The notes under the pieces: generated by a model | What the model was told of the DNA's origin: nothing | Database searches by the model: none | The model's input: the letters and a program-made list of their open reading frames with translations, nothing else | Source of the DNA: a virus | DNA length: 64,000 bases | Strand: one strand, 5' to 3' | IMG/VR virus record: IMGVR_UViG_3300012351_000008 | Coordinates: 1 to 64,000 of that record | Program-made: the position numbers and the translations under genes | In this document: one piece after another, positions 1 to 64,000 of the stretch | How the letters are laid out: every line of letters begins with the position of its first letter | Numbering within the stretch: the stretch's first letter is position 1

Positions 1-782
1 GTGGCGTCAAGATGGTTTTCCCCGGCTGGCGTCAAGGGAGTGCCAGGGGGTGTCTGTTCTGGCTGAGTGGTTATAGAGCCACCTGGGTCGGATGATAATG
101 GTGGTATATCAGTTGCTTGTAGGATGTGAGCAATCTGTGCTCTGAGATCTGCTACTTCTCTTTCAAGCTTTTTTTCTTTTTCAGATTGATGAGAGGGCGC
201 GTCGTCGCTAGACGACATATTACTTTCTTTAAGAGTATCTTTAGAAGTATCTTTATTAATATCTTTAGCACGCTCAACTTGTGCTTGATCTTGTTCACCA
301 AACGTATCAGGCTTGTCATTTTTCGTGAACAAGCTTGTATTGTTTCGTGAACAAGTTTGTTCTATTTCGTGAACAAGTTGAGCGCTAGGAACCTTTGCAA
401 GCTCAACTTGTTCTTTTTGTGAACAAGAAAAGAAGAGCCTGTTAATCTCCCAAATATCAATAATTGTAATGTGATATTTGGGCATACCTTTTTCCCGCCC
501 GTTCCTCGCTTTTTCTCTTTGTATCTCTGCATGGACAAGACCTGCATCGTGGAGACGTGGCAGCATCTTACTTAGTGCGCTGACAGAGTATCTGGTCTGC
601 CCACTTAGTTCTCTCAGGGAAACAAAGCGTGGTTTCATATCCCAATAAATGCGACGAAGATCGCTATAGAGGTATTTCTCCTCTTTGGTAAGATCGCAAT
701 AAGCGATAAATAGGATGTTGGGAACGCGGGTGAAGTTTTTGGAATAACTCTCGTTATCAACTTTCTCGTCTTTGATACTCAT
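1..782 (-). CDS. Replication initiator-like HTH protein (Rep1), 3' end runs off the window
   Basis: Not in the ORF track. Manual translation from ATG 782 (overlaps the MTase stop): MSIKDEKVDNESYSKNFTRVPNILFIAY...VSLRELSGQTRYSVSALSKMLPRLHDAGLV...; I followed it open to about position 120. Contains internal iterons and resembles 25725..26750. Confidence 0.7.
   Translation of the reverse strand, partial: MSIKDEKVDNESYSKNFTRVPNILFIAYCDLTKEEKYLYSDLRRIYWDMKPRFVSLRELSGQTRYSVSALSKMLPRLHDAGLVHAEIQREKARNGREKGMPKYHITIIDIWEINRLFFSCSQKEQVELAKVPSAQLVHEIEQTCSRNNTSLFTKNDKPDTFGEQDQAQVERAKDINKDTSKDTLKESNMSSSDDAPSHQSEKEKKLEREVADLRAQIAHILQATDIPPLSSDPGGSITTQPEQTPPGTPLTPAGENHLDA
321..427. repeat. Iterons in Rep1 (putative origin)
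   Basis: TTTCGTGAACAAG at 321, 343 and 365 (22-bp period) plus a variant at 415; adjacent AT-rich TATCTTT repeats at about 225-268. Confidence 0.75.
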
Positions 783-1393
783 GCAGCACCGCCCACTTCT
801 TCCGTAGAATTTATAGTGACATCCCACATTTTGAGTGTGGAGTATGTTTGTTTTATAGGGCTGACGTGTTCAACAACTACGCCAAACTGTGAAAAGACCT
901 CGATGAATCGTTGTGTATTAGGACCGAGATAAACAAAACAGGTGCCAAACATCTGTTTATAGTTATTGGCTGTTTTATGTGGCACCAGGAAAGTAACCCG
1001 GTGGTCTGGAATACAGATAGGGAATTGCCAGAGAGGATAAAACCATTTAGCATTGACTTCAGTGGTTACCAGGGCTATAGCCTGATGAACTTTGCCTTGC
1101 TCATACGACTGGAGTAACTTCTCGATGAATAAACCTATGGTACTCTTACGTGTGGCTTGCATTTTGGCTGTGCGACCATAAGGGGGGTTCAGCCACAGAG
1201 TACGTGCTTGCCAATCCTGATCGAGTCCATTTTGTTCTTTGGTGTAGTAGCGATCAGCTTTAACGATTTGATTGGCTGCAGCACACGATGCCGGGTCCAG
1301 TTCGATTGAACCCATAACTAGACGTGCTGCCTCGGTATACTTTGGGGGAGTATACCATTCGGCGCTTTTTGTGACAGGGAGTATTTCACTCAT
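779..1393 (-). CDS. DNA N6-adenine methyltransferase (phage Dam-like)
   Basis: EWYTPP, LDPAS and WLNPPY motifs; GGAGGG RBS before ATG 1393. Confidence 0.85.
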   Translation of the reverse strand: MSEILPVTKSAEWYTPPKYTEAARLVMGSIELDPASCAAANQIVKADRYYTKEQNGLDQDWQARTLWLNPPYGRTAKMQATRKSTIGLFIEKLLQSYEQGKVHQAIALVTTEVNAKWFYPLWQFPICIPDHRVTFLVPHKTANNYKQMFGTCFVYLGPNTQRFIEVFSQFGVVVEHVSPIKQTYSTLKMWDVTINSTEEVGGAA

Positions 1394-1579
1394 GATATTC
1401 CCTCCGATCACCACCCAGGTCTATTAGCCCATCTGTTATACAAGGCTTGCATTTCCTTGCCAAAACAGTGCATAATAGAGTTAGGCGGCGTAGTGAACTA
1501 AGGGTGCTATCGAACCGGGTCCAAGCGATAGATAGCACCTGAGCTGCTAAAGTTTTATTTTGTTGGCTGATGTCAGCCC

Positions 1580-1777
1580 TTAATTGCCGTCTTGAGATTC
1601 CCTCTCTTCGATGTAACGCCTTAATTCTTCGGGTTTGATCTTCCACCGACCTGTACGTCCACCAAGTTTGAAGCCGCGTATTTCTCCACTCTTGAGTTTC
1701 TCTCTGACGCTGGCCTCTGTCATTCTGAGAATGCGAGCCACATCCTCTGGTGTAAGTAGTTCTTCCATCGCTAGCAT
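1580..1777 (-). CDS. Excisionase-like HTH_17 DNA-binding protein
   Basis: LLTPEDVARILRM...GEIRGFKLGG...WKI. Confidence 0.8.
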   Translation of the reverse strand: MLAMEELLTPEDVARILRMTEASVREKLKSGEIRGFKLGGRTGRWKIKPEELRRYIEERESQDGN

Positions 1778-2122
1778 TGTAGCCCTCCTGCTGTATTCCA
1801 TAACCTACAGATAGTATACCATAGGATTTTATATATATCTGTACCTTGCGTTTATTGTGCGTATATCCGTTATACTCACTGTTACATGTTTTGTTGTGCG
1901 CAGTTGCGTTATTGTCGAAATAAGAAATAAGTGTCACGTTGTCCTGCTTCCCTGTTATTCAGTTGGTTGGTCGTGTTGTGTCTGCATTGCTCGTTGATGT
2001 GCTTGCTCGTTTTTCGTGTGCAGTTCAGCACAGAGCAGGGCACGCAGTATGCCGGTCATTGGCAGCCGCGTCCTGTAGGTCTTTGATTTGGGCCTGGATA
2101 GCTGCGTAGCGTTGTTCTTCGT

Positions 2123-2611
2123 TCATAGTTGTGTGCCCTCCGGTAACTCAGGCATATCTGGTATGGCGTTGGCAATCTCCGCGATGGTGAGTCCTTCGTA
2201 TTTGGCGATGGTGCTGCCACTGGCTGGTATTGTTCGCCAGACGGTATGCAGTACGAGATCATAGGCCCGACGTGCAAGGAGTTGTATAACTTCCTGTCTT
2301 TCATTTATTTCCCAGAAGCGTTTTGCATCGAGCATATCAAGTGCATTCGTTTCGAGTAGTTCATCGATAAGTTGGTCAGCAAAGCCTATGAAGTGTGTAT
2401 CACGTCGGTTGTTATCAGATGGGACAACAGTTATCTTCACTGGCGTGTAACCTGTGTAGACGACCCGCTTCTGCATCGCGCGTACCATCGTCCAGGCGTT
2501 AGGTGCTTGAGCAACGCCATCAATGATGTCGGCTTCAGCGATAGTTTGCCAACCAGCGCCGTTATTGATTTGAAATTGTGCTTTGGGATTGTTTGCATTC
2601 ATAATTGTCAA
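2123..2611 (-). CDS. Hypothetical protein
   Basis: Coupled ORF in a minus-strand operon. Confidence 0.5.
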   Translation of the reverse strand: MTIMNANNPKAQFQINNGAGWQTIAEADIIDGVAQAPNAWTMVRAMQKRVVYTGYTPVKITVVPSDNNRRDTHFIGFADQLIDELLETNALDMLDAKRFWEINERQEVIQLLARRAYDLVLHTVWRTIPASGSTIAKYEGLTIAEIANAIPDMPELPEGTQL

Positions 2612-3006
2612 ATCACCTCCGTTGTTATGAGCAAAGAAAGACAGCCCTCTTTGTGCTGAAAGCCAGGGATAAGTTCAATGCGATCCTTGAAGGCACTGCT
2701 ATATCCTGCGTAATAGGCCCTACAATCACGGCAAGAGACTTCGATGTGACCTTCGTGGCCCTCCTCCACTGTGACTATGGTGGCTTGGATGTGTTGTACC
2801 ATGCGCTGGTAGACATCTGTGTCGATGCGAACCCATGGGGGCACTCCACCTTCTGCACTCATCACATTTTTGAGTCGAAAGGCTATGCTAGTAATGACTC
2901 TCTCGCGTTGTGCGGGATGAAGTGTGATAATATTGCCGCATTCTTGAAATAGCTCAGAAATAACGGTGCTAACGATTTCGCTCAGTCTCACGGTTGTCAT
3001 CTCCAT
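2608..3006 (-). CDS. Hypothetical protein
   Basis: Overlapping start/stop with neighbours. Confidence 0.55.
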   Translation of the reverse strand: MEMTTVRLSEIVSTVISELFQECGNIITLHPAQRERVITSIAFRLKNVMSAEGGVPPWVRIDTDVYQRMVQHIQATIVTVEEGHEGHIEVSCRDCRAYYAGYSSAFKDRIELIPGFQHKEGCLSLLITTEVI

Positions 3007-3272
3007 GTAATAAATTGTCTCATCCAGTCTAGTTCTTGTTGGATTGCTGCGAATGAGGCATATTCTGCTCTGCTCAGTTCAATGAAATCGGTAATCAGGT
3101 CCCGCTTGAAATCGGCTATGGATTCGCCTTTGGTTGCGCCCAAACCGTAGACGGTCGTATGTTCATTGGTAACAGAGTACCAACCGTCAATGGTACGGTG
3201 AATGGTTACTACGATAGGTTGGGCAAACTTGCGATGAGAGGGCAGCCTGCCGGAGAGATGGTGTGTGCTCAT
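2997..3272 (-). CDS. HicB-like fold small protein
   Basis: PIVVTI...WYSV...VYGLGATKGESIADF resembles the HicB N-terminal fold. Confidence 0.45.
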   Translation of the reverse strand: MSTHHLSGRLPSHRKFAQPIVVTIHRTIDGWYSVTNEHTTVYGLGATKGESIADFKRDLITDFIELSRAEYASFAAIQQELDWMRQFITWR

Positions 3273-3580
3273 GGTTGTGACTCCTCTGGTTTATCGATGA
3301 GGGTCTGACTATAAGGCTCAGAATATTCCAGCAATTGGAATTGCCATTTATCATCGAGCATTGAGATGACATTGACGAGATTATGCTTTGCCGATACATG
3401 GAGTTCTTCATTCTCGTACCATGCTTGTTCAACTTTGAAGTAGTAAAGAGTTGTCTCGAAGGTCACGACAATACGTTTGCCTACCAGTTGCGCAGGAAGG
3501 GTTTCATTTTCTTCTCGGGCAAATGGGTTTATGATAAAGCACATGTGTCTGTCGCGCATGTAAAGAATGCCTTTTTTCAT
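3269..3580 (-). CDS. Hypothetical protein
   Basis: ATGA coupling on both sides. Confidence 0.55.
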   Translation of the reverse strand: MKKGILYMRDRHMCFIINPFAREENETLPAQLVGKRIVVTFETTLYYFKVEQAWYENEELHVSAKHNLVNVISMLDDKWQFQLLEYSEPYSQTLIDKPEESQP

Positions 3581-3855
3581 ACTGGTATCTCCATCTCCTC
3601 TTCCAACCAACGCAAAAAGCTTATGGCATCCTCAATTCCGTAGCCCTGCTCTAACACCTCCTCACTCAGCCACATGTCACGGATGAGGCGAGAGAGCCAT
3701 AAGCGTGGTACAAGTTCGCCTGGCTTAAGTGGCATGGCCTTGATAGTGGTAATGCACTTCTGACGAAGCACTTCATCGTGGATGCCACTGTCGGTTGCGC
3801 CTCCATCATAAGCGTAGAGGCCATCTAACGCGTCGCGTAGTTCTTGTTCTGTCAT
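3577..3855 (-). CDS. Hypothetical protein
   Basis: ATGA coupling. Confidence 0.6.
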   Translation of the reverse strand: MTEQELRDALDGLYAYDGGATDSGIHDEVLRQKCITTIKAMPLKPGELVPRLWLSRLIRDMWLSEEVLEQGYGIEDAISFLRWLEEEMEIPV

Positions 3856-4280
3856 GACTCATCTCCATCAGGCTCTACCGTGACATTGCCACGCAGAATC
3901 ATCGTGCAACCATAACCACTCTTACATGAGCAGGCGTGTGGTGGTGTACGGGCCAGCCACACGTAGCCATCGCGTCCTGGTTTAGCCTCTTTGACAAAGC
4001 CACAGGGCTGCCCGTCTAGCGTGGACTTCCAGAAGCGAGGTAAAAGCCATTGCCGAACGCTGATAGTGCCCTCTTCTTGCTCTGGTATCTCTTCAGGGTG
4101 ACACTGCCAGCAAGAACACTCGTGATCCTGCGCAACTGCTGCAAGTTGGGTATGATTGCCTTGAGGTGTGATGGATATGCCCTCTAACACTATTTGGCGC
4201 GGGTGTGGTTGAAGTGCTAGGCCTCGCCTGGAGATGAGACCGTCCCATCTTACATCGAGAAAACCGCCATTTTTACTCAT
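3852..4280 (-). CDS. Hypothetical Cys-containing protein
   Basis: CxCxxC motif, coupled ORF. Confidence 0.55.
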   Translation of the reverse strand: MSKNGGFLDVRWDGLISRRGLALQPHPRQIVLEGISITPQGNHTQLAAVAQDHECSCWQCHPEEIPEQEEGTISVRQWLLPRFWKSTLDGQPCGFVKEAKPGRDGYVWLARTPPHACSCKSGYGCTMILRGNVTVEPDGDES

Positions 4281-4833
4281 GCTCTGCTGCCTTCCGTAAA
4301 TATTGGGTAACTATCATTTTCCGCTATCCGCCGAGCCGATTGCTACCGGGCTCACGCTTGACTGCCTGTCGTGCCAGCAGAACCTGAAAGCTCGTTGTTA
4401 CTCTCTTGCTCCAATGTCTTCAGCAACTCCACGATTTGCTCCTCGTTCAGCGATTCAATATCCCAACGCCAGCCGAGGCACAGCCAGATTGCGCCACCGG
4501 CTGAACGTGCCACCATGACTGCATTGGACTTGCGATAGTGTGGCGAACTAACAATATGGCGATCCGCTTCGATCAGATGAGGTGGAACTTTGTTCATCTG
4601 GCATGTCCAGCCATGTTTGGTACAGATTGCTTTGATTTGCCTCGTGCTAAGACGGGTTACATCTTTACCTGTCTCTAGCCCATTTTGCTTAGATATTTGC
4701 ATGATTGTGTGTATCCACTTTCCACATATGATAATATTGTTCGTGATGTGTTGTACCTGTGTAATTACACAGGTGTGTGAAATAAGTGCAAGAGCCTGCA
4801 TTGACGGTTGAGAGTCGTGCAGGCTCTTTGCGT

Positions 4834-5115
4834 TTAGTTTGTTCTCATTGCCGCCAGCCGCTTTTCATGGATAGCATTCAGCACTTGGCAACTCTGGCAC
4901 TGGCAATCAATAAAGTTGTAGCCTTTAGCGTAGTGAGTCCCACCACAGGGCACGATTACATCACCGCAGAACTCCACCATCTCAATGATACGGTTGCCAG
5001 TATGTAGGGCAACGCCCCAATCGGTAATGGGTTCGAGGGTGAACTGCTGGCCTTCTTTGACTTCGGGCAGTTCGTCAAGGGCCAGGGTGATAAGTTGCGC
5101 TAGGGCTTCAAACAT
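4834..5115 (-). CDS. Hypothetical protein
   Basis: TAATG coupling, RBS. Confidence 0.55.
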   Translation of the reverse strand: MFEALAQLITLALDELPEVKEGQQFTLEPITDWGVALHTGNRIIEMVEFCGDVIVPCGGTHYAKGYNFIDCQCQSCQVLNAIHEKRLAAMRTN

Positions 5116-5552
5116 TATTCATCCTCCTGAGAGTTGAGTATCTCATTCACTTTCTGGACATTTTCATCATCAGTGAGAAAGTTGCCGAGATGCCAACTGC
5201 GACGACGTATCTGCAGTGCTGTCATAGCAACTTGGAAGTTCTGTTCGTCCAGACTGGTCACGAAATCAACAGGAGAGGCCTGTGTGTATCCTGCGTTAAA
5301 CAAATTGCCTGCCAACTGAATGAGAGCAAGATAGCCACCAGACCAGTGCTCATTGGCTATTAGCTCATCAAACTTGATCCCATCGCGACCCACGTAACTC
5401 TTAGCTCGTTCCCACGTGCCACTATTGGAAGTCAAAATGTATAGTGCCGCCCCGTACTCCTCGTTAATGTGCCCTTCGTAGATTTTTCCGGTTTGTTGAA
5501 TGGCAACAAGGAAACGCTGTCTGTGATTCTCGGATTTGAAAATGATTTTCAT
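5115..5552 (-). CDS. DUF6075-like conserved hypothetical protein
   Basis: H.QRF...YGAALYILT...WSGG...LAGNLFN...SPVD pattern. Confidence 0.55.
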   Translation of the reverse strand: MKIIFKSENHRQRFLVAIQQTGKIYEGHINEEYGAALYILTSNSGTWERAKSYVGRDGIKFDELIANEHWSGGYLALIQLAGNLFNAGYTQASPVDFVTSLDEQNFQVAMTALQIRRRSWHLGNFLTDDENVQKVNEILNSQEDE

Positions 5553-5848
5553 TTGTGATCCTCGTACTGCTTGATAATGTGTTGCACCATCTTATGTACT
5601 CGCTCAATATCATCTGGTGTTGGTAACAATCCCTCGCGTTCGAGATAAGCGTGCTCTATCTCGCGCATCTTTGCAAAGAGTTCACTATCGTGTGCAGCCC
5701 GCTCTTCTAGCTCAATCGTCAGGTCAAGGTCGTGGTCATCCCACGGGTGTTTGTCGAAGAGTGCCTGATACAGTGCGATATCATTGGCTCTGCTCAGTTG
5801 TTCGCCACGTTGCGCGGCGGCGATGGCTTGCTCGAAAAAGTCTTTCAC
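5549..5848 (-). CDS. Hypothetical protein
   Basis: Coupled ORF. Confidence 0.55.
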   Translation of the reverse strand: MKDFFEQAIAAAQRGEQLSRANDIALYQALFDKHPWDDHDLDLTIELEERAAHDSELFAKMREIEHAYLEREGLLPTPDDIERVHKMVQHIIKQYEDHK

Positions 5849-6381
5849 AATATTTCCTCTTCATCCTCGGTGACTATGAGATCGTTTGCCTTGACCTCGA
5901 TTGTTCCCTTATCGGTGCGGCGTTCCCCTTGCCACTTCACGGAGCCATTCAGGGCATAGCCCCACGGGCTAAGAAAGTGCTGGATAAGAAATTGCAGCCA
6001 TTCTACGTAGTCGTAGAACTTCTCTGCTCCATTCCACTTAATGGCTGTCCCTTGCTCATTAGGTGCCCATTTGCACCATAAGCCAGGAACGCCAGCAGGA
6101 GTGGGGTTATAGTTAACCAGAGCAGGATGATAAGCTGGACGCCCATTGCAGCTATAGTGTGTGAGGCTGATACTGTAATCTGTAATCCCGGTAAAGTAGA
6201 TGCTGAATAAGCCTAATGGTAGTTCTGCTGCTTCGCGTATTGGATCGGGGATAGATGGTAACATGCTCTCATTCCACAGCATATGGCGCGTCTCCGCAAA
6301 ACGCTCAAGGTAGGCTTTGTGTCCTGGCGTTAGTGGTTTGTCTAAATCGAATTGTCCTTCAAATGTTGTCGTGTATCCCAT
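5845..6381 (-). CDS. Conserved hypothetical phage protein
   Basis: MGYTTTFEG...WCKW...WNGAEKFYDYVEWL...WQGE pattern. Confidence 0.65.
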   Translation of the reverse strand: MGYTTTFEGQFDLDKPLTPGHKAYLERFAETRHMLWNESMLPSIPDPIREAAELPLGLFSIYFTGITDYSISLTHYSCNGRPAYHPALVNYNPTPAGVPGLWCKWAPNEQGTAIKWNGAEKFYDYVEWLQFLIQHFLSPWGYALNGSVKWQGERRTDKGTIEVKANDLIVTEDEEEIL

Positions 6382-6398
6382 CGTTAACTTGCTTTCTG

Positions 6399-6908
6399 CT
6401 AGTGGTTGTAAATTGCCGGATTTTCGCAGTTCTTCAATGCCCACTTCACCCACCAGTCTAGCCAGACGAGTCTGGCTAGGATAGGGTCAAGTCCATTGCT
6501 AACGTAGTCATTGCCCCAATGGAATTCATCAAATCCAGGTTGCGCATCAGGGTGTCTTGCTTTCCATCGGTTGAGGGCCTGCTCAATAGCCAGAGCGTGT
6601 TCAACATGGAGTGCTGTATGTCCAGGGTGCTCACGCATAAGACCGGTTTCACGGTTGAAGAAGAGATCGCGGAGTCCCACCTCATCGCAGAACTCTCCCC
6701 ACTGGCTATAGCCGGGATGTCTGCCATTGCTGTTTTTCGTCATTTCATCGTTGGGGAATGTTGGCGCGTCCGGTTGGTGTATCTCTTTGACCATAGGATC
6801 GTAGTAACAAACTTTGCCATTGACGACGCGAGAGTAGCCTGTGGTGTACTCTTCGTCCTCTTCGATTGGCTCCATTTTGAGTTCGCCGATGTAGATTGAA
6901 TAACTCAT
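6399..6908 (-). CDS. Hypothetical protein
   Basis: 169-aa coupled ORF. Confidence 0.65.
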   Translation of the reverse strand: MSYSIYIGELKMEPIEEDEEYTTGYSRVVNGKVCYYDPMVKEIHQPDAPTFPNDEMTKNSNGRHPGYSQWGEFCDEVGLRDLFFNRETGLMREHPGHTALHVEHALAIEQALNRWKARHPDAQPGFDEFHWGNDYVSNGLDPILARLVWLDWWVKWALKNCENPAIYNH

Positions 6909-7189
6909 GCTTGTGCCTCCTGAACTGTGGTTTGTTGCTTCTCTGCCATAATCGCGGCAATTTGACGATCAACCTTTTCCTGGTGCTTATCGTATCGGGC
7001 CTCAAGCAATGCCTGGTTCTCTGGTGTATCAGGGAGGACAGCATCAGATTTGCAAATGCTACGAACGCCTGTAGACCACTTGACGCGCACATACTCAGTA
7101 CTCTCGCGGGTCCAACTTTCAAGAACAAAGCCTTCGTAGATGCCATCACTGATGTTCTTCTTGAGCACTTTGTCAAATTCTGCGTACAT
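6905..7189 (-). CDS. Hypothetical protein
   Basis: GAGG RBS, coupled. Confidence 0.55.
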   Translation of the reverse strand: MYAEFDKVLKKNISDGIYEGFVLESWTRESTEYVRVKWSTGVRSICKSDAVLPDTPENQALLEARYDKHQEKVDRQIAAIMAEKQQTTVQEAQA

Positions 7190-7191
7190 GA

Positions 7192-7398
7192 TTATTCCTC
7201 TCCCAGCATCTCCCTGATATCGAGGATGTCTCCCATCGCTTGTGTCAGATCCAGGTCTATTTTCTTGAGTGCCAAGTCCTTGTGTAGCGGCGAGAGTGTA
7301 TCTAAGGCACTCTGTACTGTAACCTCAAGATTGTAGATGAGATCACGTAGACGGTCTTCATCGATGCGACTTTGCTTCGTGGTTGCTTCAGCGTTCAT
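7192..7398 (-). CDS. Hypothetical protein
   Basis: First ORF after a minus-strand TTGACA..TATAAT promoter. Confidence 0.55.
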   Translation of the reverse strand: MNAEATTKQSRIDEDRLRDLIYNLEVTVQSALDTLSPLHKDLALKKIDLDLTQAMGDILDIREMLGEE

Positions 7399-7454
7399 AT
7401 CAGCCCTTTCTCATTATAATTCTTGTGTTCAATATCGTACAATCATATTGTCTA

Positions 7455-7532
7455 AATTATAGATTATGGTACTACTGTATGTCAAGTGCTAACGTTTTAT
7501 CGGATTGACGTGATATCATAATTGTGTATAAT
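7455..7532. promoter_or_regulatory. Divergent sigma70-type promoters
   Basis: Minus strand TTGACA...TATAAT (about 7485-7456); plus strand TTGACG...TATAAT (about 7505-7531). Confidence 0.55.
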
Positions 7533-7565
7533 TAAAGACAGAGTAATCAGCCTGAGGAGGGAATC

Positions 7566-7799
7566 ATGAACAAGCAGCAAGATACAATAACATCTCAAGA
7601 AGCAGCCGATATGTTGGGTGTTGAACTTGGCTATCTGTACTTTTTGAATAGAACAAACCAATTGTCGCCTATTCCGCAAAAAACAATAAAGCAAAAGCCA
7701 AGATTGAAATATCGCCGCTCTGATGTTCAGGCATTCTTGGAGAAACAAGAGCAAAAAGCCAAGGAGGATGACTTTCGACACCTCCAACCTGCCAGTTAA
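7566..7799 (+). CDS. HTH DNA-binding protein (HTH_17/MerR-like)
   Basis: ITSQEAADMLGV...LKYRRSDV; GGAGG RBS. Confidence 0.7.
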   Translation: MNKQQDTITSQEAADMLGVELGYLYFLNRTNQLSPIPQKTIKQKPRLKYRRSDVQAFLEKQEQKAKEDDFRHLQPAS

Positions 7800-7944
7800 A
7801 AATAAATGATATGGGGCACGTTGCTCTGGTGCCCCGTTATATTTTCCACACATACGATTCCCCAAATATACTTGTAAAGAGTAAGTTACTAAGTTTCGCA
7901 GTTGGTATAAACCCCGTAAAATCGGAGCCTTTTCTTACAAATCC

Positions 7945-10075
7945 TCATTCCAACACGAATACTCTCGCCACAATCCCGGCCAAAATACCAGCGGCCAGCC
8001 CAGCATCAGCAACACGATAGCCAGTGGTACGCTGCCCATGAGGCCGAGTGTGAAGAGTGCGCGATCTCTGCGGTTCATGATTGCTCCTGATATTCTGCGA
8101 GTGCATCAGTGACTCTTGATCGTAAGTCTGTTTCGTCTGTGTGTTCAATATGGGGCATGCACTCTCGCAAGAGACGCACGATCTTATCGTTCTCTTGTTG
8201 TGTGCGCTCAAAGCGGACAGCCCTCATCATAATCTGTGCCCACGGGAGATCGGCCCGGTCTTTGCGTTTGTGATAGAGATCGAGTAGTTCCGTGGTGGAT
8301 AGCTGAAATATGATGCTGTCGTTGACATTGTCTGCTGGCTGGTCTTTCATTGGGCACTCCTTGTCACCTCTGCTAGCTGCCACGCCTCGGTTACTTCGCT
8401 GAACGGCACGCTCAAATCCTGCAAGCAGAGCATCATCTGTACCAGAGCGCGGAAGCCTACTTTTTTTTGGTATCTCACTGCAATATCTTCTATTTGTTCT
8501 ATGGTGAATCCTGCTTCTTTGAGTTTTTGTAGTTCTTGAATATCCATCCTCGACATATCCCTTCTATGGTATTTATTTGACTCTTTTGTTGTCTTGTAGT
8601 TTCTGTTTACCTTTTTCTGTCAGCCGGTACGTGCCGTCTCCTCGGTTGTAGCTCACCCATCCGGGCAACTCCATCTGGTAGAGGCTCGGTAAGTTGCCTT
8701 CGTCTTTCATGTTTCGAATGGTTTGATTGATGCGTCCAAGCGTTGGGTTCCCGTTCCTTTGATACGTTCTCTGCGTATTCATACCTATATATACTCTTTT
8801 GCTTGTTTACCTTCTTGTAGCCGTTCGCTACACTCAAACCGCTTGTTATAAATTATATCCAGATCAGGATTAGGCGGTCTGTTGAGCAGTGGGTTGTTGC
8901 TCTGTACCGGGCTGCGATAGCGCACTCCATACGGCGATGGTGGCTCCTGCCCGCGTTTATATCGTGGTCGGTAGCCCTTTGTATCGTTTCTGCACAATAC
9001 GAGCGATATGATGCAGCAGAACAGTAGTGCAGCCAGGAGTACTATAGCAATCATGGCTCGTCCTGCACAGTCTCATAAAGTTCAGCGCACTCCTGGCACA
9101 TTCTGTTTATCTCTGTACTTAGCTGGTCTGTTGGCTTGCGTACGGCACAGTGCATACAGCAGAACGTCTCGTGTTGTGGCTCAGGTGGCAGTGCTGCTCT
9201 TTGCCAGCATTCCTCGCATACTTGCAGAACAAGTACAGCAAAGGCCCATGCAATGAGCGCCTCGACAAAGTGCCTACTAGAGATGAAATCAAAGCCTCTC
9301 GCCAGAATGATACCGAGTAGGGTGATGAGCACGATCATAGGGTTTGTTCCTGTTCCAATGGATCACTCGATGGGAAAATCTGTTGAATCTCTTCTTCCGT
9401 GACTCGTTCTCTCATTCTCCTGGTACGAGATCCCCAGGCATATCCAATGGTGCATCCAATGATGGTTATGACAATGGCTGCCAGGGCTGTCAACTCGTAG
9501 GCGGCAAATGCGGCGCTATTCATTTCAGTTCTCCTGTCAGGTAGTATCCCTCGCTATCTTCAGCAATGAGCCCTTTCGACAACATTTCATCGAGACGGGT
9601 TGCAACGCTCTCTCTGGTCGGGAAAAGAACAATGTCCCGGCTATCTGGGCCGATTGCATTGCTCCGAACCGTGGCGAACACATCGAATCTCCCATCTTTG
9701 TCCTGAAAGCCAATAATGAGGCTATGTTCGCTCATAGGGTACCTCGCTGATACTGCCTTCGACGTAGACGCCCATGTGATCGAAGTGGACATCCGTATTC
9801 ATGTTATTGTAGTTTGAACTTGAGAAAGTAAACGTTTGCTGCTGTTGACGTTGACGTAACTGTTCAATAATTGTGGCGTCCTGGCCGCGAGAATTTTCGA
9901 TGTTGATACTGGTCATATCGGAGTTCACGGTTTATGCTCGCTTTCGGCCTGATCAGGTTCCTCTTTAAGTTTGTCAGACAGCACTTTGACATCGGCGATA
10001 AGTTGGTTGATCTGTGTTTGTTGTTGGAGCAGCATCTCTTCAATCCGCTCCAACGCTTCAAGAAAAAAATCCATG
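7945..10075 (-). other. Cluster of small coupled hypothetical ORFs, several with one or two TM segments
   Basis: 8075-8350, 8347-8556, 8573-8782, 8785-9054, 9051-9338, 9335-9523 and others with ATGA overlaps and hydrophobic N-termini. Confidence 0.5.
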
Positions 10076-10100
10076 CTGCCCCTGCCTTTCTTCTGGTTGC

Positions 10101-10337
10101 CTAAGTCGATGGATTGAGCAAGGCGTCAAGTGTCGATTTTTTGATACGGTACGCCTGGCGTGCTCTCACATGGGGAAGTGTTACGGCCTCCAGTGCGCCA
10201 CTTTTAACCCAACGCCTGACCGTTGTATCGTCAACTCGTAACCGGCGCGCAACTTCGCGGACGGTTAGCAATTCATCCGTTGGCTGTTCTATTGACTGTT
10301 GTGCTTTCTGTTTCTTGGCAAGTTTTTCTTGGTTCAT
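10101..10337 (-). CDS. Excisionase-like HTH_17 protein
   Basis: ELLTVREVARRLRVDDTTVRRWVKSGAL...YRI. Confidence 0.85.
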   Translation of the reverse strand: MNQEKLAKKQKAQQSIEQPTDELLTVREVARRLRVDDTTVRRWVKSGALEAVTLPHVRARQAYRIKKSTLDALLNPST

Positions 10338-10556
10338 TTCGGTATTTCTACTTTCTTTAATTGTTGCGTTGACATTGGCTCAGTAACATAATCTGATTTG
10401 ATAGCGCGGTGGCTGGTAGTGAGAAGTCCATCATCTTCATCTTCGTAATCGCCAGGTGGGACATCTTCGCCTATGGCCCGGTAGCTGCGCCAGAGGCGAA
10501 AGGGATTAACAGGATTGATTGATCGATGTTTCCGAGAGAATAATTTCAATGAATCC

Positions 10557-11222
10557 TCATTCGCAAATGAATTGGTCTCCAAGATACTTGTCAATCACGA
10601 CAAGCACACGCGTACCGGGAAAGAACTTGCCTTCATCCAGCAAGGGACTTAGCGTCAGGTTATTTATAGCCGTCATTTTGATGATGTGAGGCATACAATC
10701 AAAATCTTCAAAAAACTCTTTGTCGGGGTGCAAAGTGATAAAACGTGCCTGGTAGCAGTTGCGTATGGTTTCCTGCCCCTGTTCTATAAGCTTTTGTTGG
10801 ATGTGTTTGAGTTCATCCAGTGCGTCCTGGTAGGTATGATGGTTGCTTGTCGGCTTGTTTGGTTGTTGATCTTGTGTAATATTTTCCATGATTTCTCCGG
10901 TGTTCGGTAATGGTCGCGGTGTATTCGCTTTCTCGATGATGCTATGTGGAAGTGGTGTAATGGGATGCATGATAGTATCTTGATCAGCTAATTGCTGCAT
11001 GGTGGGAGACCACGGCGAGATCAGGGGATCAGTATCAGGAAACAGCGTCGTGTCTCTCCTGCTTAGCAACGTCATGAGTTTAGCGTGATACAACTCTAAC
11101 TGTTTTTTGACAACAGTCTCGATATACCATTGTCGTTTTTGACGATCATCTTCTTTTCTGCGTAGTTCAGATTCGTCTTTTGTCAATTTGCGTAAAGAGG
11201 ATTGGTTGTCGTGGGTCGCCAT
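10557..11222 (-). CDS. Hypothetical protein
   Basis: 221-aa ORF. Confidence 0.55.
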   Translation of the reverse strand: MATHDNQSSLRKLTKDESELRRKEDDRQKRQWYIETVVKKQLELYHAKLMTLLSRRDTTLFPDTDPLISPWSPTMQQLADQDTIMHPITPLPHSIIEKANTPRPLPNTGEIMENITQDQQPNKPTSNHHTYQDALDELKHIQQKLIEQGQETIRNCYQARFITLHPDKEFFEDFDCMPHIIKMTAINNLTLSPLLDEGKFFPGTRVLVVIDKYLGDQFICE

Positions 11223-11291
11223 AATATTTTCACTTCTTCTACATCCTCACGTCAACGCGAAACAGCCGCGTAGGGCGTTGTGGGTGCTAAA

Positions 11292-11723
11292 CTATAGCTC
11301 TACAATGTCAATGTTGTAGATCTCCTTCATCAGCTTCTTGCACCGTTTGTGTTCCTGAGACTTCCGTGTTTCAGGAGACTTGATATCTTCGACAATATGT
11401 CTGCCACCAGCTTCCAGATCGTCATAATTGGCATCATCGATGTAGCGCCCTACTTCCACACCGCTAATGACCAGTGGATAGACTGTATGAAATCTAAGGT
11501 TGGTGATTTTACCTGCAGCGGATAGTGCTCGCAGGTCTTTCATTCGCCGATACTCTCGCAGCGAACTAAATGTAACGCTGGGCTCTGTGACACTCTCAGC
11601 GTTACTAGCGTGAAACGGACAGTACTTGCACCGCTTGATCAGAGGATTCCATTCTTCTGGAGTGATATATGCCCCGCAACTACGAGGACATCGATAAATG
11701 TGTGGAACGTACACTTTTGTCAT
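11292..11723 (-). CDS. DUF1064-like PD-(D/E)xK endonuclease with an N-terminal Cys cluster
   Basis: FSSLREYRR...YIDDANY...IVEDIKS...KKLMK. Confidence 0.7.
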   Translation of the reverse strand: MTKVYVPHIYRCPRSCGAYITPEEWNPLIKRCKYCPFHASNAESVTEPSVTFSSLREYRRMKDLRALSAAGKITNLRFHTVYPLVISGVEVGRYIDDANYDDLEAGGRHIVEDIKSPETRKSQEHKRCKKLMKEIYNIDIVEL

Positions 11724-12235
11724 CCGGACACCCCTTCGTTGAGAGAGCCGTGTTCGACAAGGAAGCATACAAGCGCCTGACGCCACTGGTTTGATCGGAA
11801 TGAGTGGTACTTTTGGTATAACCTGAGCAAGTAACCAGACTCCAACCGTGTAAAATCTGAATTGGAATATTCGAGACTTGACCACACAGTCATGGAGAAA
11901 TCATGACTGAAAATTGTGGGAAGGAAGATGTGAGTATGTGGAACCCTGGCGTGTCTCATGTGAGAACGCCTTGGAAGGAAGTAACCAATACCAGTAATAT
12001 CAAGAGATGCCCAAATATACAAATACATAACGTCTATCCACACATCAACTATCCAGGAAACGACATCTAAAGCCAATAGGATATGATATACTGTGTGTTG
12101 TTATAATTAACAACGACAACTTGCTAAGTATAGTCCGCTGTTATCGGACTTGTCAAGGGAAAATCTATCATTCTCTTATCATTTTCTTAACAGTGTTTTT
12201 GTATGTAATAGTCTCATTAAAGGAGAGACATTCTT

Positions 12236-12676
12236 GTGATCCAACATCAGCCGCCACCAGGCATTTGCTATGAAGACTATGATGGAAAGCGTTTTTGTGA
12301 GGTAATTGCCTCCTTTGTGCAGCAGTCCGGTCTCTCTCAGTCTAGGATTGTTGAGCGAGCTAATGAACGATCTCGCGAAAGCGCCATTTACATGCTTGCT
12401 CCAAATTTACAGCGTTCCACGTTGAGCCGTCTTGTACGAGGCATTGATTCAGTGAGTAATCTCACGCTCTACCGTATTGCACGCCTTGGGCTGGGTCTTC
12501 CTGAAGAGACGTGTACTTGGCTCGAACGATTACGGCAGATGGAAGCACCTGTTAACCACACGACGCAGCCTCGCAACGTCGTTGTAGCCCCACAAAAGCA
12601 TACTTCGCACAAAGATGGTGAGTCCGAACCCCCAAAAGTGCCTTTCTGGATAAACGAAATCTCTATTGTTCTCTAG
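12236..12676 (+). CDS. XRE-like HTH protein
   Basis: SGLSQSRI...LQRSTLSRLVRG. Confidence 0.5.
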   Translation: MIQHQPPPGICYEDYDGKRFCEVIASFVQQSGLSQSRIVERANERSRESAIYMLAPNLQRSTLSRLVRGIDSVSNLTLYRIARLGLGLPEETCTWLERLRQMEAPVNHTTQPRNVVVAPQKHTSHKDGESEPPKVPFWINEISIVL

Positions 12677-12787
12677 TCTTGTTACACTACCATGCTGTAT
12701 CATGCTAGTGGCTTGAAATTCAACAAACTGTGTTCTCAAGCCGATTGATAGTCAATGTAGTCAGGAGATACCGGACTATTATGGAGC

Positions 12788-13297
12788 ATGAGTATGGAGG
12801 TGCTGAGATTGTCTGACTTGCCTACCGGCGAGGGAAAGACGTTCAGACAGAAGGAAAACTTGAATAGGTTAGGTCGGTGGGTAGAGGCGCTCAATACCAT
12901 CCTGGGCACAAACCAAACAGAAATGGCCGGGCGCATTGGCATCGTGAAACAAACGCTTTCAGATGCGACGCGGGGGAAAGGTGGAGCTGGAAGAGAAACG
13001 ATTCTTGCGCTTGCCGAAAAGTATCGCTTGTTGGCAGAGTCCAGGGGTGTAACACTACCTGTGGCATGGGAACTCTTCTTTAGTGTCTCCTGGTTTGATA
13101 GTAGCGAGGTAATTGGTGGTGCGGATCAGACACTAGAAAGTTTGGAGTTTGTAGCGTCAGTTATCAAGGAACGTGACATGCTTAGGCGTAACATTGTAAA
13201 AGAACGAACAAGAAAGGAAGAATTAGCTCGTGAGAATCAGATTTTGCGTCGAGAGAACCGTGCCATGAAAAAGGAGATTGAGCGACTCAGGGGATAA
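12788..13297 (+). CDS. XRE-family regulator with C-terminal coiled coil (repressor candidate)
   Basis: TNQTEMAGRIGIVKQTLSDATRG HTH. Confidence 0.65.
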   Translation: MSMEVLRLSDLPTGEGKTFRQKENLNRLGRWVEALNTILGTNQTEMAGRIGIVKQTLSDATRGKGGAGRETILALAEKYRLLAESRGVTLPVAWELFFSVSWFDSSEVIGGADQTLESLEFVASVIKERDMLRRNIVKERTRKEELARENQILRRENRAMKKEIERLRG

Positions 13298-13395
13298 GAG
13301 GGAACTCTTAGCTTATCTGGCTTTTCAAACTAATGGTTCCCTCTCAAAAAAACATATCCAGTTGATTATAACGTCTTTCCATGTTTTGTAAAGTG

Positions 13396-13432
13396 AGGCC
13401 GCTTCTCATGCGAGATAGCGGCCTTTTTGTTT
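13396..13432 (+). terminator. Intrinsic terminator
   Basis: AGGCCGCT/AGCGGCCT stem plus T-run. Confidence 0.7.
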
Positions 13433-13868
13433 GAAGATTCCCCATTGGACGATAACATTGTTAACTACTTGTTAACGCGTTGTTGCGGCAGCTTGTATGC
13501 TATTGCAACTTGGCTGATTATGATTGCCGCTTTTGTTCTGTACTGTCGTTTTCAGTTTCGCTCTCTTGTTTCGGTTTGTAGCCAGCGATGAGCCCGTCTT
13601 TGTAATGGACTCGCATAATCATTGGCAGGTCTTGTCTATCTGCTTCTCGCTCGGCTTCTTCACGTAGTTGAGCAACCCGATAACTGGGAAAGCGTGCATA
13701 GAGACGTTGCCCGGCTTCATAGCCCTGATTAAAAGTTAACTGATAATTGATTGACACCGGTTCTACCTCCCTGTGATACAATCTAACGTGCTGGATGCCC
13801 ATCCTAAAGTGCTAGCCGACGCTCTGAATGCGACCAGAGCGTTAGGCAGTGCTGAACTCTATAACCCC

Positions 13869-14415
13869 TCACAAACTAGAATGCTCGTCTTCCATCGCCT
13901 CAGACAACGAACCACCATCCAAGGCAAAACGATCATCTGTAATGTGGTCTGTTCCGATGTCGGCTGCATGAGGCATTTCTATCAACTCTAGCCCGTATGC
14001 CTTGAGGTTGCCAAGTTGAGGTGCGTCTTCTGGAATTGTCCACGTCTTAGTGAGTGAGTCCCATTTGCAGAGACGTTTAGCATATTTGAGTCCTCTGGCA
14101 TAATCGTTTTTAATTGGCCTGACAGCGATTAGTAACATTGCTATTGCTCCTCTACATCTCGATCTTCTGGTGTTCATTAATATGTTGTGCGAACTGCTCA
14201 TAAGAGAGTCGTGTTACGTTGCTATCGGTACCAAAGCAAGCAGTACTGGCAATGCGTACCGTCCCCTGTCCATCAGACTCAAAGTTGACACTCTTACGCC
14301 CCAGGATGTTTGCACCGAATAATTCACGCTGTTGTGCTGCTGTCAACTTGTGATAGTCGTCGCCTTCCAGATCGTTCATCGCTGCGATTGCCGCTACATC
14401 GTACTTGGTAATCAT
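13869..14415 (-). other. Two small hypothetical ORFs (13869 to about 14140, and 14152-14415)
   Basis: ORFs with RBS downstream of the 14480-14511 promoter. Confidence 0.5.
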
Positions 14416-14479
14416 CCCATCTCTCCTTAATTGAATTGTTGGGAGTAATCCGTTTTCAAAACAGGAAACCTCCTTAATT

Positions 14480-14511
14480 TAATAATACCGTACATACGTT
14501 GATTTTGTCAA
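14480..14511 (-). promoter_or_regulatory. Promoter, left copy of a 32-bp inverted repeat
   Basis: Reverse complement TTGACAAAATCAACGTATGTACGGTATTATTA. Confidence 0.7.
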
Positions 14512-14512
14512 G

Positions 14513-14962
14513 TCAAGAGGCTTTAGATTTTTGTATCCAATAGTTAACGATTTGGTTAGTAATTCCCAAATGTTCAGCTACTTCTCTATTGGTCAAACCT
14601 TGTTCATGCAATTGCAATGCTCGCTCTCGCATCTCTGGAGGATAGGTTTTTGAGCGTCCGACCTCTGGCGATAACTCAACTGACTTGAGGCTATCAACAT
14701 AATAGAGATTAGCTACATCTGTACGTACGCCCTCTATTTTCCCTGTAACAAAAAGCCGATACACCGCATCTCTGGAATAATCTCGTCCCGTCCGCTCTTT
14801 CAGGATTGCGCGTGCGCCTTTCGTCGTCGTTGCCTCTTTTCCGTTGATTGTGATAGTTTTTATTACATCGCCAGGTCTGTTTTGCTTTGGCTGGCCCTTA
14901 GATGCTTTCAATTCTCTCTCCTCTAATAATTCCAACTTATGTTGTATTTGTAAGTCTACCAT
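14513..14962 (-). CDS. HTH DNA-binding protein
   Basis: C-terminal YPPEMRERALQLHEQGLTNREVAEHLGI...VNYWI HTH. Confidence 0.75.
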   Translation of the reverse strand: MVDLQIQHKLELLEERELKASKGQPKQNRPGDVIKTITINGKEATTTKGARAILKERTGRDYSRDAVYRLFVTGKIEGVRTDVANLYYVDSLKSVELSPEVGRSKTYPPEMRERALQLHEQGLTNREVAEHLGITNQIVNYWIQKSKAS

Positions 14963-15054
14963 AGCGTTTCTCCTCTCTCAAGTTCAAGTATATTTGACAA
15001 AATCATCATACCATGATATTATGACAAATACAACATAAGTATGGAGGTTTGGTA

Positions 15055-15630
15055 ATGGACACGTATGAACTTGCACGTTTGCGAGGAGATATTGCACTAC
15101 TTGCACGAACCCCGAATAAAGCACGTGAAATAGTGCAGACGCTTACCGAAACTGATTGGGAATATGTTATCGGTGAGCAGGACGAGCCACATGTGGAGTG
15201 TTTAATCTGCAAGAATCTCTACTTGCCGGGGCACTATGATATTCTTTCTTGTCATTTTAATATGTGTCACGACTGTAGAGAGAAAAGGGGGTGGGATAAT
15301 AGGAAAACCTTGAATAAGGAAAATAGAAAGTTTCATTTTAATCTGGAAAGAGCGAGGGTGAAAGGTCTTCCTGCTACCTTGACATTTCCTGAATGGATTA
15401 TGACGCTTGAGCACTTTCAATGGAAATGTGCCATTTGCCAGATCAACCCCTATCAGGTGGAGGATCATTTTGTACCTCTTATTCATAGTGGAGGTACAAC
15501 GCGAGGAAACATCATTCCTCTTTGTCGCGCTTGTGACAAGCACAAAGGGTGGAAACTTCCCGGTGAAATCACTGGACTCTCTCAAGATGCTATACAGCGT
15601 GTATATACCTACCTCCAGCAATTTTCCTGA
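15055..15630 (+). CDS. HNH endonuclease
   Basis: CAIC...EDHFVPLIHSGGTTRGNIIPLCRAC. Confidence 0.85.
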   Translation: MDTYELARLRGDIALLARTPNKAREIVQTLTETDWEYVIGEQDEPHVECLICKNLYLPGHYDILSCHFNMCHDCREKRGWDNRKTLNKENRKFHFNLERARVKGLPATLTFPEWIMTLEHFQWKCAICQINPYQVEDHFVPLIHSGGTTRGNIIPLCRACDKHKGWKLPGEITGLSQDAIQRVYTYLQQFS

Positions 15631-15666
15631 ATCTTAGAAAATACGTTGATTTTACCCTCAAAAACA

Positions 15667-15698
15667 TTGACAAAATCAACGTATGTATGGTATTATTA
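15667..15698 (+). promoter_or_regulatory. Promoter, right copy of the 32-bp inverted repeat
   Basis: TTGACAAAATCAACGTATGTATGGTATTATTA. Confidence 0.7.
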
Positions 15699-15776
15699 GA
15701 GAGTAAGAAGAAACAAAAACGCTCGCCGAGCGACCAAGCATCAAGCGAGCGAAACATCCTAAGAAGGAGTATTCAA

Positions 15777-16286
15777 ATGGTACAGCAGACAGAGAAGATG
15801 AGCAACCTACTAGCCTATTTTGAGAGGGCAATTGACCAGATCGTTATTGATGTAGATTTTGCCGAAAAGAGCCGTGGAACCATCGCAATCGTCCCGGCCT
15901 CCGGTGGTGATGACCCATACATCGTTACTGTTGATGAGAGTGGCGACGTGCCGTGTGCCGTGAATTGTACCTGCAATGATCGGTATTATCGCAAAAGCTA
16001 CTGCAAGCATATGCAAATAATAGACCTCTACTATCAGCGTATCGCTGATATCTTCGCTCACGATGAGCCAGTTGTCACCGAGCCAACCCCAGATGAGATT
16101 GCTGCCCAGCATGATCTCTCATACATTGAGGCGATCACTGCTGCGTACGAAATGATCGGGGCTGAGAAACATGTCCATTGTGGAGGCTGTAGGCAGATTT
16201 GCGGCGAGGGCAAGGGCGACCGATGTAAGCCCGGCTTCTGCTTCTGGAATAGCTTCTGGACAGAGGCGCAGCGCAATGCTGCATGA
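15777..16286 (+). CDS. SWIM zinc-finger protein
   Basis: Y.V...NCTCND...CKH; AAGGAG RBS. Confidence 0.75.
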   Translation: MVQQTEKMSNLLAYFERAIDQIVIDVDFAEKSRGTIAIVPASGGDDPYIVTVDESGDVPCAVNCTCNDRYYRKSYCKHMQIIDLYYQRIADIFAHDEPVVTEPTPDEIAAQHDLSYIEAITAAYEMIGAEKHVHCGGCRQICGEGKGDRCKPGFCFWNSFWTEAQRNAA

Positions 16287-16707
16287 CGTAATGACGAACG
16301 GAGATGGTGATGATTGGTATTGCCATCTCAGCAATTCGATAGAGAATGGAGAGCTAACGGTGGAAATCACTTTAGAACAGTACGAGCAAGCCATAGCCGA
16401 GCATAAGCAAAAGGTTATAGAGCACAAGGATCATATCGTCGCACTGATACGTGAAGAGGACGATTTGATTGCGCTGTCAGAGCAGTACAGAGATTGGCCT
16501 CTAGAAGAGTTACGCAGTGAGTACGCGAAGTATGGTGGTGAGAGAGACACTGACAACAAAAACATGATGGCCCATTTCATCGTCATCACACGACAAGCGG
16601 ACCTGTCTAGCAAAATTGATGCCAGCGAGCATGCTATTCAAGAGTTGTGGGAAGAAGTGGTTGAGTTTGAGCGCGAAGTCAAGCGGTTCAAGTCTGAAAT
16701 TTCGTAG
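16276..16707 (+). CDS. Hypothetical coiled-coil protein
   Basis: Acidic helical ORF. Confidence 0.5.
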   Translation: MLHDVMTNGDGDDWYCHLSNSIENGELTVEITLEQYEQAIAEHKQKVIEHKDHIVALIREEDDLIALSEQYRDWPLEELRSEYAKYGGERDTDNKNMMAHFIVITRQADLSSKIDASEHAIQELWEEVVEFEREVKRFKSEIS

Positions 16708-16763
16708 CGAGAAGAATAGTAGCAGGACAGACACAACGCTGCTCTGCGAGGAGAAGAAAGTCA

Positions 16764-17543
16764 ATGTTCAATCCACGAGAACACCTTATGCAGCTAAAAA
16801 GTCGTGAAGGCAGCAAGGATTATCTACCAGTTGCTTGGAGACTTGTTTGGTTCAGGGAGGCATTTCCCCAGGGCTTAATTGAAACGGAATTGGTTCACCT
16901 CGATCTCGACAAGGACACCGAGGATGAGGTCTTTGCTTGGAATAGCGAAAAGCGTCGTAGCGAGAAGGTGGTAAAGACTGCCAAGGGTATCGCGGTTTTT
17001 AAGGCAACGGTGAAAGATGGCATAGGTGGTGTAGCTACTGGCACTAAGTCAGAGAAAGCAGCCTCATTCGCTGATTTTATAGAGAAAGCGGAGACGGGTG
17101 CGATTGGGCGTGCCCTGGCCGCTCTTGGCTATGGTACGCAGTTTGCGCCTGAGATGGACGAGGCCCATCGTATTGTTGACGCGCCGGTAGAACGTCTTGC
17201 CGATGAGCCAGCGCCACCACGCCCACTACCAGCTTCAAGACCTATCCAGAATGCCCCTGTAAATACGTCTAAATCACAACAGAATGGCGCTGGTGAGCCC
17301 GTAACGGAACAACAAGAGAAGAAGCCGCTCTCTGTTAAAGAATACTTTAGCGTGGTCTACAGGCACGCGCTAGCCCTGAAGCAATTCAGTTTTGGTGAAA
17401 CTGCTGGTGACAAAGAGAAGATGCAGGCGTTTCTCGATTTCGCTGGCCCGGTTGTTGGCACAACTCTTACCAGTGTTGGACATCTTACGAAGTCACGGCT
17501 GGATGACATTGAAGCGTATCTGAACGCCAAAGACGCGGCATAG
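16764..17543 (+). CDS. Rad52/Sak-like single-strand annealing protein
   Basis: DYLPVAWRLVWFRE...FIEKAETGAIGRALAALGYG. Confidence 0.75.
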   Translation: MFNPREHLMQLKSREGSKDYLPVAWRLVWFREAFPQGLIETELVHLDLDKDTEDEVFAWNSEKRRSEKVVKTAKGIAVFKATVKDGIGGVATGTKSEKAASFADFIEKAETGAIGRALAALGYGTQFAPEMDEAHRIVDAPVERLADEPAPPRPLPASRPIQNAPVNTSKSQQNGAGEPVTEQQEKKPLSVKEYFSVVYRHALALKQFSFGETAGDKEKMQAFLDFAGPVVGTTLTSVGHLTKSRLDDIEAYLNAKDAA

Positions 17544-17590
17544 TGTAGTGAGTTGGGCCGGTTCGCGCTGGCCCCTCGAAAGGAATCATC

Positions 17591-18385
17591 ATGACAACAA
17601 GGACAAATAGACAACAGTTCGTCAAGACAGAAGTACTCAACGTGTTAAGACAAGGATCAACGAAAGAGACGTTCTATTACCTCCCATCGGGCCAACTAGA
17701 GCGCAAGCTTTACCAGGAAGTCAACGAAGTGCTTGAGCGAATCGGCGGCAAATGGAACGGGAAAGCAAAAGCGCATGTGTTTGAGATTGACCCGGCCCAA
17801 CTACTTGAACTTGTCTCTACCACTGGCGAGATGCCACCAAAGAACCCGACTGCATTCTTTCCTACACCTGAGCCTGTGATCGCTGAACTGTTGCGTGGTG
17901 GTATTCCGGCCCATGCATGGCACATTCTTGAGCCATCAGCAGGGAAGGGAAACATTGCTGAAGCGATACGCACCTACTGTCTTGACCACAATGTCGATGC
18001 TGTGTTCGGTTGCTGTGAGATTGTTCCGCGCTTCCGTGATGTGTTGCAGGAGAAGGGTTTTAGGGTTCTGGACGAGCCTGATTTCCTTCAGTATCAACCC
18101 GACTTCCTCTATGACTTCATAATTATGAATCCCCCTTTTGCCGTAGAGGGTGATGCGCTAGCATATGTGACCCACATAGAGCACGCATGGTCACTGTTAG
18201 CCCCTGGTGGTGAGCTACGTGCGGTTGCACCGGCTGGCTTCGCGTTCAGAGACGATAAGCGGGTTGTCCATTTACGTAGCCTTGTAGAGAAGTACGGAAC
18301 GTGGGAAAAGTTGGAAGGCAAGTCATTTACTGAGAGTGGTACAGGAGTAGCAACCGTGATACTCTCCATGCAAAAAGCATCGTAG
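17591..18385 (+). CDS. SAM-dependent N6-adenine DNA methyltransferase
   Basis: FFPTP, ILEPSAGKG, IIMNPPF, F.ESGTGV. Confidence 0.85.
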   Translation: MTTRTNRQQFVKTEVLNVLRQGSTKETFYYLPSGQLERKLYQEVNEVLERIGGKWNGKAKAHVFEIDPAQLLELVSTTGEMPPKNPTAFFPTPEPVIAELLRGGIPAHAWHILEPSAGKGNIAEAIRTYCLDHNVDAVFGCCEIVPRFRDVLQEKGFRVLDEPDFLQYQPDFLYDFIIMNPPFAVEGDALAYVTHIEHAWSLLAPGGELRAVAPAGFAFRDDKRVVHLRSLVEKYGTWEKLEGKSFTESGTGVATVILSMQKAS

Positions 18386-18444
18386 CGCATAGTAGTGAGC
18401 AGGGCCGGTTCGTGTTCGGGCTGGCTCTGCAGGAAAGGATAACC

Positions 18445-18687
18445 ATGAAGATAGCCGGATATATTATCCATACCGAGGTTTTAGAGTGGGGAGCTTTTGA
18501 GCCAAAGACGGTGCGATCAATCGTGCATCGCCAGTGTGCTTGGAATGGCGATATGCTCTATCCTGAAGATGAAATGGACCTGCAGAAGATTCCGATAGAG
18601 CAAGCGCCACAATATGCTTGTTCGGCTTGTGGGAAATTGCTTTCTGAGCCTGCATGGTTTACTTTCCAAGCGGAGAGGATACGTTAA
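18445..18687 (+). CDS. Hypothetical protein with CxxC
   Basis: AGGA RBS; H.QC and CSAC. Confidence 0.5.
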   Translation: MKIAGYIIHTEVLEWGAFEPKTVRSIVHRQCAWNGDMLYPEDEMDLQKIPIEQAPQYACSACGKLLSEPAWFTFQAERIR

Positions 18688-18831
18688 TGTGTGATTGCCC
18701 TGATTGCACGATAACAATGGCAATTGTGCTATGGTACATCTCAACTGAAGTGTGGCTAGGTCGTCGGCGTCGGTATCATCACAAGCCTGCAGAAAGCGGT
18801 GTGATCAGGATATGGGCCAGGAGGTAGCACA

Positions 18832-19329
18832 GTGGTATATATGCTGAAAGAGTGGGAACCGCAAGAAGGGAAGATGCCTTGCCTGTCCATTGCGCAGCCT
18901 TTCGCTATGGCGATTATTCAGCGCAAGAAGAAAATCGAACTGCGCACATGGGGCACACACTACAAAGGGCTCATTGCTCTCCAAGCTGGAAAGACATGGT
19001 ACGGAGGCGTGAAGATACCGGGACACCCTACCGAAGCACAAATGCGCCCGATCAAAGAGTTTGCGCGGAAGTATCAGCTCCCGGCCTGCGTTGGCGATTA
19101 TCCCACTGGCGCGATTGTTGGCGTGGCTCGTTTAGTGAAGTGCGCCACGTTTACCAGGGAGGGCTATGAACGGTTGCGTGATCAGCACTGTTCGGATTGT
19201 GACTGGACACCGGGGGAGTATGGCTGGCAGTTCGAGGATGTGCAAGCGTTGCCAGAACCGATCTATGGCGTTCGTGGGTATCTCGGATTGTTCGCAGTTG
19301 ATGAGATCGTGCTAGGATGCGATTTGTAG
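18832..19329 (+). CDS. ASCH domain protein
   Basis: LSIAQPFA..I...KKIELRTW...GAIVG...RGYLGLF. Confidence 0.85.
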   Translation: MVYMLKEWEPQEGKMPCLSIAQPFAMAIIQRKKKIELRTWGTHYKGLIALQAGKTWYGGVKIPGHPTEAQMRPIKEFARKYQLPACVGDYPTGAIVGVARLVKCATFTREGYERLRDQHCSDCDWTPGEYGWQFEDVQALPEPIYGVRGYLGLFAVDEIVLGCDL

Positions 19330-19426
19330 CGTTTAAAATGTAGTTAGTGAATTATACGTCGAGCGTTACACAGGGCGTCTGTTGCCGATTGTGGCGCGAT
19401 GAAAATTGAGAGAAAGAGGTTGATTG

Positions 19427-19858
19427 ATGAGAAACAAAGATCGAAAAGATAAGTATGAGCACATCGATGAGGCAACAATGTTAGGCTTCCTAGCCAATGC
19501 TCTGTTTGATCGTGGCAATGATCGTGGCGCAACATTCCCACGATCAGATGCCGAAGATATGAGCCGTGGGTTGCGGTTCATCCCTGGTGAAGTCACTGTA
19601 GCGCGACGGAAAGGCGATAATGTTGCCTTTGTTGACCAACACTGCCATCATTCCTGCTGCTGGTATTGGCAATTCCCAGACGGCTCGCGTACGTACTACT
19701 GGGAGCGCGGCGACTACGAGCAGATTGCCGAAGCGAACGGCAAAGTGAAAGATGATGAGGGCAAGTATCCCGATGCTGTTGGGCCCTGTCCTGATTGCGG
19801 GAATATCCATACCAGGGGAGGCCATGTGAAGGCTGAGTCTGTAGGAAAGGATGCCTGA
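19427..19858 (+). CDS. Hypothetical protein
   Basis: GAGG RBS, CPDC motif. Confidence 0.55.
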   Translation: MRNKDRKDKYEHIDEATMLGFLANALFDRGNDRGATFPRSDAEDMSRGLRFIPGEVTVARRKGDNVAFVDQHCHHSCCWYWQFPDGSRTYYWERGDYEQIAEANGKVKDDEGKYPDAVGPCPDCGNIHTRGGHVKAESVGKDA

Positions 19859-19907
19859 TTACCGCTTTTTCACACCGCCACAAGAATCACCTGGCAGCGG
19901 TATCCTG

Positions 19908-19948
19908 AAAGCCCTGGTTGAGATCGACAACCAGGGCTTTTCTTTTTG
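19908..19948. terminator. Terminator between convergent genes
   Basis: AAAGCCCTGGTTG/CAACCAGGGCTTT. Confidence 0.75.
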
Positions 19949-19949
19949 T

Positions 19950-20261
19950 TCAGTGGGCGTACAGTGCTTGCCAATTCCCTCGATGTCCTGAACAACTTCC
20001 CGGCCTGCCACCACTCTTGCTATACAACCCATCATGACACTCAATCACGTAGCCTATGCCACGGGGGAAGTTCGGGATGCATCGGAAGTAGCGGCCATTG
20101 CAAAACGCTGGATTGGGCGCGTAGATGAGCCGACCACGGGCCGCTACAAACGAGTAGTTCCAGGGATTATTATTGACGCCAGCCGCGTAAGTTGGCGTGC
20201 TACATGAGAATGTGGCGACGAGGGCGATAGTGAGAGTGATGGATGCGATGAGACGTTTCAT
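19950..20261 (-). CDS. Secreted DUF3761-like small Cys-rich protein
   Basis: Signal peptide; CHDGLYSKSGGRPGSCSGHRG. Confidence 0.7.
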   Translation of the reverse strand: MKRLIASITLTIALVATFSCSTPTYAAGVNNNPWNYSFVAARGRLIYAPNPAFCNGRYFRCIPNFPRGIGYVIECHDGLYSKSGGRPGSCSGHRGNWQALYAH

Positions 20262-20395
20262 ATATTCCCCTTCAATTGTTGTGTTTTGCCTATCATATCA
20301 TTGCTGAGAAGCGCCTCCAATGGGATGCCTAAAGGTCCATTATTTCGAGCAAACTACTCTGTACGGTTGTTGGATTGGCCTGTCAAATGGTTGTA

Positions 20396-20457
20396 TTTAC
20401 AAAGCGAAAAGCCTATGCTATACTCATGTATGACGACTAACAGTCCTTAGATGACAT
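20396..20457 (+). promoter_or_regulatory. Recombinase promoter and dif-like 11-6-11 site
   Basis: TTTACA-17-TATACT with extended TG; ATGACGACTAA-CAGTCC-TTAGATGACAT at 20430-20457. Confidence 0.65.
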
Positions 20458-20480
20458 GGTAAAATCAGGGAAGAAGAAGC

Positions 20481-21440
20481 ATGCAAGACATCGTAATTTA
20501 TCAAACAAAAGAGGTTATGACGCTAGATCAATGTATTCTAGCCTGGATTGCCGCCAAGAAAGGGAGATCAAACAGTAGCAAGACAGAAAAAGCCTATCGA
20601 GAAACACTTGGACAGTTTCGTTTGCTGTTGCAGGGGTATAAACGTGATCTCGATAGTGATCCTGGTATTATTGCGCCGCTGGCCCAGGGGTGGGCAGAGC
20701 AGACCACCAGTACACGACGTACTGAGGTGACACCTGCAACGTATAACCAGCGTCTAGCAATTCTCTCAAGCTTCTATGAGTATGCGATCAAAAATGAAGT
20801 GCTGCAGCGTAACCCGATTGAACGTGTAGAGCGGCGTAATCCAAACAAACAATATCAAGCCAAACAAATTGATACCAAGAAAGTTAAAACCGGCCTGGCT
20901 GCCATTGATCGCTCTACAGATGAAGGTAAGCGGGATTATGCAATCCTGAGTATTATGCTGGCAACTGGAAAGCGTGTGTCAGAAATTGCCAATATTCTTT
21001 ATGGGGATATCCAAAAGCAGGGTGATACTGTGCTTCTCTCCTGGCCTCGATGTAAGGGAAACAAAAAACTTGATCCTGACGTGCTGAAAGAAAAGACAAC
21101 GAGGGTTCTATACGAATATCTCCATATGTCTTATGGCTCAAAACTTGGACATTTGGCAAATGATGCGCCGATCTGGCTTTCCTTCTCAGATCGCAATAAA
21201 GGAAAGCAGATAGGAGCACGAACAATCCAGCGAATCTGCGAGACATATCTTGGTACGTCAAAAGCGCACGCGACTAGACACACCTGGGCCGTTGCTATGA
21301 TGAACCAGAATGCTACCCTTGCTCAAATTGGGCGCGGGCTCGGACACTCCAATTTGAAAACAACCTCAGACTACCTTGAAGAGTTGAGCGCCTATGAGAA
21401 TCCGTATGCAAGCGCGTTAGAAGATATGTTTGGGATATAG
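20481..21440 (+). CDS. Tyrosine recombinase (XerC/D-like integrase or resolvase)
   Basis: TGKRVSE, KG, HATRH, LGH, TT.DY catalytic residues; N-terminal SAM-like domain. Confidence 0.92.
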   Translation: MQDIVIYQTKEVMTLDQCILAWIAAKKGRSNSSKTEKAYRETLGQFRLLLQGYKRDLDSDPGIIAPLAQGWAEQTTSTRRTEVTPATYNQRLAILSSFYEYAIKNEVLQRNPIERVERRNPNKQYQAKQIDTKKVKTGLAAIDRSTDEGKRDYAILSIMLATGKRVSEIANILYGDIQKQGDTVLLSWPRCKGNKKLDPDVLKEKTTRVLYEYLHMSYGSKLGHLANDAPIWLSFSDRNKGKQIGARTIQRICETYLGTSKAHATRHTWAVAMMNQNATLAQIGRGLGHSNLKTTSDYLEELSAYENPYASALEDMFGI

Positions 21441-21452
21441 GGAGATGAAGAG

Positions 21453-21737
21453 ATGACAAAGTGCCTTGAACAATTACCCCTCTTTGGGCGATTGGAACTT
21501 TCTGATGATGGGAAGCAACTCCTTCTTGATGGCATACTGCTTGCTCCAGATCAGGTGATTACGTATCACTGCAAGAATGGAAGCGAGCAAGTACCAGCAC
21601 GGGTCACCTATGATAGCCGGTACGGCTGGTATCTTCGCTTTGAAGAGTTTCTAGGTCATACATATCTTAATAGACCACTCACTCACAAGAGTATTCAGTA
21701 TATAGTTGCGAGTAGTCAAGGAGAAAATAGCTTATGA
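21453..21737 (+). CDS. Hypothetical protein
   Basis: GGAG RBS; QLPLF near the N-terminus. Confidence 0.55.
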   Translation: MTKCLEQLPLFGRLELSDDGKQLLLDGILLAPDQVITYHCKNGSEQVPARVTYDSRYGWYLRFEEFLGHTYLNRPLTHKSIQYIVASSQGENSL

Positions 21738-21997
21738 GCCAACCGACTACAAACCCACGCCTACTAGAACAACGCAATGGCATATCCTTTGTTCAATGTT
21801 TGCAGATGTGCCTCCAACAACGCGATCTGGTCACCGAGTGGCAACGGCTCTCAGGCAAGAAGCTCGTAGCCAGCAGCCCTCTAGACCGCATGATTGACGA
21901 GGCCACCGGCTACGACATGGCGATCATGCAAGAGTTTGCTGATTTTGTCTATGAATTTGTATGGCAGTCATTTGGATTGGAGGAAGTAAAGCCATGA
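21734..21997 (+). CDS. Hypothetical protein
   Basis: ATGA coupling. Confidence 0.6.
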   Translation: MSQPTTNPRLLEQRNGISFVQCLQMCLQQRDLVTEWQRLSGKKLVASSPLDRMIDEATGYDMAIMQEFADFVYEFVWQSFGLEEVKP

Positions 21998-22458
21998 GTG
22001 AGTACGAAACACTCGATCTGGACGAAGAGGAAGAAGAAGAAACCGATGAAGGGTGGCAAGAATACTGGCTTGTGGTTGGAGGCGTGAGCAAGAAATCTGA
22101 ACAGGCTATTGAATCAGTCGATGGCAAAGTCTTACGTATGACAGCATCCACTCGTGGCTACACACGACAACTTCAGGAGACAAGAATCAATACTTATTAC
22201 CCTGGGGTTCCTCCTATCTATGCCGTGTGCCTGCTCTACCTTCCAGACGATGATGATCAGGGATTCAGTTTCTTTACCGATGATGGAGAGAAGGCCCGTC
22301 ATTTTTTCATTGCCTCTGCTGATGAGCACCATGATCTGTATATCTATTGCGACGATGGTTCTATTCCACGATTTGAATCAGATACAACGCAGCTCCGCTT
22401 AGTTACCGAGGAAGAATGGTTTGCTATTGCAGACGCGAAGGGGGAAAGTAAGTCATGA
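21994..22458 (+). CDS. Acidic hypothetical protein
   Basis: GGAGG RBS, ATGA coupling. Confidence 0.6.
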   Translation: MSEYETLDLDEEEEEETDEGWQEYWLVVGGVSKKSEQAIESVDGKVLRMTASTRGYTRQLQETRINTYYPGVPPIYAVCLLYLPDDDDQGFSFFTDDGEKARHFFIASADEHHDLYIYCDDGSIPRFESDTTQLRLVTEEEWFAIADAKGESKS

Positions 22459-22739
22459 GTGAGAGGTTTCAAGCTCTATCAGATGGCTATAGCTGGAAAG
22501 TCATTGACACCGAAATCACACATTTTATCCGTGGGCGCGGACATGTCGTCCATCACGTCCAGTGGTGCCAGGATGAGCAAGAAGCGTGCAGCATCGCTGA
22601 TAACCTTAATAAGACACGAGGGCACGCAGCTAACGAACCGAAATGTTGTGTTTGCGGCTCGCAACCTGCCGGGCCTGCCGGTGAAGAGAATCCGCGTTGT
22701 GGCCCCTGCTGGTCCAAATTGGCAGACATGCATGGATAG
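22455..22739 (+). CDS. Hypothetical protein with C-terminal CxxC pair
   Basis: Coupled ORF. Confidence 0.55.
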   Translation: MSERFQALSDGYSWKVIDTEITHFIRGRGHVVHHVQWCQDEQEACSIADNLNKTRGHAANEPKCCVCGSQPAGPAGEENPRCGPCWSKLADMHG

Positions 22740-22953
22740 AGAAACGATGAGGCAAGAACTACAAACCCGTCTCTGGCAACACGACAACCTCTGGCGCATT
22801 CAGTCCCTTCGCCAACTACAGGACCGTCACGGCACGCTGCAAGATGCCTGGGAGAGCCGCCGTGACGAGGATGGGCACGTTCTGTTCTTCGAGACGGAGG
22901 AGCAGGCCAGGGAGCATATGGACAGTGAAGCAAAGAAAGTTGAGGAAGAATAA
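22732..22953 (+). CDS. Hypothetical protein
   Basis: Coupled ORF. Confidence 0.5.
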   Translation: MDRETMRQELQTRLWQHDNLWRIQSLRQLQDRHGTLQDAWESRRDEDGHVLFFETEEQAREHMDSEAKKVEEE

Positions 22954-23228
22954 TGGAAGACGAAATAGCATCACGTGACCTACCAGATGGACGCCGGGCC
23001 TATATCATCCACTTAACCTATGGTCGGGCCCGTATCTGCATTGCTAACAAATATTGTCCCATGAGCATCGACAACTCGTATTGATATGCTACTCCTGAGC
23101 TTGCAGTTAGCAAGTTAAACGAGTGGGACGTTGAAAAAGAAGCAGAACCCGATGGCTGGTTCCGTAGCCCCAATACTGGCAGGCGAAGACCAGATGGTGA
23201 CGCGAGCAAAGAATATATCTCATGGTGA
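22953..23228 (+). CDS. Putative selenoprotein (91 aa, in-frame UGA at codon 44)
   Basis: TAATG coupling and GAGGA RBS; ...SIDNSY-U-YATPELAVSKLNEWDVEKEAEPDGWFRSPNTGRRRPDGDASKEYISW*; SECIS-like hairpin after the UGA. Confidence 0.7.
23089..23126 (+). promoter_or_regulatory. Bacterial SECIS-like hairpin
   Basis: Lower stem CTACTC/GAGTGG, upper stem AGCTTGC/GCAAGTT, loop AGTTA starting 20 nt after UGA 23082-23084. Confidence 0.65.
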
Positions 23229-23239
23229 TCGCTAGTACA

Positions 23240-23280
23240 ATAAAGGTGCCCGTATGTCTCCCCAGACCCGGCACCTTTAT
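23240..23280. terminator. Bidirectional terminator-like hairpin
   Basis: ATAAAGGTGCC/GGCACCTTTAT. Confidence 0.7.
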
Positions 23281-23548
23281 CGCTGCTATTGCCAACTGAG
23301 AGGACAATTTAGCTCTATTGCTCAGATAATACAGCCTATCGAGCAACGATGTATACACTATAGATGAATCATCGACACTTGTCTATAGAGGTTCATTGAA
23401 CGCAAAAGCACCAGGCCAACAATCCGCTTTCTGGTTGTGCTATGAAATTTAATTAACATGCACAGAATCGTTGCCCTGGTGCCTTCGCTTGAGTGGGATA
23501 CCTTACTGCCTGGCAAATTCTCAAAATGTGTACCCTCTTTGGATACCG
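23240..23548 (-). ncRNA. Putative structured ncRNA (about 300 nt)
   Basis: Extended -10 TGGTATAAT (23562-23554); long hairpin 23488-23402 whose G-U pairs form only on the minus strand; ends at the terminator. Confidence 0.45.
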
Positions 23549-23928
23549 CAGCCATTATACCAGTTACCCACACTCTTGTATAGCCACATTGCATAGCATC
23601 ATGCTATCACCACGAATCACGCACATTCACGGTCCTGCACTGCTTTCTCGTCGTGGCAGGGCTTTTTGTGTTGCTTTAGTACTACGTATGACTAACCCAT
23701 GCAACGACGTGAATTCTCTCTACAGGCTGATTCACTTGATTTTATCTCATCAGTAATGTTATAACTTGTATGGTTGTTCTAAATACATTTGTACGGTTGT
23801 ATTATCAAGACCGTTTGAGGTTCCTCGATAGCGATAGAGGAATAACTATTGTTAGGTGATTGATACGGTTTGGAACATGTGCGCCTGAAGAGTAAGTGGT
23901 AGACACATTTTCACGAAAGGGAAACATC

Positions 23929-24111
23929 ATGACGCAACGTAACCAGTACACACAATTGTCTTTCTGGCAAGAACCAGAACAGCAGTCCTTGTGGACAGAT
24001 GAAGAATTGGACAACTTACCTGTAGAGTGGCCCATGAAACCGTTGGCAGAAGTGCGGCAGATCGTACAATTGGAGTTGCCGTTTGAGTATGAGGATGAAA
24101 CTGTAGGGTAA
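23929..24111 (+). CDS. 60-aa acidic peptide with repeated clamp-binding-like motifs
   Basis: QLSFW, QQSLW, QLELPF; RBS upstream and terminator downstream. Confidence 0.55.
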   Translation: MTQRNQYTQLSFWQEPEQQSLWTDEELDNLPVEWPMKPLAEVRQIVQLELPFEYEDETVG

Positions 24112-24112
24112 A

Positions 24113-24150
24113 AAAAGAGCCTACCCTTCTTGTTGGGTAGGCATTTATTT
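24113..24150. terminator. Bidirectional terminator
   Basis: GCCTACCC/GGGTAGGC flanked by A and T runs. Confidence 0.7.
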
Positions 24151-24167
24151 TGCTTTAACTGGGTGGC

Positions 24168-24671
24168 TTAGGCTGATATATCATCTCTTTCAGTCCACTC
24201 GTCAAAAGTTGGCGTTCCAATCAGCGTACACCCTCGGAAATACCCAAAGAGATGACCGATACTGAACTCAATAGGCATATCTCTTCCTTGCAGCATCACC
24301 ACGTCTGTAGCTGTACTCACAAAAGCGTTAATAATGTGTTGCTCAGTAAAGGACTGCTCTCCGTAGTCTGATTCTTCATACGCTGCAACCATGCCATAAA
24401 AGTAACCGCTAACGAAGTCCTCGCTCGCTACCAGTACGCCGGGAACCTCTTCAGTGATGATGTGAGGCCTGGCTATTCCATCATCACCAACAACCAGGCC
24501 AGTGTTAATCGTCATGGCATGTGGGTTGCCAAGTACCATTTGTGGCTCAGATCGCTTCTCAGGTGGGAAGGCCTCGCCAGCCGCGATGTTGCGACGTTGC
24601 AGAGGTGTATATTCGAGGATACAATACTTGTTGTCGGTGTCTAACCTTCGTGGAAGTGGAGAGTGATTCAT
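24168..24671 (-). CDS. Hypothetical protein
   Basis: AAGGAG RBS. Confidence 0.6.
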   Translation of the reverse strand: MNHSPLPRRLDTDNKYCILEYTPLQRRNIAAGEAFPPEKRSEPQMVLGNPHAMTINTGLVVGDDGIARPHIITEEVPGVLVASEDFVSGYFYGMVAAYEESDYGEQSFTEQHIINAFVSTATDVVMLQGRDMPIEFSIGHLFGYFRGCTLIGTPTFDEWTERDDISA

Positions 24672-24760
24672 GGTAAGATACTCCTTGGAAATAGATGTAG
24701 TCCCTCGGTTCCAAGCTTAGGACTACCTACTGGCGGCGACTCGTAAAGGGTCGCCATTTT

Positions 24761-24982
24761 TTAGTCTTTAACGTACAAATTTTCGACGTTTTCCAAAGTG
24801 AGCTTTTCGCCAAGCTTTTCACTAAGCGTATTTAACACTTTGTAAGCGAACAGAGTAGACACTGCGTTCTTTTCCTTCCCACTCTCCAACCGATTTACGG
24901 TTGATATGGACACTCCGGCGTTGCTAGCCAGATCAAACACAGACCATCCTGCTCTTTTTCGTAATTCTTTCAAATTAGACAT
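24761..24982 (-). CDS. XRE/Cro-like HTH regulator
   Basis: LKELRKRAGWSVFDLASNAGVSISTVNRLESG. Confidence 0.85.
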   Translation of the reverse strand: MSNLKELRKRAGWSVFDLASNAGVSISTVNRLESGKEKNAVSTLFAYKVLNTLSEKLGEKLTLENVENLYVKD

Positions 24983-25101
24983 GCGAATATCTCCTTTTTT
25001 AATTTGAAATATCTGTGGCATGCCTATGGTATCTACCGAGTACGACACTGTCAATAAATGCTCCCTTATGTTCCTATGTCAGATATATCTGTGATACACC
25101 A

Positions 25102-25130
25102 TTGACAAAACGAAGTATAACAGGTATAAT
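25102..25130 (+). promoter_or_regulatory. Consensus sigma70 promoter
   Basis: TTGACA-17-TATAAT. Confidence 0.8.
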
Positions 25131-25267
25131 TGTGATTGTCAAGATGTATCTCTGATATGTCTGAAGATCAGCCGAAATAAAGCCTTAGTTTCCACAACTA
25201 AGGCCCTAGCTCAAGTGATGAAGCCCTCGGTCTGCAAAACCAAAGCTTCATCTAGGAGAATTCTATC

Positions 25268-25657
25268 ATGCAAAAGATTGTTAATCAAGCAGCAACCGGG
25301 CAACCTGCAGTAACCAGAATCGTCAGCATCGAACCCTTCATCCCTCGCAGTTACCACGTCCTACTGGTAGAGATGGACACCACAGAGAAGCATGTAATTG
25401 TTTCCTCGCCCGATGTACTCAACCTGAAAGTTTGCTACGTTCACTGTATGACCAAAGAAGTCAAGCACGCCACTGTATTTCACCTGACAGGGCCTATCAC
25501 AATTCATCTCCTCTCAGCCAAAAAGTTTCCCGGCTATTACTACGTGTGCAAGTGGTCAGAGCGCCATCACCGTTATGCCTGTAGCTCTCTAGAGGGTAAA
25601 CAATGCGGTTTCTGCTCTCACATTGATGAATTGGCACAACTTCATCCTGTAGCTTAG
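25268..25657 (+). CDS. Hypothetical protein with a degenerate SWIM-like motif
   Basis: YYYV...YACSS...FCSHI; AGGAG RBS. Confidence 0.5.
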   Translation: MQKIVNQAATGQPAVTRIVSIEPFIPRSYHVLLVEMDTTEKHVIVSSPDVLNLKVCYVHCMTKEVKHATVFHLTGPITIHLLSAKKFPGYYYVCKWSERHHRYACSSLEGKQCGFCSHIDELAQLHPVA

Positions 25658-25724
25658 TTTTCCATGGCTGGTACAAACGATGTACCAGCCCTCTTTGTAT
25701 TTTTGAGATAGACGAGGTGTTGTT

Positions 25725-26750
25725 ATGGAAAGTGCAATTATCCCCACGCAGGAACAACTCATCAAGTTCTTTGAGCGTTGCCCCAATATCATCCTCTATG
25801 GGTTCCCCCACGGGGCGGTACAAGACCGATGGGCATTGCTCGCCCTGGTAAGTTACTGTCATGTTGGGATGCATCCCAATTGGACCCTAGACGAGCTAGA
25901 AGGCCCATATAAGTTGTCACTAAGAGAGATAGCCACGATCACTGGGATTGACCATACAGCACTGCGTAAGAGGGCAGGCAAGGACAAGCGAGATGGTGCA
26001 CTAGATCGCTTGCAGCAGTTAGGATATGTCACAATCCTTGACGCCCGACCCATTGATTTCATCAATGGGCAACCCACAGGAAAGCCGCAAACGTACCTCT
26101 ACATTCATCTTAGAAAGCTCTGGGAGGACAATCTTACCTTCAGTGAGACACACCGTATGCCGATGGGGAGGCCCGTGAATCCTCGTGATATTGAAATCGT
26201 TGTGAGTGCCGGTGTTGACGTGGTCAACACACAAAGTACCCCTTCCACTGTTGACCAGGGCAACACCTATGTTGACGACAACAACACACCCGTTGACCAC
26301 GTCAACAAGAACGTTGACAGGGGCAACAACCGTGTTGACGACGCACGCTCAAACTCTGCACAAGACTATATAAGACCTATAAGACAAATAAAAGAAAAAG
26401 AAAGACCGTCTCCAGTTTTTGAAATTGAAGATCAGGAACCGGAACCACCACAGAGGGAAGAGTTATCCTTTTCCTTCAAAGCTGACATCACAAGAACATC
26501 TAACGCATTCGGTGAGGCTCATCTAAGCAAAGACACTAGAGAGGCAATCACGCAGATATACAACGAGGAGAAGGGTCATATTGATATGGCTATGTTTCGG
26601 ATAAAGTACGATACAGCAAAAGAAGAGACAAATAGAGCAACATTAGAGCAAGTACAACAATTAGGTTTTTCAGATAAAAGTTCTTATTTGCTACATTGTC
26701 TTCATAAGAAATGCAAACTATTTCATACGTCTATCAACGTATCAGCATGA
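25725..26750 (+). CDS. Replication initiator-like HTH protein (Rep2)
   Basis: LSLREIATITG HTH, internal iterons, followed by a DnaC-like ATPase. Confidence 0.75.
   Translation: MESAIIPTQEQLIKFFERCPNIILYGFPHGAVQDRWALLALVSYCHVGMHPNWTLDELEGPYKLSLREIATITGIDHTALRKRAGKDKRDGALDRLQQLGYVTILDARPIDFINGQPTGKPQTYLYIHLRKLWEDNLTFSETHRMPMGRPVNPRDIEIVVSAGVDVVNTQSTPSTVDQGNTYVDDNNTPVDHVNKNVDRGNNRVDDARSNSAQDYIRPIRQIKEKERPSPVFEIEDQEPEPPQREELSFSFKADITRTSNAFGEAHLSKDTREAITQIYNEEKGHIDMAMFRIKYDTAKEETNRATLEQVQQLGFSDKSSYLLHCLHKKCKLFHTSINVSA
26214..26348. repeat. Iterons in Rep2 (putative origin)
   Basis: GTTGAC-N3-(GT)CAAC at 26214, 26250, 26271, 26292, 26313 and 26334 (last five at 21-bp period); A-rich tract follows. 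Confidence 0.8.
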
Positions 26751-26763
26751 AAGGTAAGGAAAG

Positions 26764-27612
26764 ATGAGACGGAGACAGAAACTCATTGTAGGCAGGAAAC
26801 AACCGCCTAAGAACACGCACGCCGTCAGAAACGAACAGCGTATTCAAGAGTTGCGAACCATGTCCTATCAGGAATACCTACAAACGCCAGAGTGGGCAGC
26901 CAAACGCCAGCAAATCTTAATACGAGATGAGCACCGATGCCGAGTGTGCAATGGCGGTGAGCAATTAAATGTGCACCATCGCACTTACGAGAGACGTGGA
27001 GACGAAGATTTAAACGACCTGACCACGTTATGCCAGCCCTGCCATGAGTACTTTCATAACCGAAAAGAGCAGGTATCACTTGAACAATTCATAGACCCAT
27101 TCAGACGTAACAGTTTTAGAACGTTCAATCCGCGCGTCCCCGGTGTGCAAGAAGCATTTCAGGAATGCGCTGAGTACGCCCGTGACCCGGACGGCTGGTT
27201 ACTCCTGGTAGGGCCATCCGGTTGTGGTAAAACACACTTAGCAACGGCTATAGCCAAGCAGTGCAAAGAAAGAGGAGCGAGTGTATTAAGTTATTCTGTC
27301 CCTGATCTCTTAGATTTCTTGCGCTCAACATCTACCTACTATGAAACATTCAAGCAGATAAAAGAGGTTGAAGTACTGGTATTAGACGACCTGGGAATGC
27401 AACAAGGTTCACCGTGGGTAACAGAAAAGCTTTTCCAACTTTTTAATCATCGTTACATTTCAGGTTTGCCAACGATTATTATAGCTAGCATTAAAGGATT
27501 GCAAGAACTTGACGAGCGTATTCGCTCCCGCCTCTCCGACAATAGCTTAGTAACGCCGATCATTTTCGAAGATACGCGTGATTATCGGCCCAATCACCCA
27601 CAGCGAGACTAA
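26764..27612 (+). CDS. HNH-like domain fused to a DnaC/IstB-like ATPase (helicase loader)
   Basis: CRVC...VHHRTY...LTTLCQPCH; GPSGCGKT Walker A, LVLDDLG Walker B, RIRSRL. Confidence 0.85.
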   Translation: MRRRQKLIVGRKQPPKNTHAVRNEQRIQELRTMSYQEYLQTPEWAAKRQQILIRDEHRCRVCNGGEQLNVHHRTYERRGDEDLNDLTTLCQPCHEYFHNRKEQVSLEQFIDPFRRNSFRTFNPRVPGVQEAFQECAEYARDPDGWLLLVGPSGCGKTHLATAIAKQCKERGASVLSYSVPDLLDFLRSTSTYYETFKQIKEVEVLVLDDLGMQQGSPWVTEKLFQLFNHRYISGLPTIIIASIKGLQELDERIRSRLSDNSLVTPIIFEDTRDYRPNHPQRD

Positions 27613-27625
27613 AAGGGTGCTCCAT

Positions 27626-29124
27626 ATGCCAGGACCGACAGAAACGCCAGAGCCAGCACAAGCCATTCACCGCGAACATGCGTCGTTGCCAGTGGATATG
27701 CAAATGTGGATGGTTGACACAGCAAGTGAGTTTGGGGAGGATGAGACTGTGTGTGTGAATGAGTTGGTATGGTGTTTCCAGCATACCGGATGTACCGAGG
27801 AGGAGTTCTATAGTAAACTGATTCACGCGTATGGCATAACTGAGAGAAGTAAACGTATGGATATGTTATTCGCAGAGTTCAAGCAATCATTGTTACTGGT
27901 GGTTGACGCCGTGATGGTGTCCTGAGAGGTGAAAGCATGAATTGGGGTCACATTATCGACCTAATGACGGGCAATATTGAAGCGCTAGCGTTTAACCGGC
28001 AACAAGAGGCGAACACATGGGAGCCGATGATCTTAGCTGAAATGGACCCACCATCCAGCCCTGATGGAAAGATGCGTATCAAATTTGTGCCAAATCGGTG
28101 CAGTCCAGCCTTTCCCGGTGATATGACCTACTACTGGACGAGGGAAGAACTGCTGAAGCGTACACGAAAAGTAGCAGAGACAACGATAGCAGAGGTGAAA
28201 GAGTGAGTCAGGAAGTCAATTCAATTGAAGAACTTATAGCAGCAGGGACCAGTGAATTACAAATGCTGGCTGATGCGGGTAACACAGTCGCGCAACGTTG
28301 GCTATGGGCTATACGGAACCAGCCCATAACGCCGATGAAACTCAAAGCGTTTGGTGAGATGCGTGTTGCGCTGATGGGTGATGAAAGTGCAGAGGCGAGG
28401 CAAGTATACGAGGCATTATGGCCGAAAGAGGAGAGTGAACAGTGAGCGAACAAGAAAAGAAGCCAACTACTCACATAGAAGTTACTGAAGAACAAAAAAT
28501 AAAATTGCGTGGTTATCTCAAGTTGATGGATGAGGCCGAACGAACTGGTAGGGACTTCAATCTCTTTGATTATCTTTTTCATGACGATATGTGTTCTGTT
28601 GGCCCGTTTCCGATTTTATCGCAAGAGGGTGATAGAGGGACGTATCGTTGTGAAGCCTGTGGTGCGACTTTCATTCGTCGTGTGAGTGTCGCTGAGAAAG
28701 ATTGGAAACACTATCTGCCAGGGCACGAACCGGAGAAAGAAGGATGGTGAGCGAGCAAGAACGCTTTATGCTTGATGTGTTACGCCTCTTCTCGCTGGAC
28801 GAGACAGATTGCTATAGTATGCTGTTCTGGCGCTGTAAGGAGGCTGGTGGTGTCGAGTTCTTTGTAATTGTCAACGACGTGTTCTGGTGGGCTACAGCCG
28901 ATCTAGAACCAATTATGCCAAAGGACTTGCCAGTGATACGTCAAGCCATAGAGGATGTGCGTAGAGTAGCAGGCAGTAACGCTGGTATGTGCGAAGCATT
29001 TGAATTGTGGGCTGCAAGGAAACGCAAGATGCGACCACAGCAGCCAGCATATCCACAGGATGAGCGATTGAGGGCGCTGTTCGATGAGTGCGGACCTGAG
29101 AGAGCGCCAACTGAAGAGGGGTGA
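27626..29124 (+). other. Five small hypothetical ORFs (27626-27925, 27937-28206, 28203-28445, 28442-28750, 28747-29124)
   Basis: RBS and GTGA overlaps. Confidence 0.55.
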
Positions 29125-29266
29125 ATCGAAAAATCGGCGTCCCTGCTGCCATCAGGCAACCAGGAAGCGCCGAATGTTTGTGTGTCCAGCGCGATGCTTG
29201 TAGGCAGACAAGCGCTGCTTTGTAAACATTACATGTACAGTGTAGCGCTGTAATGAAATCCAAGGC

Positions 29267-29497
29267 TCACGCTGGAGGGCCACTCGCATTCGTTGGTGGC
29301 AATTGCCGGGCCTGTGGTGGTGCTGACCCTGGTTGCCATTTAAAAGCGCCTCCAATAAACCAAAAAGCGATAACTGGCGAGACGATAGCCAGGGCATCGC
29401 TCACGTTGACATGGGCAATGATGATGAGTACGGTTGCCATTGCGAGAACGGCGAGTGTGATAATAAGTGCGGGTAGTTCTTGGATGAATGAGTCCAT
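29267..29497 (-). CDS. Holin-like two-TM protein
   Basis: Two hydrophobic segments, directly after the endolysin. Confidence 0.6.
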   Translation of the reverse strand: MDSFIQELPALIITLAVLAMATVLIIIAHVNVSDALAIVSPVIAFWFIGGAFKWQPGSAPPQARQLPPTNASGPPA

Positions 29498-29509
29498 GAT
29501 GTCTCCTCT

Positions 29510-30520
29510 CTACGACGGCTCCAGGTCTTTGATAACGGTTTGTATAGCCGTACCAGCCGATTGTAGCGCTGGTAGAAGACCCTGTAACGTGGTAATGGCG
29601 GCCTGGGTATTGATGGTCACAATGGGGGTTGTAGGGGTCGTTGTGGACGATTGCTTGTCAATGTGAGCCGGATAGCAGGGACCGCTAATCCCTGGTACGC
29701 TATCCATTTCTTTCTGCGGATCATAGGCGATAATTCCACGCTCAAAATGCTGCTGCGTCACTGCCTTGTACCCTGGCATCTTTTGCTCACCACTGGTAGG
29801 CAATCCGAATTGAGAGAGGCCGTTCAGCCCGGTAGCGGTGCAGGTGCGATAGTAGGTCAGGATGCCGAAGGCGATATCGAAGCCAGTGGACTTGCAGTGC
29901 CATCTGGTGTCTTTTGTGGTCCCGGTATCAATGAAGTATTGGCTGGCTTGGCTAATGTCTAACACGGTGTCACCTCCTGCTGATTGTGAGCCTCCGAGGT
30001 AGGCTATCAATTCGTCCCACGGATAGGGACCTGGACATCTGGCACGATTGACTTGATCGAAGTCGGCATGAGACACAATACCCGATTGTAGGTCACCACG
30101 CCGTTTTGCTATGCCGTAGTAGTCGCAAATTGCCTGGATGACCTGGAATGAAGCCTGCTTTTGTGGTTCAGTGAGCTGATCGCTATTGTTCGTTGAGGCC
30201 TTGCAGTGCTCGATTGAAATAGTGTAGTAGTTTGGGTTGATGTTGGCGGGCCAGGGCATTGTAGGTTGATCAATCAATCCATTGGACCAGGCCGCTACAT
30301 CCATGCTAATTCCCTGAACCACTTCACCGTCTGTACCGATGATGATGTGAGCACTTGCATCAGCCGTATCTCGAAAGAAGTTGGCGATGGCCTCCGCACT
30401 GGTGCCTCCTGCCGTACCGTGTAGGCACACGTGGGTTGGTTTATAGCCCTGCCGGTCCATACTCTTATTGCCATAATCAATCTCGGTAGCTGTGTCAATC
30501 CAACCATTAACTATTTTCAA
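29510..30520 (-). CDS. Endolysin, N-acetylmuramoyl-L-alanine amidase (Amidase_2)
   Basis: LHGTAG, SAH, ISIEH, SH.D...CPG; C-terminal FGLPTSGE...QHFERG domain. Confidence 0.9.
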   Translation of the reverse strand: MKIVNGWIDTATEIDYGNKSMDRQGYKPTHVCLHGTAGGTSAEAIANFFRDTADASAHIIIGTDGEVVQGISMDVAAWSNGLIDQPTMPWPANINPNYYTISIEHCKASTNNSDQLTEPQKQASFQVIQAICDYYGIAKRRGDLQSGIVSHADFDQVNRARCPGPYPWDELIAYLGGSQSAGGDTVLDISQASQYFIDTGTTKDTRWHCKSTGFDIAFGILTYYRTCTATGLNGLSQFGLPTSGEQKMPGYKAVTQQHFERGIIAYDPQKEMDSVPGISGPCYPAHIDKQSSTTTPTTPIVTINTQAAITTLQGLLPALQSAGTAIQTVIKDLEPS

Positions 30521-30539
30521 TGCGGCACCTCTATATAAA

Positions 30540-30770
30540 CAAAAAAACCACCTTGCGTTTTCGCTGGTGGCTCACGGGCTCGTCTGTTTGGACAGCCCGG
30601 TAGCATTCCAAAATACCGGGCCGTGGTCCGCTTGATAGCATCGTCGTAGCAAACAATAAAGTAGCGGACCCATGGGCAGTGTAGCAGATTGAGGGGAGCA
30701 AGGCAACCGAGCATGGGGGATGGTTGCCTTGCTGTAGCCGGTAGATGTGTAGTTGGGCGTTGTTGCCTCG
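30540..30770 (-). ncRNA. Structured leader RNA upstream of the endolysin, ending in a GAGCC terminator
   Basis: TGCTATAAT promoter at about 30783-30775, three long hairpins, then a terminator. Confidence 0.5.
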
Positions 30771-30969
30771 AACATTATAGCAAATTACCGGCGCGTACAC
30801 AACCGAAAACGGCGCGTCAGGATGAGCAACAGACGACCTTGCTGAGTTGTGACGACTGATTAGCTTACCGTTCAGAGATGGCTTGTCAGAATGATTGTAG
30901 CGAGAAAGTGGAGAGTGAGGGATGAGAGGGCAATTTTGAGAGAGTGCGAACTATTAGTGTGAAAACCTC

Positions 30970-30998
30970 TTGACAACAGTGTGTACACATTGTATGAT
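30970..30998 (+). promoter_or_regulatory. Promoter with palindromic operator
   Basis: TTGACA-17-TATGAT with TGTGTACACA (30980-30989) in the spacer. Confidence 0.7.
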
Positions 30999-31009
30999 GT
31001 AGACATCAG

Positions 31010-31438
31010 ATGAATGTGAAACAAAGTGAGGCAAGAAATATGGCAAACAGAAAACAGCGCATTAATGTAATGTTAGAAGAGTCTACAGTCGAAGAACTGG
31101 AAAAACAGTATCCAGAGAAACAGCGCAGCGATTTCATTGAACAACAGGTTAGGAGGGGTCTGGGTATGCCAGAAGCAGAAGGGCAAAAAGGATTTGCTGT
31201 ATACGAACGTAGCATTGATGATGGTTTCGGTTCTCAGATTGTCTATGTCAAAGATGGCCGGATAGTGCATCAGTATCTTAGTGCCAGGCAAGGCCACTAT
31301 ACTGGTGATGGCAATCCTGAGTGGATAGGGCAAAAAGTCAACGTCTTGTATGGCAATGGCTTCAAAAAGCTGAGAAGTGCGGCAAGAATTCAAGAAATTG
31401 AGATGGAGTGGTTGCAAGAAGAGGTGCTTGAACCATGA
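31010..31438 (+). CDS. Ribbon-helix-helix N-terminal domain protein
   Basis: QRINVMLEESTVEELE...RSDFIEQQVR; start may be the internal MANRK. Confidence 0.6.
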   Translation: MNVKQSEARNMANRKQRINVMLEESTVEELEKQYPEKQRSDFIEQQVRRGLGMPEAEGQKGFAVYERSIDDGFGSQIVYVKDGRIVHQYLSARQGHYTGDGNPEWIGQKVNVLYGNGFKKLRSAARIQEIEMEWLQEEVLEP

Positions 31439-31650
31439 GTAACGACGAATTGTTTCGTGATGCTGAGTTCATAGCCTCAGAAGCTGAGTTGCACCAACGC
31501 AAGAACGAGCCGCTTAATACAGAATTGCGCTGCTACATTCAGCCGCACACGATGGAACGTCTGCGTGAGATGGTTGAGGAGCGAAAAACGAGTACTGATG
31601 TTGTTGTGAATATGGCGCTACGGGCGCTGTTGTACGATCAAGGATTTTGA
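31435..31650 (+). CDS. RHH-like small protein
   Basis: LRCYI...ERLREMVEER...VVNMALRALL. Confidence 0.5.
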   Translation: MSNDELFRDAEFIASEAELHQRKNEPLNTELRCYIQPHTMERLREMVEERKTSTDVVVNMALRALLYDQGF

Positions 31651-31683
31651 ACGCAGCCAAGCTGCAAAGAAAGGACAGAAACG

Positions 31684-31977
31684 ATGTCAGGTCAATGGAA
31701 TAGTGAAGCACAGCGATACGAAGTATTCTCAACATTAGAGGGTGGCATGGTCCCCACTGGCAAGCCTATGGACTATCAGATGCAGCCAGGGGTTGATTAT
31801 TGTGGTTATTGTAAACACGGTTTTGATGATCAGGGCAATTGTGTTTGCGATGGGCTTGGTGGAGGTCATACGCCTACTTGTAGTTACTGTCACTCCGCCT
31901 ATGATGGCAAAGGCAACTGTAATTGTGATGGCTTCGGCAATGATCCTGAGACGGGCGAGCCATTACCATACGCTTGA
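31684..31977 (+). CDS. Cys-rich protein with a duplicated CxxC..GNCxCDG unit
   Basis: CGYCKHGFDDQGNCVCDG and CSYCHSAYDGKGNCNCDG. Confidence 0.55.
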   Translation: MSGQWNSEAQRYEVFSTLEGGMVPTGKPMDYQMQPGVDYCGYCKHGFDDQGNCVCDGLGGGHTPTCSYCHSAYDGKGNCNCDGFGNDPETGEPLPYA

Positions 31978-32005
31978 GCAACCACAATGCCCACGCTAGT
32001 CTACA

Positions 32006-32040
32006 AGCCGCTTCAGTAGTGAGAAGCGGCTCTTCTATTT
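32006..32040. terminator. Terminator between convergent genes
   Basis: AGCCGCTTC/GAAGCGGCT. Confidence 0.65.
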
Positions 32041-32655
32041 CCCCTGCTCACTCTTCAGATATCTCCTCGCCAGAACCTCTACCGTCACCACAAACGTGAT
32101 CTTAATCACAATCAAGATTCCACCTGCCAACTCACCAAAGACAGTGATCGTGATTCTACTGCTGTACTCCTGCTGCAGTAGTTCATTGGCGACCTGAGAG
32201 ATAGCCAGAAAATACGGTCGCTCTTGCATATGGATAATCTGCGTCTGGACGATATCAATCGTTTGAGGATGCGCAAGAATAGCCCTGACCGCAGCGTCGA
32301 TGCTCACGTAGTTGGTGGTAGAAGAGATTAGTAGTGTTTGTGCGGTGCCAGATAGGTTGCTGTTCTGTAGATTGGCCTGATCACTCTCCCATGTCGGCAA
32401 CATGTTCTGTAGTTCGCTGATTGCCTGAGCATTGTTGTCTGCTGGCCCGTATTGCAGGATAAGTGCGTCTTTGGCGATACGCTGCGAGATGGACTGCTGT
32501 AGCGTAGCGTAGTGGAGGATAGCATCGTTGTTGGAGATGGTGAGTGGAATAGCTTGAAATATCATGATGGCACCAACAGCCACGAATGCGAGCGTTTCGA
32601 TGATGCGGACGAACGCCAGGAAACCTTGAGGTGTACTGAGTAATTTGATCATCAC
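32035..32655 (-). CDS. Two-TM protein with a PilJ/NarX-like extracytoplasmic sensor domain
   Basis: TM - LQQSISQRIAKDALIL helical bundle - TM. Confidence 0.5.
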   Translation of the reverse strand: MMIKLLSTPQGFLAFVRIIETLAFVAVGAIMIFQAIPLTISNNDAILHYATLQQSISQRIAKDALILQYGPADNNAQAISELQNMLPTWESDQANLQNSNLSGTAQTLLISSTTNYVSIDAAVRAILAHPQTIDIVQTQIIHMQERPYFLAISQVANELLQQEYSSRITITVFGELAGGILIVIKITFVVTVEVLARRYLKSEQGK

Positions 32656-32696
32656 ATATTGTTACCTTCCTTGGTTATTTAATGCAATACGGTTAT

Positions 32697-33071
32697 CTAG
32701 TGCAACACGTGGGCCGCGTAGGCTCCGATAATACTCAAAAGAATCGCTATGAAAATACTGACGATGCCAGCCAGGACACGTATTTGCATCTGGTTTTGAT
32801 TTTCCTTCAGTGCCGAGTCACGTTTTTGTGCCTCAACTTCTGAATCGGCTAGTTTTGTGTTGAGATCGGTCAGTTGTGATTTGGCGCTACTGACCTCGCG
32901 CTCGATCCGCTCAACCGTTTCACGAATGCTTCGAAGCTGCAGCTCGTTCTCTTTGGCGGGCACATATTGTTGTAACTGGTTCTGTAACTGCTGCACCATT
33001 TTTTCGAGTGCCTCAATCCGAAAAGTTAGTGTCGATTGGTCCTGCTGCATCCCTTGTTCCTCATGTAACAT
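32697..33071 (-). CDS. Coiled-coil protein with C-terminal TM (XhlA/holin-like)
   Basis: Architecture and position in the lysis cassette. Confidence 0.55.
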   Translation of the reverse strand: MLHEEQGMQQDQSTLTFRIEALEKMVQQLQNQLQQYVPAKENELQLRSIRETVERIEREVSSAKSQLTDLNTKLADSEVEAQKRDSALKENQNQMQIRVLAGIVSIFIAILLSIIGAYAAHVLH

Positions 33072-33126
33072 GCATTATATGATTAAAGTAAACAATCATA
33101 TAATGCATGTATTGTACATATTATAG

Positions 33127-36100
33127 CTAGAACCACACTCGTGCATAATTAGTAAGATTAGGGCCTGTTGTGGCGTCCACGCTGTATAAATAAATTATTC
33201 CGTTTTGTCCCTGGTATCCAGTGGTTGTAACTTTCACAATTGGCACCTGAGAATTAAAGATAGACATTATCTCTGGTAACATGAGTCCCACTGTCGTTCC
33301 CGGCGCAAGTCCAGCATACAACGTCGTCCCCACCAACTCAATCGTGCTATTGCTACCGTACCTCGTGAGCAGGCCATTTCCAAACGCTGTTGCCTGATCG
33401 GTGGTCATACCACTTGCTGTACTATTGAGCGCAGTTTGGATTTGCGCAACGATGCCACTATTGCCTTCAAGCGCGGCCTGTGCTGCCTGACTGCCGCTAT
33501 TCTCGAGGTTGACATTGACGCTAGAAGTGCCGACGTATGTGAAAGAGAGAATAGTGCCAGCAGGAAGTTTAGGAAGCGTGCTATCGTACGAGATGCTCGA
33601 TGAGAGCGGCTGCCAATAGAACTGCCGGTTGTTGTCTACACCCTGATACCCGACCGTCGCCCCCTGTCCATTTACGAGGATGGTCGGCGCGCTATAGACA
33701 GGATACCCAAGCGTCCATGATGTAGTGCTTCCATCAGCCACCTTGATCTCAGTTGGTGGGCTAACGAGTCCAGTTACGCCAGTGATGACCTGTTCATTGC
33801 GGAAAATATCAGCCGAAGAGAGGACCGTCACTTGTGGTAGGTAAAGGAGATACCCGCTGCTATTCGCCGGGTCCGCAACGCTTTGCACTGGGAATGCCCC
33901 TGGACGTGCTAAACGCGGTCCAAAGTGCAGTTGCCGCCACTTGTCCACGTACCAGTAATAGTCTCCGCTCATCTGGACAAGATTGTCCATTTCAGATGAG
34001 TAGTACGCAGCAAACGGTGTAGTGATCGGATGAAGCTGTGAAACTGTCGCCCCGGTGCCGATAGATGGGCCTCTCACGCAGGCCACGAGAGTAAAGAGTT
34101 GAGGCATCATGGATGGGTCACTTGTCGTCATGGTGACTTTTGTGTATAAAACTTGCCCGGTTAAATTGGAGCCTAAAGGCTGTATCCATAACTGGTAGTA
34201 GCGTGATGTACCGCCGTCATTGCGCAATCCGCACTCGCCGGAACCGAGCGCCGACGTGTCCAGGTATGACTGTTTGCAGGTGCCGTCCCAATAGACGCTG
34301 ATCAGCCCTCCTTGCATTGTCACTCTGATTCTGTGGAATGTGCCCCTGGTAAACGTGATAGTGGAAGCGCTTCCAATTAATGACCGTGTGCCACTGGCTA
34401 CTTTGTAGAGTCGTAGTTGATTGGTAAAACCGCCACTAGAGCTAGCATCGTAGACACCTAGCTCATAGTAGTTCGTTGTGCTTACTTCGCGCCATACTAG
34501 TCCACCTGCGTCAGATTCGTCCATATCACAGAGCAGATCCACATCGCTCGTAGAGATAGAGTTGTTAACGTAGAGCCCACCAGAACCACCTGAGAGCGTT
34601 ATACGGCTATTGGTTGTGTCATAGGTAACAGTTGCAGCACTTCCACCGCTCTTGCTGATGTTGGTATAGCTGGCGCTGGTGTTGCTATTGAATAAGTCCT
34701 GCGTGCTGGCTGGCTGATTCGCCCAGTATGTCAGCGCCTCACCGGCTCCGTTGTTCCCTACCGTATGGTAAGTGGAGAGGTCTTGTGTGGTCTGTACAGT
34801 CAGGCTGGTGTTTGTGGGAATGTTGGCATTCCACGCCACATTGTTGCTGGAAACATAACCAACTGGCGAGAGTGAGAGAGCAGGACTGATGCGCGTACCG
34901 GAGACAGTGCCATAATTCCCACAGACACGAGCATACAGACCCATAATAATCGGCGTTGAGATGGGCGGCTTTGAACTAGAAAGGATTATCTGGAAAACAA
35001 GATTGACACTTGAAACAGTAGTTCCTCTTGATAATTGGGGGATTTCAGCGCCGTTTGTACATTGTAGCCAGGATGATCCATTATCAATAGAGGCAAGTAC
35101 AATCGCAGCAGTTTCTGGATGGCCTGTACCATCCAAATCCGACCAGCACACTTGATTGTATCCGCATGTTCCCAATGATGCTAACGAGGTAGATGGGGAA
35201 GTCCAGATGCCAGATGTTGACGCGAGTATTGAAAAGTTCTCAATACTCGCTGTAAACGAGTTTGTCGTATTCGTAGCGCAGCGAAAACCCACTTGTCCGG
35301 CAGATAGGTAGGTATTATCTAAAACGTCTATATCAGGTGTGCTTGAATGATTAAAGTAAACGGTATGTCTGTTTCCTTTCACCACAAGCTTTATGTGATA
35401 GTACGTATTCGCGGCTATCGTTTTCGTTACTTGGGCTATGTTGGTAAACGATCCAACGGTACTATTATTCCAGCTATTATCTGAAAAGCCGACGACTAGC
35501 GTGTTCGCCTGAGAGATTGCTACGTAGTAGGCCATATGATAGTTGGCATTTCCCCAACCAGTTTGCCGGTAAATAATGCCTGTATCACAATAGAAGCTTG
35601 ATGTACTCAGTTTTATATCGGCCTCGATAGTTCCATCCAGAATATATCCTGCAAAATCAAAACGAGACTGACACCACGTTCCTAGAGGGTTAGTACCAGA
35701 GTTTGCACCAGGAGTCATTGAATAGACTCCTCCTGAAGCTGCTTGTGTTCCAGAGTTGGCAAATCCGGCAAAAAATGACTGGAGCGAAAGCGAGGGAGTA
35801 CCGCTCCATGATGAGGCAATAGCATTGGCAGTTCCAGTAAGCGTTAAATCTCCATTTGAATTTGGTCCGATGAGTAGCTGAGTACCCGTATTCCACTCTG
35901 TGCTTGTACCGTATGTCGTAACAATATCACTCACTGTCTGAGCTGCGGCACTATTAATCGTGATCTGCACTTGTTCGAGAGATGGGATAGCAGAAGGATC
36001 AGAGCCACAAGCAAATTGTTCGCGAAGATAGAAAGATAACCCACTCACATTGCCACCAGCGGGCAAACCAGGAAGGGCTTGAGAGTTTTGGCATGTGAGC

Positions 36101-38964
36101 CATGTTGTGTTGTCGTAGGAGGCAAATAATACCATGCCTGGACTTATCCCACCACCGCTTGATGTGGTTGCTGCTGTTGTACCCGGTGGATAAGTTACTT
36201 GAGGCGCGCCTGATGTCGGGAGACTGGCAGTCCATGTAATATTACTATTCTGTACAAGCCCTACCCCTGATAGAGAGTGTGCCGGTGAAATCCTATAACT
36301 TCCTAATGGATCGTAGACCTGTACTACAGATGTGGTAATAGAGTTAGAAACGTAGCCTCCAAATACTGATTGCAGTAGAGGTGGATTGAGTTGTGGAGCC
36401 GTGGCGCTTACGCCAAAAAATGGACTACCACTCTGACTCCCCAGATAACAGTTTTTCCCATACACGGTGTAGGTTCCAGAACTCGAACCTGCCAGGAATA
36501 TATCAACAGCTGTGATGGTTTTTCCATTTAGTCCAGTAAGCGTGATATTACGTGTGTACCATGTATCTTTGGCATGTCCGCTCAAATCTTGCAGACAATC
36601 TACGCTGACACCATTTTGATCATAAATGGCAACTGAATTGTTCAAGCAAAGCGTTCCGATGTGATCGGACAGAAATGACTTATCGCTAAATTCGATATCC
36701 ATTCCGGCTAAGAATTCAGGACTCGTTGAAGAAATCCAGAAGTCATAATTAAAGGTATCGTTCGTCCCAACGGTCATACTTCCAGACCAGATCCTTATGT
36801 AAGCAAGGTTTGCAAAATATTCTCCACTTGTTGCGGTGCCTGTAAAGGGAGAAGAAGCACCGGATGTGCCCTCTTGTGAAATTTGATTTTGCGCAGTTGC
36901 AACCGGGGAAAGGAGAGCTTCAAGTTTCAAAGCACTCTGAGTTGTTGGCGTGAGCATGTTGTTGCTAGCAGTCATATTCGTCAATGTGCCACTACTAAAG
37001 TCACTGGTAACACTCTCAGTCAGCATGAATTGTGTACCGGCACGCACCAACTCTAAATCCCCTGTATTCGATGTGATTGGTGGGGTCGCCGTATTGGGTG
37101 CATAGACAAACGGTGTAGTGGTTGTAGTCGCTACGGTGCCGCTTAACGTACCCTGTCCAAATGTGGCCGGTGTATAATCGGACTCTAACGCGAAGGCCCC
37201 TGTAATGCCCTCCTGGCTAAGTGTCTGTTGCGCAAAGTCGCACACCATATCGCCAGCAGTCCAGTTGAGGTAGTTCGTCTCGTTGGCCCGTTTATCAACA
37301 TCATAGTGATGGTCCATTATCGTTAGTTGATGCTCAAGTTGTGCTGCACCACCAGCAGCCGGTTTGCTCACTTTGTCAGAATTGACGTAGCCGGTGTAGA
37401 GCAACCCTTGATTTGAGTCTGAGAACATGACAGGCATACCGCGCTGATAGGACAGCGTACCAGCAGTATCCTCGACGGTAAGTGTCAGGATCGATCTTTG
37501 GTCGAGCGCATCGGCAAGTGTGAATGACTGATCGCGCACGGGAGCCCCACTGCCACTCTGGAAACTAGATGCCCCAACGAGATTTGAAAGACCTGCAGGC
37601 GTACTAATCATCGTAGGCGCAATGGTGGTGCCATCGTTATATACGCCTTGGCTTGCACTGTTAGAAACATAGATAGTGAAAACGTTGCTTGCCCAGGCCG
37701 TCGTGGTATTAAGTACAAACGCATCCATATACAAAGTGTCACCTGCGACAAATTGCCAGAGCGAAGCCAAAACTGATGGAAGTGTATAGGTTGTTTTCGT
37801 AGTTGAGAATGTTTGACTGGTAATTGAAGAGATGGCAATTGGATAATATGTACCATCCATTGTACGCCGGGACCAACGAGCATAGACCGCGCCGCCGCTC
37901 ATACTTGTTCCTGATTTGGACAGCGTGAAAATACCCGACCAGGAACCGGCAACGATAGTATTACCTGCCAATGAGATAGACCAGCCCTTGCCGGTTGGCG
38001 CTGGAAGGGCAGACGTTGATCCTGGTGTTCCTCCCTGGCTTGTCAATTCCACATAAGCATTCGTGCCCGAGCTCGGAGCAGTGACGGTGAAACTTGTTTC
38101 TGTCCCACCTGAAACCTGAGACATCTGATCAGATTGAGTTAGTCCACCTATGGCGGAAGCCACATTCGATGCGTAAAATACAGCACTTGTTTGCAAGGAT
38201 GCGGACGCCGGGATAGCGCGCGTGCTTGTGAATATAAGAGAGGCTGATGCGGGAATGGTTCGTATACTTGTCGGCGCTAGAAGTGATGCATTAGCAGGAA
38301 TGGTTCTTATTGGTGTGCTCACGAGAGCAATAGCGGCAGGAATGGTTCTGGTAGAGGTGGTAGTACTGATATAACCAGGGGTTGTTATTGAAACGCTTGT
38401 ATAACCAAGCGTGGAACTACTTGACATGTGGACGCGTACATTGCCAGTTGTGCTATTTGTGGTGATATTGAGAGTTACATCTGTATAGGTTTTATCTCCG
38501 GTGGCAAAGGTATTACTTGCAGAAGCCCCGCTAGCCGTAACCGTAAACTGTGTATAGGCTGTGCTTATAATTGTTTGACTGGTGGCGATGCCCTCCGCAA
38601 TGAGTGTGTAGGTGCCCCCGCTTGAACGCTGATAGGCTCGACAGTGGATATCACAGGTAAAGGTGCCTGTGGTAGTTGTCTCAAGTTCAACAGTCCAGGT
38701 CCAAGTGCCACTTTGAAAGTGGTTTCCCTCGATAAGGGTCGTATCCTCTAGCCACCCATGATTAGAGGGTGAGGGTTGCGAACCTGCGCCCGTTTGTGCT
38801 GATGCGTCTCCTTGCGACCATAACTCTACCCACCCGGTTGTACCAGAAGTGAGGTTAGTATTCAGATTGACTGCCGTTGCGCCCGTTGATGGATTTTCTA
38901 ATAGTTTATTTGCTGTACTCAAACTGGAAGCAACGTTGTTTGGGTAGAGTGTAAGAGCCGTCAT
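33127..38964 (-). CDS. Large tail-tip / host-recognition protein (1945 aa)
   Basis: Beta-rich, concanavalin-like inserts (YHIKLVVKG; FHRIRV), YYWYVD..RQLHF hub-like motif, located after the tape measure. Confidence 0.75.
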   Translation of the reverse strand: MTALTLYPNNVASSLSTANKLLENPSTGATAVNLNTNLTSGTTGWVELWSQGDASAQTGAGSQPSPSNHGWLEDTTLIEGNHFQSGTWTWTVELETTTTGTFTCDIHCRAYQRSSGGTYTLIAEGIATSQTIISTAYTQFTVTASGASASNTFATGDKTYTDVTLNITTNSTTGNVRVHMSSSSTLGYTSVSITTPGYISTTTSTRTIPAAIALVSTPIRTIPANASLLAPTSIRTIPASASLIFTSTRAIPASASLQTSAVFYASNVASAIGGLTQSDQMSQVSGGTETSFTVTAPSSGTNAYVELTSQGGTPGSTSALPAPTGKGWSISLAGNTIVAGSWSGIFTLSKSGTSMSGGAVYARWSRRTMDGTYYPIAISSITSQTFSTTKTTYTLPSVLASLWQFVAGDTLYMDAFVLNTTTAWASNVFTIYVSNSASQGVYNDGTTIAPTMISTPAGLSNLVGASSFQSGSGAPVRDQSFTLADALDQRSILTLTVEDTAGTLSYQRGMPVMFSDSNQGLLYTGYVNSDKVSKPAAGGAAQLEHQLTIMDHHYDVDKRANETNYLNWTAGDMVCDFAQQTLSQEGITGAFALESDYTPATFGQGTLSGTVATTTTTPFVYAPNTATPPITSNTGDLELVRAGTQFMLTESVTSDFSSGTLTNMTASNNMLTPTTQSALKLEALLSPVATAQNQISQEGTSGASSPFTGTATSGEYFANLAYIRIWSGSMTVGTNDTFNYDFWISSTSPEFLAGMDIEFSDKSFLSDHIGTLCLNNSVAIYDQNGVSVDCLQDLSGHAKDTWYTRNITLTGLNGKTITAVDIFLAGSSSGTYTVYGKNCYLGSQSGSPFFGVSATAPQLNPPLLQSVFGGYVSNSITTSVVQVYDPLGSYRISPAHSLSGVGLVQNSNITWTASLPTSGAPQVTYPPGTTAATTSSGGGISPGMVLFASYDNTTWLTCQNSQALPGLPAGGNVSGLSFYLREQFACGSDPSAIPSLEQVQITINSAAAQTVSDIVTTYGTSTEWNTGTQLLIGPNSNGDLTLTGTANAIASSWSGTPSLSLQSFFAGFANSGTQAASGGVYSMTPGANSGTNPLGTWCQSRFDFAGYILDGTIEADIKLSTSSFYCDTGIIYRQTGWGNANYHMAYYVAISQANTLVVGFSDNSWNNSTVGSFTNIAQVTKTIAANTYYHIKLVVKGNRHTVYFNHSSTPDIDVLDNTYLSAGQVGFRCATNTTNSFTASIENFSILASTSGIWTSPSTSLASLGTCGYNQVCWSDLDGTGHPETAAIVLASIDNGSSWLQCTNGAEIPQLSRGTTVSSVNLVFQIILSSSKPPISTPIIMGLYARVCGNYGTVSGTRISPALSLSPVGYVSSNNVAWNANIPTNTSLTVQTTQDLSTYHTVGNNGAGEALTYWANQPASTQDLFNSNTSASYTNISKSGGSAATVTYDTTNSRITLSGGSGGLYVNNSISTSDVDLLCDMDESDAGGLVWREVSTTNYYELGVYDASSSGGFTNQLRLYKVASGTRSLIGSASTITFTRGTFHRIRVTMQGGLISVYWDGTCKQSYLDTSALGSGECGLRNDGGTSRYYQLWIQPLGSNLTGQVLYTKVTMTTSDPSMMPQLFTLVACVRGPSIGTGATVSQLHPITTPFAAYYSSEMDNLVQMSGDYYWYVDKWRQLHFGPRLARPGAFPVQSVADPANSSGYLLYLPQVTVLSSADIFRNEQVITGVTGLVSPPTEIKVADGSTTSWTLGYPVYSAPTILVNGQGATVGYQGVDNNRQFYWQPLSSSISYDSTLPKLPAGTILSFTYVGTSSVNVNLENSGSQAAQAALEGNSGIVAQIQTALNSTASGMTTDQATAFGNGLLTRYGSNSTIELVGTTLYAGLAPGTTVGLMLPEIMSIFNSQVPIVKVTTTGYQGQNGIIYLYSVDATTGPNLTNYARVWF

Positions 38965-38975
38965 ACTTTTCCTGC

Positions 38976-39347
38976 CTAAACTGCCTGTAAATCATTCGTG
39001 CGGAATGTTTCGCCACTGTCAGATACAAATAAGTACACAGCCTCGTCACCATGTTTCCATCCGATACAGTGCGTTGTTTTCCCCTGCTGCATACTCTCAT
39101 CATTTGGATTGATAATCACCGTTCGACGCCGAAAGAACACAGGTTCAGCACCTTCTGGAATGGGTATGCGGTATTCCCTGTCATCGAATGGTTCCCACGT
39201 CATCAGGACAATCTCGGAAACAGATTTCTCATCGCGCTCTGCAAAACCACGACCATCGCGCCTGGTATCGTCAAACTCATCGGTGACAGAACCATCCCGG
39301 TAGATAATGCGCCATTGATATGCATCTTTTGTTTTGTTTTGTATCAT
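38976..39347 (-). CDS. Hypothetical protein
   Basis: ORF in the tail operon. Confidence 0.6.
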   Translation of the reverse strand: MIQNKTKDAYQWRIIYRDGSVTDEFDDTRRDGRGFAERDEKSVSEIVLMTWEPFDDREYRIPIPEGAEPVFFRRRTVIINPNDESMQQGKTTHCIGWKHGDEAVYLFVSDSGETFRTNDLQAV

Positions 39348-39375
39348 GTCCTACTCAAATCAAACAATAATTGCA

Positions 39376-39416
39376 AATAAAAAAGCCGATGGCTCTTGTG
39401 GCTCATCGGCTCGTTG
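39376..39416 (-). terminator. GAGCC-element terminator
   Basis: acGAGCCgatGAGCCacaaGAGCCatcggcTTTTTT. Confidence 0.75.
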
Positions 39417-39467
39417 AAATGTGTAAAACTAATCTCTATTATGGCATACAGAATCAATCCTTGGGTT

Positions 39468-39989
39468 TTACGCTTCATCGTAGCGTAAAATAATTGAAGG
39501 TAGTGATATAGCAGAACCGGCACCACCGACATAATTCACATCCACACCCAAAACCGTCACAGCCATGTCTCCGTTTGGCCCTGATGCTGATGTAGCGTGG
39601 CTAGTGTTGTCATAGACAGCGGGACTCGTCGTCATGAGTGTGTAACCTGCTGGCGTGGCCCCATTGGAACCGCTAGAGGCTGGTCTGTTACCGCTCGCTG
39701 CCTGTACGTAGCTCGCCACGGCAACATCCTTCCAGAAGAGTTGCAAGCCTGTTGACGTGGCTCCTGACATGTAGATGTTTCTGTTGGTAATGTTCGTTGT
39801 CCCTGTGGCGGTGACAGATAACGTGAGATTCTTAATCCATGAGAAGTTAGTGCCTGTCGCCGTTGGGATGGAGATAGGTGTTGTTGAGGTTGCACTATCA
39901 GCTAAGTTGAATGTACATCCTGTTTCCACGTTAGCCCAGGAGACTGATGAACCAGTACCTATCTGGGCTTGGCAGGTGGCGGCTCCCAT
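39468..39989 (-). CDS. Minor tail protein
   Basis: Position directly after the tape measure; ends YDEA. Confidence 0.55.
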   Translation of the reverse strand: MGAATCQAQIGTGSSVSWANVETGCTFNLADSATSTTPISIPTATGTNFSWIKNLTLSVTATGTTNITNRNIYMSGATSTGLQLFWKDVAVASYVQAASGNRPASSGSNGATPAGYTLMTTSPAVYDNTSHATSASGPNGDMAVTVLGVDVNYVGGAGSAISLPSIILRYDEA

Positions 39990-40040
39990 ATTGTCGACCT
40001 TTCTTTGCTAATCTAGCATAATTAAACTCATGAAAATACT

Positions 40041-43000
40041 CTAAAAACCCCTCATGCCGGTACTGAGCCTTACATTCTGACTTAGTGGTACTCCAATCGC
40101 TGAAATAATGGCTTGACTATCAAGCATGACGGTAATGTTGGCTGTTTGCGGACCGCTACCACCTCCCAATGAACTATCACCACCACCTACGCCCGCTCCA
40201 GTTGACATAGGGTACACATTCGAACCGCTTGGAAGCATTACTAGCTCAGGTCCAGCCTCACCGACAAGGGCTAAACCAGATGCGCCTCCAGGCTGAAAGT
40301 TCTGTACGCCGCTTGCAAAGCCAGGCAGGCCAAACGTACTGATTGAGATACTCGGCATAGGAGGCCAGTGGAATTCAGGTAAAGCAGGCCAGTGAAACTC
40401 AGGAAGTGACGGCCACTTAAATTCTGGAAGCGCAGGCCATTTGATTTCAGGGAGTGACGGCCACTGAATGGATGGCAACGAAGGCCATGTAAACGTTGGC
40501 AACGAGGGCCAGGTGATTGTAGGTAAAGAAGGCCAGGTGATAGTAGGCAACGAGGGCCATTGAATCGTTGGCAGAGAAGGCCAGGTGATAGTAGGCAACG
40601 AGGGCCAATGAATCTCAGGGAGCGAGGGCCATTTAATCTCTGGCAACGAGGGCCACTTTATCTCTGGCAAGGAGGGCCACTTTATCTCTGGCAGTGACGG
40701 CCATTTGATTGCCGGTAACGTGGGCCACTTTATCTCTGGCAGTGACGGCCACTTGATTTCAGGAAGTGACGGCCACTTTATCTCTGGCAAACCGGGCCAC
40801 TTGATTTCCGGTAGGCTAGGCCATTTTATTTCAGGAAGTGACGGCCATTTGATCTCAGGCATCGCAGGCCAGTGAAACTCTCCACCGGCACCAATACTCT
40901 GTGCGCCACCGGAACTATCTAATTTGGCGTTGTGTACCAGTACATTATTCGCGTAGTAGGTGTGTGAGCCATCAACCGTGATGTTATATACCTGGACAAT
41001 ATCACGCATCTGGATAGCGATAAGCGTGCATGTGCCATCAACTGTGTGGACATGATCGCCAACCTGAAGGGGAGTTGTGATAAGATTGGGATTCTCCTCT
41101 TTTGTACTTTCAGGGGAAAGTGATTTCCACCCCTGCGTGGTTGCGAGAGGATGTGAGTCTGTTGTCGTAAGTGTATTGCCATCAGAAAACGTTAGCTCAT
41201 AAACCTGCTTCTGAGGCAACACAATACGAGCTAGTATAGTTGTAGGTACTTGTGCCGTGCCATCATACGCAAGAACCTGCTCACCTTCTTGCAGCGTTTC
41301 AATTGGTTTCTCTGTACCATTAGCCATAAGTACGCGTGTGCCAGCAACAAAACAACCACCGGCAAAGGAACCACCTGCACCACTGGCACCGCCTCCACCA
41401 GTCAGATTATTCCATAACTGTCCTATACCTCCAAAGGTTTGACCTGCACCACCAAACATCTGACCGATATCTTGCCCAATTGCTGAACCTTGAAAGGCTT
41501 GCCCTATACCACCAAAATCAATACCTTTACCGGGGCCAAATAATGCACTACCACTGCCTCCACCACTACCACTACCTCCACCGACGAAATTGCTAAAGGC
41601 GCTGCCTATACTGTTTCCAACTTTACCCCAATCACCCTGCTGAATTGCTGATCCTATATCTTGCGCGTATGTTGGCGGGTTGGTATTATAATTTGTCATT
41701 GCCTGTTCATCGGCCCGCGTAGCCTGATCATTGTTATACTTTACTGCCTCTTGCTGTGGCGATACATAATGTGAAGCATTATAGGACGACTGTCGCTGTT
41801 GCAAGAACTTTTGAGCCGCGCCAGCATCATCCTGTGATTGAAGATAATTGGGATCGAGTGCGTCAGCCATTATTGTTGCGGTTTGCGCTTGTGATTGTAG
41901 GGTTTGCGCTGCAACTGTTTGAGGAAGTTGCGCCATTTGCTGTTGATAGTTTATTTGCGCTTGTGCTTGCGGTCCTGGTCCTTGGAATGGTTCAGGGAGT
42001 CCAAGCATTTGAGCACCCTGGTTAATCCATCCTTCAGTACCACTTTGAATCATCGACATTCCAAGTCCCTGCATACCAGGAACAGTCATTGAAACCAATC
42101 CACCCACTACTTGAAGGTTGTTTGCAATATCACTTGTCAACCCACCTAAAAACCCCCCAACTCCGCCAGCGCCACCCTGGTTCATCTGATAATTTATCGC
42201 GTCTAAGGTCGGCATTATCTGCTTGCCGAAACTTTCAGAAAACGTTTCTCCTGCTTGCTGTGCTGACTGCCCGAGCGCATCGACGCTACCCGTGAATGTG
42301 CCCATGCTATGCGCCGCTGGCCCCTCAGCGATTGCCGCAGCATCATAGATACCCTGCCCTACTTGCTGGACAGCCATACCAACCATTTGTACCGCCATGA
42401 GTGGCATGATAAACTGGCTTACGCTGTTGACAACACCGCCAACATCACCGAGTGCCCCCATGAGTGTTTCACCTAAACTCATGGATTCCATTGCCTTGCC
42501 CGCACCTGCTACCGCTCCGCTTGTTTCTCCTGCGGCCTTCCCTGCACTTGCTATTATTCCGCCTGTTTCTCCTACAGACTTACCCGCATCTTCCGCTGCG
42601 CTACCCATCGCATTGAACTGATCAGTAAATGCCTGCGTCTCCCCGCGTGATTCACTAAAAACCTGCCCTGTTGACTCTGCATTCGTGTTGAGTTTATTCA
42701 GCGATTCACCGGCAACATTGGCATTTTGAGCCATGTCATGAAGCGCCGCAGTATTCTCCCCACCGATGCTACTGTTAAAATCACTCCATGTTTGCCCTGT
42801 CTCGCCCAAGTAACTATTAATCATGGAAAAGGGGTAAGGGTTAGATAACGCATCCTGAAAGACGCCCATGTTTTCGGCAAAGGTATCCAGGCCAAATTGC
42901 TTGGGGTCGAACGCCTGGCTAACTTCGTGGAGAGAGTCTGCAAACTGTGGCAACATCGGGGCCGCTTGCGAGAGTGAATCCCCAAGTTGCGCGAAGTTAT

Positions 43001-43433
43001 CACTGACCGGCTGTATTTGTGTTGCTAGAGATTGCGCATTTTCAGTAAGAGCAGCCATAGGAGACGATGCAGCCTCTATCTGCTTGACAGTTGCGCCTAG
43101 TGGCTCTTGCAATGCCTCATAAGCGCTTCCAGTGTCAAGCAAAGCCTGTTGATGCTCTCCAAGTACACCTGATACTTCGGAAACCATCGTTCCGCCTTCT
43201 TGAAGCGAACCGAATGTATTTTTAGCTGCTTCACCGAGCGGAACAATCGCCTTTGTCGCCTCCTCTGCCTGACCACCCAATGCAGTCAGTGCATTCCCAA
43301 CGCCACCTACACCTTCTCCCGCCCCACCCGCTACACCTTGCAGCGCTGCGAGAGCGGCTGCGGCCTCTTCCGCTCCAGACGTGTCTGCCTCAATCCGTAC
43401 TTTGGCTATTATATCGTCACTAATCTTTATCAC
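40041..43433 (-). CDS. Tape measure protein with internal Hint domain and 22 octapeptide repeats
   Basis: Follows the G/GT chaperones; A/G/Q-rich; C-terminal FASG...LVGEAGPELV. Confidence 0.8.
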   Translation of the reverse strand: MIKISDDIIAKVRIEADTSGAEEAAAALAALQGVAGGAGEGVGGVGNALTALGGQAEEATKAIVPLGEAAKNTFGSLQEGGTMVSEVSGVLGEHQQALLDTGSAYEALQEPLGATVKQIEAASSPMAALTENAQSLATQIQPVSDNFAQLGDSLSQAAPMLPQFADSLHEVSQAFDPKQFGLDTFAENMGVFQDALSNPYPFSMINSYLGETGQTWSDFNSSIGGENTAALHDMAQNANVAGESLNKLNTNAESTGQVFSESRGETQAFTDQFNAMGSAAEDAGKSVGETGGIIASAGKAAGETSGAVAGAGKAMESMSLGETLMGALGDVGGVVNSVSQFIMPLMAVQMVGMAVQQVGQGIYDAAAIAEGPAAHSMGTFTGSVDALGQSAQQAGETFSESFGKQIMPTLDAINYQMNQGGAGGVGGFLGGLTSDIANNLQVVGGLVSMTVPGMQGLGMSMIQSGTEGWINQGAQMLGLPEPFQGPGPQAQAQINYQQQMAQLPQTVAAQTLQSQAQTATIMADALDPNYLQSQDDAGAAQKFLQQRQSSYNASHYVSPQQEAVKYNNDQATRADEQAMTNYNTNPPTYAQDIGSAIQQGDWGKVGNSIGSAFSNFVGGGSGSGGGSGSALFGPGKGIDFGGIGQAFQGSAIGQDIGQMFGGAGQTFGGIGQLWNNLTGGGGASGAGGSFAGGCFVAGTRVLMANGTEKPIETLQEGEQVLAYDGTAQVPTTILARIVLPQKQVYELTFSDGNTLTTTDSHPLATTQGWKSLSPESTKEENPNLITTPLQVGDHVHTVDGTCTLIAIQMRDIVQVYNITVDGSHTYYANNVLVHNAKLDSSGGAQSIGAGGEFHWPAMPEIKWPSLPEIKWPSLPEIKWPGLPEIKWPSLPEIKWPSLPEIKWPTLPAIKWPSLPEIKWPSLPEIKWPSLPEIKWPSLPEIHWPSLPTITWPSLPTIQWPSLPTITWPSLPTITWPSLPTFTWPSLPSIQWPSLPEIKWPALPEFKWPSLPEFHWPALPEFHWPPMPSISISTFGLPGFASGVQNFQPGGASGLALVGEAGPELVMLPSGSNVYPMSTGAGVGGGDSSLGGGSGPQTANITVMLDSQAIISAIGVPLSQNVRLSTGMRGF
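40350..40877 (-). repeat. 22 x 24-bp coding repeat ((I/F)xWPxLPx)
   Basis: Counted from the translation. Confidence 0.9.
40929..41354 (-). other. Hint (intein-like) domain, 142 aa, C694-N835
   Basis: CFVAGTRVLMA...TDSHP...VYNITVDGSHTYYANNVLVHN followed by Ala. Confidence 0.9.
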
Positions 43434-43456
43434 CCCCTTTCTCTGCTTGTTTTGTG

Positions 43457-43815
43457 TTAGCCCATGATTATTTGTGTGCCCCTGGCTGGCAATCGTTGTG
43501 GTTGCTGTTGTTGTGCCTGTGGCGTTCCTGTAAAGCCCTTGAACTGTTCTACAAACTTTGGATCTGTCGTGTCAACAACAGGCTCTTCATCATTGTCAAT
43601 AGGGCTTGCTTGTGCCTTCTTATCGCCATTAAACGCCAGCACAATGGCTTGCCTGAGCATGGCTATCTGCCTCTCTTCCTCCATCTGTTCATAAACAATC
43701 CAGTTGGTTAGTTCCACGCTACTCTGATCTGCCAGAAGATCTGCTACATGCTGATAATGCAGATCTTTTGTAAGCCGATGGACATAGAAGAGATCAGAGC
43801 ACTCTAGTTTTTTTT
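43457..43815 (-). CDS. Tail assembly chaperone GT extension (-1 frameshift)
   Basis: Slippery ATC AAA AAA AAC TAG; the -1 frame LECSDLFYVHRL...SSVELTNW joins ORF 43457..43717. Confidence 0.8.
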
Positions 43816-44241
43816 GATTTGCTCCACTGTGCTTGAAAGCATTCCTGAAAGCCGCAAAATAGCCAGTGCGAGCCGTTCAATAGCTCCACCGTCCACCTGG
43901 CGCATCAGCAAATCACGATGGGATTCAGTGAAGATCTTGCGCTGTGTTGTCGGATTGTAACAACCCGCCATGATAATCTGAGCAAACACATTGCGATAAT
44001 CTGTTTTCTTTGATTTTTCATCATAAGCAAACATCTGGATTTTGATACGTGTCTCTGCATTCATTGCCCGGCAAAGCACTTTTACGCCCCACTCAGGGAC
44101 CTCAATCACTTCCTCCGCAGGCTTTTTAGCAAGGATGTGTTTTAAGAACGCCTGATCATCATCAAAGGCTTTCCACGTATCATCATGCCCATTGGCCGAT
44201 ACCACTTCTTGTGTCGTGTCAATCTCGGCTGTTTCTGTCAT
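43804..44241 (-). CDS. Tail assembly chaperone G
   Basis: Between tail tube and tape measure; ends KKN. Confidence 0.8.
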   Translation of the reverse strand: MTETAEIDTTQEVVSANGHDDTWKAFDDDQAFLKHILAKKPAEEVIEVPEWGVKVLCRAMNAETRIKIQMFAYDEKSKKTDYRNVFAQIIMAGCYNPTTQRKIFTESHRDLLMRQVDGGAIERLALAILRLSGMLSSTVEQIKKN

Positions 44242-44262
44242 AAATTGTTGTTTGCTTTCTTG

Positions 44263-44961
44263 CTATTCCTGTATAACCGTAGTTGTAGAGAATGTGTTCG
44301 ATGTCACCATGTAGACCGGCCCGGTTGCCGAGAAATTGACTGATTGCTTATCCACATCATTGGACACGATGGTATCCATGATGCTCGTTGGGAAAGCGTA
44401 GAATTGCCAACGCTTGCCGTTCGCCTCATCCCACCAGAGTTGACATGAGATAATTCCACCAGAGATGTTCGTTGCGCCAACCCCTGTCACCATCTCATTC
44501 AAAATCCTGGCGTCATATCTGAAACAATCCACCGAAAACGTCATGTTTTTAATGGTTGCCAGATTGATGGCCCAATTGCCCGATGCCTGAAACGGCGTCA
44601 CGTCCTTGGTTTGGCCCTTCATCTGCATCTTCCAGGCATGCGAACCATCCAGGGCGGTCATGGTAAAGTAACTACCTGCATTGATGCGTGTGAAGTTATT
44701 GGTGCCTGGCACTCTGGCCGTGTTAAACACAATCTCGCCAACAGGCCAATACATGATGTAATCAGTGACAGTGGCCCATCCAGAACTCCCGTTCGGCGAA
44801 TTCTGCACCGTGAAGGTTTGAGTCGGGTCCCACGTCTGGTGGGTCGCTGTAAAATAGTGGATGTGATCGCCGGAATCGGTACAAGACTCCGGCGAGCCCA
44901 ATGCTGTAGGTGGACTGGTCGAAGTCCAAACATCCCCATTTATCCCGGCAATTGCACTCAT
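44263..44961 (-). CDS. Tail tube protein paralog with insertion
   Basis: Shares KGxTKDVTPFxASGNWxxNLAT with the adjacent gene. Confidence 0.7.
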   Translation of the reverse strand: MSAIAGINGDVWTSTSPPTALGSPESCTDSGDHIHYFTATHQTWDPTQTFTVQNSPNGSSGWATVTDYIMYWPVGEIVFNTARVPGTNNFTRINAGSYFTMTALDGSHAWKMQMKGQTKDVTPFQASGNWAINLATIKNMTFSVDCFRYDARILNEMVTGVGATNISGGIISCQLWWDEANGKRWQFYAFPTSIMDTIVSNDVDKQSVNFSATGPVYMVTSNTFSTTTVIQE

Positions 44962-44982
44962 TATATAATCCTATACACTATT

Positions 44983-45366
44983 TTACGAATACGTGATTGC
45001 GCCTGTGCCTGTGAAGCTGAAATCTACCGTTTCTGCGTTCTGGACATCGACGTTTGGGTCAATGCCCGTAAGTATTGCCGACCCAGTAAATGCGTGCGGG
45101 GTACTTTGAATAGTGAACGTCATCGAAACCGTTGAATTGAGTAGCGCAAACAAATTTGTTTGCGCCGTATCGCTCGAATCGATAAAGGCGGTGATCTTTC
45201 CAGACCAGGATTTGAGTGTGGCGAGGTTCACCGTCCAGTTGCCCGAAGCCCCAAAAGGCGTGACATCTTTTGTTGCACCTTTTAGTGATAATGTCCACTT
45301 AGATGCATCGGTGAATGCAGTTGCGGCTTCTGACACAGAAGCCCCGATACCTGCGAGTGCAGCCAA
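44983..45366 (-). CDS. Major tail tube protein
   Basis: TTG start with AAGGAG RBS; WTLS...DVTPF...SWSG...FSFTGTGA. Confidence 0.8.
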   Translation of the reverse strand: MAALAGIGASVSEAATAFTDASKWTLSLKGATKDVTPFGASGNWTVNLATLKSWSGKITAFIDSSDTAQTNLFALLNSTVSMTFTIQSTPHAFTGSAILTGIDPNVDVQNAETVDFSFTGTGAITYS

Positions 45367-45407
45367 TTTTTTACTCCTTCTTAAAGGTAAAGGAGGATAT
45401 GGCACAT

Positions 45408-45466
45408 AAAAACAAGCCATACCTCGAAATGTCAATTTTCGATCGGTATGGCCTCTAGGACTCCGG
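45408..45466 (-). terminator. GAGCC-like element terminator
   Basis: cgGAGTCctaGAGGCCatacc...ggtatggcTTGTTTTT. Confidence 0.6.
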
Positions 45467-45494
45467 GTGTGTATTCAGTTATAAAATCTATATA

Positions 45495-45707
45495 TTATCT
45501 CCGGTCAGCGATATCTGACCACAAAATGTGATGTTCCATATGACAGCCGCGACACCAGCACCATTGTCCACCTGATACACTCGCTAACTGTGTAAGACTT
45601 GCCGTGTCAATACGTGTGAGCAGCTTCTTTGTCTGCTTGCAAAAGATCGGTGTGCGTTCTAGTTGAGTGCTGGCTCCATTATACTGTATACTTGTGTTTG
45701 TTGCCAT
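45495..45707 (-). CDS. Small zinc-ribbon protein, Mu Com-like
   Basis: PIFCKQTKKLL...WCWCRGCHMEH. Confidence 0.5.
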   Translation of the reverse strand: MATNTSIQYNGASTQLERTPIFCKQTKKLLTRIDTASLTQLASVSGGQWCWCRGCHMEHHILWSDIADRR

Positions 45708-46121
45708 CTAATCTCCCAGATCGTCTACGGCTTTTTCGAGATATTTCCCAACATTTCCCTTAAGGAATTCCACAAGTTTCTCGCTCATAAATTTACCTGG
45801 AACATGGGATATTCTTTTTGCAGGAATAATGCGCCCATGTCGTCTAAAGTATGATCTTGTGCGATGCCCACGATCCACAAACGGAAAGTAAAAAACGGCA
45901 TTCCTAAACGTAATACTCAGCCCTCCCACATCTCCTGCATTCCCCCCTTTCAACCTACCCGACCTCACAGGCGTTACGGCATCCAAGGCATCTTTTCCAG
46001 CCCTGCCTAACGCTTGTGTTTGGTTCTCAAGATTATTGGTTAATTTCTCACCCATCGTTGAGAAACGCGAGATGGCTCCATCTAGCCCTTCCCACTCAAT
46101 AGTGACTGTGTAGCCCATCAT
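45708..46121 (-). CDS. HK97 gp10-like tail completion protein
   Basis: TPVRSGRLK...YFPFVDRGH...PGKFM. Confidence 0.8.
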   Translation of the reverse strand: MMGYTVTIEWEGLDGAISRFSTMGEKLTNNLENQTQALGRAGKDALDAVTPVRSGRLKGGNAGDVGGLSITFRNAVFYFPFVDRGHRTRSYFRRHGRIIPAKRISHVPGKFMSEKLVEFLKGNVGKYLEKAVDDLGD

Positions 46122-46447
46122 GACACCTCCGAGACGATAGCAGAGAATGACAATTCAATATTATCGCGTAGTGTGACTTTTTCGGTTGGGCAGGGACCAT
46201 CAGGTTCTACCAGATCAAAGCGATAGAGCGTAATTTTCACCTGAATGATATCTTGGGGTTCAACGATCAATTCAAGCTTGCACGCATTGTCTACCGTCTC
46301 ATCGTCAGCAATAATTATCAGAGCGTGCGCAACAGGTAATCCATTCTTTTTAGGCGCTGGACACTCAATTCTCACACGTCGCCCAACCAATTCCTCAGCA
46401 GTAAAATTGCGTCCTTTGGCACCGCCAGCCTGAATTGTAACCATCAA
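46118..46447 (-). CDS. Hypothetical protein
   Basis: Coupled ORF. Confidence 0.55.
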   Translation of the reverse strand: MMVTIQAGGAKGRNFTAEELVGRRVRIECPAPKKNGLPVAHALIIIADDETVDNACKLELIVEPQDIIQVKITLYRFDLVEPDGPCPTEKVTLRDNIELSFSAIVSEVS

Positions 46448-46663
46448 CCTTGCCCTCCTGCAACTTGCACCGTCTCATCAATTAGCGACTTCAGTTGCTC
46501 ATCAGGCAGAGAGAGCGCGTAGAGCACCCCGCAAATGAGAAGACCTTTTATACGCAGCATCACTATCTCATCTTCACCAGGCTCTATCTGAAAATCTGGA
46601 TAGCCCGAACCTGTAAGCTTCTCATGTAGTTCTTGTTCTTGCTCCGGTGCCATGCGTGCCTCC

Positions 46664-47107
46664 TTAGTTGGCATTGTTCCATATGTGCCAACTCCCTTCG
46701 ATGTGTCGGGTAATATCATCAGGCTCAGGTATTTTTTTTGCCGACAGGAACATTACCCCGTTTGTCGCATTGGTAAAGTTGCCACCAAGTAGGTTCAGTG
46801 TCTTCGCTTCAATCACGCTGTTAATCACGTCAAGGATTGTCATGGTTTCCTGATACGATTGTTGGCTATAGATATGGATAATAAAATCAATCTGCTTACT
46901 TGGCTTCTGGAATTGATACCAGTTTGTTTCGACATGATCGCCAAACGCCACATAGGGAAACGCTTGATTGATTTGTGACGCTGGATTGAGCAGGGCTGTA
47001 TCCAAAGGTCCACCACAGATGGTAGGAAAGGTAGCGTCAGACGTGAGAGCGGTTTGAATTGCATTTTGTGTAACCAGGAGTGATGAATGACCTGTGATGG
47101 TCGTCAT
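46664..47107 (-). CDS. Tail terminator (DUF3168-like)
   Basis: QNAIQTAL...FPYVAFGD...IHIYS...D.ITRH. Confidence 0.75.
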   Translation of the reverse strand: MTTITGHSSLLVTQNAIQTALTSDATFPTICGGPLDTALLNPASQINQAFPYVAFGDHVETNWYQFQKPSKQIDFIIHIYSQQSYQETMTILDVINSVIEAKTLNLLGGNFTNATNGVMFLSAKKIPEPDDITRHIEGSWHIWNNAN

Positions 47108-47430
47108 GTTCCCCTCCTTGTGCGAACAGCTGCAAACTTCCAATCACCAGTCGTGATATCACAAGATGGATCACTGATGATCTGCCATCTTCGGTACAGG
47201 CCAGTCGTAGCGTCAGTACTGACCTGATCAATAATGTAATCCTCAAACAAGATGAGTTGTGGATTGTTGAGTGGCAGCATGGTTGTATAGCAGTTTACAT
47301 ACAAAAGTTGATCAATCCCTTGCTGTGCAGCCACAAGTGGAGTGACTTTAGACATCTGTACGATAATGTTGCTTGCTATTGGATCTGTAACATTCGTACG
47401 TAAAATATTACAAATGACATCCTCGGCCAA
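47104..47430 (-). CDS. Head-closure-like protein
   Basis: Size and position. Confidence 0.45.
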   Translation of the reverse strand: MAEDVICNILRTNVTDPIASNIIVQMSKVTPLVAAQQGIDQLLYVNCYTTMLPLNNPQLILFEDYIIDQVSTDATTGLYRRWQIISDPSCDITTGDWKFAAVRTRRGT

Positions 47431-47450
47431 ACCATTTCTCCGCTTTCGCC

Positions 47451-47526
47451 ATAAAAAAACGCCACAACCGTTGCAGGTGTGGCGTGATAGCTCGTAGACT
47501 TCCCTCTATTGCTCATAGTATAGCAT
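47451..47526 (-). promoter_or_regulatory. Internal promoter followed by a GAGCC-element terminator
   Basis: CATGCTATACTatgAGCAAT, then acGAGCTatcACGCCac...gtggcgTTTTTTT. Confidence 0.65.
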
Positions 47527-47541
47527 GAATCGGCTCTGTTA

Positions 47542-47868
47542 TCACCTCGCAATAATATTGAATGAGATGCCATCGGATGGATAAGGACCGGTAACAAAAG
47601 TTGCCACGACGTACAAGAGGTACGCCCCAGCCGTTGCCACATCCTGCGAAACGAACTGGTACTGCACGACTCCCTGTAGGGCATTCATGATGGTAAATGT
47701 GCCTCCACCGGTAATGTCTGAGCCCCCGGTAGCCGGATGGAGCAACAATGCAAGATTTGCACCAACCAATCCGGTCATATCCACCGGTTGCTTATTGTCT
47801 TTCGTACAAATGATGGTCAATTGCGGTGTTGTCTGCCCTACTCCCCACTGAACTGGTGCTTGTCTCAT
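47542..47868 (-). CDS. BppU N-terminal-like protein
   Basis: GQTTPQL...PVDMTG...GVVQYQF...DVATAGAY. Confidence 0.7.
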   Translation of the reverse strand: MRQAPVQWGVGQTTPQLTIICTKDNKQPVDMTGLVGANLALLLHPATGGSDITGGGTFTIMNALQGVVQYQFVSQDVATAGAYLLYVVATFVTGPYPSDGISFNIIAR

Positions 47869-47886
47869 TTTTTACTCTTTCTTTTC

Positions 47887-50589
47887 CTATCTAAACTTAG
47901 CAGTCAATACACCGTCACGATAGGTCGTTGCCGCAATGACGTTGTTACGGAAGGTTGCGAAGATGACACCGTCACGGAAAGTTGCCGTGACAACTCCACT
48001 GTGGAACAACGCAGATATAACGCCATCACGAAAGGTTGCTTGAAGGATAACTTGTGCAATGAATTGTGGTGGCAGTTCCGCAGTCTGGAATGTCTCAATA
48101 ATTGTGAGCAAATCAGTCCACCTGATTTGCTCTGCCGCCAGTAATTGATCAAGCGCGGTCTGCAGTTCTAGCGAAATGAAGGTGCTGATAATCCGCATAC
48201 CATCCGAGACGATGAGCACATCACTGGTAGATATGCCGCTAGATGACACTGAGAGGTCGCTGAGTATGGTTGTGTCGATAGGGAGGTATCTATCAGTAAG
48301 CAGGTCTGTATCACTCGCTACGAGCGGCTCAGTCGTACTCATTAACAGTGCATAGGATGCGGTATCAATGGCGATCAATCCATCAACCGGCCACCTTTGC
48401 ATATTGCTAAAATCGCTGGAGGTCAAGGTATCAGTTGGGAGCGTTTTGTCAATTGCCAGGATGGAATCAACTGTCGCAAGGCTCTCGGTTTGTATTGTGC
48501 CTGACACCATTACGTATGTATCCGTTACAGTTAGATTATCCACAAACGTCATCTGATTGTTGGTGACGCTCGTTATAACTTGTGTCCAGACGGCACTATC
48601 ACTTACACTGAGCGCATCAGTTGTATTGTATCCATCTATCTCCAGAGGCGTAGAGGTTGCTGTAAACCCATCAAAAAGGATACTTCCATCCGTGGAAAGT
48701 GAGGTATCGGCAATGGTCAGTGCATCAACCGGCCTGGCCGTGTCCATCGCAATAACACTATCCACAATGCTGCTTGGCTCTGTGAATAACCCACTTTCAA
48801 CACCCAAAACAACGTCTGCAACACTGTTGGCATCAGTGAATAACCCAACAGTTGTTGAGAGGATGTTCTCAGTGACAGAGAGCACATCGAGAGGAGTGGT
48901 ACGCTCTATGTAGAGCGTGGTGTCACTCACTGTAAGAAGATCAATTCCCCATGCTTGCAGGTTCCCAAGATCAGTAATGGTCAGTGTATCAGCAACACCT
49001 GCGCCATCTGTTATGAGCACAGTATCAGTAACAGCAAGTCCATCAGTCGGAATGGCTACCTGAATAACGCTAAGGGCGTCGGTAACAACAAGGTCATCTT
49101 CAAACGTCATCAGATTCGTGTTGACGCCTAGACTGACCTGTGTCCAGACCGCGCTATCACTGATGAGATTCACTTCATTTTGTACGATTGGGAAATCAAT
49201 CGTACCAGCAAAAGCACGCATCACCCAGTTTTGTGTCGGTGGGAGATTGCTCAGGATAAGCGTGTAGAATGGGCTATCGGCATTTGTGAGCGCTTCAGCC
49301 CGTATCGTTGTATCGGTTATCAGCGCCGCATCTACAACACTGTTACTATCAATCAGCACCGTGCTATCAGTAAACAGTGCCGTCTCTGTACCAGTAAGCG
49401 CATCAAGCGAGAGGGCCATTGAGATGGCAAACAATGTATCAACACCTGAGAGTGCGTCTATGGATAGGGCAACCGTTGTGTTGAATACTGTGTCTGTAAG
49501 AGTGAGTGTGTCAATAAATAGGGCTACATTTATTGTGAGGGGCGTGCTATCAGAGGCTACAAGCGCGTCCACCAGCGATGCACTATCACTAGCCAGTGTG
49601 GTATCTATAGCGGTTAACGCATCAACAGGAATGACATTATCAGCAACAAGTACCGTATCGGCAATGGTCAGTGCATCAACCGGCCATGCTTGTATCTCTC
49701 CTCTATCAGTAATTGTATTGGCATCAATTGACAGTGCCGTATCAGTTTGCAGAAGTGTATCGCCAACAGCAAGAGTCTCTATACTCAGGTAAGTCGTTGT
49801 CTGGACCAGCGTATCAGTAGCACTTAAACCATTATCCTGCGGCCAGTTCAGTACGTTCTCAAAATCCTGTACATATATTCCTGCAGCGTAGTGTGTAGCA
49901 ACCTGAGTACTGTTGAGTGCTTTGCGATACACAACAGCTTCATTGATGTTCCCTGTAAAAGTGTCATTGACTGTGAATGGATAGGTTGCTGGTGTTGGGT
50001 TGCTGGTGATCGCTTGCGATGTTGAAAGCACACCATCAACATAAAATAAAATTGAAGCACCGTCAAAGACACCAACAAGGTGATGCCATTTATTAACGGC
50101 AAGTGAGTTATCATACCCAAAGGCATAGGTGGAAGAGTTACTTAATTGTGCAATTAAGAAGAGTGCCGAATTCGTTGGGGCAGTCGTCAAATACATCCAG
50201 CACTCGACACTCCAGACGGGCCAGCCAGTAGGATCGAGAGTAATCGGAGAAGTTACTTCTCCCCCAGAGGAAAACCCTATAGAAGTTTCGCTGCTACTAG
50301 CAATGGCTCCAGGTTGATTATAGGAAATCCCTGAAGAGCTATAAGAAGCATTTTGGCTATTGAGGCTAGAATCAATAGCAACTAAACCAGAAGATTCATT
50401 CAGACGGTAATAGGCAGCAGGCACGTCTGAGAGAATCGTTGCCGCATAATTTGCCAGTGCATCCTGAAAAATCATCCGGTTGTTTACAGGATAATCGAGT
50501 GTAGCCGCAAAAGAGCGAATATCCCAATGCCCTGCTAAAAGGTCTGTATCAATTGTACCAGCGAAGGCGCGTTCAATCCATGTTGGCAT
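47887..50589 (-). CDS. LamG/concanavalin-domain virion protein with a Thr/Asp-rich repeat stalk
   Basis: AYYRLNESSG, WHHLVGVFDG, YRKALNSTQVATHY; D.L...D repeats. Confidence 0.75.
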   Translation of the reverse strand: MPTWIERAFAGTIDTDLLAGHWDIRSFAATLDYPVNNRMIFQDALANYAATILSDVPAAYYRLNESSGLVAIDSSLNSQNASYSSSGISYNQPGAIASSSETSIGFSSGGEVTSPITLDPTGWPVWSVECWMYLTTAPTNSALFLIAQLSNSSTYAFGYDNSLAVNKWHHLVGVFDGASILFYVDGVLSTSQAITSNPTPATYPFTVNDTFTGNINEAVVYRKALNSTQVATHYAAGIYVQDFENVLNWPQDNGLSATDTLVQTTTYLSIETLAVGDTLLQTDTALSIDANTITDRGEIQAWPVDALTIADTVLVADNVIPVDALTAIDTTLASDSASLVDALVASDSTPLTINVALFIDTLTLTDTVFNTTVALSIDALSGVDTLFAISMALSLDALTGTETALFTDSTVLIDSNSVVDAALITDTTIRAEALTNADSPFYTLILSNLPPTQNWVMRAFAGTIDFPIVQNEVNLISDSAVWTQVSLGVNTNLMTFEDDLVVTDALSVIQVAIPTDGLAVTDTVLITDGAGVADTLTITDLGNLQAWGIDLLTVSDTTLYIERTTPLDVLSVTENILSTTVGLFTDANSVADVVLGVESGLFTEPSSIVDSVIAMDTARPVDALTIADTSLSTDGSILFDGFTATSTPLEIDGYNTTDALSVSDSAVWTQVITSVTNNQMTFVDNLTVTDTYVMVSGTIQTESLATVDSILAIDKTLPTDTLTSSDFSNMQRWPVDGLIAIDTASYALLMSTTEPLVASDTDLLTDRYLPIDTTILSDLSVSSSGISTSDVLIVSDGMRIISTFISLELQTALDQLLAAEQIRWTDLLTIIETFQTAELPPQFIAQVILQATFRDGVISALFHSGVVTATFRDGVIFATFRNNVIAATTYRDGVLTAKFR

Positions 50590-50638
50590 ACTACGCTCCT
50601 TCTACCCGATACACTCTAGTCAAAAACTATTACCTCTT

Positions 50639-51136
50639 CTAAGTCCCGATTAAAGATGCGGAAAAAGTAAACGAGGGACTTGTTCCTGTTATCACCCAGC
50701 GCAGCCTGATAACAGTTCCTATACTTTGTGCTATAGCACATCCTGGACCTATAGAAGTGCTGACCATTGCTACTGCGGTTTGTGGTGGACTCTGCCAAAG
50801 TGGATAGTAAATACCATCCACTCCTTTCCTGTCCACATAAAATACTGCCGTTGGTGTTACTGTTCCAGAAATGACTGTAATATTGATGTCAACAGAAACT
50901 TCTCCATAGGCAGTAACAGCTAAATCAGCACTATTCCCATTTGTTGTTTGAGCAGCACTGACCTGGTTCAATAAACTTGCCGACGCCTCCTGGAAAACTG
51001 CCGCTGCTGATTGATTACTTGAGCCATCAGTGTTGGTAATTACTGAGCCTTGCAGGGCTACAAAACCAACACCCGGAACATATGTTTGTGCGATAGGGAC
51101 ATTGCCAGAGTCCCTAATTGATGATCCAAATGCCAC
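50639..51136 (-). CDS. Virion structural protein
   Basis: GGAGG RBS; beta-rich, resembles the C-terminus of 58532..59866. Confidence 0.6.
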   Translation of the reverse strand: MAFGSSIRDSGNVPIAQTYVPGVGFVALQGSVITNTDGSSNQSAAAVFQEASASLLNQVSAAQTTNGNSADLAVTAYGEVSVDINITVISGTVTPTAVFYVDRKGVDGIYYPLWQSPPQTAVAMVSTSIGPGCAIAQSIGTVIRLRWVITGTSPSFTFSASLIGT

Positions 51137-51171
51137 TTATACGCCTCCTCACTAGTTAGTGTTAACACTAA

Positions 51172-52500
51172 CTATTCTTCTGTGAATTCCATATACACAT
51201 CGATAGAGCCTCCGGTTACCAATGCGCTTGCAACAACAGCAAAGTACTGCGTTGTGCCTCTTAGGATAGGAGCCTGCGCCGGGCGAATACCAAAATCCCA
51301 GGTAACAGGATTTCCCGCAACTGTCGTTAAATTGCAGCAGAGCTTTCCTGTTCGCACCGTACCTACGACTGTTCCTGTGGTTGGAGCAACGGTATAGATG
51401 GAAGCCACAGCCGTACCAGCCGCATTTGTACTGTCGTGTGGTGTGATAACAGGCGCAGTCCCCGTTGTTCCTGCTGACGGTGCGGAGGACCATTTCACCA
51501 GAGAAATATCTATCGTCACTGCCGTTGTGCCAATACCACTCACATCGCACTTTGTTAGGCGGATAGTTTTCGTAGAGCTTCCTTGCAAAACAAACAAGGC
51601 ACCAGCCGTAGTGGCCTGCACAATAGGTACTGAAGAAGCACTATACGTTGGTTTCGCACCATCGTTAGAAGGAGTAACCTGAGCACTTCCCCCAATCGTG
51701 ACTGTTTGCTGTCTCCATGGGTATGTGGCATCTGAAACCTGAAAACTGTTTTTAGCGGTGTCTGCTAAAGTGACGGTATTCACCTGAAGGACACCGCTAC
51801 TACCAGGACCAGTGGAACCAGCAATAGCGGTGAATTTTATTGGGAGTATGTTGACATCCGGGCCTGGAGCACCTGTAGTTGTTTGAGCGACCACATTATC
51901 GTTTCCGTCAATAGCCCAAATAATGTTATCACCCTTATAGTACATATAGTACTTATGCGTGTTGGAGTCTGTAGGCTGTTTATTATTGCCACTAGATGAA
52001 AGGTCTTGAACAACCACGCGAGTACCTGATTGATACGTAATCGCAAACAGCTTGCCAGCCGTGGTCACTTCGAAGCCTGCCGCATTGGTTAATGGGGCTG
52101 CTGCTGTTGGTGATCCAGGGGATGTTCCAAGGCCCCAAAAGAAATATTGATTGGCGACGACCGGATACGTAATATTAATACCTGTGTAGAACATTAACCA
52201 ACCAGGGTTGACCGGGGCAAACGTTGCAACACTTTCCAGGTAAGAATAACCATTAGCTGTTGTACCAGTGCCAAGCGTCGTATTCGTTAATGCATTAGAG
52301 GCTGCGACTCCACCGCCTGAAGCTGTTGGTGATTTCCAGCGGTTTGTTACATCTAAGGTAGAGGTATCGAACCCATCCTGGAATAACTGCGTTGGTTCCA
52401 GAGCAGCCCGGATATATCCCGGCGCAAAAATAGAAACCGGGTACGTATTTGTTGAATCGATAATATTGACCGATGGTGGTGTCTGTGATGGAACTGGCAT
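51172..52500 (-). CDS. Virion structural protein, paralog of 58532..59866
   Basis: Shared ALEP.QLFQDGFDT...GAPGPDVNILPIKFTAIAG. Confidence 0.7.
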   Translation of the reverse strand: MPVPSQTPPSVNIIDSTNTYPVSIFAPGYIRAALEPTQLFQDGFDTSTLDVTNRWKSPTASGGGVAASNALTNTTLGTGTTANGYSYLESVATFAPVNPGWLMFYTGINITYPVVANQYFFWGLGTSPGSPTAAAPLTNAAGFEVTTAGKLFAITYQSGTRVVVQDLSSSGNNKQPTDSNTHKYYMYYKGDNIIWAIDGNDNVVAQTTTGAPGPDVNILPIKFTAIAGSTGPGSSGVLQVNTVTLADTAKNSFQVSDATYPWRQQTVTIGGSAQVTPSNDGAKPTYSASSVPIVQATTAGALFVLQGSSTKTIRLTKCDVSGIGTTAVTIDISLVKWSSAPSAGTTGTAPVITPHDSTNAAGTAVASIYTVAPTTGTVVGTVRTGKLCCNLTTVAGNPVTWDFGIRPAQAPILRGTTQYFAVVASALVTGGSIDVYMEFTEE

Positions 52501-52513
52501 ATTTCCTCCCTAT

Positions 52514-54163
52514 CTATGCATGATACCACTTAGATACACTACTATCCCATTTAAAGAACATACATCTATTAGCAGCAATCACTGCTGATACACCATCAGC
52601 CACGTTACTTGTGCCAACAACTGCAAACGTAACAGTAAAAGCGCTTTCGTTCGTAACAACGCATTCCTGACCTACTATCGTTCCAGCTTGCATAATTACT
52701 CCAGTAACATTGCCGGTCGGTGCAACGCGTGCCTCTCCTATATTCGCAGTTGTTATGGTGCCAGCAGTGGCAATGGCTGCCGCACTCGCGCTTTGTCCAG
52801 TAGCCAGAACACCACTTGATGTGATATTTCCTGTACTGGCATCAAGATTATATTTAAGAGTCGACCCATTATCAGAGTAGCCGCTAAACGCGAAGCCGTT
52901 CTTGAGTTGGAACACGGAATCATAGGTATCAAGGGAAAAAAGGACAGACCCGGAATTATTGATAACTTGTAGACCATAGAAGCTCCCATTGCCAATTTGG
53001 AAAAATCCACCCTTGCCCGGTGTTCCGTCAGAAGTGACCCCATTCATTTTGAGGTATCCGCTCGAACCTCCTACTGGATAACCGCTATTGCTAAAAATGC
53101 CTGTCCCGGCAGTTTGATAGGCATTTATCTCGTAGACATTCCCTGTAGTATTTCTTTCGTCAAGTACACCTGTATTGCAGCTAAACGATTTCCCTGAGAT
53201 ATTGCAGATATTAGCTGTAGCAGCAGTTGTTACCCCTGCCGATTGGAATGTTTGACTCGTGTACGGAGTTTGCCCTGCGGCCTGCCCAAATTGAATACCA
53301 CGTCCTTGTCGAGTTGCGTCTCCAGTACTTCCAACTTCAAGATTTACTGCCTGGCAATCATTTGCCAGGAGTACAAGGGCACACGTATCGGACCCTTCAA
53401 TCTGGCAGCTTGTGAGAATAAGTTCAGATGATTCATTGAGCAAAGTTACCGCGCTGACACCAGTTGGCGTTGCCCAGAAGTGACAGTGGCTCATTCTCAG
53501 TGCAATACAGTTCGGGGCAATATGCACAACATGCGAACCGCTTGCGAAACCAGAGACAGCATCCCACTGCATGTCGGTTGGACCACCTATTTCGATAGCC
53601 ATTCCGTTACAGTCATGAGACATAACATCATACCAATGTGGCATAAAAGCGTTATTTGGTGCAGTTGGGTTCGCACTTGCATACCAATCTAACAAGATAT
53701 TTCCACTGTATCCACTGCGTATCTCAACATGCTCAAAGATATGCCCATACCCGTAACAGCGTATAGGATAACTTGGTCCCGCTGTCTGGTTGGCTTTATT
53801 GCCATCCAGCGTCAGATCACGAAATCCCCAATAATTTGTACCCGTTGAAGAACCAGCCCCGTTTACCCCTGCAAGATTGATGTTTGCTGTGTTTGCACTG
53901 AAAAGGTCGGCATTTGCTCCGTTTTTTAATTTAATGGTAGTGACACCTTCTCCTGCACCTACATATTGCACATTGGCTTTTATTGCCTGGTTCGTACTAA
54001 TGTAAGTACCCGGAGGAAAGAAGAGTATACCCCCTGCTACCGCAACAGCCGTATTCGCCGCAGCAATGGCTGTGGTATCATCTGTTGAACCGTCACCAAG
54101 AGCACCGTAGTCCTTCACATTGGTGAAAAAACTATTCTTTTGTTGAAATAACCATACAGGCAT
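52514..54163 (-). CDS. Pectate-lyase-like beta-helix tail spike / depolymerase
   Basis: NVKDYGALGDGSTDDTTAI...FFPPGTY...DLTLDGNKANQ. Confidence 0.85.
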   Translation of the reverse strand: MPVWLFQQKNSFFTNVKDYGALGDGSTDDTTAIAAANTAVAVAGGILFFPPGTYISTNQAIKANVQYVGAGEGVTTIKLKNGANADLFSANTANINLAGVNGAGSSTGTNYWGFRDLTLDGNKANQTAGPSYPIRCYGYGHIFEHVEIRSGYSGNILLDWYASANPTAPNNAFMPHWYDVMSHDCNGMAIEIGGPTDMQWDAVSGFASGSHVVHIAPNCIALRMSHCHFWATPTGVSAVTLLNESSELILTSCQIEGSDTCALVLLANDCQAVNLEVGSTGDATRQGRGIQFGQAAGQTPYTSQTFQSAGVTTAATANICNISGKSFSCNTGVLDERNTTGNVYEINAYQTAGTGIFSNSGYPVGGSSGYLKMNGVTSDGTPGKGGFFQIGNGSFYGLQVINNSGSVLFSLDTYDSVFQLKNGFAFSGYSDNGSTLKYNLDASTGNITSSGVLATGQSASAAAIATAGTITTANIGEARVAPTGNVTGVIMQAGTIVGQECVVTNESAFTVTFAVVGTSNVADGVSAVIAANRCMFFKWDSSVSKWYHA

Positions 54164-54166
54164 AAT

Positions 54167-54355
54167 TTACGCTATCTGCACCGTCCCTATATATCCAGTC
54201 ATACCCTGAGCTGTTGCCAGATCAGCCGGTGCCGGATTGACCCAATGCCACACGTATGCGGTATCAGTCCCGCGCACAAGCTCAGTGCCGTCCAGATCAT
54301 TCATGGCAACACGGACGGCATGGTTCATAGCAGTGATCAGAATATATTCAGTCAT
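54167..54355 (-). CDS. Small hypothetical protein (paralog A)
   Basis: MTEYILI...GMTGYIGTVQ. Confidence 0.65.
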   Translation of the reverse strand: MTEYILITAMNHAVRVAMNDLDGTELVRGTDTAYVWHWVNPAPADLATAQGMTGYIGTVQIA

Positions 54356-54379
54356 GAAATGCTTCTTTCCTCACATAAA

Positions 54380-54427
54380 ACAAAAAACACCACAACTAGC
54401 GAACTAGTGTGGCGCAATGGCTCGTAA
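54380..54427 (-). terminator. GAGCC-element terminator
   Basis: acGAGCCattGCGCCac...gtggtgTTTTTT. Confidence 0.7.
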
Positions 54428-54449
54428 AATAAACTATGCTGGCAACCGG

Positions 54450-54638
54450 TTAACTCACTTGCACTTTTCCGATGTAACCAGTCATACCCTCAACATCGGT
54501 TAAATCAGTCGAGGATGGATTGAACCAGTCCCAACAAATAAAGGTGGACTGGGCCGCAATAAGCTCAGGACTACTAAGCGCATTCATTGCTGAGATGACG
54601 GTGCTGTCGTTCAAGGTCACGATGATATATTCAGCCAT
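54450..54638 (-). CDS. Small hypothetical protein (paralog B)
   Basis: MAEYIIV...GMTGYIGKVQ; AGGAG RBS. Confidence 0.65.
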   Translation of the reverse strand: MAEYIIVTLNDSTVISAMNALSSPELIAAQSTFICWDWFNPSSTDLTDVEGMTGYIGKVQVS

Positions 54639-54819
54639 AAAGAAATATCTCCTGTAGTGTGTTAATTGCCGGGAAAAGACGAAGAGATAATAGGCATGTA
54701 AAAGCACGTAAAGTTGCTTGTAGAGCCGTTTTGTGGTATACTTGAGGTACATATTGTTGAGGCCCACAGGTACTCGAAATACCTATGAGCCGGTGATACA
54801 TCTGGATTGGAGATGCATC

Positions 54820-56157
54820 GTGACTACTATACTCGATTCTACCAGTGAACAACAACCCCGGAGCGACTTTTACACATACATGTTGCGCAGACCCGCTGGC
54901 CCTGATACCCCTCCTGAGATAATCTTTCCCGATGGCACTGTTCCCTTTTATATTGGAAAGGGGCATGGAAGACGTATTAAAGGTCATGAAATGTGTGCTC
55001 AAAAGAGAGAAGACTGCCGACACATTTCTTGTAGAGTTATTCGTAAAGTTTGGCGTGAAGATGGTGAAATAGTTTCTGATAAGATGGAAGAACATCTTAC
55101 AGAAGTAGAAGCATTTAAGCAAGAAAAAAGCTGGATTGCATATGGACGTAAAATTGGATGGCCCTTGAGAAACCTGACTGATGGTGGAGAAGGTACCTCT
55201 GGATATAAGACTGCCCCTGCTCAGATTGAAAGACACCGACAACAGATGAAAGAACTGTTTTCTGCGTCTGAGAGGGTTGAAAATCAACGCCAAATAATGT
55301 TGCAATATTGGGAGGAACATCCAGAGATACGTGAACAATACCGCATCAAATGCGCTGATCCTGTTGCGCGTGCTAAACTCGGAGAACCCAACATTGGCAA
55401 CGCATACAACGCTAAATCTTATGAAGGTTTTATGAATCCTCTGGGAGAGGTCTTCATAGGCATTTTTAATCTTGCTCAATTTGCCAGAGAACATAACCTT
55501 GACAGGGTTCATTTGGGTGAAGTAGATCAGGGAACCCGCATTTCTCACAAAGGCTGGACACGCTACCCACCGTTGGAACGAGAGGAGAAACCACCGACTT
55601 ATGCAAAATCGGGATTCAAGTCCCCTGATGGAACTATCTATGAGGCTGAAGTCGTTCCAAACCTTACTAGCTTTTGTGCGCAGCATGGACTGGAAAGAAG
55701 GTGTATGGGACAACTTGGGAAGGGCGAACTTCATTCCTACAAAGGCTGGACACGTCACCCAGAGATCAAGCCAGAAAGAGATTATCATAACACCTATACA
55801 GGCCCATCTTTGATAAGCCCTGAAGGTGTTATCTATACCCCTGAAATGATTGATAATCTGACTCAATTTTCTCTCACTCATAGTTTGCAAACGAGCAATA
55901 TGTCATTAGTTGCTCAAGGTAAACAAGTTGCACACAAAGGCTGGACACGCTACCCACCGCTTGAAAAGCCATCTAAGTATATTCCTGTCAAATCTCCTAA
56001 TGGAACGATCTATACCATTGATAATATGTCCGAATTTTGCCGCCAACACGGACTTCATAGTAGTGCTATGTCAGCAGTAAATCTTGGCAAACTACCATCT
56101 TATAAGGGATGGACTAGGTGTGATCCTGATGTTACTCAGCCGCCCCTGTTTGAATAG
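54820..56157 (+). CDS. Free-standing GIY-YIG-type homing endonuclease with four NUMOD-like repeats
   Basis: FYTY...PFYIGKG..RR...E...LRNLTDGGEG; four (SP.G...NL..F...H.L...G...KGWTR) units; GTG start after GGAG. Confidence 0.8.
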   Translation: MTTILDSTSEQQPRSDFYTYMLRRPAGPDTPPEIIFPDGTVPFYIGKGHGRRIKGHEMCAQKREDCRHISCRVIRKVWREDGEIVSDKMEEHLTEVEAFKQEKSWIAYGRKIGWPLRNLTDGGEGTSGYKTAPAQIERHRQQMKELFSASERVENQRQIMLQYWEEHPEIREQYRIKCADPVARAKLGEPNIGNAYNAKSYEGFMNPLGEVFIGIFNLAQFAREHNLDRVHLGEVDQGTRISHKGWTRYPPLEREEKPPTYAKSGFKSPDGTIYEAEVVPNLTSFCAQHGLERRCMGQLGKGELHSYKGWTRHPEIKPERDYHNTYTGPSLISPEGVIYTPEMIDNLTQFSLTHSLQTSNMSLVAQGKQVAHKGWTRYPPLEKPSKYIPVKSPNGTIYTIDNMSEFCRQHGLHSSAMSAVNLGKLPSYKGWTRCDPDVTQPPLFE

Positions 56158-56187
56158 CAGAATTTATCAGTCATAATTATTCTATAT

Positions 56188-57348
56188 CTACAATTTAATT
56201 GTGACTGAAACTGAAATATTGTTACTATTGTTGCAAATCATGGATGTGTTCACCTCATGTGCCACAAAATTACCTACAAAGTTACCTGTTGTCGTATTTG
56301 TGGCACCAGACGCCACATTCGTAATCCACGCATCGGTGTAGCTCAATACATTTGTTACTCACTCCTAAGAGTGGGGCTAATCGTTTCTGTTCCGTTAGCC
56401 TCTCTGGTTTCTTTGTTAGGTCATTTCCCAGAGTTCAGACTGTATCTTGGCTTTCGCCCCTGCATTCAGTCGTTCGCGGGTTTGGTGCTACTCTTCATTT
56501 GAGCAATCTTCCTGAACCAAACTTCCGTCGGGATTATCTGCCTCCAGACTTTCCCCGATATAGCAAGTGTTTCATGCTAGCTCATGTTATGCGACCAGCA
56601 AGCGGCAGCTATGTTTACCGTTTGTTGCGGAACCTCCATTTGTTGCATTGGCAAATGTAAATGAAATTACAAGTGAACGGTTGCCTGCACCTGTAGTGGC
56701 AGTATAAACGAACGCGCCTGCTGAAAGGTTGCCACTATACGACTCAACCGGCGTAGTTGCATTCACCTTCAAGTTACCGTTAGTTGGGTTTTCACCAACA
56801 TTCGGCAGTGGTACAACGTTCGTGCCAATGGCATATGCAGCATTGCTTGTGTATGAAACAGTAGTTAATGCTGTTGCAGCTTGTGATGCTGATGCATTCA
56901 TGCTGACAACTTGAGTCTGAGCTGTCCCGTATCCTACTGTTAGCTGTGTTACCGTACTTGAAATTGGGGCCGGGTAGTCCAAAGAGATAGCTGCTGGAAT
57001 AGCTGCTACTGCCAGAGAAATCACACTTGTCTGCCCGTTCGTAAGTGCAGTTGTGAGTGTTGTGCTCCCTGAATTGTTGTTGATGTACAGGTTGTTCCAC
57101 TGGCTAGAGTTGGAAGCGGCAGCAATGGCAGAGGCAAGGATATTGATTGCGCCCTTGTCAGTTATTACGTTTTTGGTTATTTCGCGCTTCCTGATCTCGC
57201 CTGTTTTCGGGTCCCACTGCTTCCACTCCCAAATACCGGTAGGTGCTCCGTGTGTCTCTACCATGTCACACAGTTCAGTGAAACCGCGAGGCCGTACTGA
57301 TGTGCAACGCCAGTACTCAGGGATATTGATAAGCTCTTGAGTTGGCAT
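56188..57348 (-). CDS. Virion structural protein interrupted by a group I intron (exons 57348-56617 and 56343-56188; about 295 aa)
   Basis: Splicing joins ...GGSATNG|SYTDAWITNV...ISVSVTIKL* in frame. Confidence 0.8.
56344..56616 (-). ncRNA. Group I intron (273 nt, no ORF)
   Basis: P TTGCTATATCGGGGAAAG, Q AATCCCGACGGAAG, R CGAACGACTGAATGC, S AAGATACAGTCTG; 5' exon ends in U, intron ends in G; P1 and P10 pairing. Confidence 0.88.
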
Positions 57349-57387
57349 CAAATGAATACTCCTTCCACGATGTGGATGAGTGACGAA

Positions 57388-58278
57388 TTAAAACATTGCA
57401 TACGTATCAAGCATTTTATAGGCACGCTTTGCCCATAAGCTCTCACCGGAAAAGTCTCCTCGTAGCGCTGCTACAACCCGCCGATCTCCACTACTAATAT
57501 CTGCGGCTCCAAGCGGGTTGAGCCTCTTCGCTAGAATATCGCTCGTCAAGAGGACACACGCCTCACGCACGTCACCCGGCATGGATGCAGCAGGATAGCC
57601 AGCCGTGTATGTGATGGTCAAGAACAGATTGGTGGTTCTTGATATCGCTGGTAATAGGCTGTATGTACTTCCCCCGCCACCACTACCGGCAACAAGCCAC
57701 GGCACACACACGACCTGCTGGCTGGCATCAACGAGCGCTTGCGTGGAGTCATAGCTCACTGGCGTGGCATTGTTTTGCTTGATGGTAATACCTGTTTCCG
57801 TTGAGACTGGGAAGTGTCGAGGGCGGAACACCAGCATACTTTGGTTATCGATACTTGCGCGATACGATGGCATACGAAGCGTCTCTGTGTACGTTGCCTG
57901 GAAAATTGCCTGCTGCAAGTAGTTCTCTAGTGCTGCCGATGCGGCCACGATCTGATCTGCGAGACTGCCCATAACACCATCACTACATAACACCGTATAT
58001 TGCGCGTGGGCATAGACAAGCCCCGGAGCCTGAATAGTGATGCTAGACGAGCCCGGTGTGACAGGGGTAGCAACGATAACCACCTCACTACTTGAGCCAT
58101 CAAAGATAGTAATGTGATCATTACTATTCAGTGCTACCGTGGTAACTGGCGTAACAGATAGTGAGGTTGCCCCAATACTTGCAGCAGCCAACAGACGTAC
58201 AACATTGCCAATGAGTGAGCCGAGTTCTAAGCCTGTCGGGTTGCGCTGAACATCAAGAACCGTCGCATACAGATTCAT
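57388..58278 (-). CDS. Head-tail connector protein with insertion
   Basis: IVAASAALENYL...ITYTAGY...PGDVREAC. Confidence 0.75.
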   Translation of the reverse strand: MNLYATVLDVQRNPTGLELGSLIGNVVRLLAAASIGATSLSVTPVTTVALNSNDHITIFDGSSSEVVIVATPVTPGSSSITIQAPGLVYAHAQYTVLCSDGVMGSLADQIVAASAALENYLQQAIFQATYTETLRMPSYRASIDNQSMLVFRPRHFPVSTETGITIKQNNATPVSYDSTQALVDASQQVVCVPWLVAGSGGGGSTYSLLPAISRTTNLFLTITYTAGYPAASMPGDVREACVLLTSDILAKRLNPLGAADISSGDRRVVAALRGDFSGESLWAKRAYKMLDTYAMF

Positions 58279-58288
58279 CGGTGCTTGT

Positions 58289-58522
58289 TTATTCCTCTCG
58301 TAAGGCACGCCTTTGTGCTCGTTGTGCCTGCCTGGCGAGCCGATCAACTTGCGGCTCGCTGGAATCGCCACGAACAGGTTCGAGATTCTCCAATGCTTCT
58401 AGACGCTCCTCTAGATCGTCTATTCTCTCCTCAAGTGAGTTAAGCGTGGGCGGTTCGAGTACTAACGGATCAACGGAAATAGACTCTGACTTCACCTGAT
58501 CTTCTTTCTTTGTCATAAACAT
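58289..58522 (-). CDS. Small hypothetical coiled-coil protein
   Basis: AAGGA RBS. Confidence 0.55.
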   Translation of the reverse strand: MFMTKKEDQVKSESISVDPLVLEPPTLNSLEERIDDLEERLEALENLEPVRGDSSEPQVDRLARQAQRAQRRALREE

Positions 58523-58531
58523 TTTCCTTTA

Positions 58532-59866
58532 TCATGTGAGCATGCTAGCGCCAACAGAATATGTACAGCTATTTGCGTTGTTTGCAACAACCTTGACGCG
58601 CCATGTATGCGACAACACATCGGACGCAACCGAGTTAGCAGCGGCGGTCAGCCCGGGATACACCACATAGACATTCGTGCTATTGGTGATCACTGCTGCC
58701 CCAGTCAATTGAGCAACATACTTGCCTGACGCCACATCTTTCGCGTCAATTTCTAGCGTTACTGAACCTGTGCCAACAACAGTCATATCCAACACGACAC
58801 GCACACCGCGCCCACTGGTATTGATCTGGTCAACGGTGGTTTGTGTCGTGGTAAAGGCTGCCGAGGGGATAAGCACAAGATCATTGCCACCACTCACTTT
58901 CACCTGAAGGTTTCCACCTGCATCAACCGTTGCCTGCCGCCACGGATACGTCCCGTCTGAAATCTGAATGTTGTTTCCACCAGTATCAGCCAAGTTAACG
59001 GTATTGACTGTCAACACGCCACTACTCACGGGAGCCACAGCCCCGGCTATGGCGGTAAACTTGATCGGAAGGATGTTCACATCAGGACCGGGCGCACCGG
59101 TCAAGGTTGAGCCTACAACATTGTCAATTCCATCAATACACCAGTAGATGTTATCGCCTTTGTAGTAGATGAAATACTTGTGAACACTGCTATCCTGGGG
59201 TTGCTTACCACTTCCGGTAGCGGCAGAGAGGTCTTGTACTGCCACCCTTGTCCCTGACTGATAGGTGACACACATCATCTTGCCGGTAACACCGACCTCG
59301 AATCCACAGGCATTCGTGAGAGGAGCCGCCGCCGTAGGGCTGCCTGGACTGGTGCCCATTCCCCAGAAGAAGTACTGATTGGCGACGATAGGCCAAACGA
59401 TGTTAACACCCGTATAGAACAGCAGCCAGCCAGGGTTAGCTGGCGGGAATGATACCGCACTTTCCAGATACGAGTAGCCTGAAATGGTTGTTCCCGTACC
59501 CAATTGCGTGTTTGTTAAAGTATTACTGGCAGCTACTCCACCTCCCGCAGCTACAGGGGCAAGCCATTTATTGGTGATGTCCAAAGTTGCCGTATCAAAG
59601 CCATCCTGGAAGAGTTGCGATGGCTCCAATGCCACGCGCAACTCACCAGCCGCCATGATACTTGCACTTGCACTTCCGGTAGCCGTTCCAGTAATGGTGG
59701 TTTGTGTAATCATGGGTGCCGACTTCTGCCCACTAGCACCCGCCGTATTGTCGGCAACAGGCGTACCCAATTGAACCGGGAGTACGCCCGCACCGGGTGC
59801 CCACCCGGTAGCGCCTGCACGAGCACCCGCACTATCAGTCGGTGTTGGACCGGATGAAAGTGTCAT
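58532..59866 (-). CDS. Virion structural / decoration protein
   Basis: Directly after the capsid gene; paralog of 51172..52500. Confidence 0.65.
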   Translation of the reverse strand: MTLSSGPTPTDSAGARAGATGWAPGAGVLPVQLGTPVADNTAGASGQKSAPMITQTTITGTATGSASASIMAAGELRVALEPSQLFQDGFDTATLDITNKWLAPVAAGGGVAASNTLTNTQLGTGTTISGYSYLESAVSFPPANPGWLLFYTGVNIVWPIVANQYFFWGMGTSPGSPTAAAPLTNACGFEVGVTGKMMCVTYQSGTRVAVQDLSAATGSGKQPQDSSVHKYFIYYKGDNIYWCIDGIDNVVGSTLTGAPGPDVNILPIKFTAIAGAVAPVSSGVLTVNTVNLADTGGNNIQISDGTYPWRQATVDAGGNLQVKVSGGNDLVLIPSAAFTTTQTTVDQINTSGRGVRVVLDMTVVGTGSVTLEIDAKDVASGKYVAQLTGAAVITNSTNVYVVYPGLTAAANSVASDVLSHTWRVKVVANNANSCTYSVGASMLT

Positions 59867-59910
59867 AACGTACTCCTATCTCACTGTATCTGAATGATAC
59901 ACGTAATACA

Positions 59911-61668
59911 CTAGTTAAGACTTATTCCAGTGATTAAACTCCATCCACCTAAAAACTGGTTGATGAGCGTAATGTTGATGTAAGCAGCGTATCCCCACTG
60001 CGTCCAGTGAGACTGGTCAGGCGGGTATTCTACAGCGAACATCTCACGATTGACACCAACGCGGAATGGAGGCTTGTCAATGGCGGATACAGGGAAGGGG
60101 ATGGTAAAGGAGCCGATCATGATTGTGCCTTGCATCAGGTAGGGCAGCATAATCACATCAATCACTTTGCCTGTGGTCTGATTGATGTATTTGGTCACGC
60201 GCTGGCCTGCTGTCAACTGGGACATGCCATCACCGATCTGCTGAGTGACGCGGAAGTTCGTACCTGCTGCCACAAGATTAGAGAGCTTTTTGTGATCCTT
60301 GATGCTAACAAACATGTACTCGGGATCAGCGTGGGCACTGAGGTACATATTTTCCAGGACAGTATCAATATCAGCAAGGGCAAGTGCGCCATTGGTCGCC
60401 GATGGCATCGCAATAATTGGCGTTTCACCAGCGATACCGAGTGAGCCGGGAGTGCCATAGGTGTTGTAGATGAGGGCCTGCGCGCCATCAATAGTCAATG
60501 GCATGTTCAACGTGTTGGCATCAGTGGACTTGACCACAATAGCCGTGTTGGTAGCCGTGACCACTGTAGAATAAGCCGTACCAGAAGTAAGGGCCGCAGC
60601 CAGTCCAAGGGTAACGGTGAAGTAGCCTTGTCGGATAGTGTTGGCAGGCTGGTTCAGTGTGTTCGCGGAGCCACCAATGAACTGGGTTGCACTACCCTGG
60701 AGCCACATGGCAGAGTTAGCTGGCTGTGTTGCACCAATGCCTGCGTACACCTGATACTTCGTAGCCGATGGTACACAGTTGATATTCATCGTGATGGTAC
60801 TGGTCGAGCCTGTGGTCACAATGGACGTGGCAACTGCTGTTGCACCACCAAAGGCCAGTGTTTCACCGTTTGCATTGAGCGCTGTCACAAGAATCCAGTA
60901 CGTACCAGCGGTTAACAATCCGCCAGTGGTGGCAGTAGTAAGACCGCCTACTGGAGGTGGGGACCATAACCGCTGTCCTGAGTTAATGAGCCAGAACTCT
61001 TCCTCTTGCATCAGGGCCGGGATAAGTTTAGCCGCAACGGTTGCGCGCACATCCCCCTGCCACATTTTGCCGTAGATCTCACTCTCGAACGATACCACGT
61101 CACGGTATGCAAGCAACTTGGCGACGTTGGACAGGCTAGCGAACTGATAGGAAAGCGCCGATGGTGTGCCAAACTGCTGTACAGCGGCACCTGCGACGGT
61201 TGGACCTGTACCACCGAAGTAGTCCAATACTGTACGCCAGTTGATGGTATCAATGCCGGGCATTGGGTCACGTGGCGTCATGTTGAGTAGCGGGGTCATC
61301 TGTGGAATGACAAACTTGGCGGCAGGCTCTAAGTAGTAGCCCGTGAAGTTGGCATTGTTGCCAGCAAAGGTACCATCACGAGTGATTTCACCACCTTGCA
61401 ATGCATCAATGGTTTCCTTGTTGAAGTTCGTAATGCCCTGGTAGGTATTTGTTCTGACTCGTTCAATGATGTCAGGCGAGAAGTTCGCACCCTCCTGATA
61501 CGTTTGTGCTCCACTCATGCGTTGCGCGGCGAAGCGTTCGGCTTGAGCCGCGAGCACGTCACGATCAGCGACCATGCCTTCCTCAATCACACCTACCGGG
61601 TCTTTGGTGTTGCCTGATGCGATTCGCGCCCCTTCCGGTAACGAATCCTTTGGTACAGTGATAGCCAT
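59911..61668 (-). CDS. Major capsid protein with inserted beta domain
   Basis: Follows the protease; TPLLN..PR, ALMQEEEFWLI, DGA, ENMY..DP...KKLS pattern. Confidence 0.8.
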   Translation of the reverse strand: MAITVPKDSLPEGARIASGNTKDPVGVIEEGMVADRDVLAAQAERFAAQRMSGAQTYQEGANFSPDIIERVRTNTYQGITNFNKETIDALQGGEITRDGTFAGNNANFTGYYLEPAAKFVIPQMTPLLNMTPRDPMPGIDTINWRTVLDYFGGTGPTVAGAAVQQFGTPSALSYQFASLSNVAKLLAYRDVVSFESEIYGKMWQGDVRATVAAKLIPALMQEEEFWLINSGQRLWSPPPVGGLTTATTGGLLTAGTYWILVTALNANGETLAFGGATAVATSIVTTGSTSTITMNINCVPSATKYQVYAGIGATQPANSAMWLQGSATQFIGGSANTLNQPANTIRQGYFTVTLGLAAALTSGTAYSTVVTATNTAIVVKSTDANTLNMPLTIDGAQALIYNTYGTPGSLGIAGETPIIAMPSATNGALALADIDTVLENMYLSAHADPEYMFVSIKDHKKLSNLVAAGTNFRVTQQIGDGMSQLTAGQRVTKYINQTTGKVIDVIMLPYLMQGTIMIGSFTIPFPVSAIDKPPFRVGVNREMFAVEYPPDQSHWTQWGYAAYINITLINQFLGGWSLITGISLN

Positions 61669-61681
61669 TATTTATCCTTAT

Positions 61682-63340
61682 TTATTGTGTGCGGCCCCGC
61701 GTCGGCTGTGCGGCCAGTGCAGCAGCGGCCACTTGTTTTTCAATCGTGTCGAGTGCGCCCATGCGTTGCAACCGGTTCAGCACGTCAAGCGTTGTTTCCT
61801 GCTGTGGTTGCGATAGTTGTGATGGGCGTGGGTCGGTAGCAAGCGTTTTATCCACTGGACGAGCGCCGTTGAGAATCGGGCCTCCGCTTGCAGGCTGCCT
61901 GGCTATCACTTCCACCTGACCTTTTACTTCCGCCAACGCGGAACGTACTTCGTCGAGGCTGGATTGAGTTGGGACAGTCTCAAGCCGGGTCACAATCGTC
62001 TCAAGGCTCGTTTGAATGGGGGAGAAATCTATCTCAGGAGTATGTGAACGGGCAAAGGTGCCAGCTATGGCATGCATCCTGGTGATTGGCGTGTGTAATT
62101 CTTGAGTGATGCGCGTAAGCAGGACTTCAGCAATACGATCAGCCATCTTGCCTGCATCCTGATCAGGGTCTAGTGTCTTATCAGCACCGGGCAGGTCCAC
62201 GTCATTATCGTTGTCGGGGTCCATAGCGTTGCGCATTGCAATACAATCAGGGCATCCACACGTTTTCATAAGTTGCATCGCGCTTTGTAGGGCACTATCG
62301 CGAGCACCATGTAAGGCTGATTGTGTGTCAGAAGAGAGACGTGCACCCGCACGCTCTACCTCTGGCTCTTTTGGTGTTGCGATGACAGCAGGCTCAACTG
62401 GTGGTGGTGTCTCGGGCTCAGTCACGTCGATAAGATCAGTCAGACCATCGGCGCGACAAATGGAAAGGCCGTGTCCATCAGGATTGCTTGCATTATCCAC
62501 AACTGAGAGTTCAGCCAGCTCATAGGAGGTCAGGTAAGGATAGGTTTGCCCGTTCCTCTCGATACTCTCCCACGTGTAGGGCTTGCCAGCGCCAACACTC
62601 AGTCCTGATAGTACGCCCTCCTGAATCTTTGTCCAGGTGTCAGGAGCACCTTTAGAGACACGCAACCTGACAATGACTTGTTTTTGCTCATCATCAAACT
62701 GGACACCAACGCCTTTACCTACAGCCTTCCTGTCGTGCATCTCGCGTACATTGGCAGTGCGCTCAATCCACTTCTGAAAAGCTTTCTTTGAGGCTTCGTA
62801 GGAAAATATCGTGTTAAAACTGTCTACGGCCTCGGAGGTTGCAATGCCCTCCACTTCCCACTTCTGATCGTCAATGCGCGTGATCGGGACATAGAGCATG
62901 GGGCACTCTGGCATAACGGCGCGTGTGGTATCATCTTTGCTGGTATCAGGAGTATCAGTCATTGATTCATGATTGTCGGTGGATTCTACTGTCCGGCTAC
63001 CATCATCTTTTTTGCCTGTTTCCCAACTATCCGGCAACTTCCATCCGTTCGCTTTTGCTTTACCTCGGATACATGCTCGAACAGCATCAGGATTATCTGC
63101 GTGTCCTGCTAAACTTGCAGCGTTATCAACGTCTTTCTGATTTCTCACCGGAAATGAGCGATGTGGACCACAAAACGCTGATGCTGGAATAGCATCTCTT
63201 TCCTTCTGTGGAATGTATCGCTCAATACCTTCTTCATTCTCAGGCCATACGGCTACACGCTCAACCTCTGGCGTTGCGGTAACGGGCTCAATAGGTGGTG
63301 CTACTGTCTGCTGTTCTGTATCGGTGTCAATTTGTGCCAT
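61682..63340 (-). CDS. Prohead protease / scaffold fusion
   Basis: VEGIATSEAVDS...VREMH...W.KI.EGVLSGLSVG...ELSVVDNASNP; GAGG RBS before ATG 63340. Confidence 0.85.
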   Translation of the reverse strand: MAQIDTDTEQQTVAPPIEPVTATPEVERVAVWPENEEGIERYIPQKERDAIPASAFCGPHRSFPVRNQKDVDNAASLAGHADNPDAVRACIRGKAKANGWKLPDSWETGKKDDGSRTVESTDNHESMTDTPDTSKDDTTRAVMPECPMLYVPITRIDDQKWEVEGIATSEAVDSFNTIFSYEASKKAFQKWIERTANVREMHDRKAVGKGVGVQFDDEQKQVIVRLRVSKGAPDTWTKIQEGVLSGLSVGAGKPYTWESIERNGQTYPYLTSYELAELSVVDNASNPDGHGLSICRADGLTDLIDVTEPETPPPVEPAVIATPKEPEVERAGARLSSDTQSALHGARDSALQSAMQLMKTCGCPDCIAMRNAMDPDNDNDVDLPGADKTLDPDQDAGKMADRIAEVLLTRITQELHTPITRMHAIAGTFARSHTPEIDFSPIQTSLETIVTRLETVPTQSSLDEVRSALAEVKGQVEVIARQPASGGPILNGARPVDKTLATDPRPSQLSQPQQETTLDVLNRLQRMGALDTIEKQVAAAALAAQPTRGRTQ

Positions 63341-63392
63341 ACATACCTCAGTTAGCGGTGTGGCACAACTGCCGCCGCCGCGAAAATGTGCA

Positions 63393-63488
63393 ATAAAAAA
63401 CACCATCGATTGTGGCTCGATGGCGCGTGATTTGTGTTTGTTTAGTTCTTAGCCCTGATGAGGGTTATCATTGCTTGCAGTATAGCAT
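63393..63488 (-). promoter_or_regulatory. Internal promoter followed by a GAGCC-element terminator
   Basis: CATGCTATACTgcaAGCAAT, then acGCGCCatcGAGCCac...gatggtgTTTTTT. Confidence 0.65.
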
Positions 63489-63557
63489 GGGCTAGCAAGA
63501 TATGCTAGCGATGTATGAACAAGAGACTTGTAGCAACTTCCAATCAATCATAGTGGC

Positions 63558-63791
63558 TCATGGCCTTCCTCTCATCACTCCCTTCATACGCTGAAACACC
63601 ATCATGAACTGTTTATACACCACGTGGTCCTTGTGATCTTCCCGAATGAGCCAGTACACCAACAACGCCATGCCCATCGGTGAAGTGGTCAGGCCATGAC
63701 AGAGCGTGCCGATGGTCGTCTCAATTAATACTGGTGTGCAATCCATCGAATGTGCAATATCCTGGTAGATGATCTGTGTCTCTTCTCTCAT
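63558..63791 (-). CDS. Hypothetical protein
   Basis: ATGA coupling to the upstream gene. Confidence 0.45.
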   Translation of the reverse strand: MREETQIIYQDIAHSMDCTPVLIETTIGTLCHGLTTSPMGMALLVYWLIREDHKDHVVYKQFMMVFQRMKGVMRGRP

Positions 63792-64000
63792 GAAGCAACT
63801 TCGTCAAGATTTCGCGCACGATTGAACACTTCACGTACCTGATCAGGCGTTGTACACTCGACCAGTTCGTCACTAATCCGTCGATGAGTGTCTGGAGGTA
63901 TCAATGTTGTGGTAAAGCCGCGTAGTGTACGACCCGCCTTCACATCATCTATTGCCCTGGTCCGCCATTTACGGTAATCGGGCGAGGCGTCATGTGTCGC
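63788..64000 (-). CDS. C-terminus of probable portal protein (partial)
   Basis: Manual translation ...DYRKWRTRAIDDVKAGR..F.T..IP...VREVF*; position upstream of the protease. Confidence 0.5.
   Translation of the reverse strand, partial: ATHDASPDYRKWRTRAIDDVKAGRTLRGFTTTLIPPDTHRRISDELVECTTPDQVREVFNRARNLDEVAS

Follow-up and report, generated by a model that had tools for sequence, protein, structure and literature searches.

The segment at positions 22953-23228 of a phage genome is very probably one gene for a 91-residue protein in which the UGA at codon 44 is decoded as selenocysteine (Sec) through a SECIS element, as judged from a comparison of this sequence with its relatives. The source is an uncultured, temperate phage of about 80 kb, represented by the 79,961-bp linear IMG/VR virus record IMGVR_UViG_3300012351_000008; the window, meaning the whole stretch of DNA that was analysed, consists of the first 64 kb of this record (64,000 nucleotides). 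Beyond the individual gene, our findings make it likely that phages carry selenoprotein families of their own. A large clade of the family described here would then retain Sec and exploit host SelB and its recognition of SECIS elements, with an output gated by Sec competence and selenium.

Organization of the candidate gene and its neighborhood

The elements discussed in the following sections are listed below, with coordinates given for the window.

22942..22946, + strand: Shine-Dalgarno-like GAGGA, 6 nt 5' of the start codon, read directly from the sequence
22953..23228, + strand: candidate selenoprotein gene, 91 codons plus stop, whose ATG lies in a TAATG overlap with the TAA of the upstream ORF
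23082..23084, + strand: in-frame UGA, proposed Sec codon (codon and residue 44), within a [W/Y]-U-[Y/F] motif in predicted beta-strand 4
23089..23126, + strand: whole two-stem hairpin of the MFE structure, with the lower stem formed by CUACUC (23089-23094) and GAGUGG (23121-23126)
23098..23116, + strand: candidate SECIS upper stem-loop, AGCUUGC/GCAAGUU (7 bp) with the loop AGUUA at 23105-23109, from the MFE fold and the 5-nt-loop alignment
23226..23228, + strand: true stop TGA; homologs terminate within a few codons of the same site
23231..23292, + strand: strong hairpin 3' of the gene (-23.4 kcal/mol, z = -3.8), a possible terminator of the integrase-proximal operon of small genes

A tyrosine integrase is encoded at 20481-21440 and is followed by a chain of small overlapping ORFs on the + strand, of which the candidate gene is the last. 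Stop and start codons overlap along this chain from 21453 to 22953, as exemplified by the ATG at 22732 on the TAG at 22737-22739 and by the TAATG at 22951-22955; none of these small ORFs has a Pfam match. The initial annotation had proposed a gene starting at 22953, with TAATG coupling and a GAGGA ribosome-binding site, that reaches a TGA at codon 44 and then stays open. All of these elements are present in the sequence, and the TGA at 23082-23084 is indeed followed by 47 further open codons, up to the TGA at 23226-23228.

The same annotation had placed an operon terminator after the gene, a proposal that holds in part. A strong hairpin does occupy 23231-23292; its internal loop is large, its U-tract is weak, and it is not among the calls of a consensus terminator scan.

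The hairpin downstream of the UGA

The RNA structure initially described, a two-stem hairpin with CTACTC/GAGTGG and AGCTTGC/GCAAGTT stems and a loop AGTTA 20 nt downstream whose second base is G, is present exactly as reported. The upper stem pairs 23098-23104 with 23110-23116, and the loop, which starts 20 nt after the UGA, presents G-U at loop positions 2-3. Folding gives an MFE of -17.1 kcal/mol (z = -2.8), a value equalled in 1 of 200 shuffles, and a second fold at -16.1 kcal/mol. The lower stem is also found in L094, the metagenome locus whose product is 87% identical to that of the window, and the evidence from covariation is limited to the upper stem.

A published model of bacterial SECIS elements (bSECIS) combines a 3-9-nt loop closed by a stem of 4-16 bp, a G at loop position 1 or 2 that is usually followed by G or U, a spacing of 16-37 nt between UGA and loop, and an MFE of at most -7.5 kcal/mol (PMC13188914). 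The window hairpin falls within all four of these ranges, with a 5-nt loop on a 7-bp stem, the loop sequence AGUUA, a spacing of 20 nt and energies of -17.1/-16.1 kcal/mol for its two folds; the earlier proposal that it fits the bacterial consensus is thus borne out. At its gathering thresholds Rfam returned no match, and at a permissive threshold it returned one chance match to a lncRNA.

When the window was scanned with loose criteria (a frame open to either side of a UGA, a stem of 7 bp or more and an early loop G), about 10 places qualified, among which only 23082 sits in a real gene frame. In a single sequence, then, the pattern does not exceed chance, and its significance rests on the comparison with relatives.

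Codon 44 among relatives

Among 149 homologs in protein databases, position 44 is occupied by Cys in 87, by D in 30, by E in 7 and by W, H and Q in 4 each; the closest of these homologs, P0002, has Trp. TGA alleles are necessarily absent from such collections, as gene callers end the protein at TGA. Reading the aligned codon at the DNA level in 80 IMG/VR loci, which were collected via the C-terminal motif, we found TGA in 45, TGC or TGT in 32, a Tyr codon in 2 and TAG in 1. With a Duganella genome locus that has a Cys codon, the total rises to 33 Cys loci versus 46 TGA loci, counting the window. A second collection of 24 metagenome loci, obtained with peptide words from the window's own product, has TGA at the aligned codon in 20 cases, including all ten of the closest relatives (L094, with 87% identity to the window product, and L095-L103, with 59-63%). 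Altogether, more than 60 distinct sequences from many samples and independent metagenomes share this TGA, at 39-87% protein identity to the product of the window. The window gene itself is a low-GC member of the family (49% GC) and is 49% identical to L007, a TGA allele with a W-U-Y motif and with the same codon and hairpin type.

The initial annotation had regarded Cys or TGA at position 44 of homologs, together with conservation on both sides, as support for its proposal, and Trp, a variable residue, a sequencing error or a unique nonsense mutation as grounds for abandoning it. TGA was found in more than 60 relatives and Cys in most of the members without TGA, and the homologs are conserved on either side of the codon. 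Recurrence of the TGA in so many divergent relatives excludes a mutation or error unique to this phage. The placement of the UGA at a conserved Cys is correct for the 87 of 149 homologs with that residue and is qualified by the occurrence of D, E, W, H and Q. The objection based on Trp or a variable residue therefore applies in part, given Trp in P0002 and D, E, H or Q elsewhere; it weakens the case for a classic catalytic redox Cys and leaves recoding unharmed. Other subfamilies accept D, E, H, Q or W here, which is evidence against a catalytic thiol that every member requires; ligand binding or a nucleophilic role is left as a guess.

Substitution patterns show in-frame purifying selection on both sides of the TGA. 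In the comparison with L094, dN/dS amounts to 0.03 before the TGA and 0.13 after it, with heavily diverged synonymous sites (upstream of the TGA, synonymous divergence is saturated), from which it follows that the part after the TGA is translated in frame.

A tree built without column 44 places the window in a clade of 46 rows comprising 42 TGA, 2 Cys, 1 Tyr and 1 TAG. This mostly-Sec clade is separated, with an SH-aLRT of 97, from a clade of 33 rows in which Cys predominates (29 Cys, 3 TGA), and the tree needs at least five state changes at position 44.

Several individual loci depart from these general patterns. Within the mostly-Cys clade, L061, L063 and L073 form a small TGA subclade that has either the loop CGUGU (L063) or no clear hairpin; it may represent an independent switch from Cys to Sec. 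L051 is a Cys allele inside the Sec clade that retains a relic GGTC. Also within the Sec clade, L020 (3001-3249; IMG/VR 3300031939_000001) has TAG at the Sec codon and an intact GGUC hairpin, which could reflect recent inactivation by mutation, an error, or a UAG that is itself decoded as Sec. The TGA allele L075 (3001-3244) contains stops or a frameshift in its N-terminal half, upstream of the Sec codon, and with this half interrupted it is probably a decayed copy.

Conservation and covariation of the hairpin

The ungapped alignment of 45 distinct TGA alleles, for which 31 Cys alleles served as comparison, shows how the hairpin is distributed between the two states. A stem of at least 5 bp closing a 4-5-nt loop at columns 24-27/28 was found in 40 of the 45 TGA alleles versus none of the 31 Cys alleles, which confirms the expectation set out initially that the hairpin would be kept only in TGA alleles. 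The loop GGUC defines a main class of 34 of the 45 alleles; the low-GC members L041, L104-L106 and L113 have AGUU, and the class with 5-nt loops has NGUKN. Conservation of the loop columns G25 and U26 is 90% or higher across all 45 TGA alleles.

Base pairing in the stem is maintained through compensatory substitution. In alignment A3, 80% of cells are paired, versus 65% in shuffles and 32-68% in controls with a slid register; compensatory changes occur in 7 of 8 pairs, and cells with double changes number 65 versus 26, a result that none of 500 shuffles reached. The rarer 5-nt-loop subclass, which comprises the window (AGUUA), L094-L103, L007, L010, L034 and L063, behaves similarly: its own alignment (A5) has pairing in 92.7% of cells, compared with 18-54% when the register is slid, and compensatory changes at 4 of the 8 pairs.

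The signature of the RNA is also visible in the protein. Two Ala codons have third positions, columns 21 and 30, that are base-paired with each other in 36 of 45 TGA alleles versus 13 of 31 Cys alleles, and residue 52 is Val in 42 of 45 TGA alleles versus 3 of 31 Cys alleles. The GU of the loop supplies codon positions 1-2 of residue 52 (GUN), which implies that the RNA signal dictates the amino acid Val. One natural exception, L101 (1646-1693), has the loop CAUGA, where G is replaced by A at loop position 2 and Val52 by Met.

Protein family and predicted fold

When the UGA is read through, 22953-23228 encodes a full-length member of a large and mostly viral protein family that has no name and whose members are about 95 residues long. 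A profile search against 1.84 billion representatives matched 1079 of them at E <= 1e-3, typically proteins of about 90-115 residues, with matches that cover profile positions ~6-91 and hence both sides of the TGA. The family motif, D-x-W-C-Y ... A ... W ... EPxGWxRHPx[ST]GRRRPxGD...EY, which the initial annotation had put forward, was recovered in the alignment of homologs. The window product agrees with the full-length profile, including the invariant W69, R77-R79, G82, D83 and E87.

An AlphaFold2 model based on 61 homologs forms a single compact domain (pLDDT 95.4, pTM 0.85) in which four strands are combined with a helix and a C-terminal segment; the strand formed by residues 39-45 includes residue 44. 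Taken with the sequence evidence, this predicted fold indicates that 22953-23228 is one gene and not two.

Searches for a function of the protein gave little. Pfam, PHROGs and NCBIfam contain no family for it or for 61 of its homologs, and a sequence-profile search of the PDB found no solved relative. Foldseek against the PDB and BFVD returned nothing at E <= 1e-3; the best score of a wide VIA-align search (Z 6.5) was within the noise range, with mostly partial matches resembling propeller blades, and in these structure searches the predicted fold matched no known redox fold. For the homolog P0005, the ESM Atlas listed only clusters of "hypothetical protein," the largest of which is 74% viral. 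Gene neighborhoods were equally silent: no neighbor family is common to more than 6 of about 100 loci, and Pfam matches on the neighbors were uninformative. Sec forms contain on average 0.5 other Cys and no second conserved Cys, so this is not a CxxU redox motif. A function can be proposed only tentatively, and it is rather unlikely to prove correct: a small protein of the early or lysogeny region that binds a phosphate-rich ligand via the invariant [ST]GRRRPxGD...EY motif, with the lone Sec or Cys serving as a reactive or ligand-binding residue.

The family extends beyond small phage proteins. P0139, a giant protein of 3083 aa, contains 10 matched stretches of the domain of about 90 residues, which indicates that the domain exists as a tandem repeat too. 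In cultured phages, only distant members were found (Caulobacter phages and Sinorhizobium phage Phosso), with no TGA allele recognised; the Phosso copy, the sole cultured-phage copy read codon by codon, has Cys. In bacteria, the family was detected in 2 of 400 sampled Gammaproteobacteria genomes and in 3 of 401 sampled genomes from the order of Duganella, and none of these copies has an in-frame stop.

Sec machinery, host and genetic code

Genes for selA, selB, selD and tRNA-Sec are all missing from the 79,961-bp record; the earlier observation that selA, selB, selC and selD are not visible in the window therefore extends to the entire record. We also searched 46 related records, namely the 45 with a TGA allele and that of L020 with TAG, and found no tRNA-Sec above the Rfam cut-off, the best matches being tRNA-Tyr and tRNA-Ser. 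In one TGA-allele phage record (L093:1501-1591), ARAGORN called a tRNA of no determined identity with an odd anticodon loop; its score with the tRNA-Sec model, 34.8 bits, falls short of the 47-bit cut-off. The Duganella genome with the Cys allele has selB, so its Cys does not stem from a lack of machinery. With regard to possible hosts, the cyanobacterial HIP1 motif GCGATCGC has 0 occurrences in the window.

Outside codon 44, the genetic code is standard. Under table 11 the window is 89% coding, and TGA, the commonest stop, ends 41 of 94 ORFs; when TGA is read as sense, genes merge and coverage does not increase. The window contains no tRNA.

Proposed decoding and alternative explanations

In the mechanism that we propose, the mRNA hairpin directly after the UGA would act as a bacterial-type SECIS, with a 7-bp upper stem and the loop A-G-U-U-A. 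By analogy with E. coli fdhF, the host SelB-GTP-Sec-tRNA(Sec) complex would bind this loop and supply Sec to a ribosome that has paused on the UGA. Where this delivery comes too late, translation would terminate with release of a 43-residue fragment devoid of the helix and of the conserved C-terminal motif. Given that the phage has no Sec machinery, production of the complete protein should require selenium and a host competent for Sec. Decoding of codon 44 as Sec has, in our assessment, a high probability from the comparative evidence; SelB binding, selenium incorporation and host dependence are what we infer.

The alternative with the most to recommend it, although improbable, is a programmed read-through that does not involve SelB, where the hairpin slows termination or aids near-cognate decoding of the UGA by tRNA-Trp or tRNA-Cys. 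It predicts a fixed ratio between the 43-residue peptide and a full-length protein that contains an ordinary amino acid. UGA read-through has a precedent among phages in the A1 protein of Q-beta, both near-cognate residues (Trp and Cys) are found at position 44 in homologs, and the phage record is without Sec machinery. However, a hairpin that serves as a generic roadblock needs no conserved G-U at a fixed distance that forces Val52 in 42 of 45 alleles, nor would it need the exact GGUC tetraloop of fdhF, present in 34 alleles, or the agreement with all four parts of the bSECIS model. The UGA could instead be a genuine stop, so that only the 43-residue peptide is made, while the region downstream either encodes another product or has a non-coding, regulatory role. 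With table 11 the ORF does end at 23084, and since bacterial Sec insertion is usually inefficient, the truncated peptide is probably made in any case. Nevertheless, this explanation is very improbable: the 47 downstream codons hold the most conserved motif of the family and evolve with the dN/dS of 0.13 noted above, the homologs of the Cys form are single uninterrupted proteins, and the model is a one-domain structure with the 39-45 strand running across the TGA. A division into two separate genes was rejected on the grounds that no allele has a start codon after the TGA and that the fold is a single domain.

Two further explanations can be regarded as extremely improbable. A broken gene or an error would mean that the TGA arose by nonsense mutation from TGY (Cys) or TGG (Trp) or by a mistake in sequencing or assembly, and TGA is indeed one substitution from TGC, TGT and TGG, while the window phage is represented by a single assembly. 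A pseudogene or sequencing error was nonetheless rejected, as the TGA recurs in independent metagenomes, in more than 60 distinct sequences that include L094, with coding intact on both sides. The hypothesis that TGA stands for Trp or Gly throughout the genome, in the manner of stop-codon-recoded phages, would agree with the Trp in the closest database homolog; against it stand the 89% coding density under table 11, the 41 of 94 ORFs ended by TGA and the lack of a suppressor tRNA both in the window and among the best tRNA-like matches of the 46 records. It was rejected because TGA is the commonest stop and its reading as sense brings no gain in coverage. Sec insertion directed by the SECIS-like hairpin remains our preferred explanation.

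Novelty and significance

We found no phage-encoded selenoprotein in the searchable literature, the coverage of which is incomplete. Neither a 2026 review of the prokaryotic selenoproteome (PMC13188914) nor the paper describing BSepDB (PMC13326102) mentions phages or viruses. If our interpretation is correct, the family would be a new one beyond the 111 bacterial selenoprotein families catalogued, and it would consist of small proteins, predicted to fold well, with a lone Sec in place of Cys outside known redox motifs. The output of a phage protein could then hinge on the Sec machinery and selenium of the host, which would tie phage biology to trace-element status in a way not recognised before.

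A Sec-encoding family that resides mainly in phages would also have practical consequences. Such genes in viromes would be systematically truncated by gene callers, and the protein databases that we searched held only non-Sec forms. The window contributes a divergent, low-GC member from a temperate phage and a second, covarying subclass of SECIS. A compact element of about 20 nt with such rich natural covariation should be useful for studies of SelB recognition; the CAUGA loop of L101, for instance, is a natural variant that bears on the importance of the loop G.

Comparison with known selenoprotein and phage systems

Engagement of phages with the Sec system has been hinted at by tRNA-Sec genes in huge phages from wastewater, in which tRNA genes only and no selenoprotein gene were described (PMC10747093). 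Unlike those huge phages, the present phage and the 46 related records are without a tRNA-Sec over the Rfam cut-off.

Catalogues of selenoproteins cover cells and a few poxviruses. The only virus-encoded selenoproteins named in a 2021 review of viral recoding are the GPx1 homolog of molluscum contagiosum virus and the GPx4 homolog of fowlpox virus (PMC8310308). As in these poxviruses, the candidate is encoded by a virus and would rely wholly on host Sec machinery, and the fowlpox SECIS likewise lies within the coding region (PMC8310308). The poxvirus cases, however, concern eukaryotic viruses, not phages, that captured cellular GPx genes and use eukaryotic SECIS elements with SBP2-mediated decoding, whereas the phage has a bacterial host, a SECIS of the bacterial type and a mostly viral family with no cellular enzyme counterpart.

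The closest parallel is provided by E. coli fdhF, the gene for formate dehydrogenase H, in which, as in other bacterial selenoprotein genes of this type, Sec (here Sec140) is specified by a SECIS within the ORF that is read by SelB. Of 5426 complete E. coli genomes, 5419 have this 42-nt SECIS in fdhF, with an identity of 95-100% that is hardly ever below 99%. In both systems, an in-frame UGA with Cys homologs is directly followed by a stem-loop within the coding region, whose small loop at the apex, some 20 nt beyond the UGA, contains a G-U. The main phage class even shares the identical GGUC tetraloop, which our fold of fdhF places at nt 22-25 from the U of UGA, compared with 24-27 in the main phage class. 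The differences are equally clear. The gene is phage-borne, not cellular, and its product, from a family of about 90 residues, lacks both a partner Cys and a known redox fold. Its hairpin is distinguished from that of fdhF by the loop AGUUA, a perfect 7-bp stem without a bulged U (compare U17 of fdhF) and a loop 2 nt farther from the UGA. The strict fdhF type, defined by GGUC plus a bulged U, is therefore not represented by the window, while GGUC occurs in 34 of 45 relatives. By analogy, the window element would nevertheless work as the fdhF element does and can be regarded as a variant of it.

Follow-up and report, generated by a model that had tools for sequence, protein, structure and literature searches.

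The late modules of the phage genome analyzed here each appear to open with the same kind of unit, made of a short leader, a tandem GAGCC element that we call the tag, and an intrinsic terminator, preceded in most units by a host-type promoter. The reading that we favor from the sequence, with somewhat better than even confidence, is that the tandem GAGCC is the RNA site of small phage zinc-ribbon proteins of the Com family, which would open the late-module terminators. The DNA examined, referred to as the window, is the 64,000-nucleotide stretch at positions 1 to 64,000 of virus record IMGVR_UViG_3300012351_000008; the whole record is 79,961 bp long.

A preliminary description of the window had reported six such elements on the minus strand, and all six are present at the positions given for them. 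They follow the pattern ACGAGCC-N3-G(A/C)GCCAC, two of them in degenerate form, and a seventh copy lies at 68350-68366, before the packaging genes and outside the 64-kb window. Over the 79,961-bp record, the strict pattern with at most one mismatch gave five matches, the seventh copy among them, all on the reverse strand and 0 on the forward strand, and the reversed-pattern control gave 0; by our own calculation about 0.02 chance matches are expected for this pattern of 14 specified bases at ≤1 mismatch on both strands of the 64-kb window. The loose pentamer pattern with two mismatches is not enriched by itself (53 observed versus 42.6 expected), and the signal is the strict copies and their position, not the loose pentamers. 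A tandem with ≤1 mismatch at a stem base is found at 0.4% of random positions, and five of the terminator candidates on the minus strand from 30.5 to 68.4 kb have one. All seven tagged terminators are on the late strand and intergenic, and the untagged ones are at operon ends. The preliminary description had staked its proposal on the motif not being equally common at non-late terminators, and it is not: the tag is missing from the terminator-like sites elsewhere, at 414, 1366, 13424, 19938 and 23663 on the plus strand and at 72107, 29366, 29133 and 15719 on the minus strand.

The tag overlaps the 5′ arm of a hairpin followed by a U-tract at six of the six sites in the window, as had been described, and the tagged hairpins look like genuine intrinsic (Rho-independent) terminators. 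Their folding energies are -15 to -20 kcal/mol over the seven sites, with 5-7 U following, and z-scores against shuffles are -2.7 to -5.9 for six units. Stems start at one pentamer or the other, and in every case the base of the 5′ arm lies within the tag. In class A the first pentamer is the stem base and the second is in the loop. This is the geometry of the protease/capsid unit S1 (tag ACGCGCCATCGAGCCAC, 63412..63428, minus strand, as are all features of the units; hairpin plus U6 63395..63426, -15.4 kcal/mol, z -4.4) and of S5 (tag ACGAGCCGATGAGCCAC, 39398..39414; hairpin plus U6 39379..39412, z -5.9), which precedes a 123-aa gene and a 1945-aa tail-tip gene. In class B the second pentamer and the following AC form the stem base, and here belong S2 (tag ACGAGCCATTGCGCCAC, 54409..54425; hairpin plus U6 54382..54415), which precedes a small gene and a tailspike-like gene, S3 (degenerate tag with three mismatches, ACGAGCTATCACGCCAC, 47479..47495; hairpin plus U7 47453..47485), and S6 (tag ACGAGCCCGTGAGCCAC, 30567..30583; hairpin plus U7 30541..30573), which precedes the amidase endolysin gene (29510-30520). 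Unit S4 has a variant tag, CCGGAGTCC-TA-GAGGCCATAC, at 45446..45466, with a hairpin and U-tract at 45408..45455 (-20.1 kcal/mol), and the variant type is kept in relatives as CAACCGGAGCC-N3-6-GAGCCATA. Because the stems contain G-U pairs they fold in the sense RNA alone and are strand-specific, and together with a spacer between the pentamers that varies from 2 to 6 nt this favors recognition of single-stranded RNA. A conserved alternative antiterminator hairpin 5′ of the tag was looked for and not found, and Rfam at gathering thresholds recognized no family in the window.

An extended -10 promoter, TGnTATAnT, is present upstream of the tag in most units. It lies 52 nt 5′ of the tag in S1 (63479..63487, TGCTATACT), 23 nt in S3 (47517..47525, again TGCTATACT) and 25 nt in S5 (39438..39446, TGCCATAAT); four of the seven units have it 23-52 nt upstream, and in the endolysin unit S6 (30774..30782, TGCTATAAT) the distance is ~190 nt, a layout that recurs in the relative G002. 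S2 has no clear promoter upstream, and both S2 and S4 are sites without a promoter of their own. The terminators had been regarded as internal to one late operon, and with these promoters in front of them that description mostly does not hold: most of the units are promoter-proximal attenuators, not stops within a single operon. In different units the -10 element and the tag are 8, 9, 11, 12, 14, 23, 25, 32, 52 or ~190 nt apart, and therefore the tag is tied to the terminator and not to the promoter; nor does this variation agree with an element of the lambda Q type, held at a fixed promoter or pause position. After the terminator, 20-40 nt are left to the start codon. The ribosome binding sites of the ACGAGCC-type units lie outside the tagged hairpin, and a non-systematic look at these units noticed no conserved masking structure there. 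By eye, the sequence 3′ of the S1 U-tract may pair with the start region.

The tagged unit is kept, with different stems, in genomes G001 to G005 and in many metagenome loci. The tag is nearly invariant, with stems and loops wholly diverged, between phages whose proteins are 33-76% identical and in an unrelated group as well. In the unrelated group (G009 and G010) the unit precedes a probable terminase gene (558-aa ORF), scaffold/capsid genes and tail genes. Unrelated phage lineages carry Com-like genes together with the tag; several unit-bearing fragments have no Com-like gene, and all of these are ≤35% complete.

SELEX with phage Mu Com yielded the core GAG(N)2CC and, as a bipartite motif, NGAGNNCC(N)2-3GAGNNCCNN, and in EMSA the protein binds CC(N)2-3GAG (PMC6483171). 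The tag, GAGCC-N2-3-GAGCC, likewise has two GAG..CC half-sites, and at the repeat junction it contains CC-N3-GAG, the published Com-bound sequence (PMC6483171), which upholds the earlier view of the tag as a plausible Com-type target; the half-site register differs, being GAG-CC in the tag and GAG-NN-CC in the SELEX core. The preliminary description had also called the 70-aa zinc-ribbon ORF at 45495..45707 on the minus strand (signature PIFC..TKKLL.RID ... WCWCRGCHMEHH) Com-like. This stands insofar as a chain of significant similarities leads to Mu Com, and fails insofar as the Pfam Com model gives no match. Mu Com matches a 51-aa protein of G009 (BLASTP E 2e-4), which matches a 52-aa protein of G012 (E 3e-9), which in turn matches the profile of the 70-aa family (probability 83%, E 9e-6); compared directly with Mu Com, a combined family profile scores weakly (E 0.069). 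A near-identical cluster of the G009 protein, containing a 98%-identical relative, bears the JGI name "phage FluMu protein Com". PF10122 (Zn_ribbon_Com) matched none of the 70-aa, 95-97-aa, G009, G012 and G003 Com-like proteins at E up to 10 and recovered Mu Com, the positive control, at 2.7e-9; the G012 protein matches Cys_rich_KTR instead (5.7e-7). NCBIfam returned nothing informative for the Com-like set, the Com-like search had no match in 945 kb of other viral DNA, and tblastn with the G009 protein had none in the phage collection. Unlike in Mu Com, the first zinc knuckle is altered: the 70-aa family keeps the second knuckle, WCxxC(H/K)xEH, and has C-x2-T with a single Cys, not CxxC, at the first, where the G009 and G012 proteins have C-x2-C. 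The fourth zinc ligand of the 70-aa family could be supplied by His residues close by.

The arrangement at S4 resembles Mu com-mom, in that the gene for a small zinc-ribbon protein immediately precedes its target and, as in the mom translation-inhibition structure, the start codon of the target is hidden by structure. The S4 structure (45350..45403, minus strand) comprises a copy of the 5′ arm, GCCATATCC at 45395-45403, which can pair with the terminator 3′ arm or with the start-codon region, and an anti-SD:SD hairpin at 45374-45395; the true start of the downstream gene is probably the TTG at 45364-45366. Of 8 positions of the 3′ arm, 6-8 match the downstream copy in 12 orthologues, loci L009 and L057 showing covariation; 11 of these orthologues have a paired SD, and the start region pairs with a GCCAT copy. 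No hidden start of this kind was seen in the other six units. Wherever a locus has the variant unit before a tail-tube gene and enough upstream DNA, the 70-aa gene is present, and the syntenic loci without the variant unit (L042, L044, L051, L055, L068 and G002 at that site) lack the 70-aa gene as well. The 70-aa gene and the adjacent tag copy are thus gained and lost together, although plain linkage of gene and site could explain part of the co-occurrence.

The 70-aa protein had been put forward as the reader of all six copies, which is unlikely, since G002 (rated 100% complete) and G005 have 4-7 tags and no 70-aa homologue. It cannot be the first trigger either, because its gene is behind the tagged terminator at 47.5 kb. 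These relatives keep instead, just upstream of the first unit, a distant paralogue of 95-97 aa, corresponding to a 95-aa ORF at 68414-68701 of the present genome, just upstream of its first unit and outside the window. Judged from its position, the 95-97-aa paralogue fits better as a first trigger than the 70-aa protein does, and two readers of the tag are likelier than one. An HMM built without the 95-aa family matches the 97-aa protein of G002 (E 2.5e-5), a homologue of the present 95-aa ORF; direct profile comparison of the 95-aa and 70-aa families is weak (E 0.042), and the zinc ligand set is further degraded in the 95-aa proteins of G000 and G005. An AlphaFold model of the 95-aa protein (pLDDT 88) gave no informative structural match by Foldseek against the PDB or by VIA-align. 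Two loci, L253 and L254, encode a 95-aa homologue that is not followed directly by an intact unit.

We envisage the following mechanism. With the protein missing, the nascent RNA would fold the terminator and transcription would halt before the module. With the protein present, both GAGCC half-sites would be gripped while emerging from the polymerase. As one of them always makes up the 5′-arm base, a bound hairpin could not close and the polymerase would read through. The 95-aa paralogue probably opens the ACGAGCC-type units and the 70-aa paralogue the adjacent variant unit S4. At S4 the freed 3′ arm could then pair with the downstream 5′-arm copy, so that the tail-tube-like gene would have its ribosome binding site and start codon unmasked, in the manner of Com at mom. 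Com binding beside a hairpin remodels the mom RNA, and we propose the same here, but Mu has one target without a terminator. The present genome has seven sites, every one of them joined to an intrinsic terminator, the targets are structural or lysis modules, and there are two diverged paralogues. In its logic the unit is akin to the sites of LicT/SacY (RAT), HutP and the ANTAR protein EutV, with a constitutive promoter, a leader and an RNA site overlapping the terminator 5′ arm, and as with those antiterminators we propose several sites per protein and local rather than processive action; EutV acts at several terminators of one locus. The known proteins differ in having unrelated folds and in stabilizing an alternative hairpin or binding repeats in other ways, and they serve catabolic operons, not phage late genes. 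A low-power ANTAR search, in which the controls were also without matches, gave nothing above cut-off in five genomes.

A broader proposal, which we hold more tentatively and at slightly less than even confidence, is that these units represent a widespread, undescribed late switch of tailed phages, with Com-family antiterminators, a GAGCC-tagged regulon and a two-step cascade from the 95-aa to the 70-aa protein. The 95-aa paralogue would open the tagged leader terminators, including the one that gates production of the 70-aa protein, which would then open both the terminator and the translation lock on the tail-tube genes. Com has for decades been a one-gene curiosity of phage Mu; if the proposal is true, its family would gain a general role, running the late program of many uncultured phages by terminator blocking, and this would help account for the many small Com-like or "Cys-rich" ORFs of phages. 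The known modes of late-gene timing in phages, by sigma factors, activators, Q, N and put, would be joined by a simple, portable, protein-operated terminator switch. Because its parts are short (a tag of 13-17 nt, a hairpin and a protein of 50-95 aa), the idea is directly testable and the parts might be useful as a synthetic regulatory device. A full-text literature search found no paper on Com-like antitermination; a paper on antitermination in Tn916 deals with the canT RNA and contains no mention of GAGCC or orf6 (PMC11658703).

Com-like proteins might bind the tag without controlling termination, the terminators being constitutive attenuators or insulators and the action being post-transcriptional, on translation or RNA stability. 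Com itself is documented solely as a translational activator (PMC6483171), the conserved structure at S4 hides the SD and the start codon, and the pairing seen by eye at S1 would be of the same kind. We nevertheless consider this unlikely: the position of the ACGAGCC-type ribosome binding sites outside the tagged hairpin does not suit it, and strong promoters 8-52 nt before strong terminators leave the modules no other route of expression.

Lambdoid phages offer further comparisons. As at lambda PR′-tR′, a terminator that silences the late genes comes no more than about 100 nt after a strong late promoter, and a regulator gene is immediately upstream of the first unit. The tag goes wherever the terminator goes and recurs at each module, unlike Q, whose DNA site has a constant position within the promoter and whose action is a single, processive event; the Q family PF03589 was not found in G000-G005. 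With lambda N/nut and HK022 put the units share a promoter-near element of the nascent RNA that decides terminator read-through. A second alternative is that the tag is a nut- or put-like loading site conferring processive terminator resistance, through another factor of phage or host or through the RNA itself, with the Com-like genes as linked passengers. Each promoter has a single tag close behind it, as with nutL and put, and the final terminators at 29366 and 29133 on the minus strand are unusually strong or doubled. Such a system is, however, quite unlikely here, for it would need neither a site overlapping each terminator stem nor copies at the promoterless sites S2 and S4. Where nut and put are structured, unfused to a terminator and processive over kilobases, the tag is just 13-17 nt and has no conserved structure of its own, and it would have to be coincidence both that the tag matches what Com binds and that it comes and goes together with Com-like genes.

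Set against these RNA-based readings, it is improbable that the tag is a DNA operator, at which a repressor or roadblock on direct repeats downstream of the late promoters would silence the prophage. The stoperators of mycobacteriophages offer a precedent as short, asymmetric motifs in many intergenic, transcription-oriented copies in temperate phages, and the present sites too are oriented, intergenic and 3′ of promoters in a phage that is probably temperate. Unlike the tags, stoperators are repressor sites unattached to terminators; a pentamer spacing of 2-6 bp is unfit for a fixed dimer on duplex DNA, the tag follows the RNA hairpin at promoter distances from 8 to ~190 nt, and the terminators already provide silence. 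That the tag has no trans-acting reader, being a relic of a terminator cassette spread by duplication or recombination or else a phage RNA polymerase promoter, is highly improbable: the genomes are highly mosaic and gain or lose cassettes as units, but near-invariance of the tag beside fully diverged stems and loops speaks against it, the searches for a T7-type RNA polymerase and for sigma-70 region 2 gave nothing, and the promoters upstream are of host type.

Several further candidates were considered and set aside. Reading the tag as a phage RNA polymerase promoter or a sigma-dependent one was rejected: a search for a T7-type RNA polymerase gave no match, nor did the control genomes, so that this search had no positive control; a sigma-70 gene (region 2) was searched for and not detected; and the promoters upstream are extended -10 promoters of host type. 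A sigma-54 reading of the reverse complement was discarded by eye on account of its spacing, and tRNA pairing was dropped, since a tRNA occurs in G005 only, between promoter and tag. Pfam and PHROGs searches of ~40 ORFs around the units recognized no known regulator.

As to the phage itself, a scan of genome contigs returned one 5.8-kb MAG contig, assigned to Candidatus Sulfotelmatobacter, which is too weak to name it as host. No DNA similarity to cultured phages was found, and the large terminase has at most ~43% identity to that of any cultured phage. For the unrelated group of G009 and G010, the phage collection yielded matches to human-faecal phage records only.

The source phage is uncultured, highly mosaic and siphovirus-like, without a close cultured relative; its IMG/VR record is 79,961 bp long and rated 80% complete, the window being the first 64 kb. 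The late region spans about 68.4 to 29.5 kb of the minus strand, where the genes follow in the order small and large terminase, probable portal, protease/scaffold, head and neck, tailspike-like, tail completion, tail tube, tape measure, 1945-aa tail-tip protein and amidase endolysin. All six GAGCC-N3-GAGCC elements (tags) of the preliminary description are present at the reported places on the minus strand: 63412-63428 (S1), 54409-54425 (S2), 47479-47495 (S3), 45446-45466 (S4), 39398-39414 (S5) and 30567-30583 (S6). A seventh minus-strand copy, S0 (68350-68366), precedes the packaging genes outside the window. The claim that the tag overlaps a hairpin and U-tract likewise holds at each copy, with hairpins of -15 to -20 kcal/mol followed by 5-7 U; because the tagged stems hold G-U pairs, they form only in sense RNA.

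The signal resides in the strict copies and their location. With at most one mismatch, ACGAGCC-N3-G(A/C)GCCAC has five matches in the whole record, all on the minus strand, and none on the plus strand, and the reversed-pattern control gave none; S3 and S4 are degenerate or variant. The loose pentamer pattern by itself is not enriched. Whereas 0.4% of random positions show a tandem with at most one mismatch, five terminator stems on the minus strand have one at their base, at an offset of 0 or 7-9 nt. We checked whether the motif is equally frequent at non-late terminators, which would have told against the original reading: the tag is absent from terminator-like sites elsewhere in the record, including the strong terminators at 72107, 29366 and 29133 (all minus) that bound the late region, and so this objection falls away. 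The late region is closed 3' of the endolysin gene by two tandem untagged terminators (29129-29366), one with a very long stem (-27.5 kcal/mol).

The tag is accommodated in two geometries, whose sole constant is that it covers the base of the 5' arm. At S0, S1 and S5, the 5' arm consists of the first pentamer and the spacer, paired with GGCUU, and the second pentamer is in the loop; at S2, S3, S4 and S6, the stem base is formed by the second pentamer plus AC, the first being single-stranded. Most copies are preceded by a minus-strand extended -10 promoter: TGCTATACT lies 23, 52 and 23 nt before S0, S1 and S3, respectively, TGCCATAAT 25 nt before S5 and TGCTATAAT about 190 nt before S6; no dedicated promoter is evident at S2 or S4. 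In relatives such a promoter is likewise found 8 to 32 nt upstream of the tag. Most sites are therefore promoter, leader and terminator units, and only 20-40 nt separate U-tract from start codon, leaving no room for a further promoter. The layout resembles lambda PR'-tR', here repeated ahead of each module. The same promoter type, mostly with a TTGACA -35 element, also drives early genes, there without a terminator. The roughly 190-nt endolysin leader (30584-30782) has a block, GGAATGCTACCGGGC, in common with the same place in the related contig G002 (35917-36103), and may be a structured RNA. In another relative, G005, a tRNA-Ile gene (anticodon AAT) lies between promoter and tagged terminator (42770-42865; locus L019), which would make the terminated leader transcript a tRNA precursor. 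For two late genes, the start of the longest ORF is within a terminator hairpin (63332-63406 and 45364-45435); the protease/scaffold gene probably begins at the ATG at 63340, which has a GAGG ribosome site, and the tail-tube-like gene at the TTG at 45366.

Relatives have head genes (G005, G001) and tail genes (G002, G003, G001, G004) in common with this phage at 33-76% protein identity. Each of them has tagged terminators on its gene strand (G005 six or seven, G002 four, G001 three and the remaining contigs one or two apiece), although the stems differ and the spacer between pentamers varies from 2 to 6 nt. The variant CAACCGGAGCC-N3-6-GAGCCATA before the tail-tube-like gene is kept in more than a dozen metagenome loci, with compensatory changes in its base pairs. 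A pattern scan of IMG/VR also found the unit, as TGCTATAAT, short leader, GAGCC-N3-GAGCC, hairpin and U6, in an unrelated group of 28-63-kb contigs, whose matches in the phage collection were human-faecal phage records only. In G009 and provirus G010 of this kind it precedes a 558-aa ORF, probably the terminase, scaffold/capsid genes and tail genes. Directly past a tagged terminator in G003 (94303-94325; L008, about 9530) are three more tandem AGCCTTG repeats without a hairpin, which may be an extra binding array. In L037 (2378-3414), a contig of 5.8 kb from a Candidatus Sulfotelmatobacter MAG bin, and in L059, L061, L063 and L066, the tail-tube homologue takes up about 1,000 nt but amounts to about 230 aa, which points to an insertion of some 300 nt that may be an intron.

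The proposal that a 70-aa Com-like zinc-ribbon ORF (45495..45707, minus), upstream of S4, reads the tag survives in part. Neither G002, rated complete, nor G005 has the ORF, and in this phage it lies behind tagged S3; in favor of such a reader are the match to Com specificity, the Com-like genes in unit-bearing lineages, and joint gain and loss. SELEX of Com, the zinc-finger activator of phage Mu mom, gave the core GAG(N)2CC and the bipartite motif NGAGNNCC(N)2-3GAGNNCCNN, and EMSA detected binding to CC(N)2-3GAG (PMC6483171); the junction of the tandem tag reads exactly CC-N2-3-GAG, the published target. A small Com-like protein is encoded in every unit-bearing lineage for which there is a record of 36% completeness or more: 51 aa in G009 and G010 (JGI names a 98%-identical cluster "phage FluMu protein Com"; E 2e-4 against Mu Com by BLASTP), 52 aa in G012, 65 aa in G003, the 70-aa ORF in this genome (G000) and G001, and a 95-97-aa protein just upstream of the first late unit in G000 (68414-68701, outside the window), G005, G002 and G007. 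Fragments G016 and G017 also bear both unit and member, and 945 kb of other viral DNA contained none. The proteins are connected through G009 to G012 (E 3e-9), G012 to G003 (E 1e-7), G012 to the 70-aa family profile (probability 83%), and the 97-aa protein of G002 to the 95-aa ORF of G000 (E 1e-8); an HMM built without the 95-aa family matches that 97-aa protein (E 2.5e-5). The common signature is C-x2-(C/T)-x-K-(K/R/L)-L ... (W/Y)C-x2-C-(K/H)-x-E-H. Direct profile comparisons of the families are weak, the Pfam Com model does not match these proteins, and the first zinc knuckle is altered in the 70-aa family. At syntenic tail-tube loci, the 70-aa gene and variant unit are jointly present or jointly absent without mixed cases, bearing out the expected co-occurrence, to which linkage contributes as gene and S4 are adjacent. 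Two relatives with a 95-aa homologue have no intact adjacent unit. G001 has a second Com-like paralogue with zinc ribbon and C-terminal helix near a tagged unit (about 29200-29438), and G012 a 119-aa zinc-ribbon and coiled-coil protein directly upstream of its unit (6613-6972). The second gene past the first tagged terminator (67845-68060, outside the window; L010 5845-6060) is a Cys-rich ORF of 71 aa that includes an arginine-rich stretch, RRGIWRRLLPPRITR; its G005 counterpart is 61% identical.

We propose that strong promoters would always be active and that the tagged terminators would keep the modules silent. The 95-aa paralogue, expressed from the operon that precedes the first unit, would bind the nascent GAGCC pair and prevent stem closure one unit at a time; read-through at S3 would yield the 70-aa paralogue, which would open S4. 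This would explain why each internal terminator requires a tag of its own, why those at the ends of the late region have none, and why the tag follows the stem rather than the promoter. Searches for Q (PF03589, G000-G005), ANTAR, phage polymerase and sigma genes were negative, control genomes likewise being without a match for ANTAR and polymerase. The most serious rival is that Com-like proteins act on translation or RNA stability only. We did not find Com-like proteins at terminators described in the literature. Judged from sequence, the unit would be a distributed terminator switch based on Com-type RNA recognition.

Translation may be a second layer of this terminator switch at S4. In all 12 S4 orthologues, a copy of the 5' arm (GCCATAYCC) lies downstream of the U-tract, its GCCAT can pair with the start codon plus GC, and an anti-SD segment directly 3' of it pairs with the SD, which is paired in 11 of the 12. 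Of 8 positions in the terminator 3' arm, 6-8 agree with the complement of the copy, with covariation in L009 (GGGGTGGC with GCCACCCC) and L057 (GATATGGC with GCCATATC). On the predicted structures, a protein holding the 5' arm would free the 3' arm to take the copy, and the start-masking structure would open; S4 would appear to follow the logic of Mu com-mom, plus a terminator. Inspection by eye only shows that, after the S1 U-tract (63332-63368), TTGTGCCA (63361-63368) is exactly complementary to TGGCACAA (63332-63339); the latter overlaps the probable start codon of the gene after S1, and this pairing could be a second start-masking helix.
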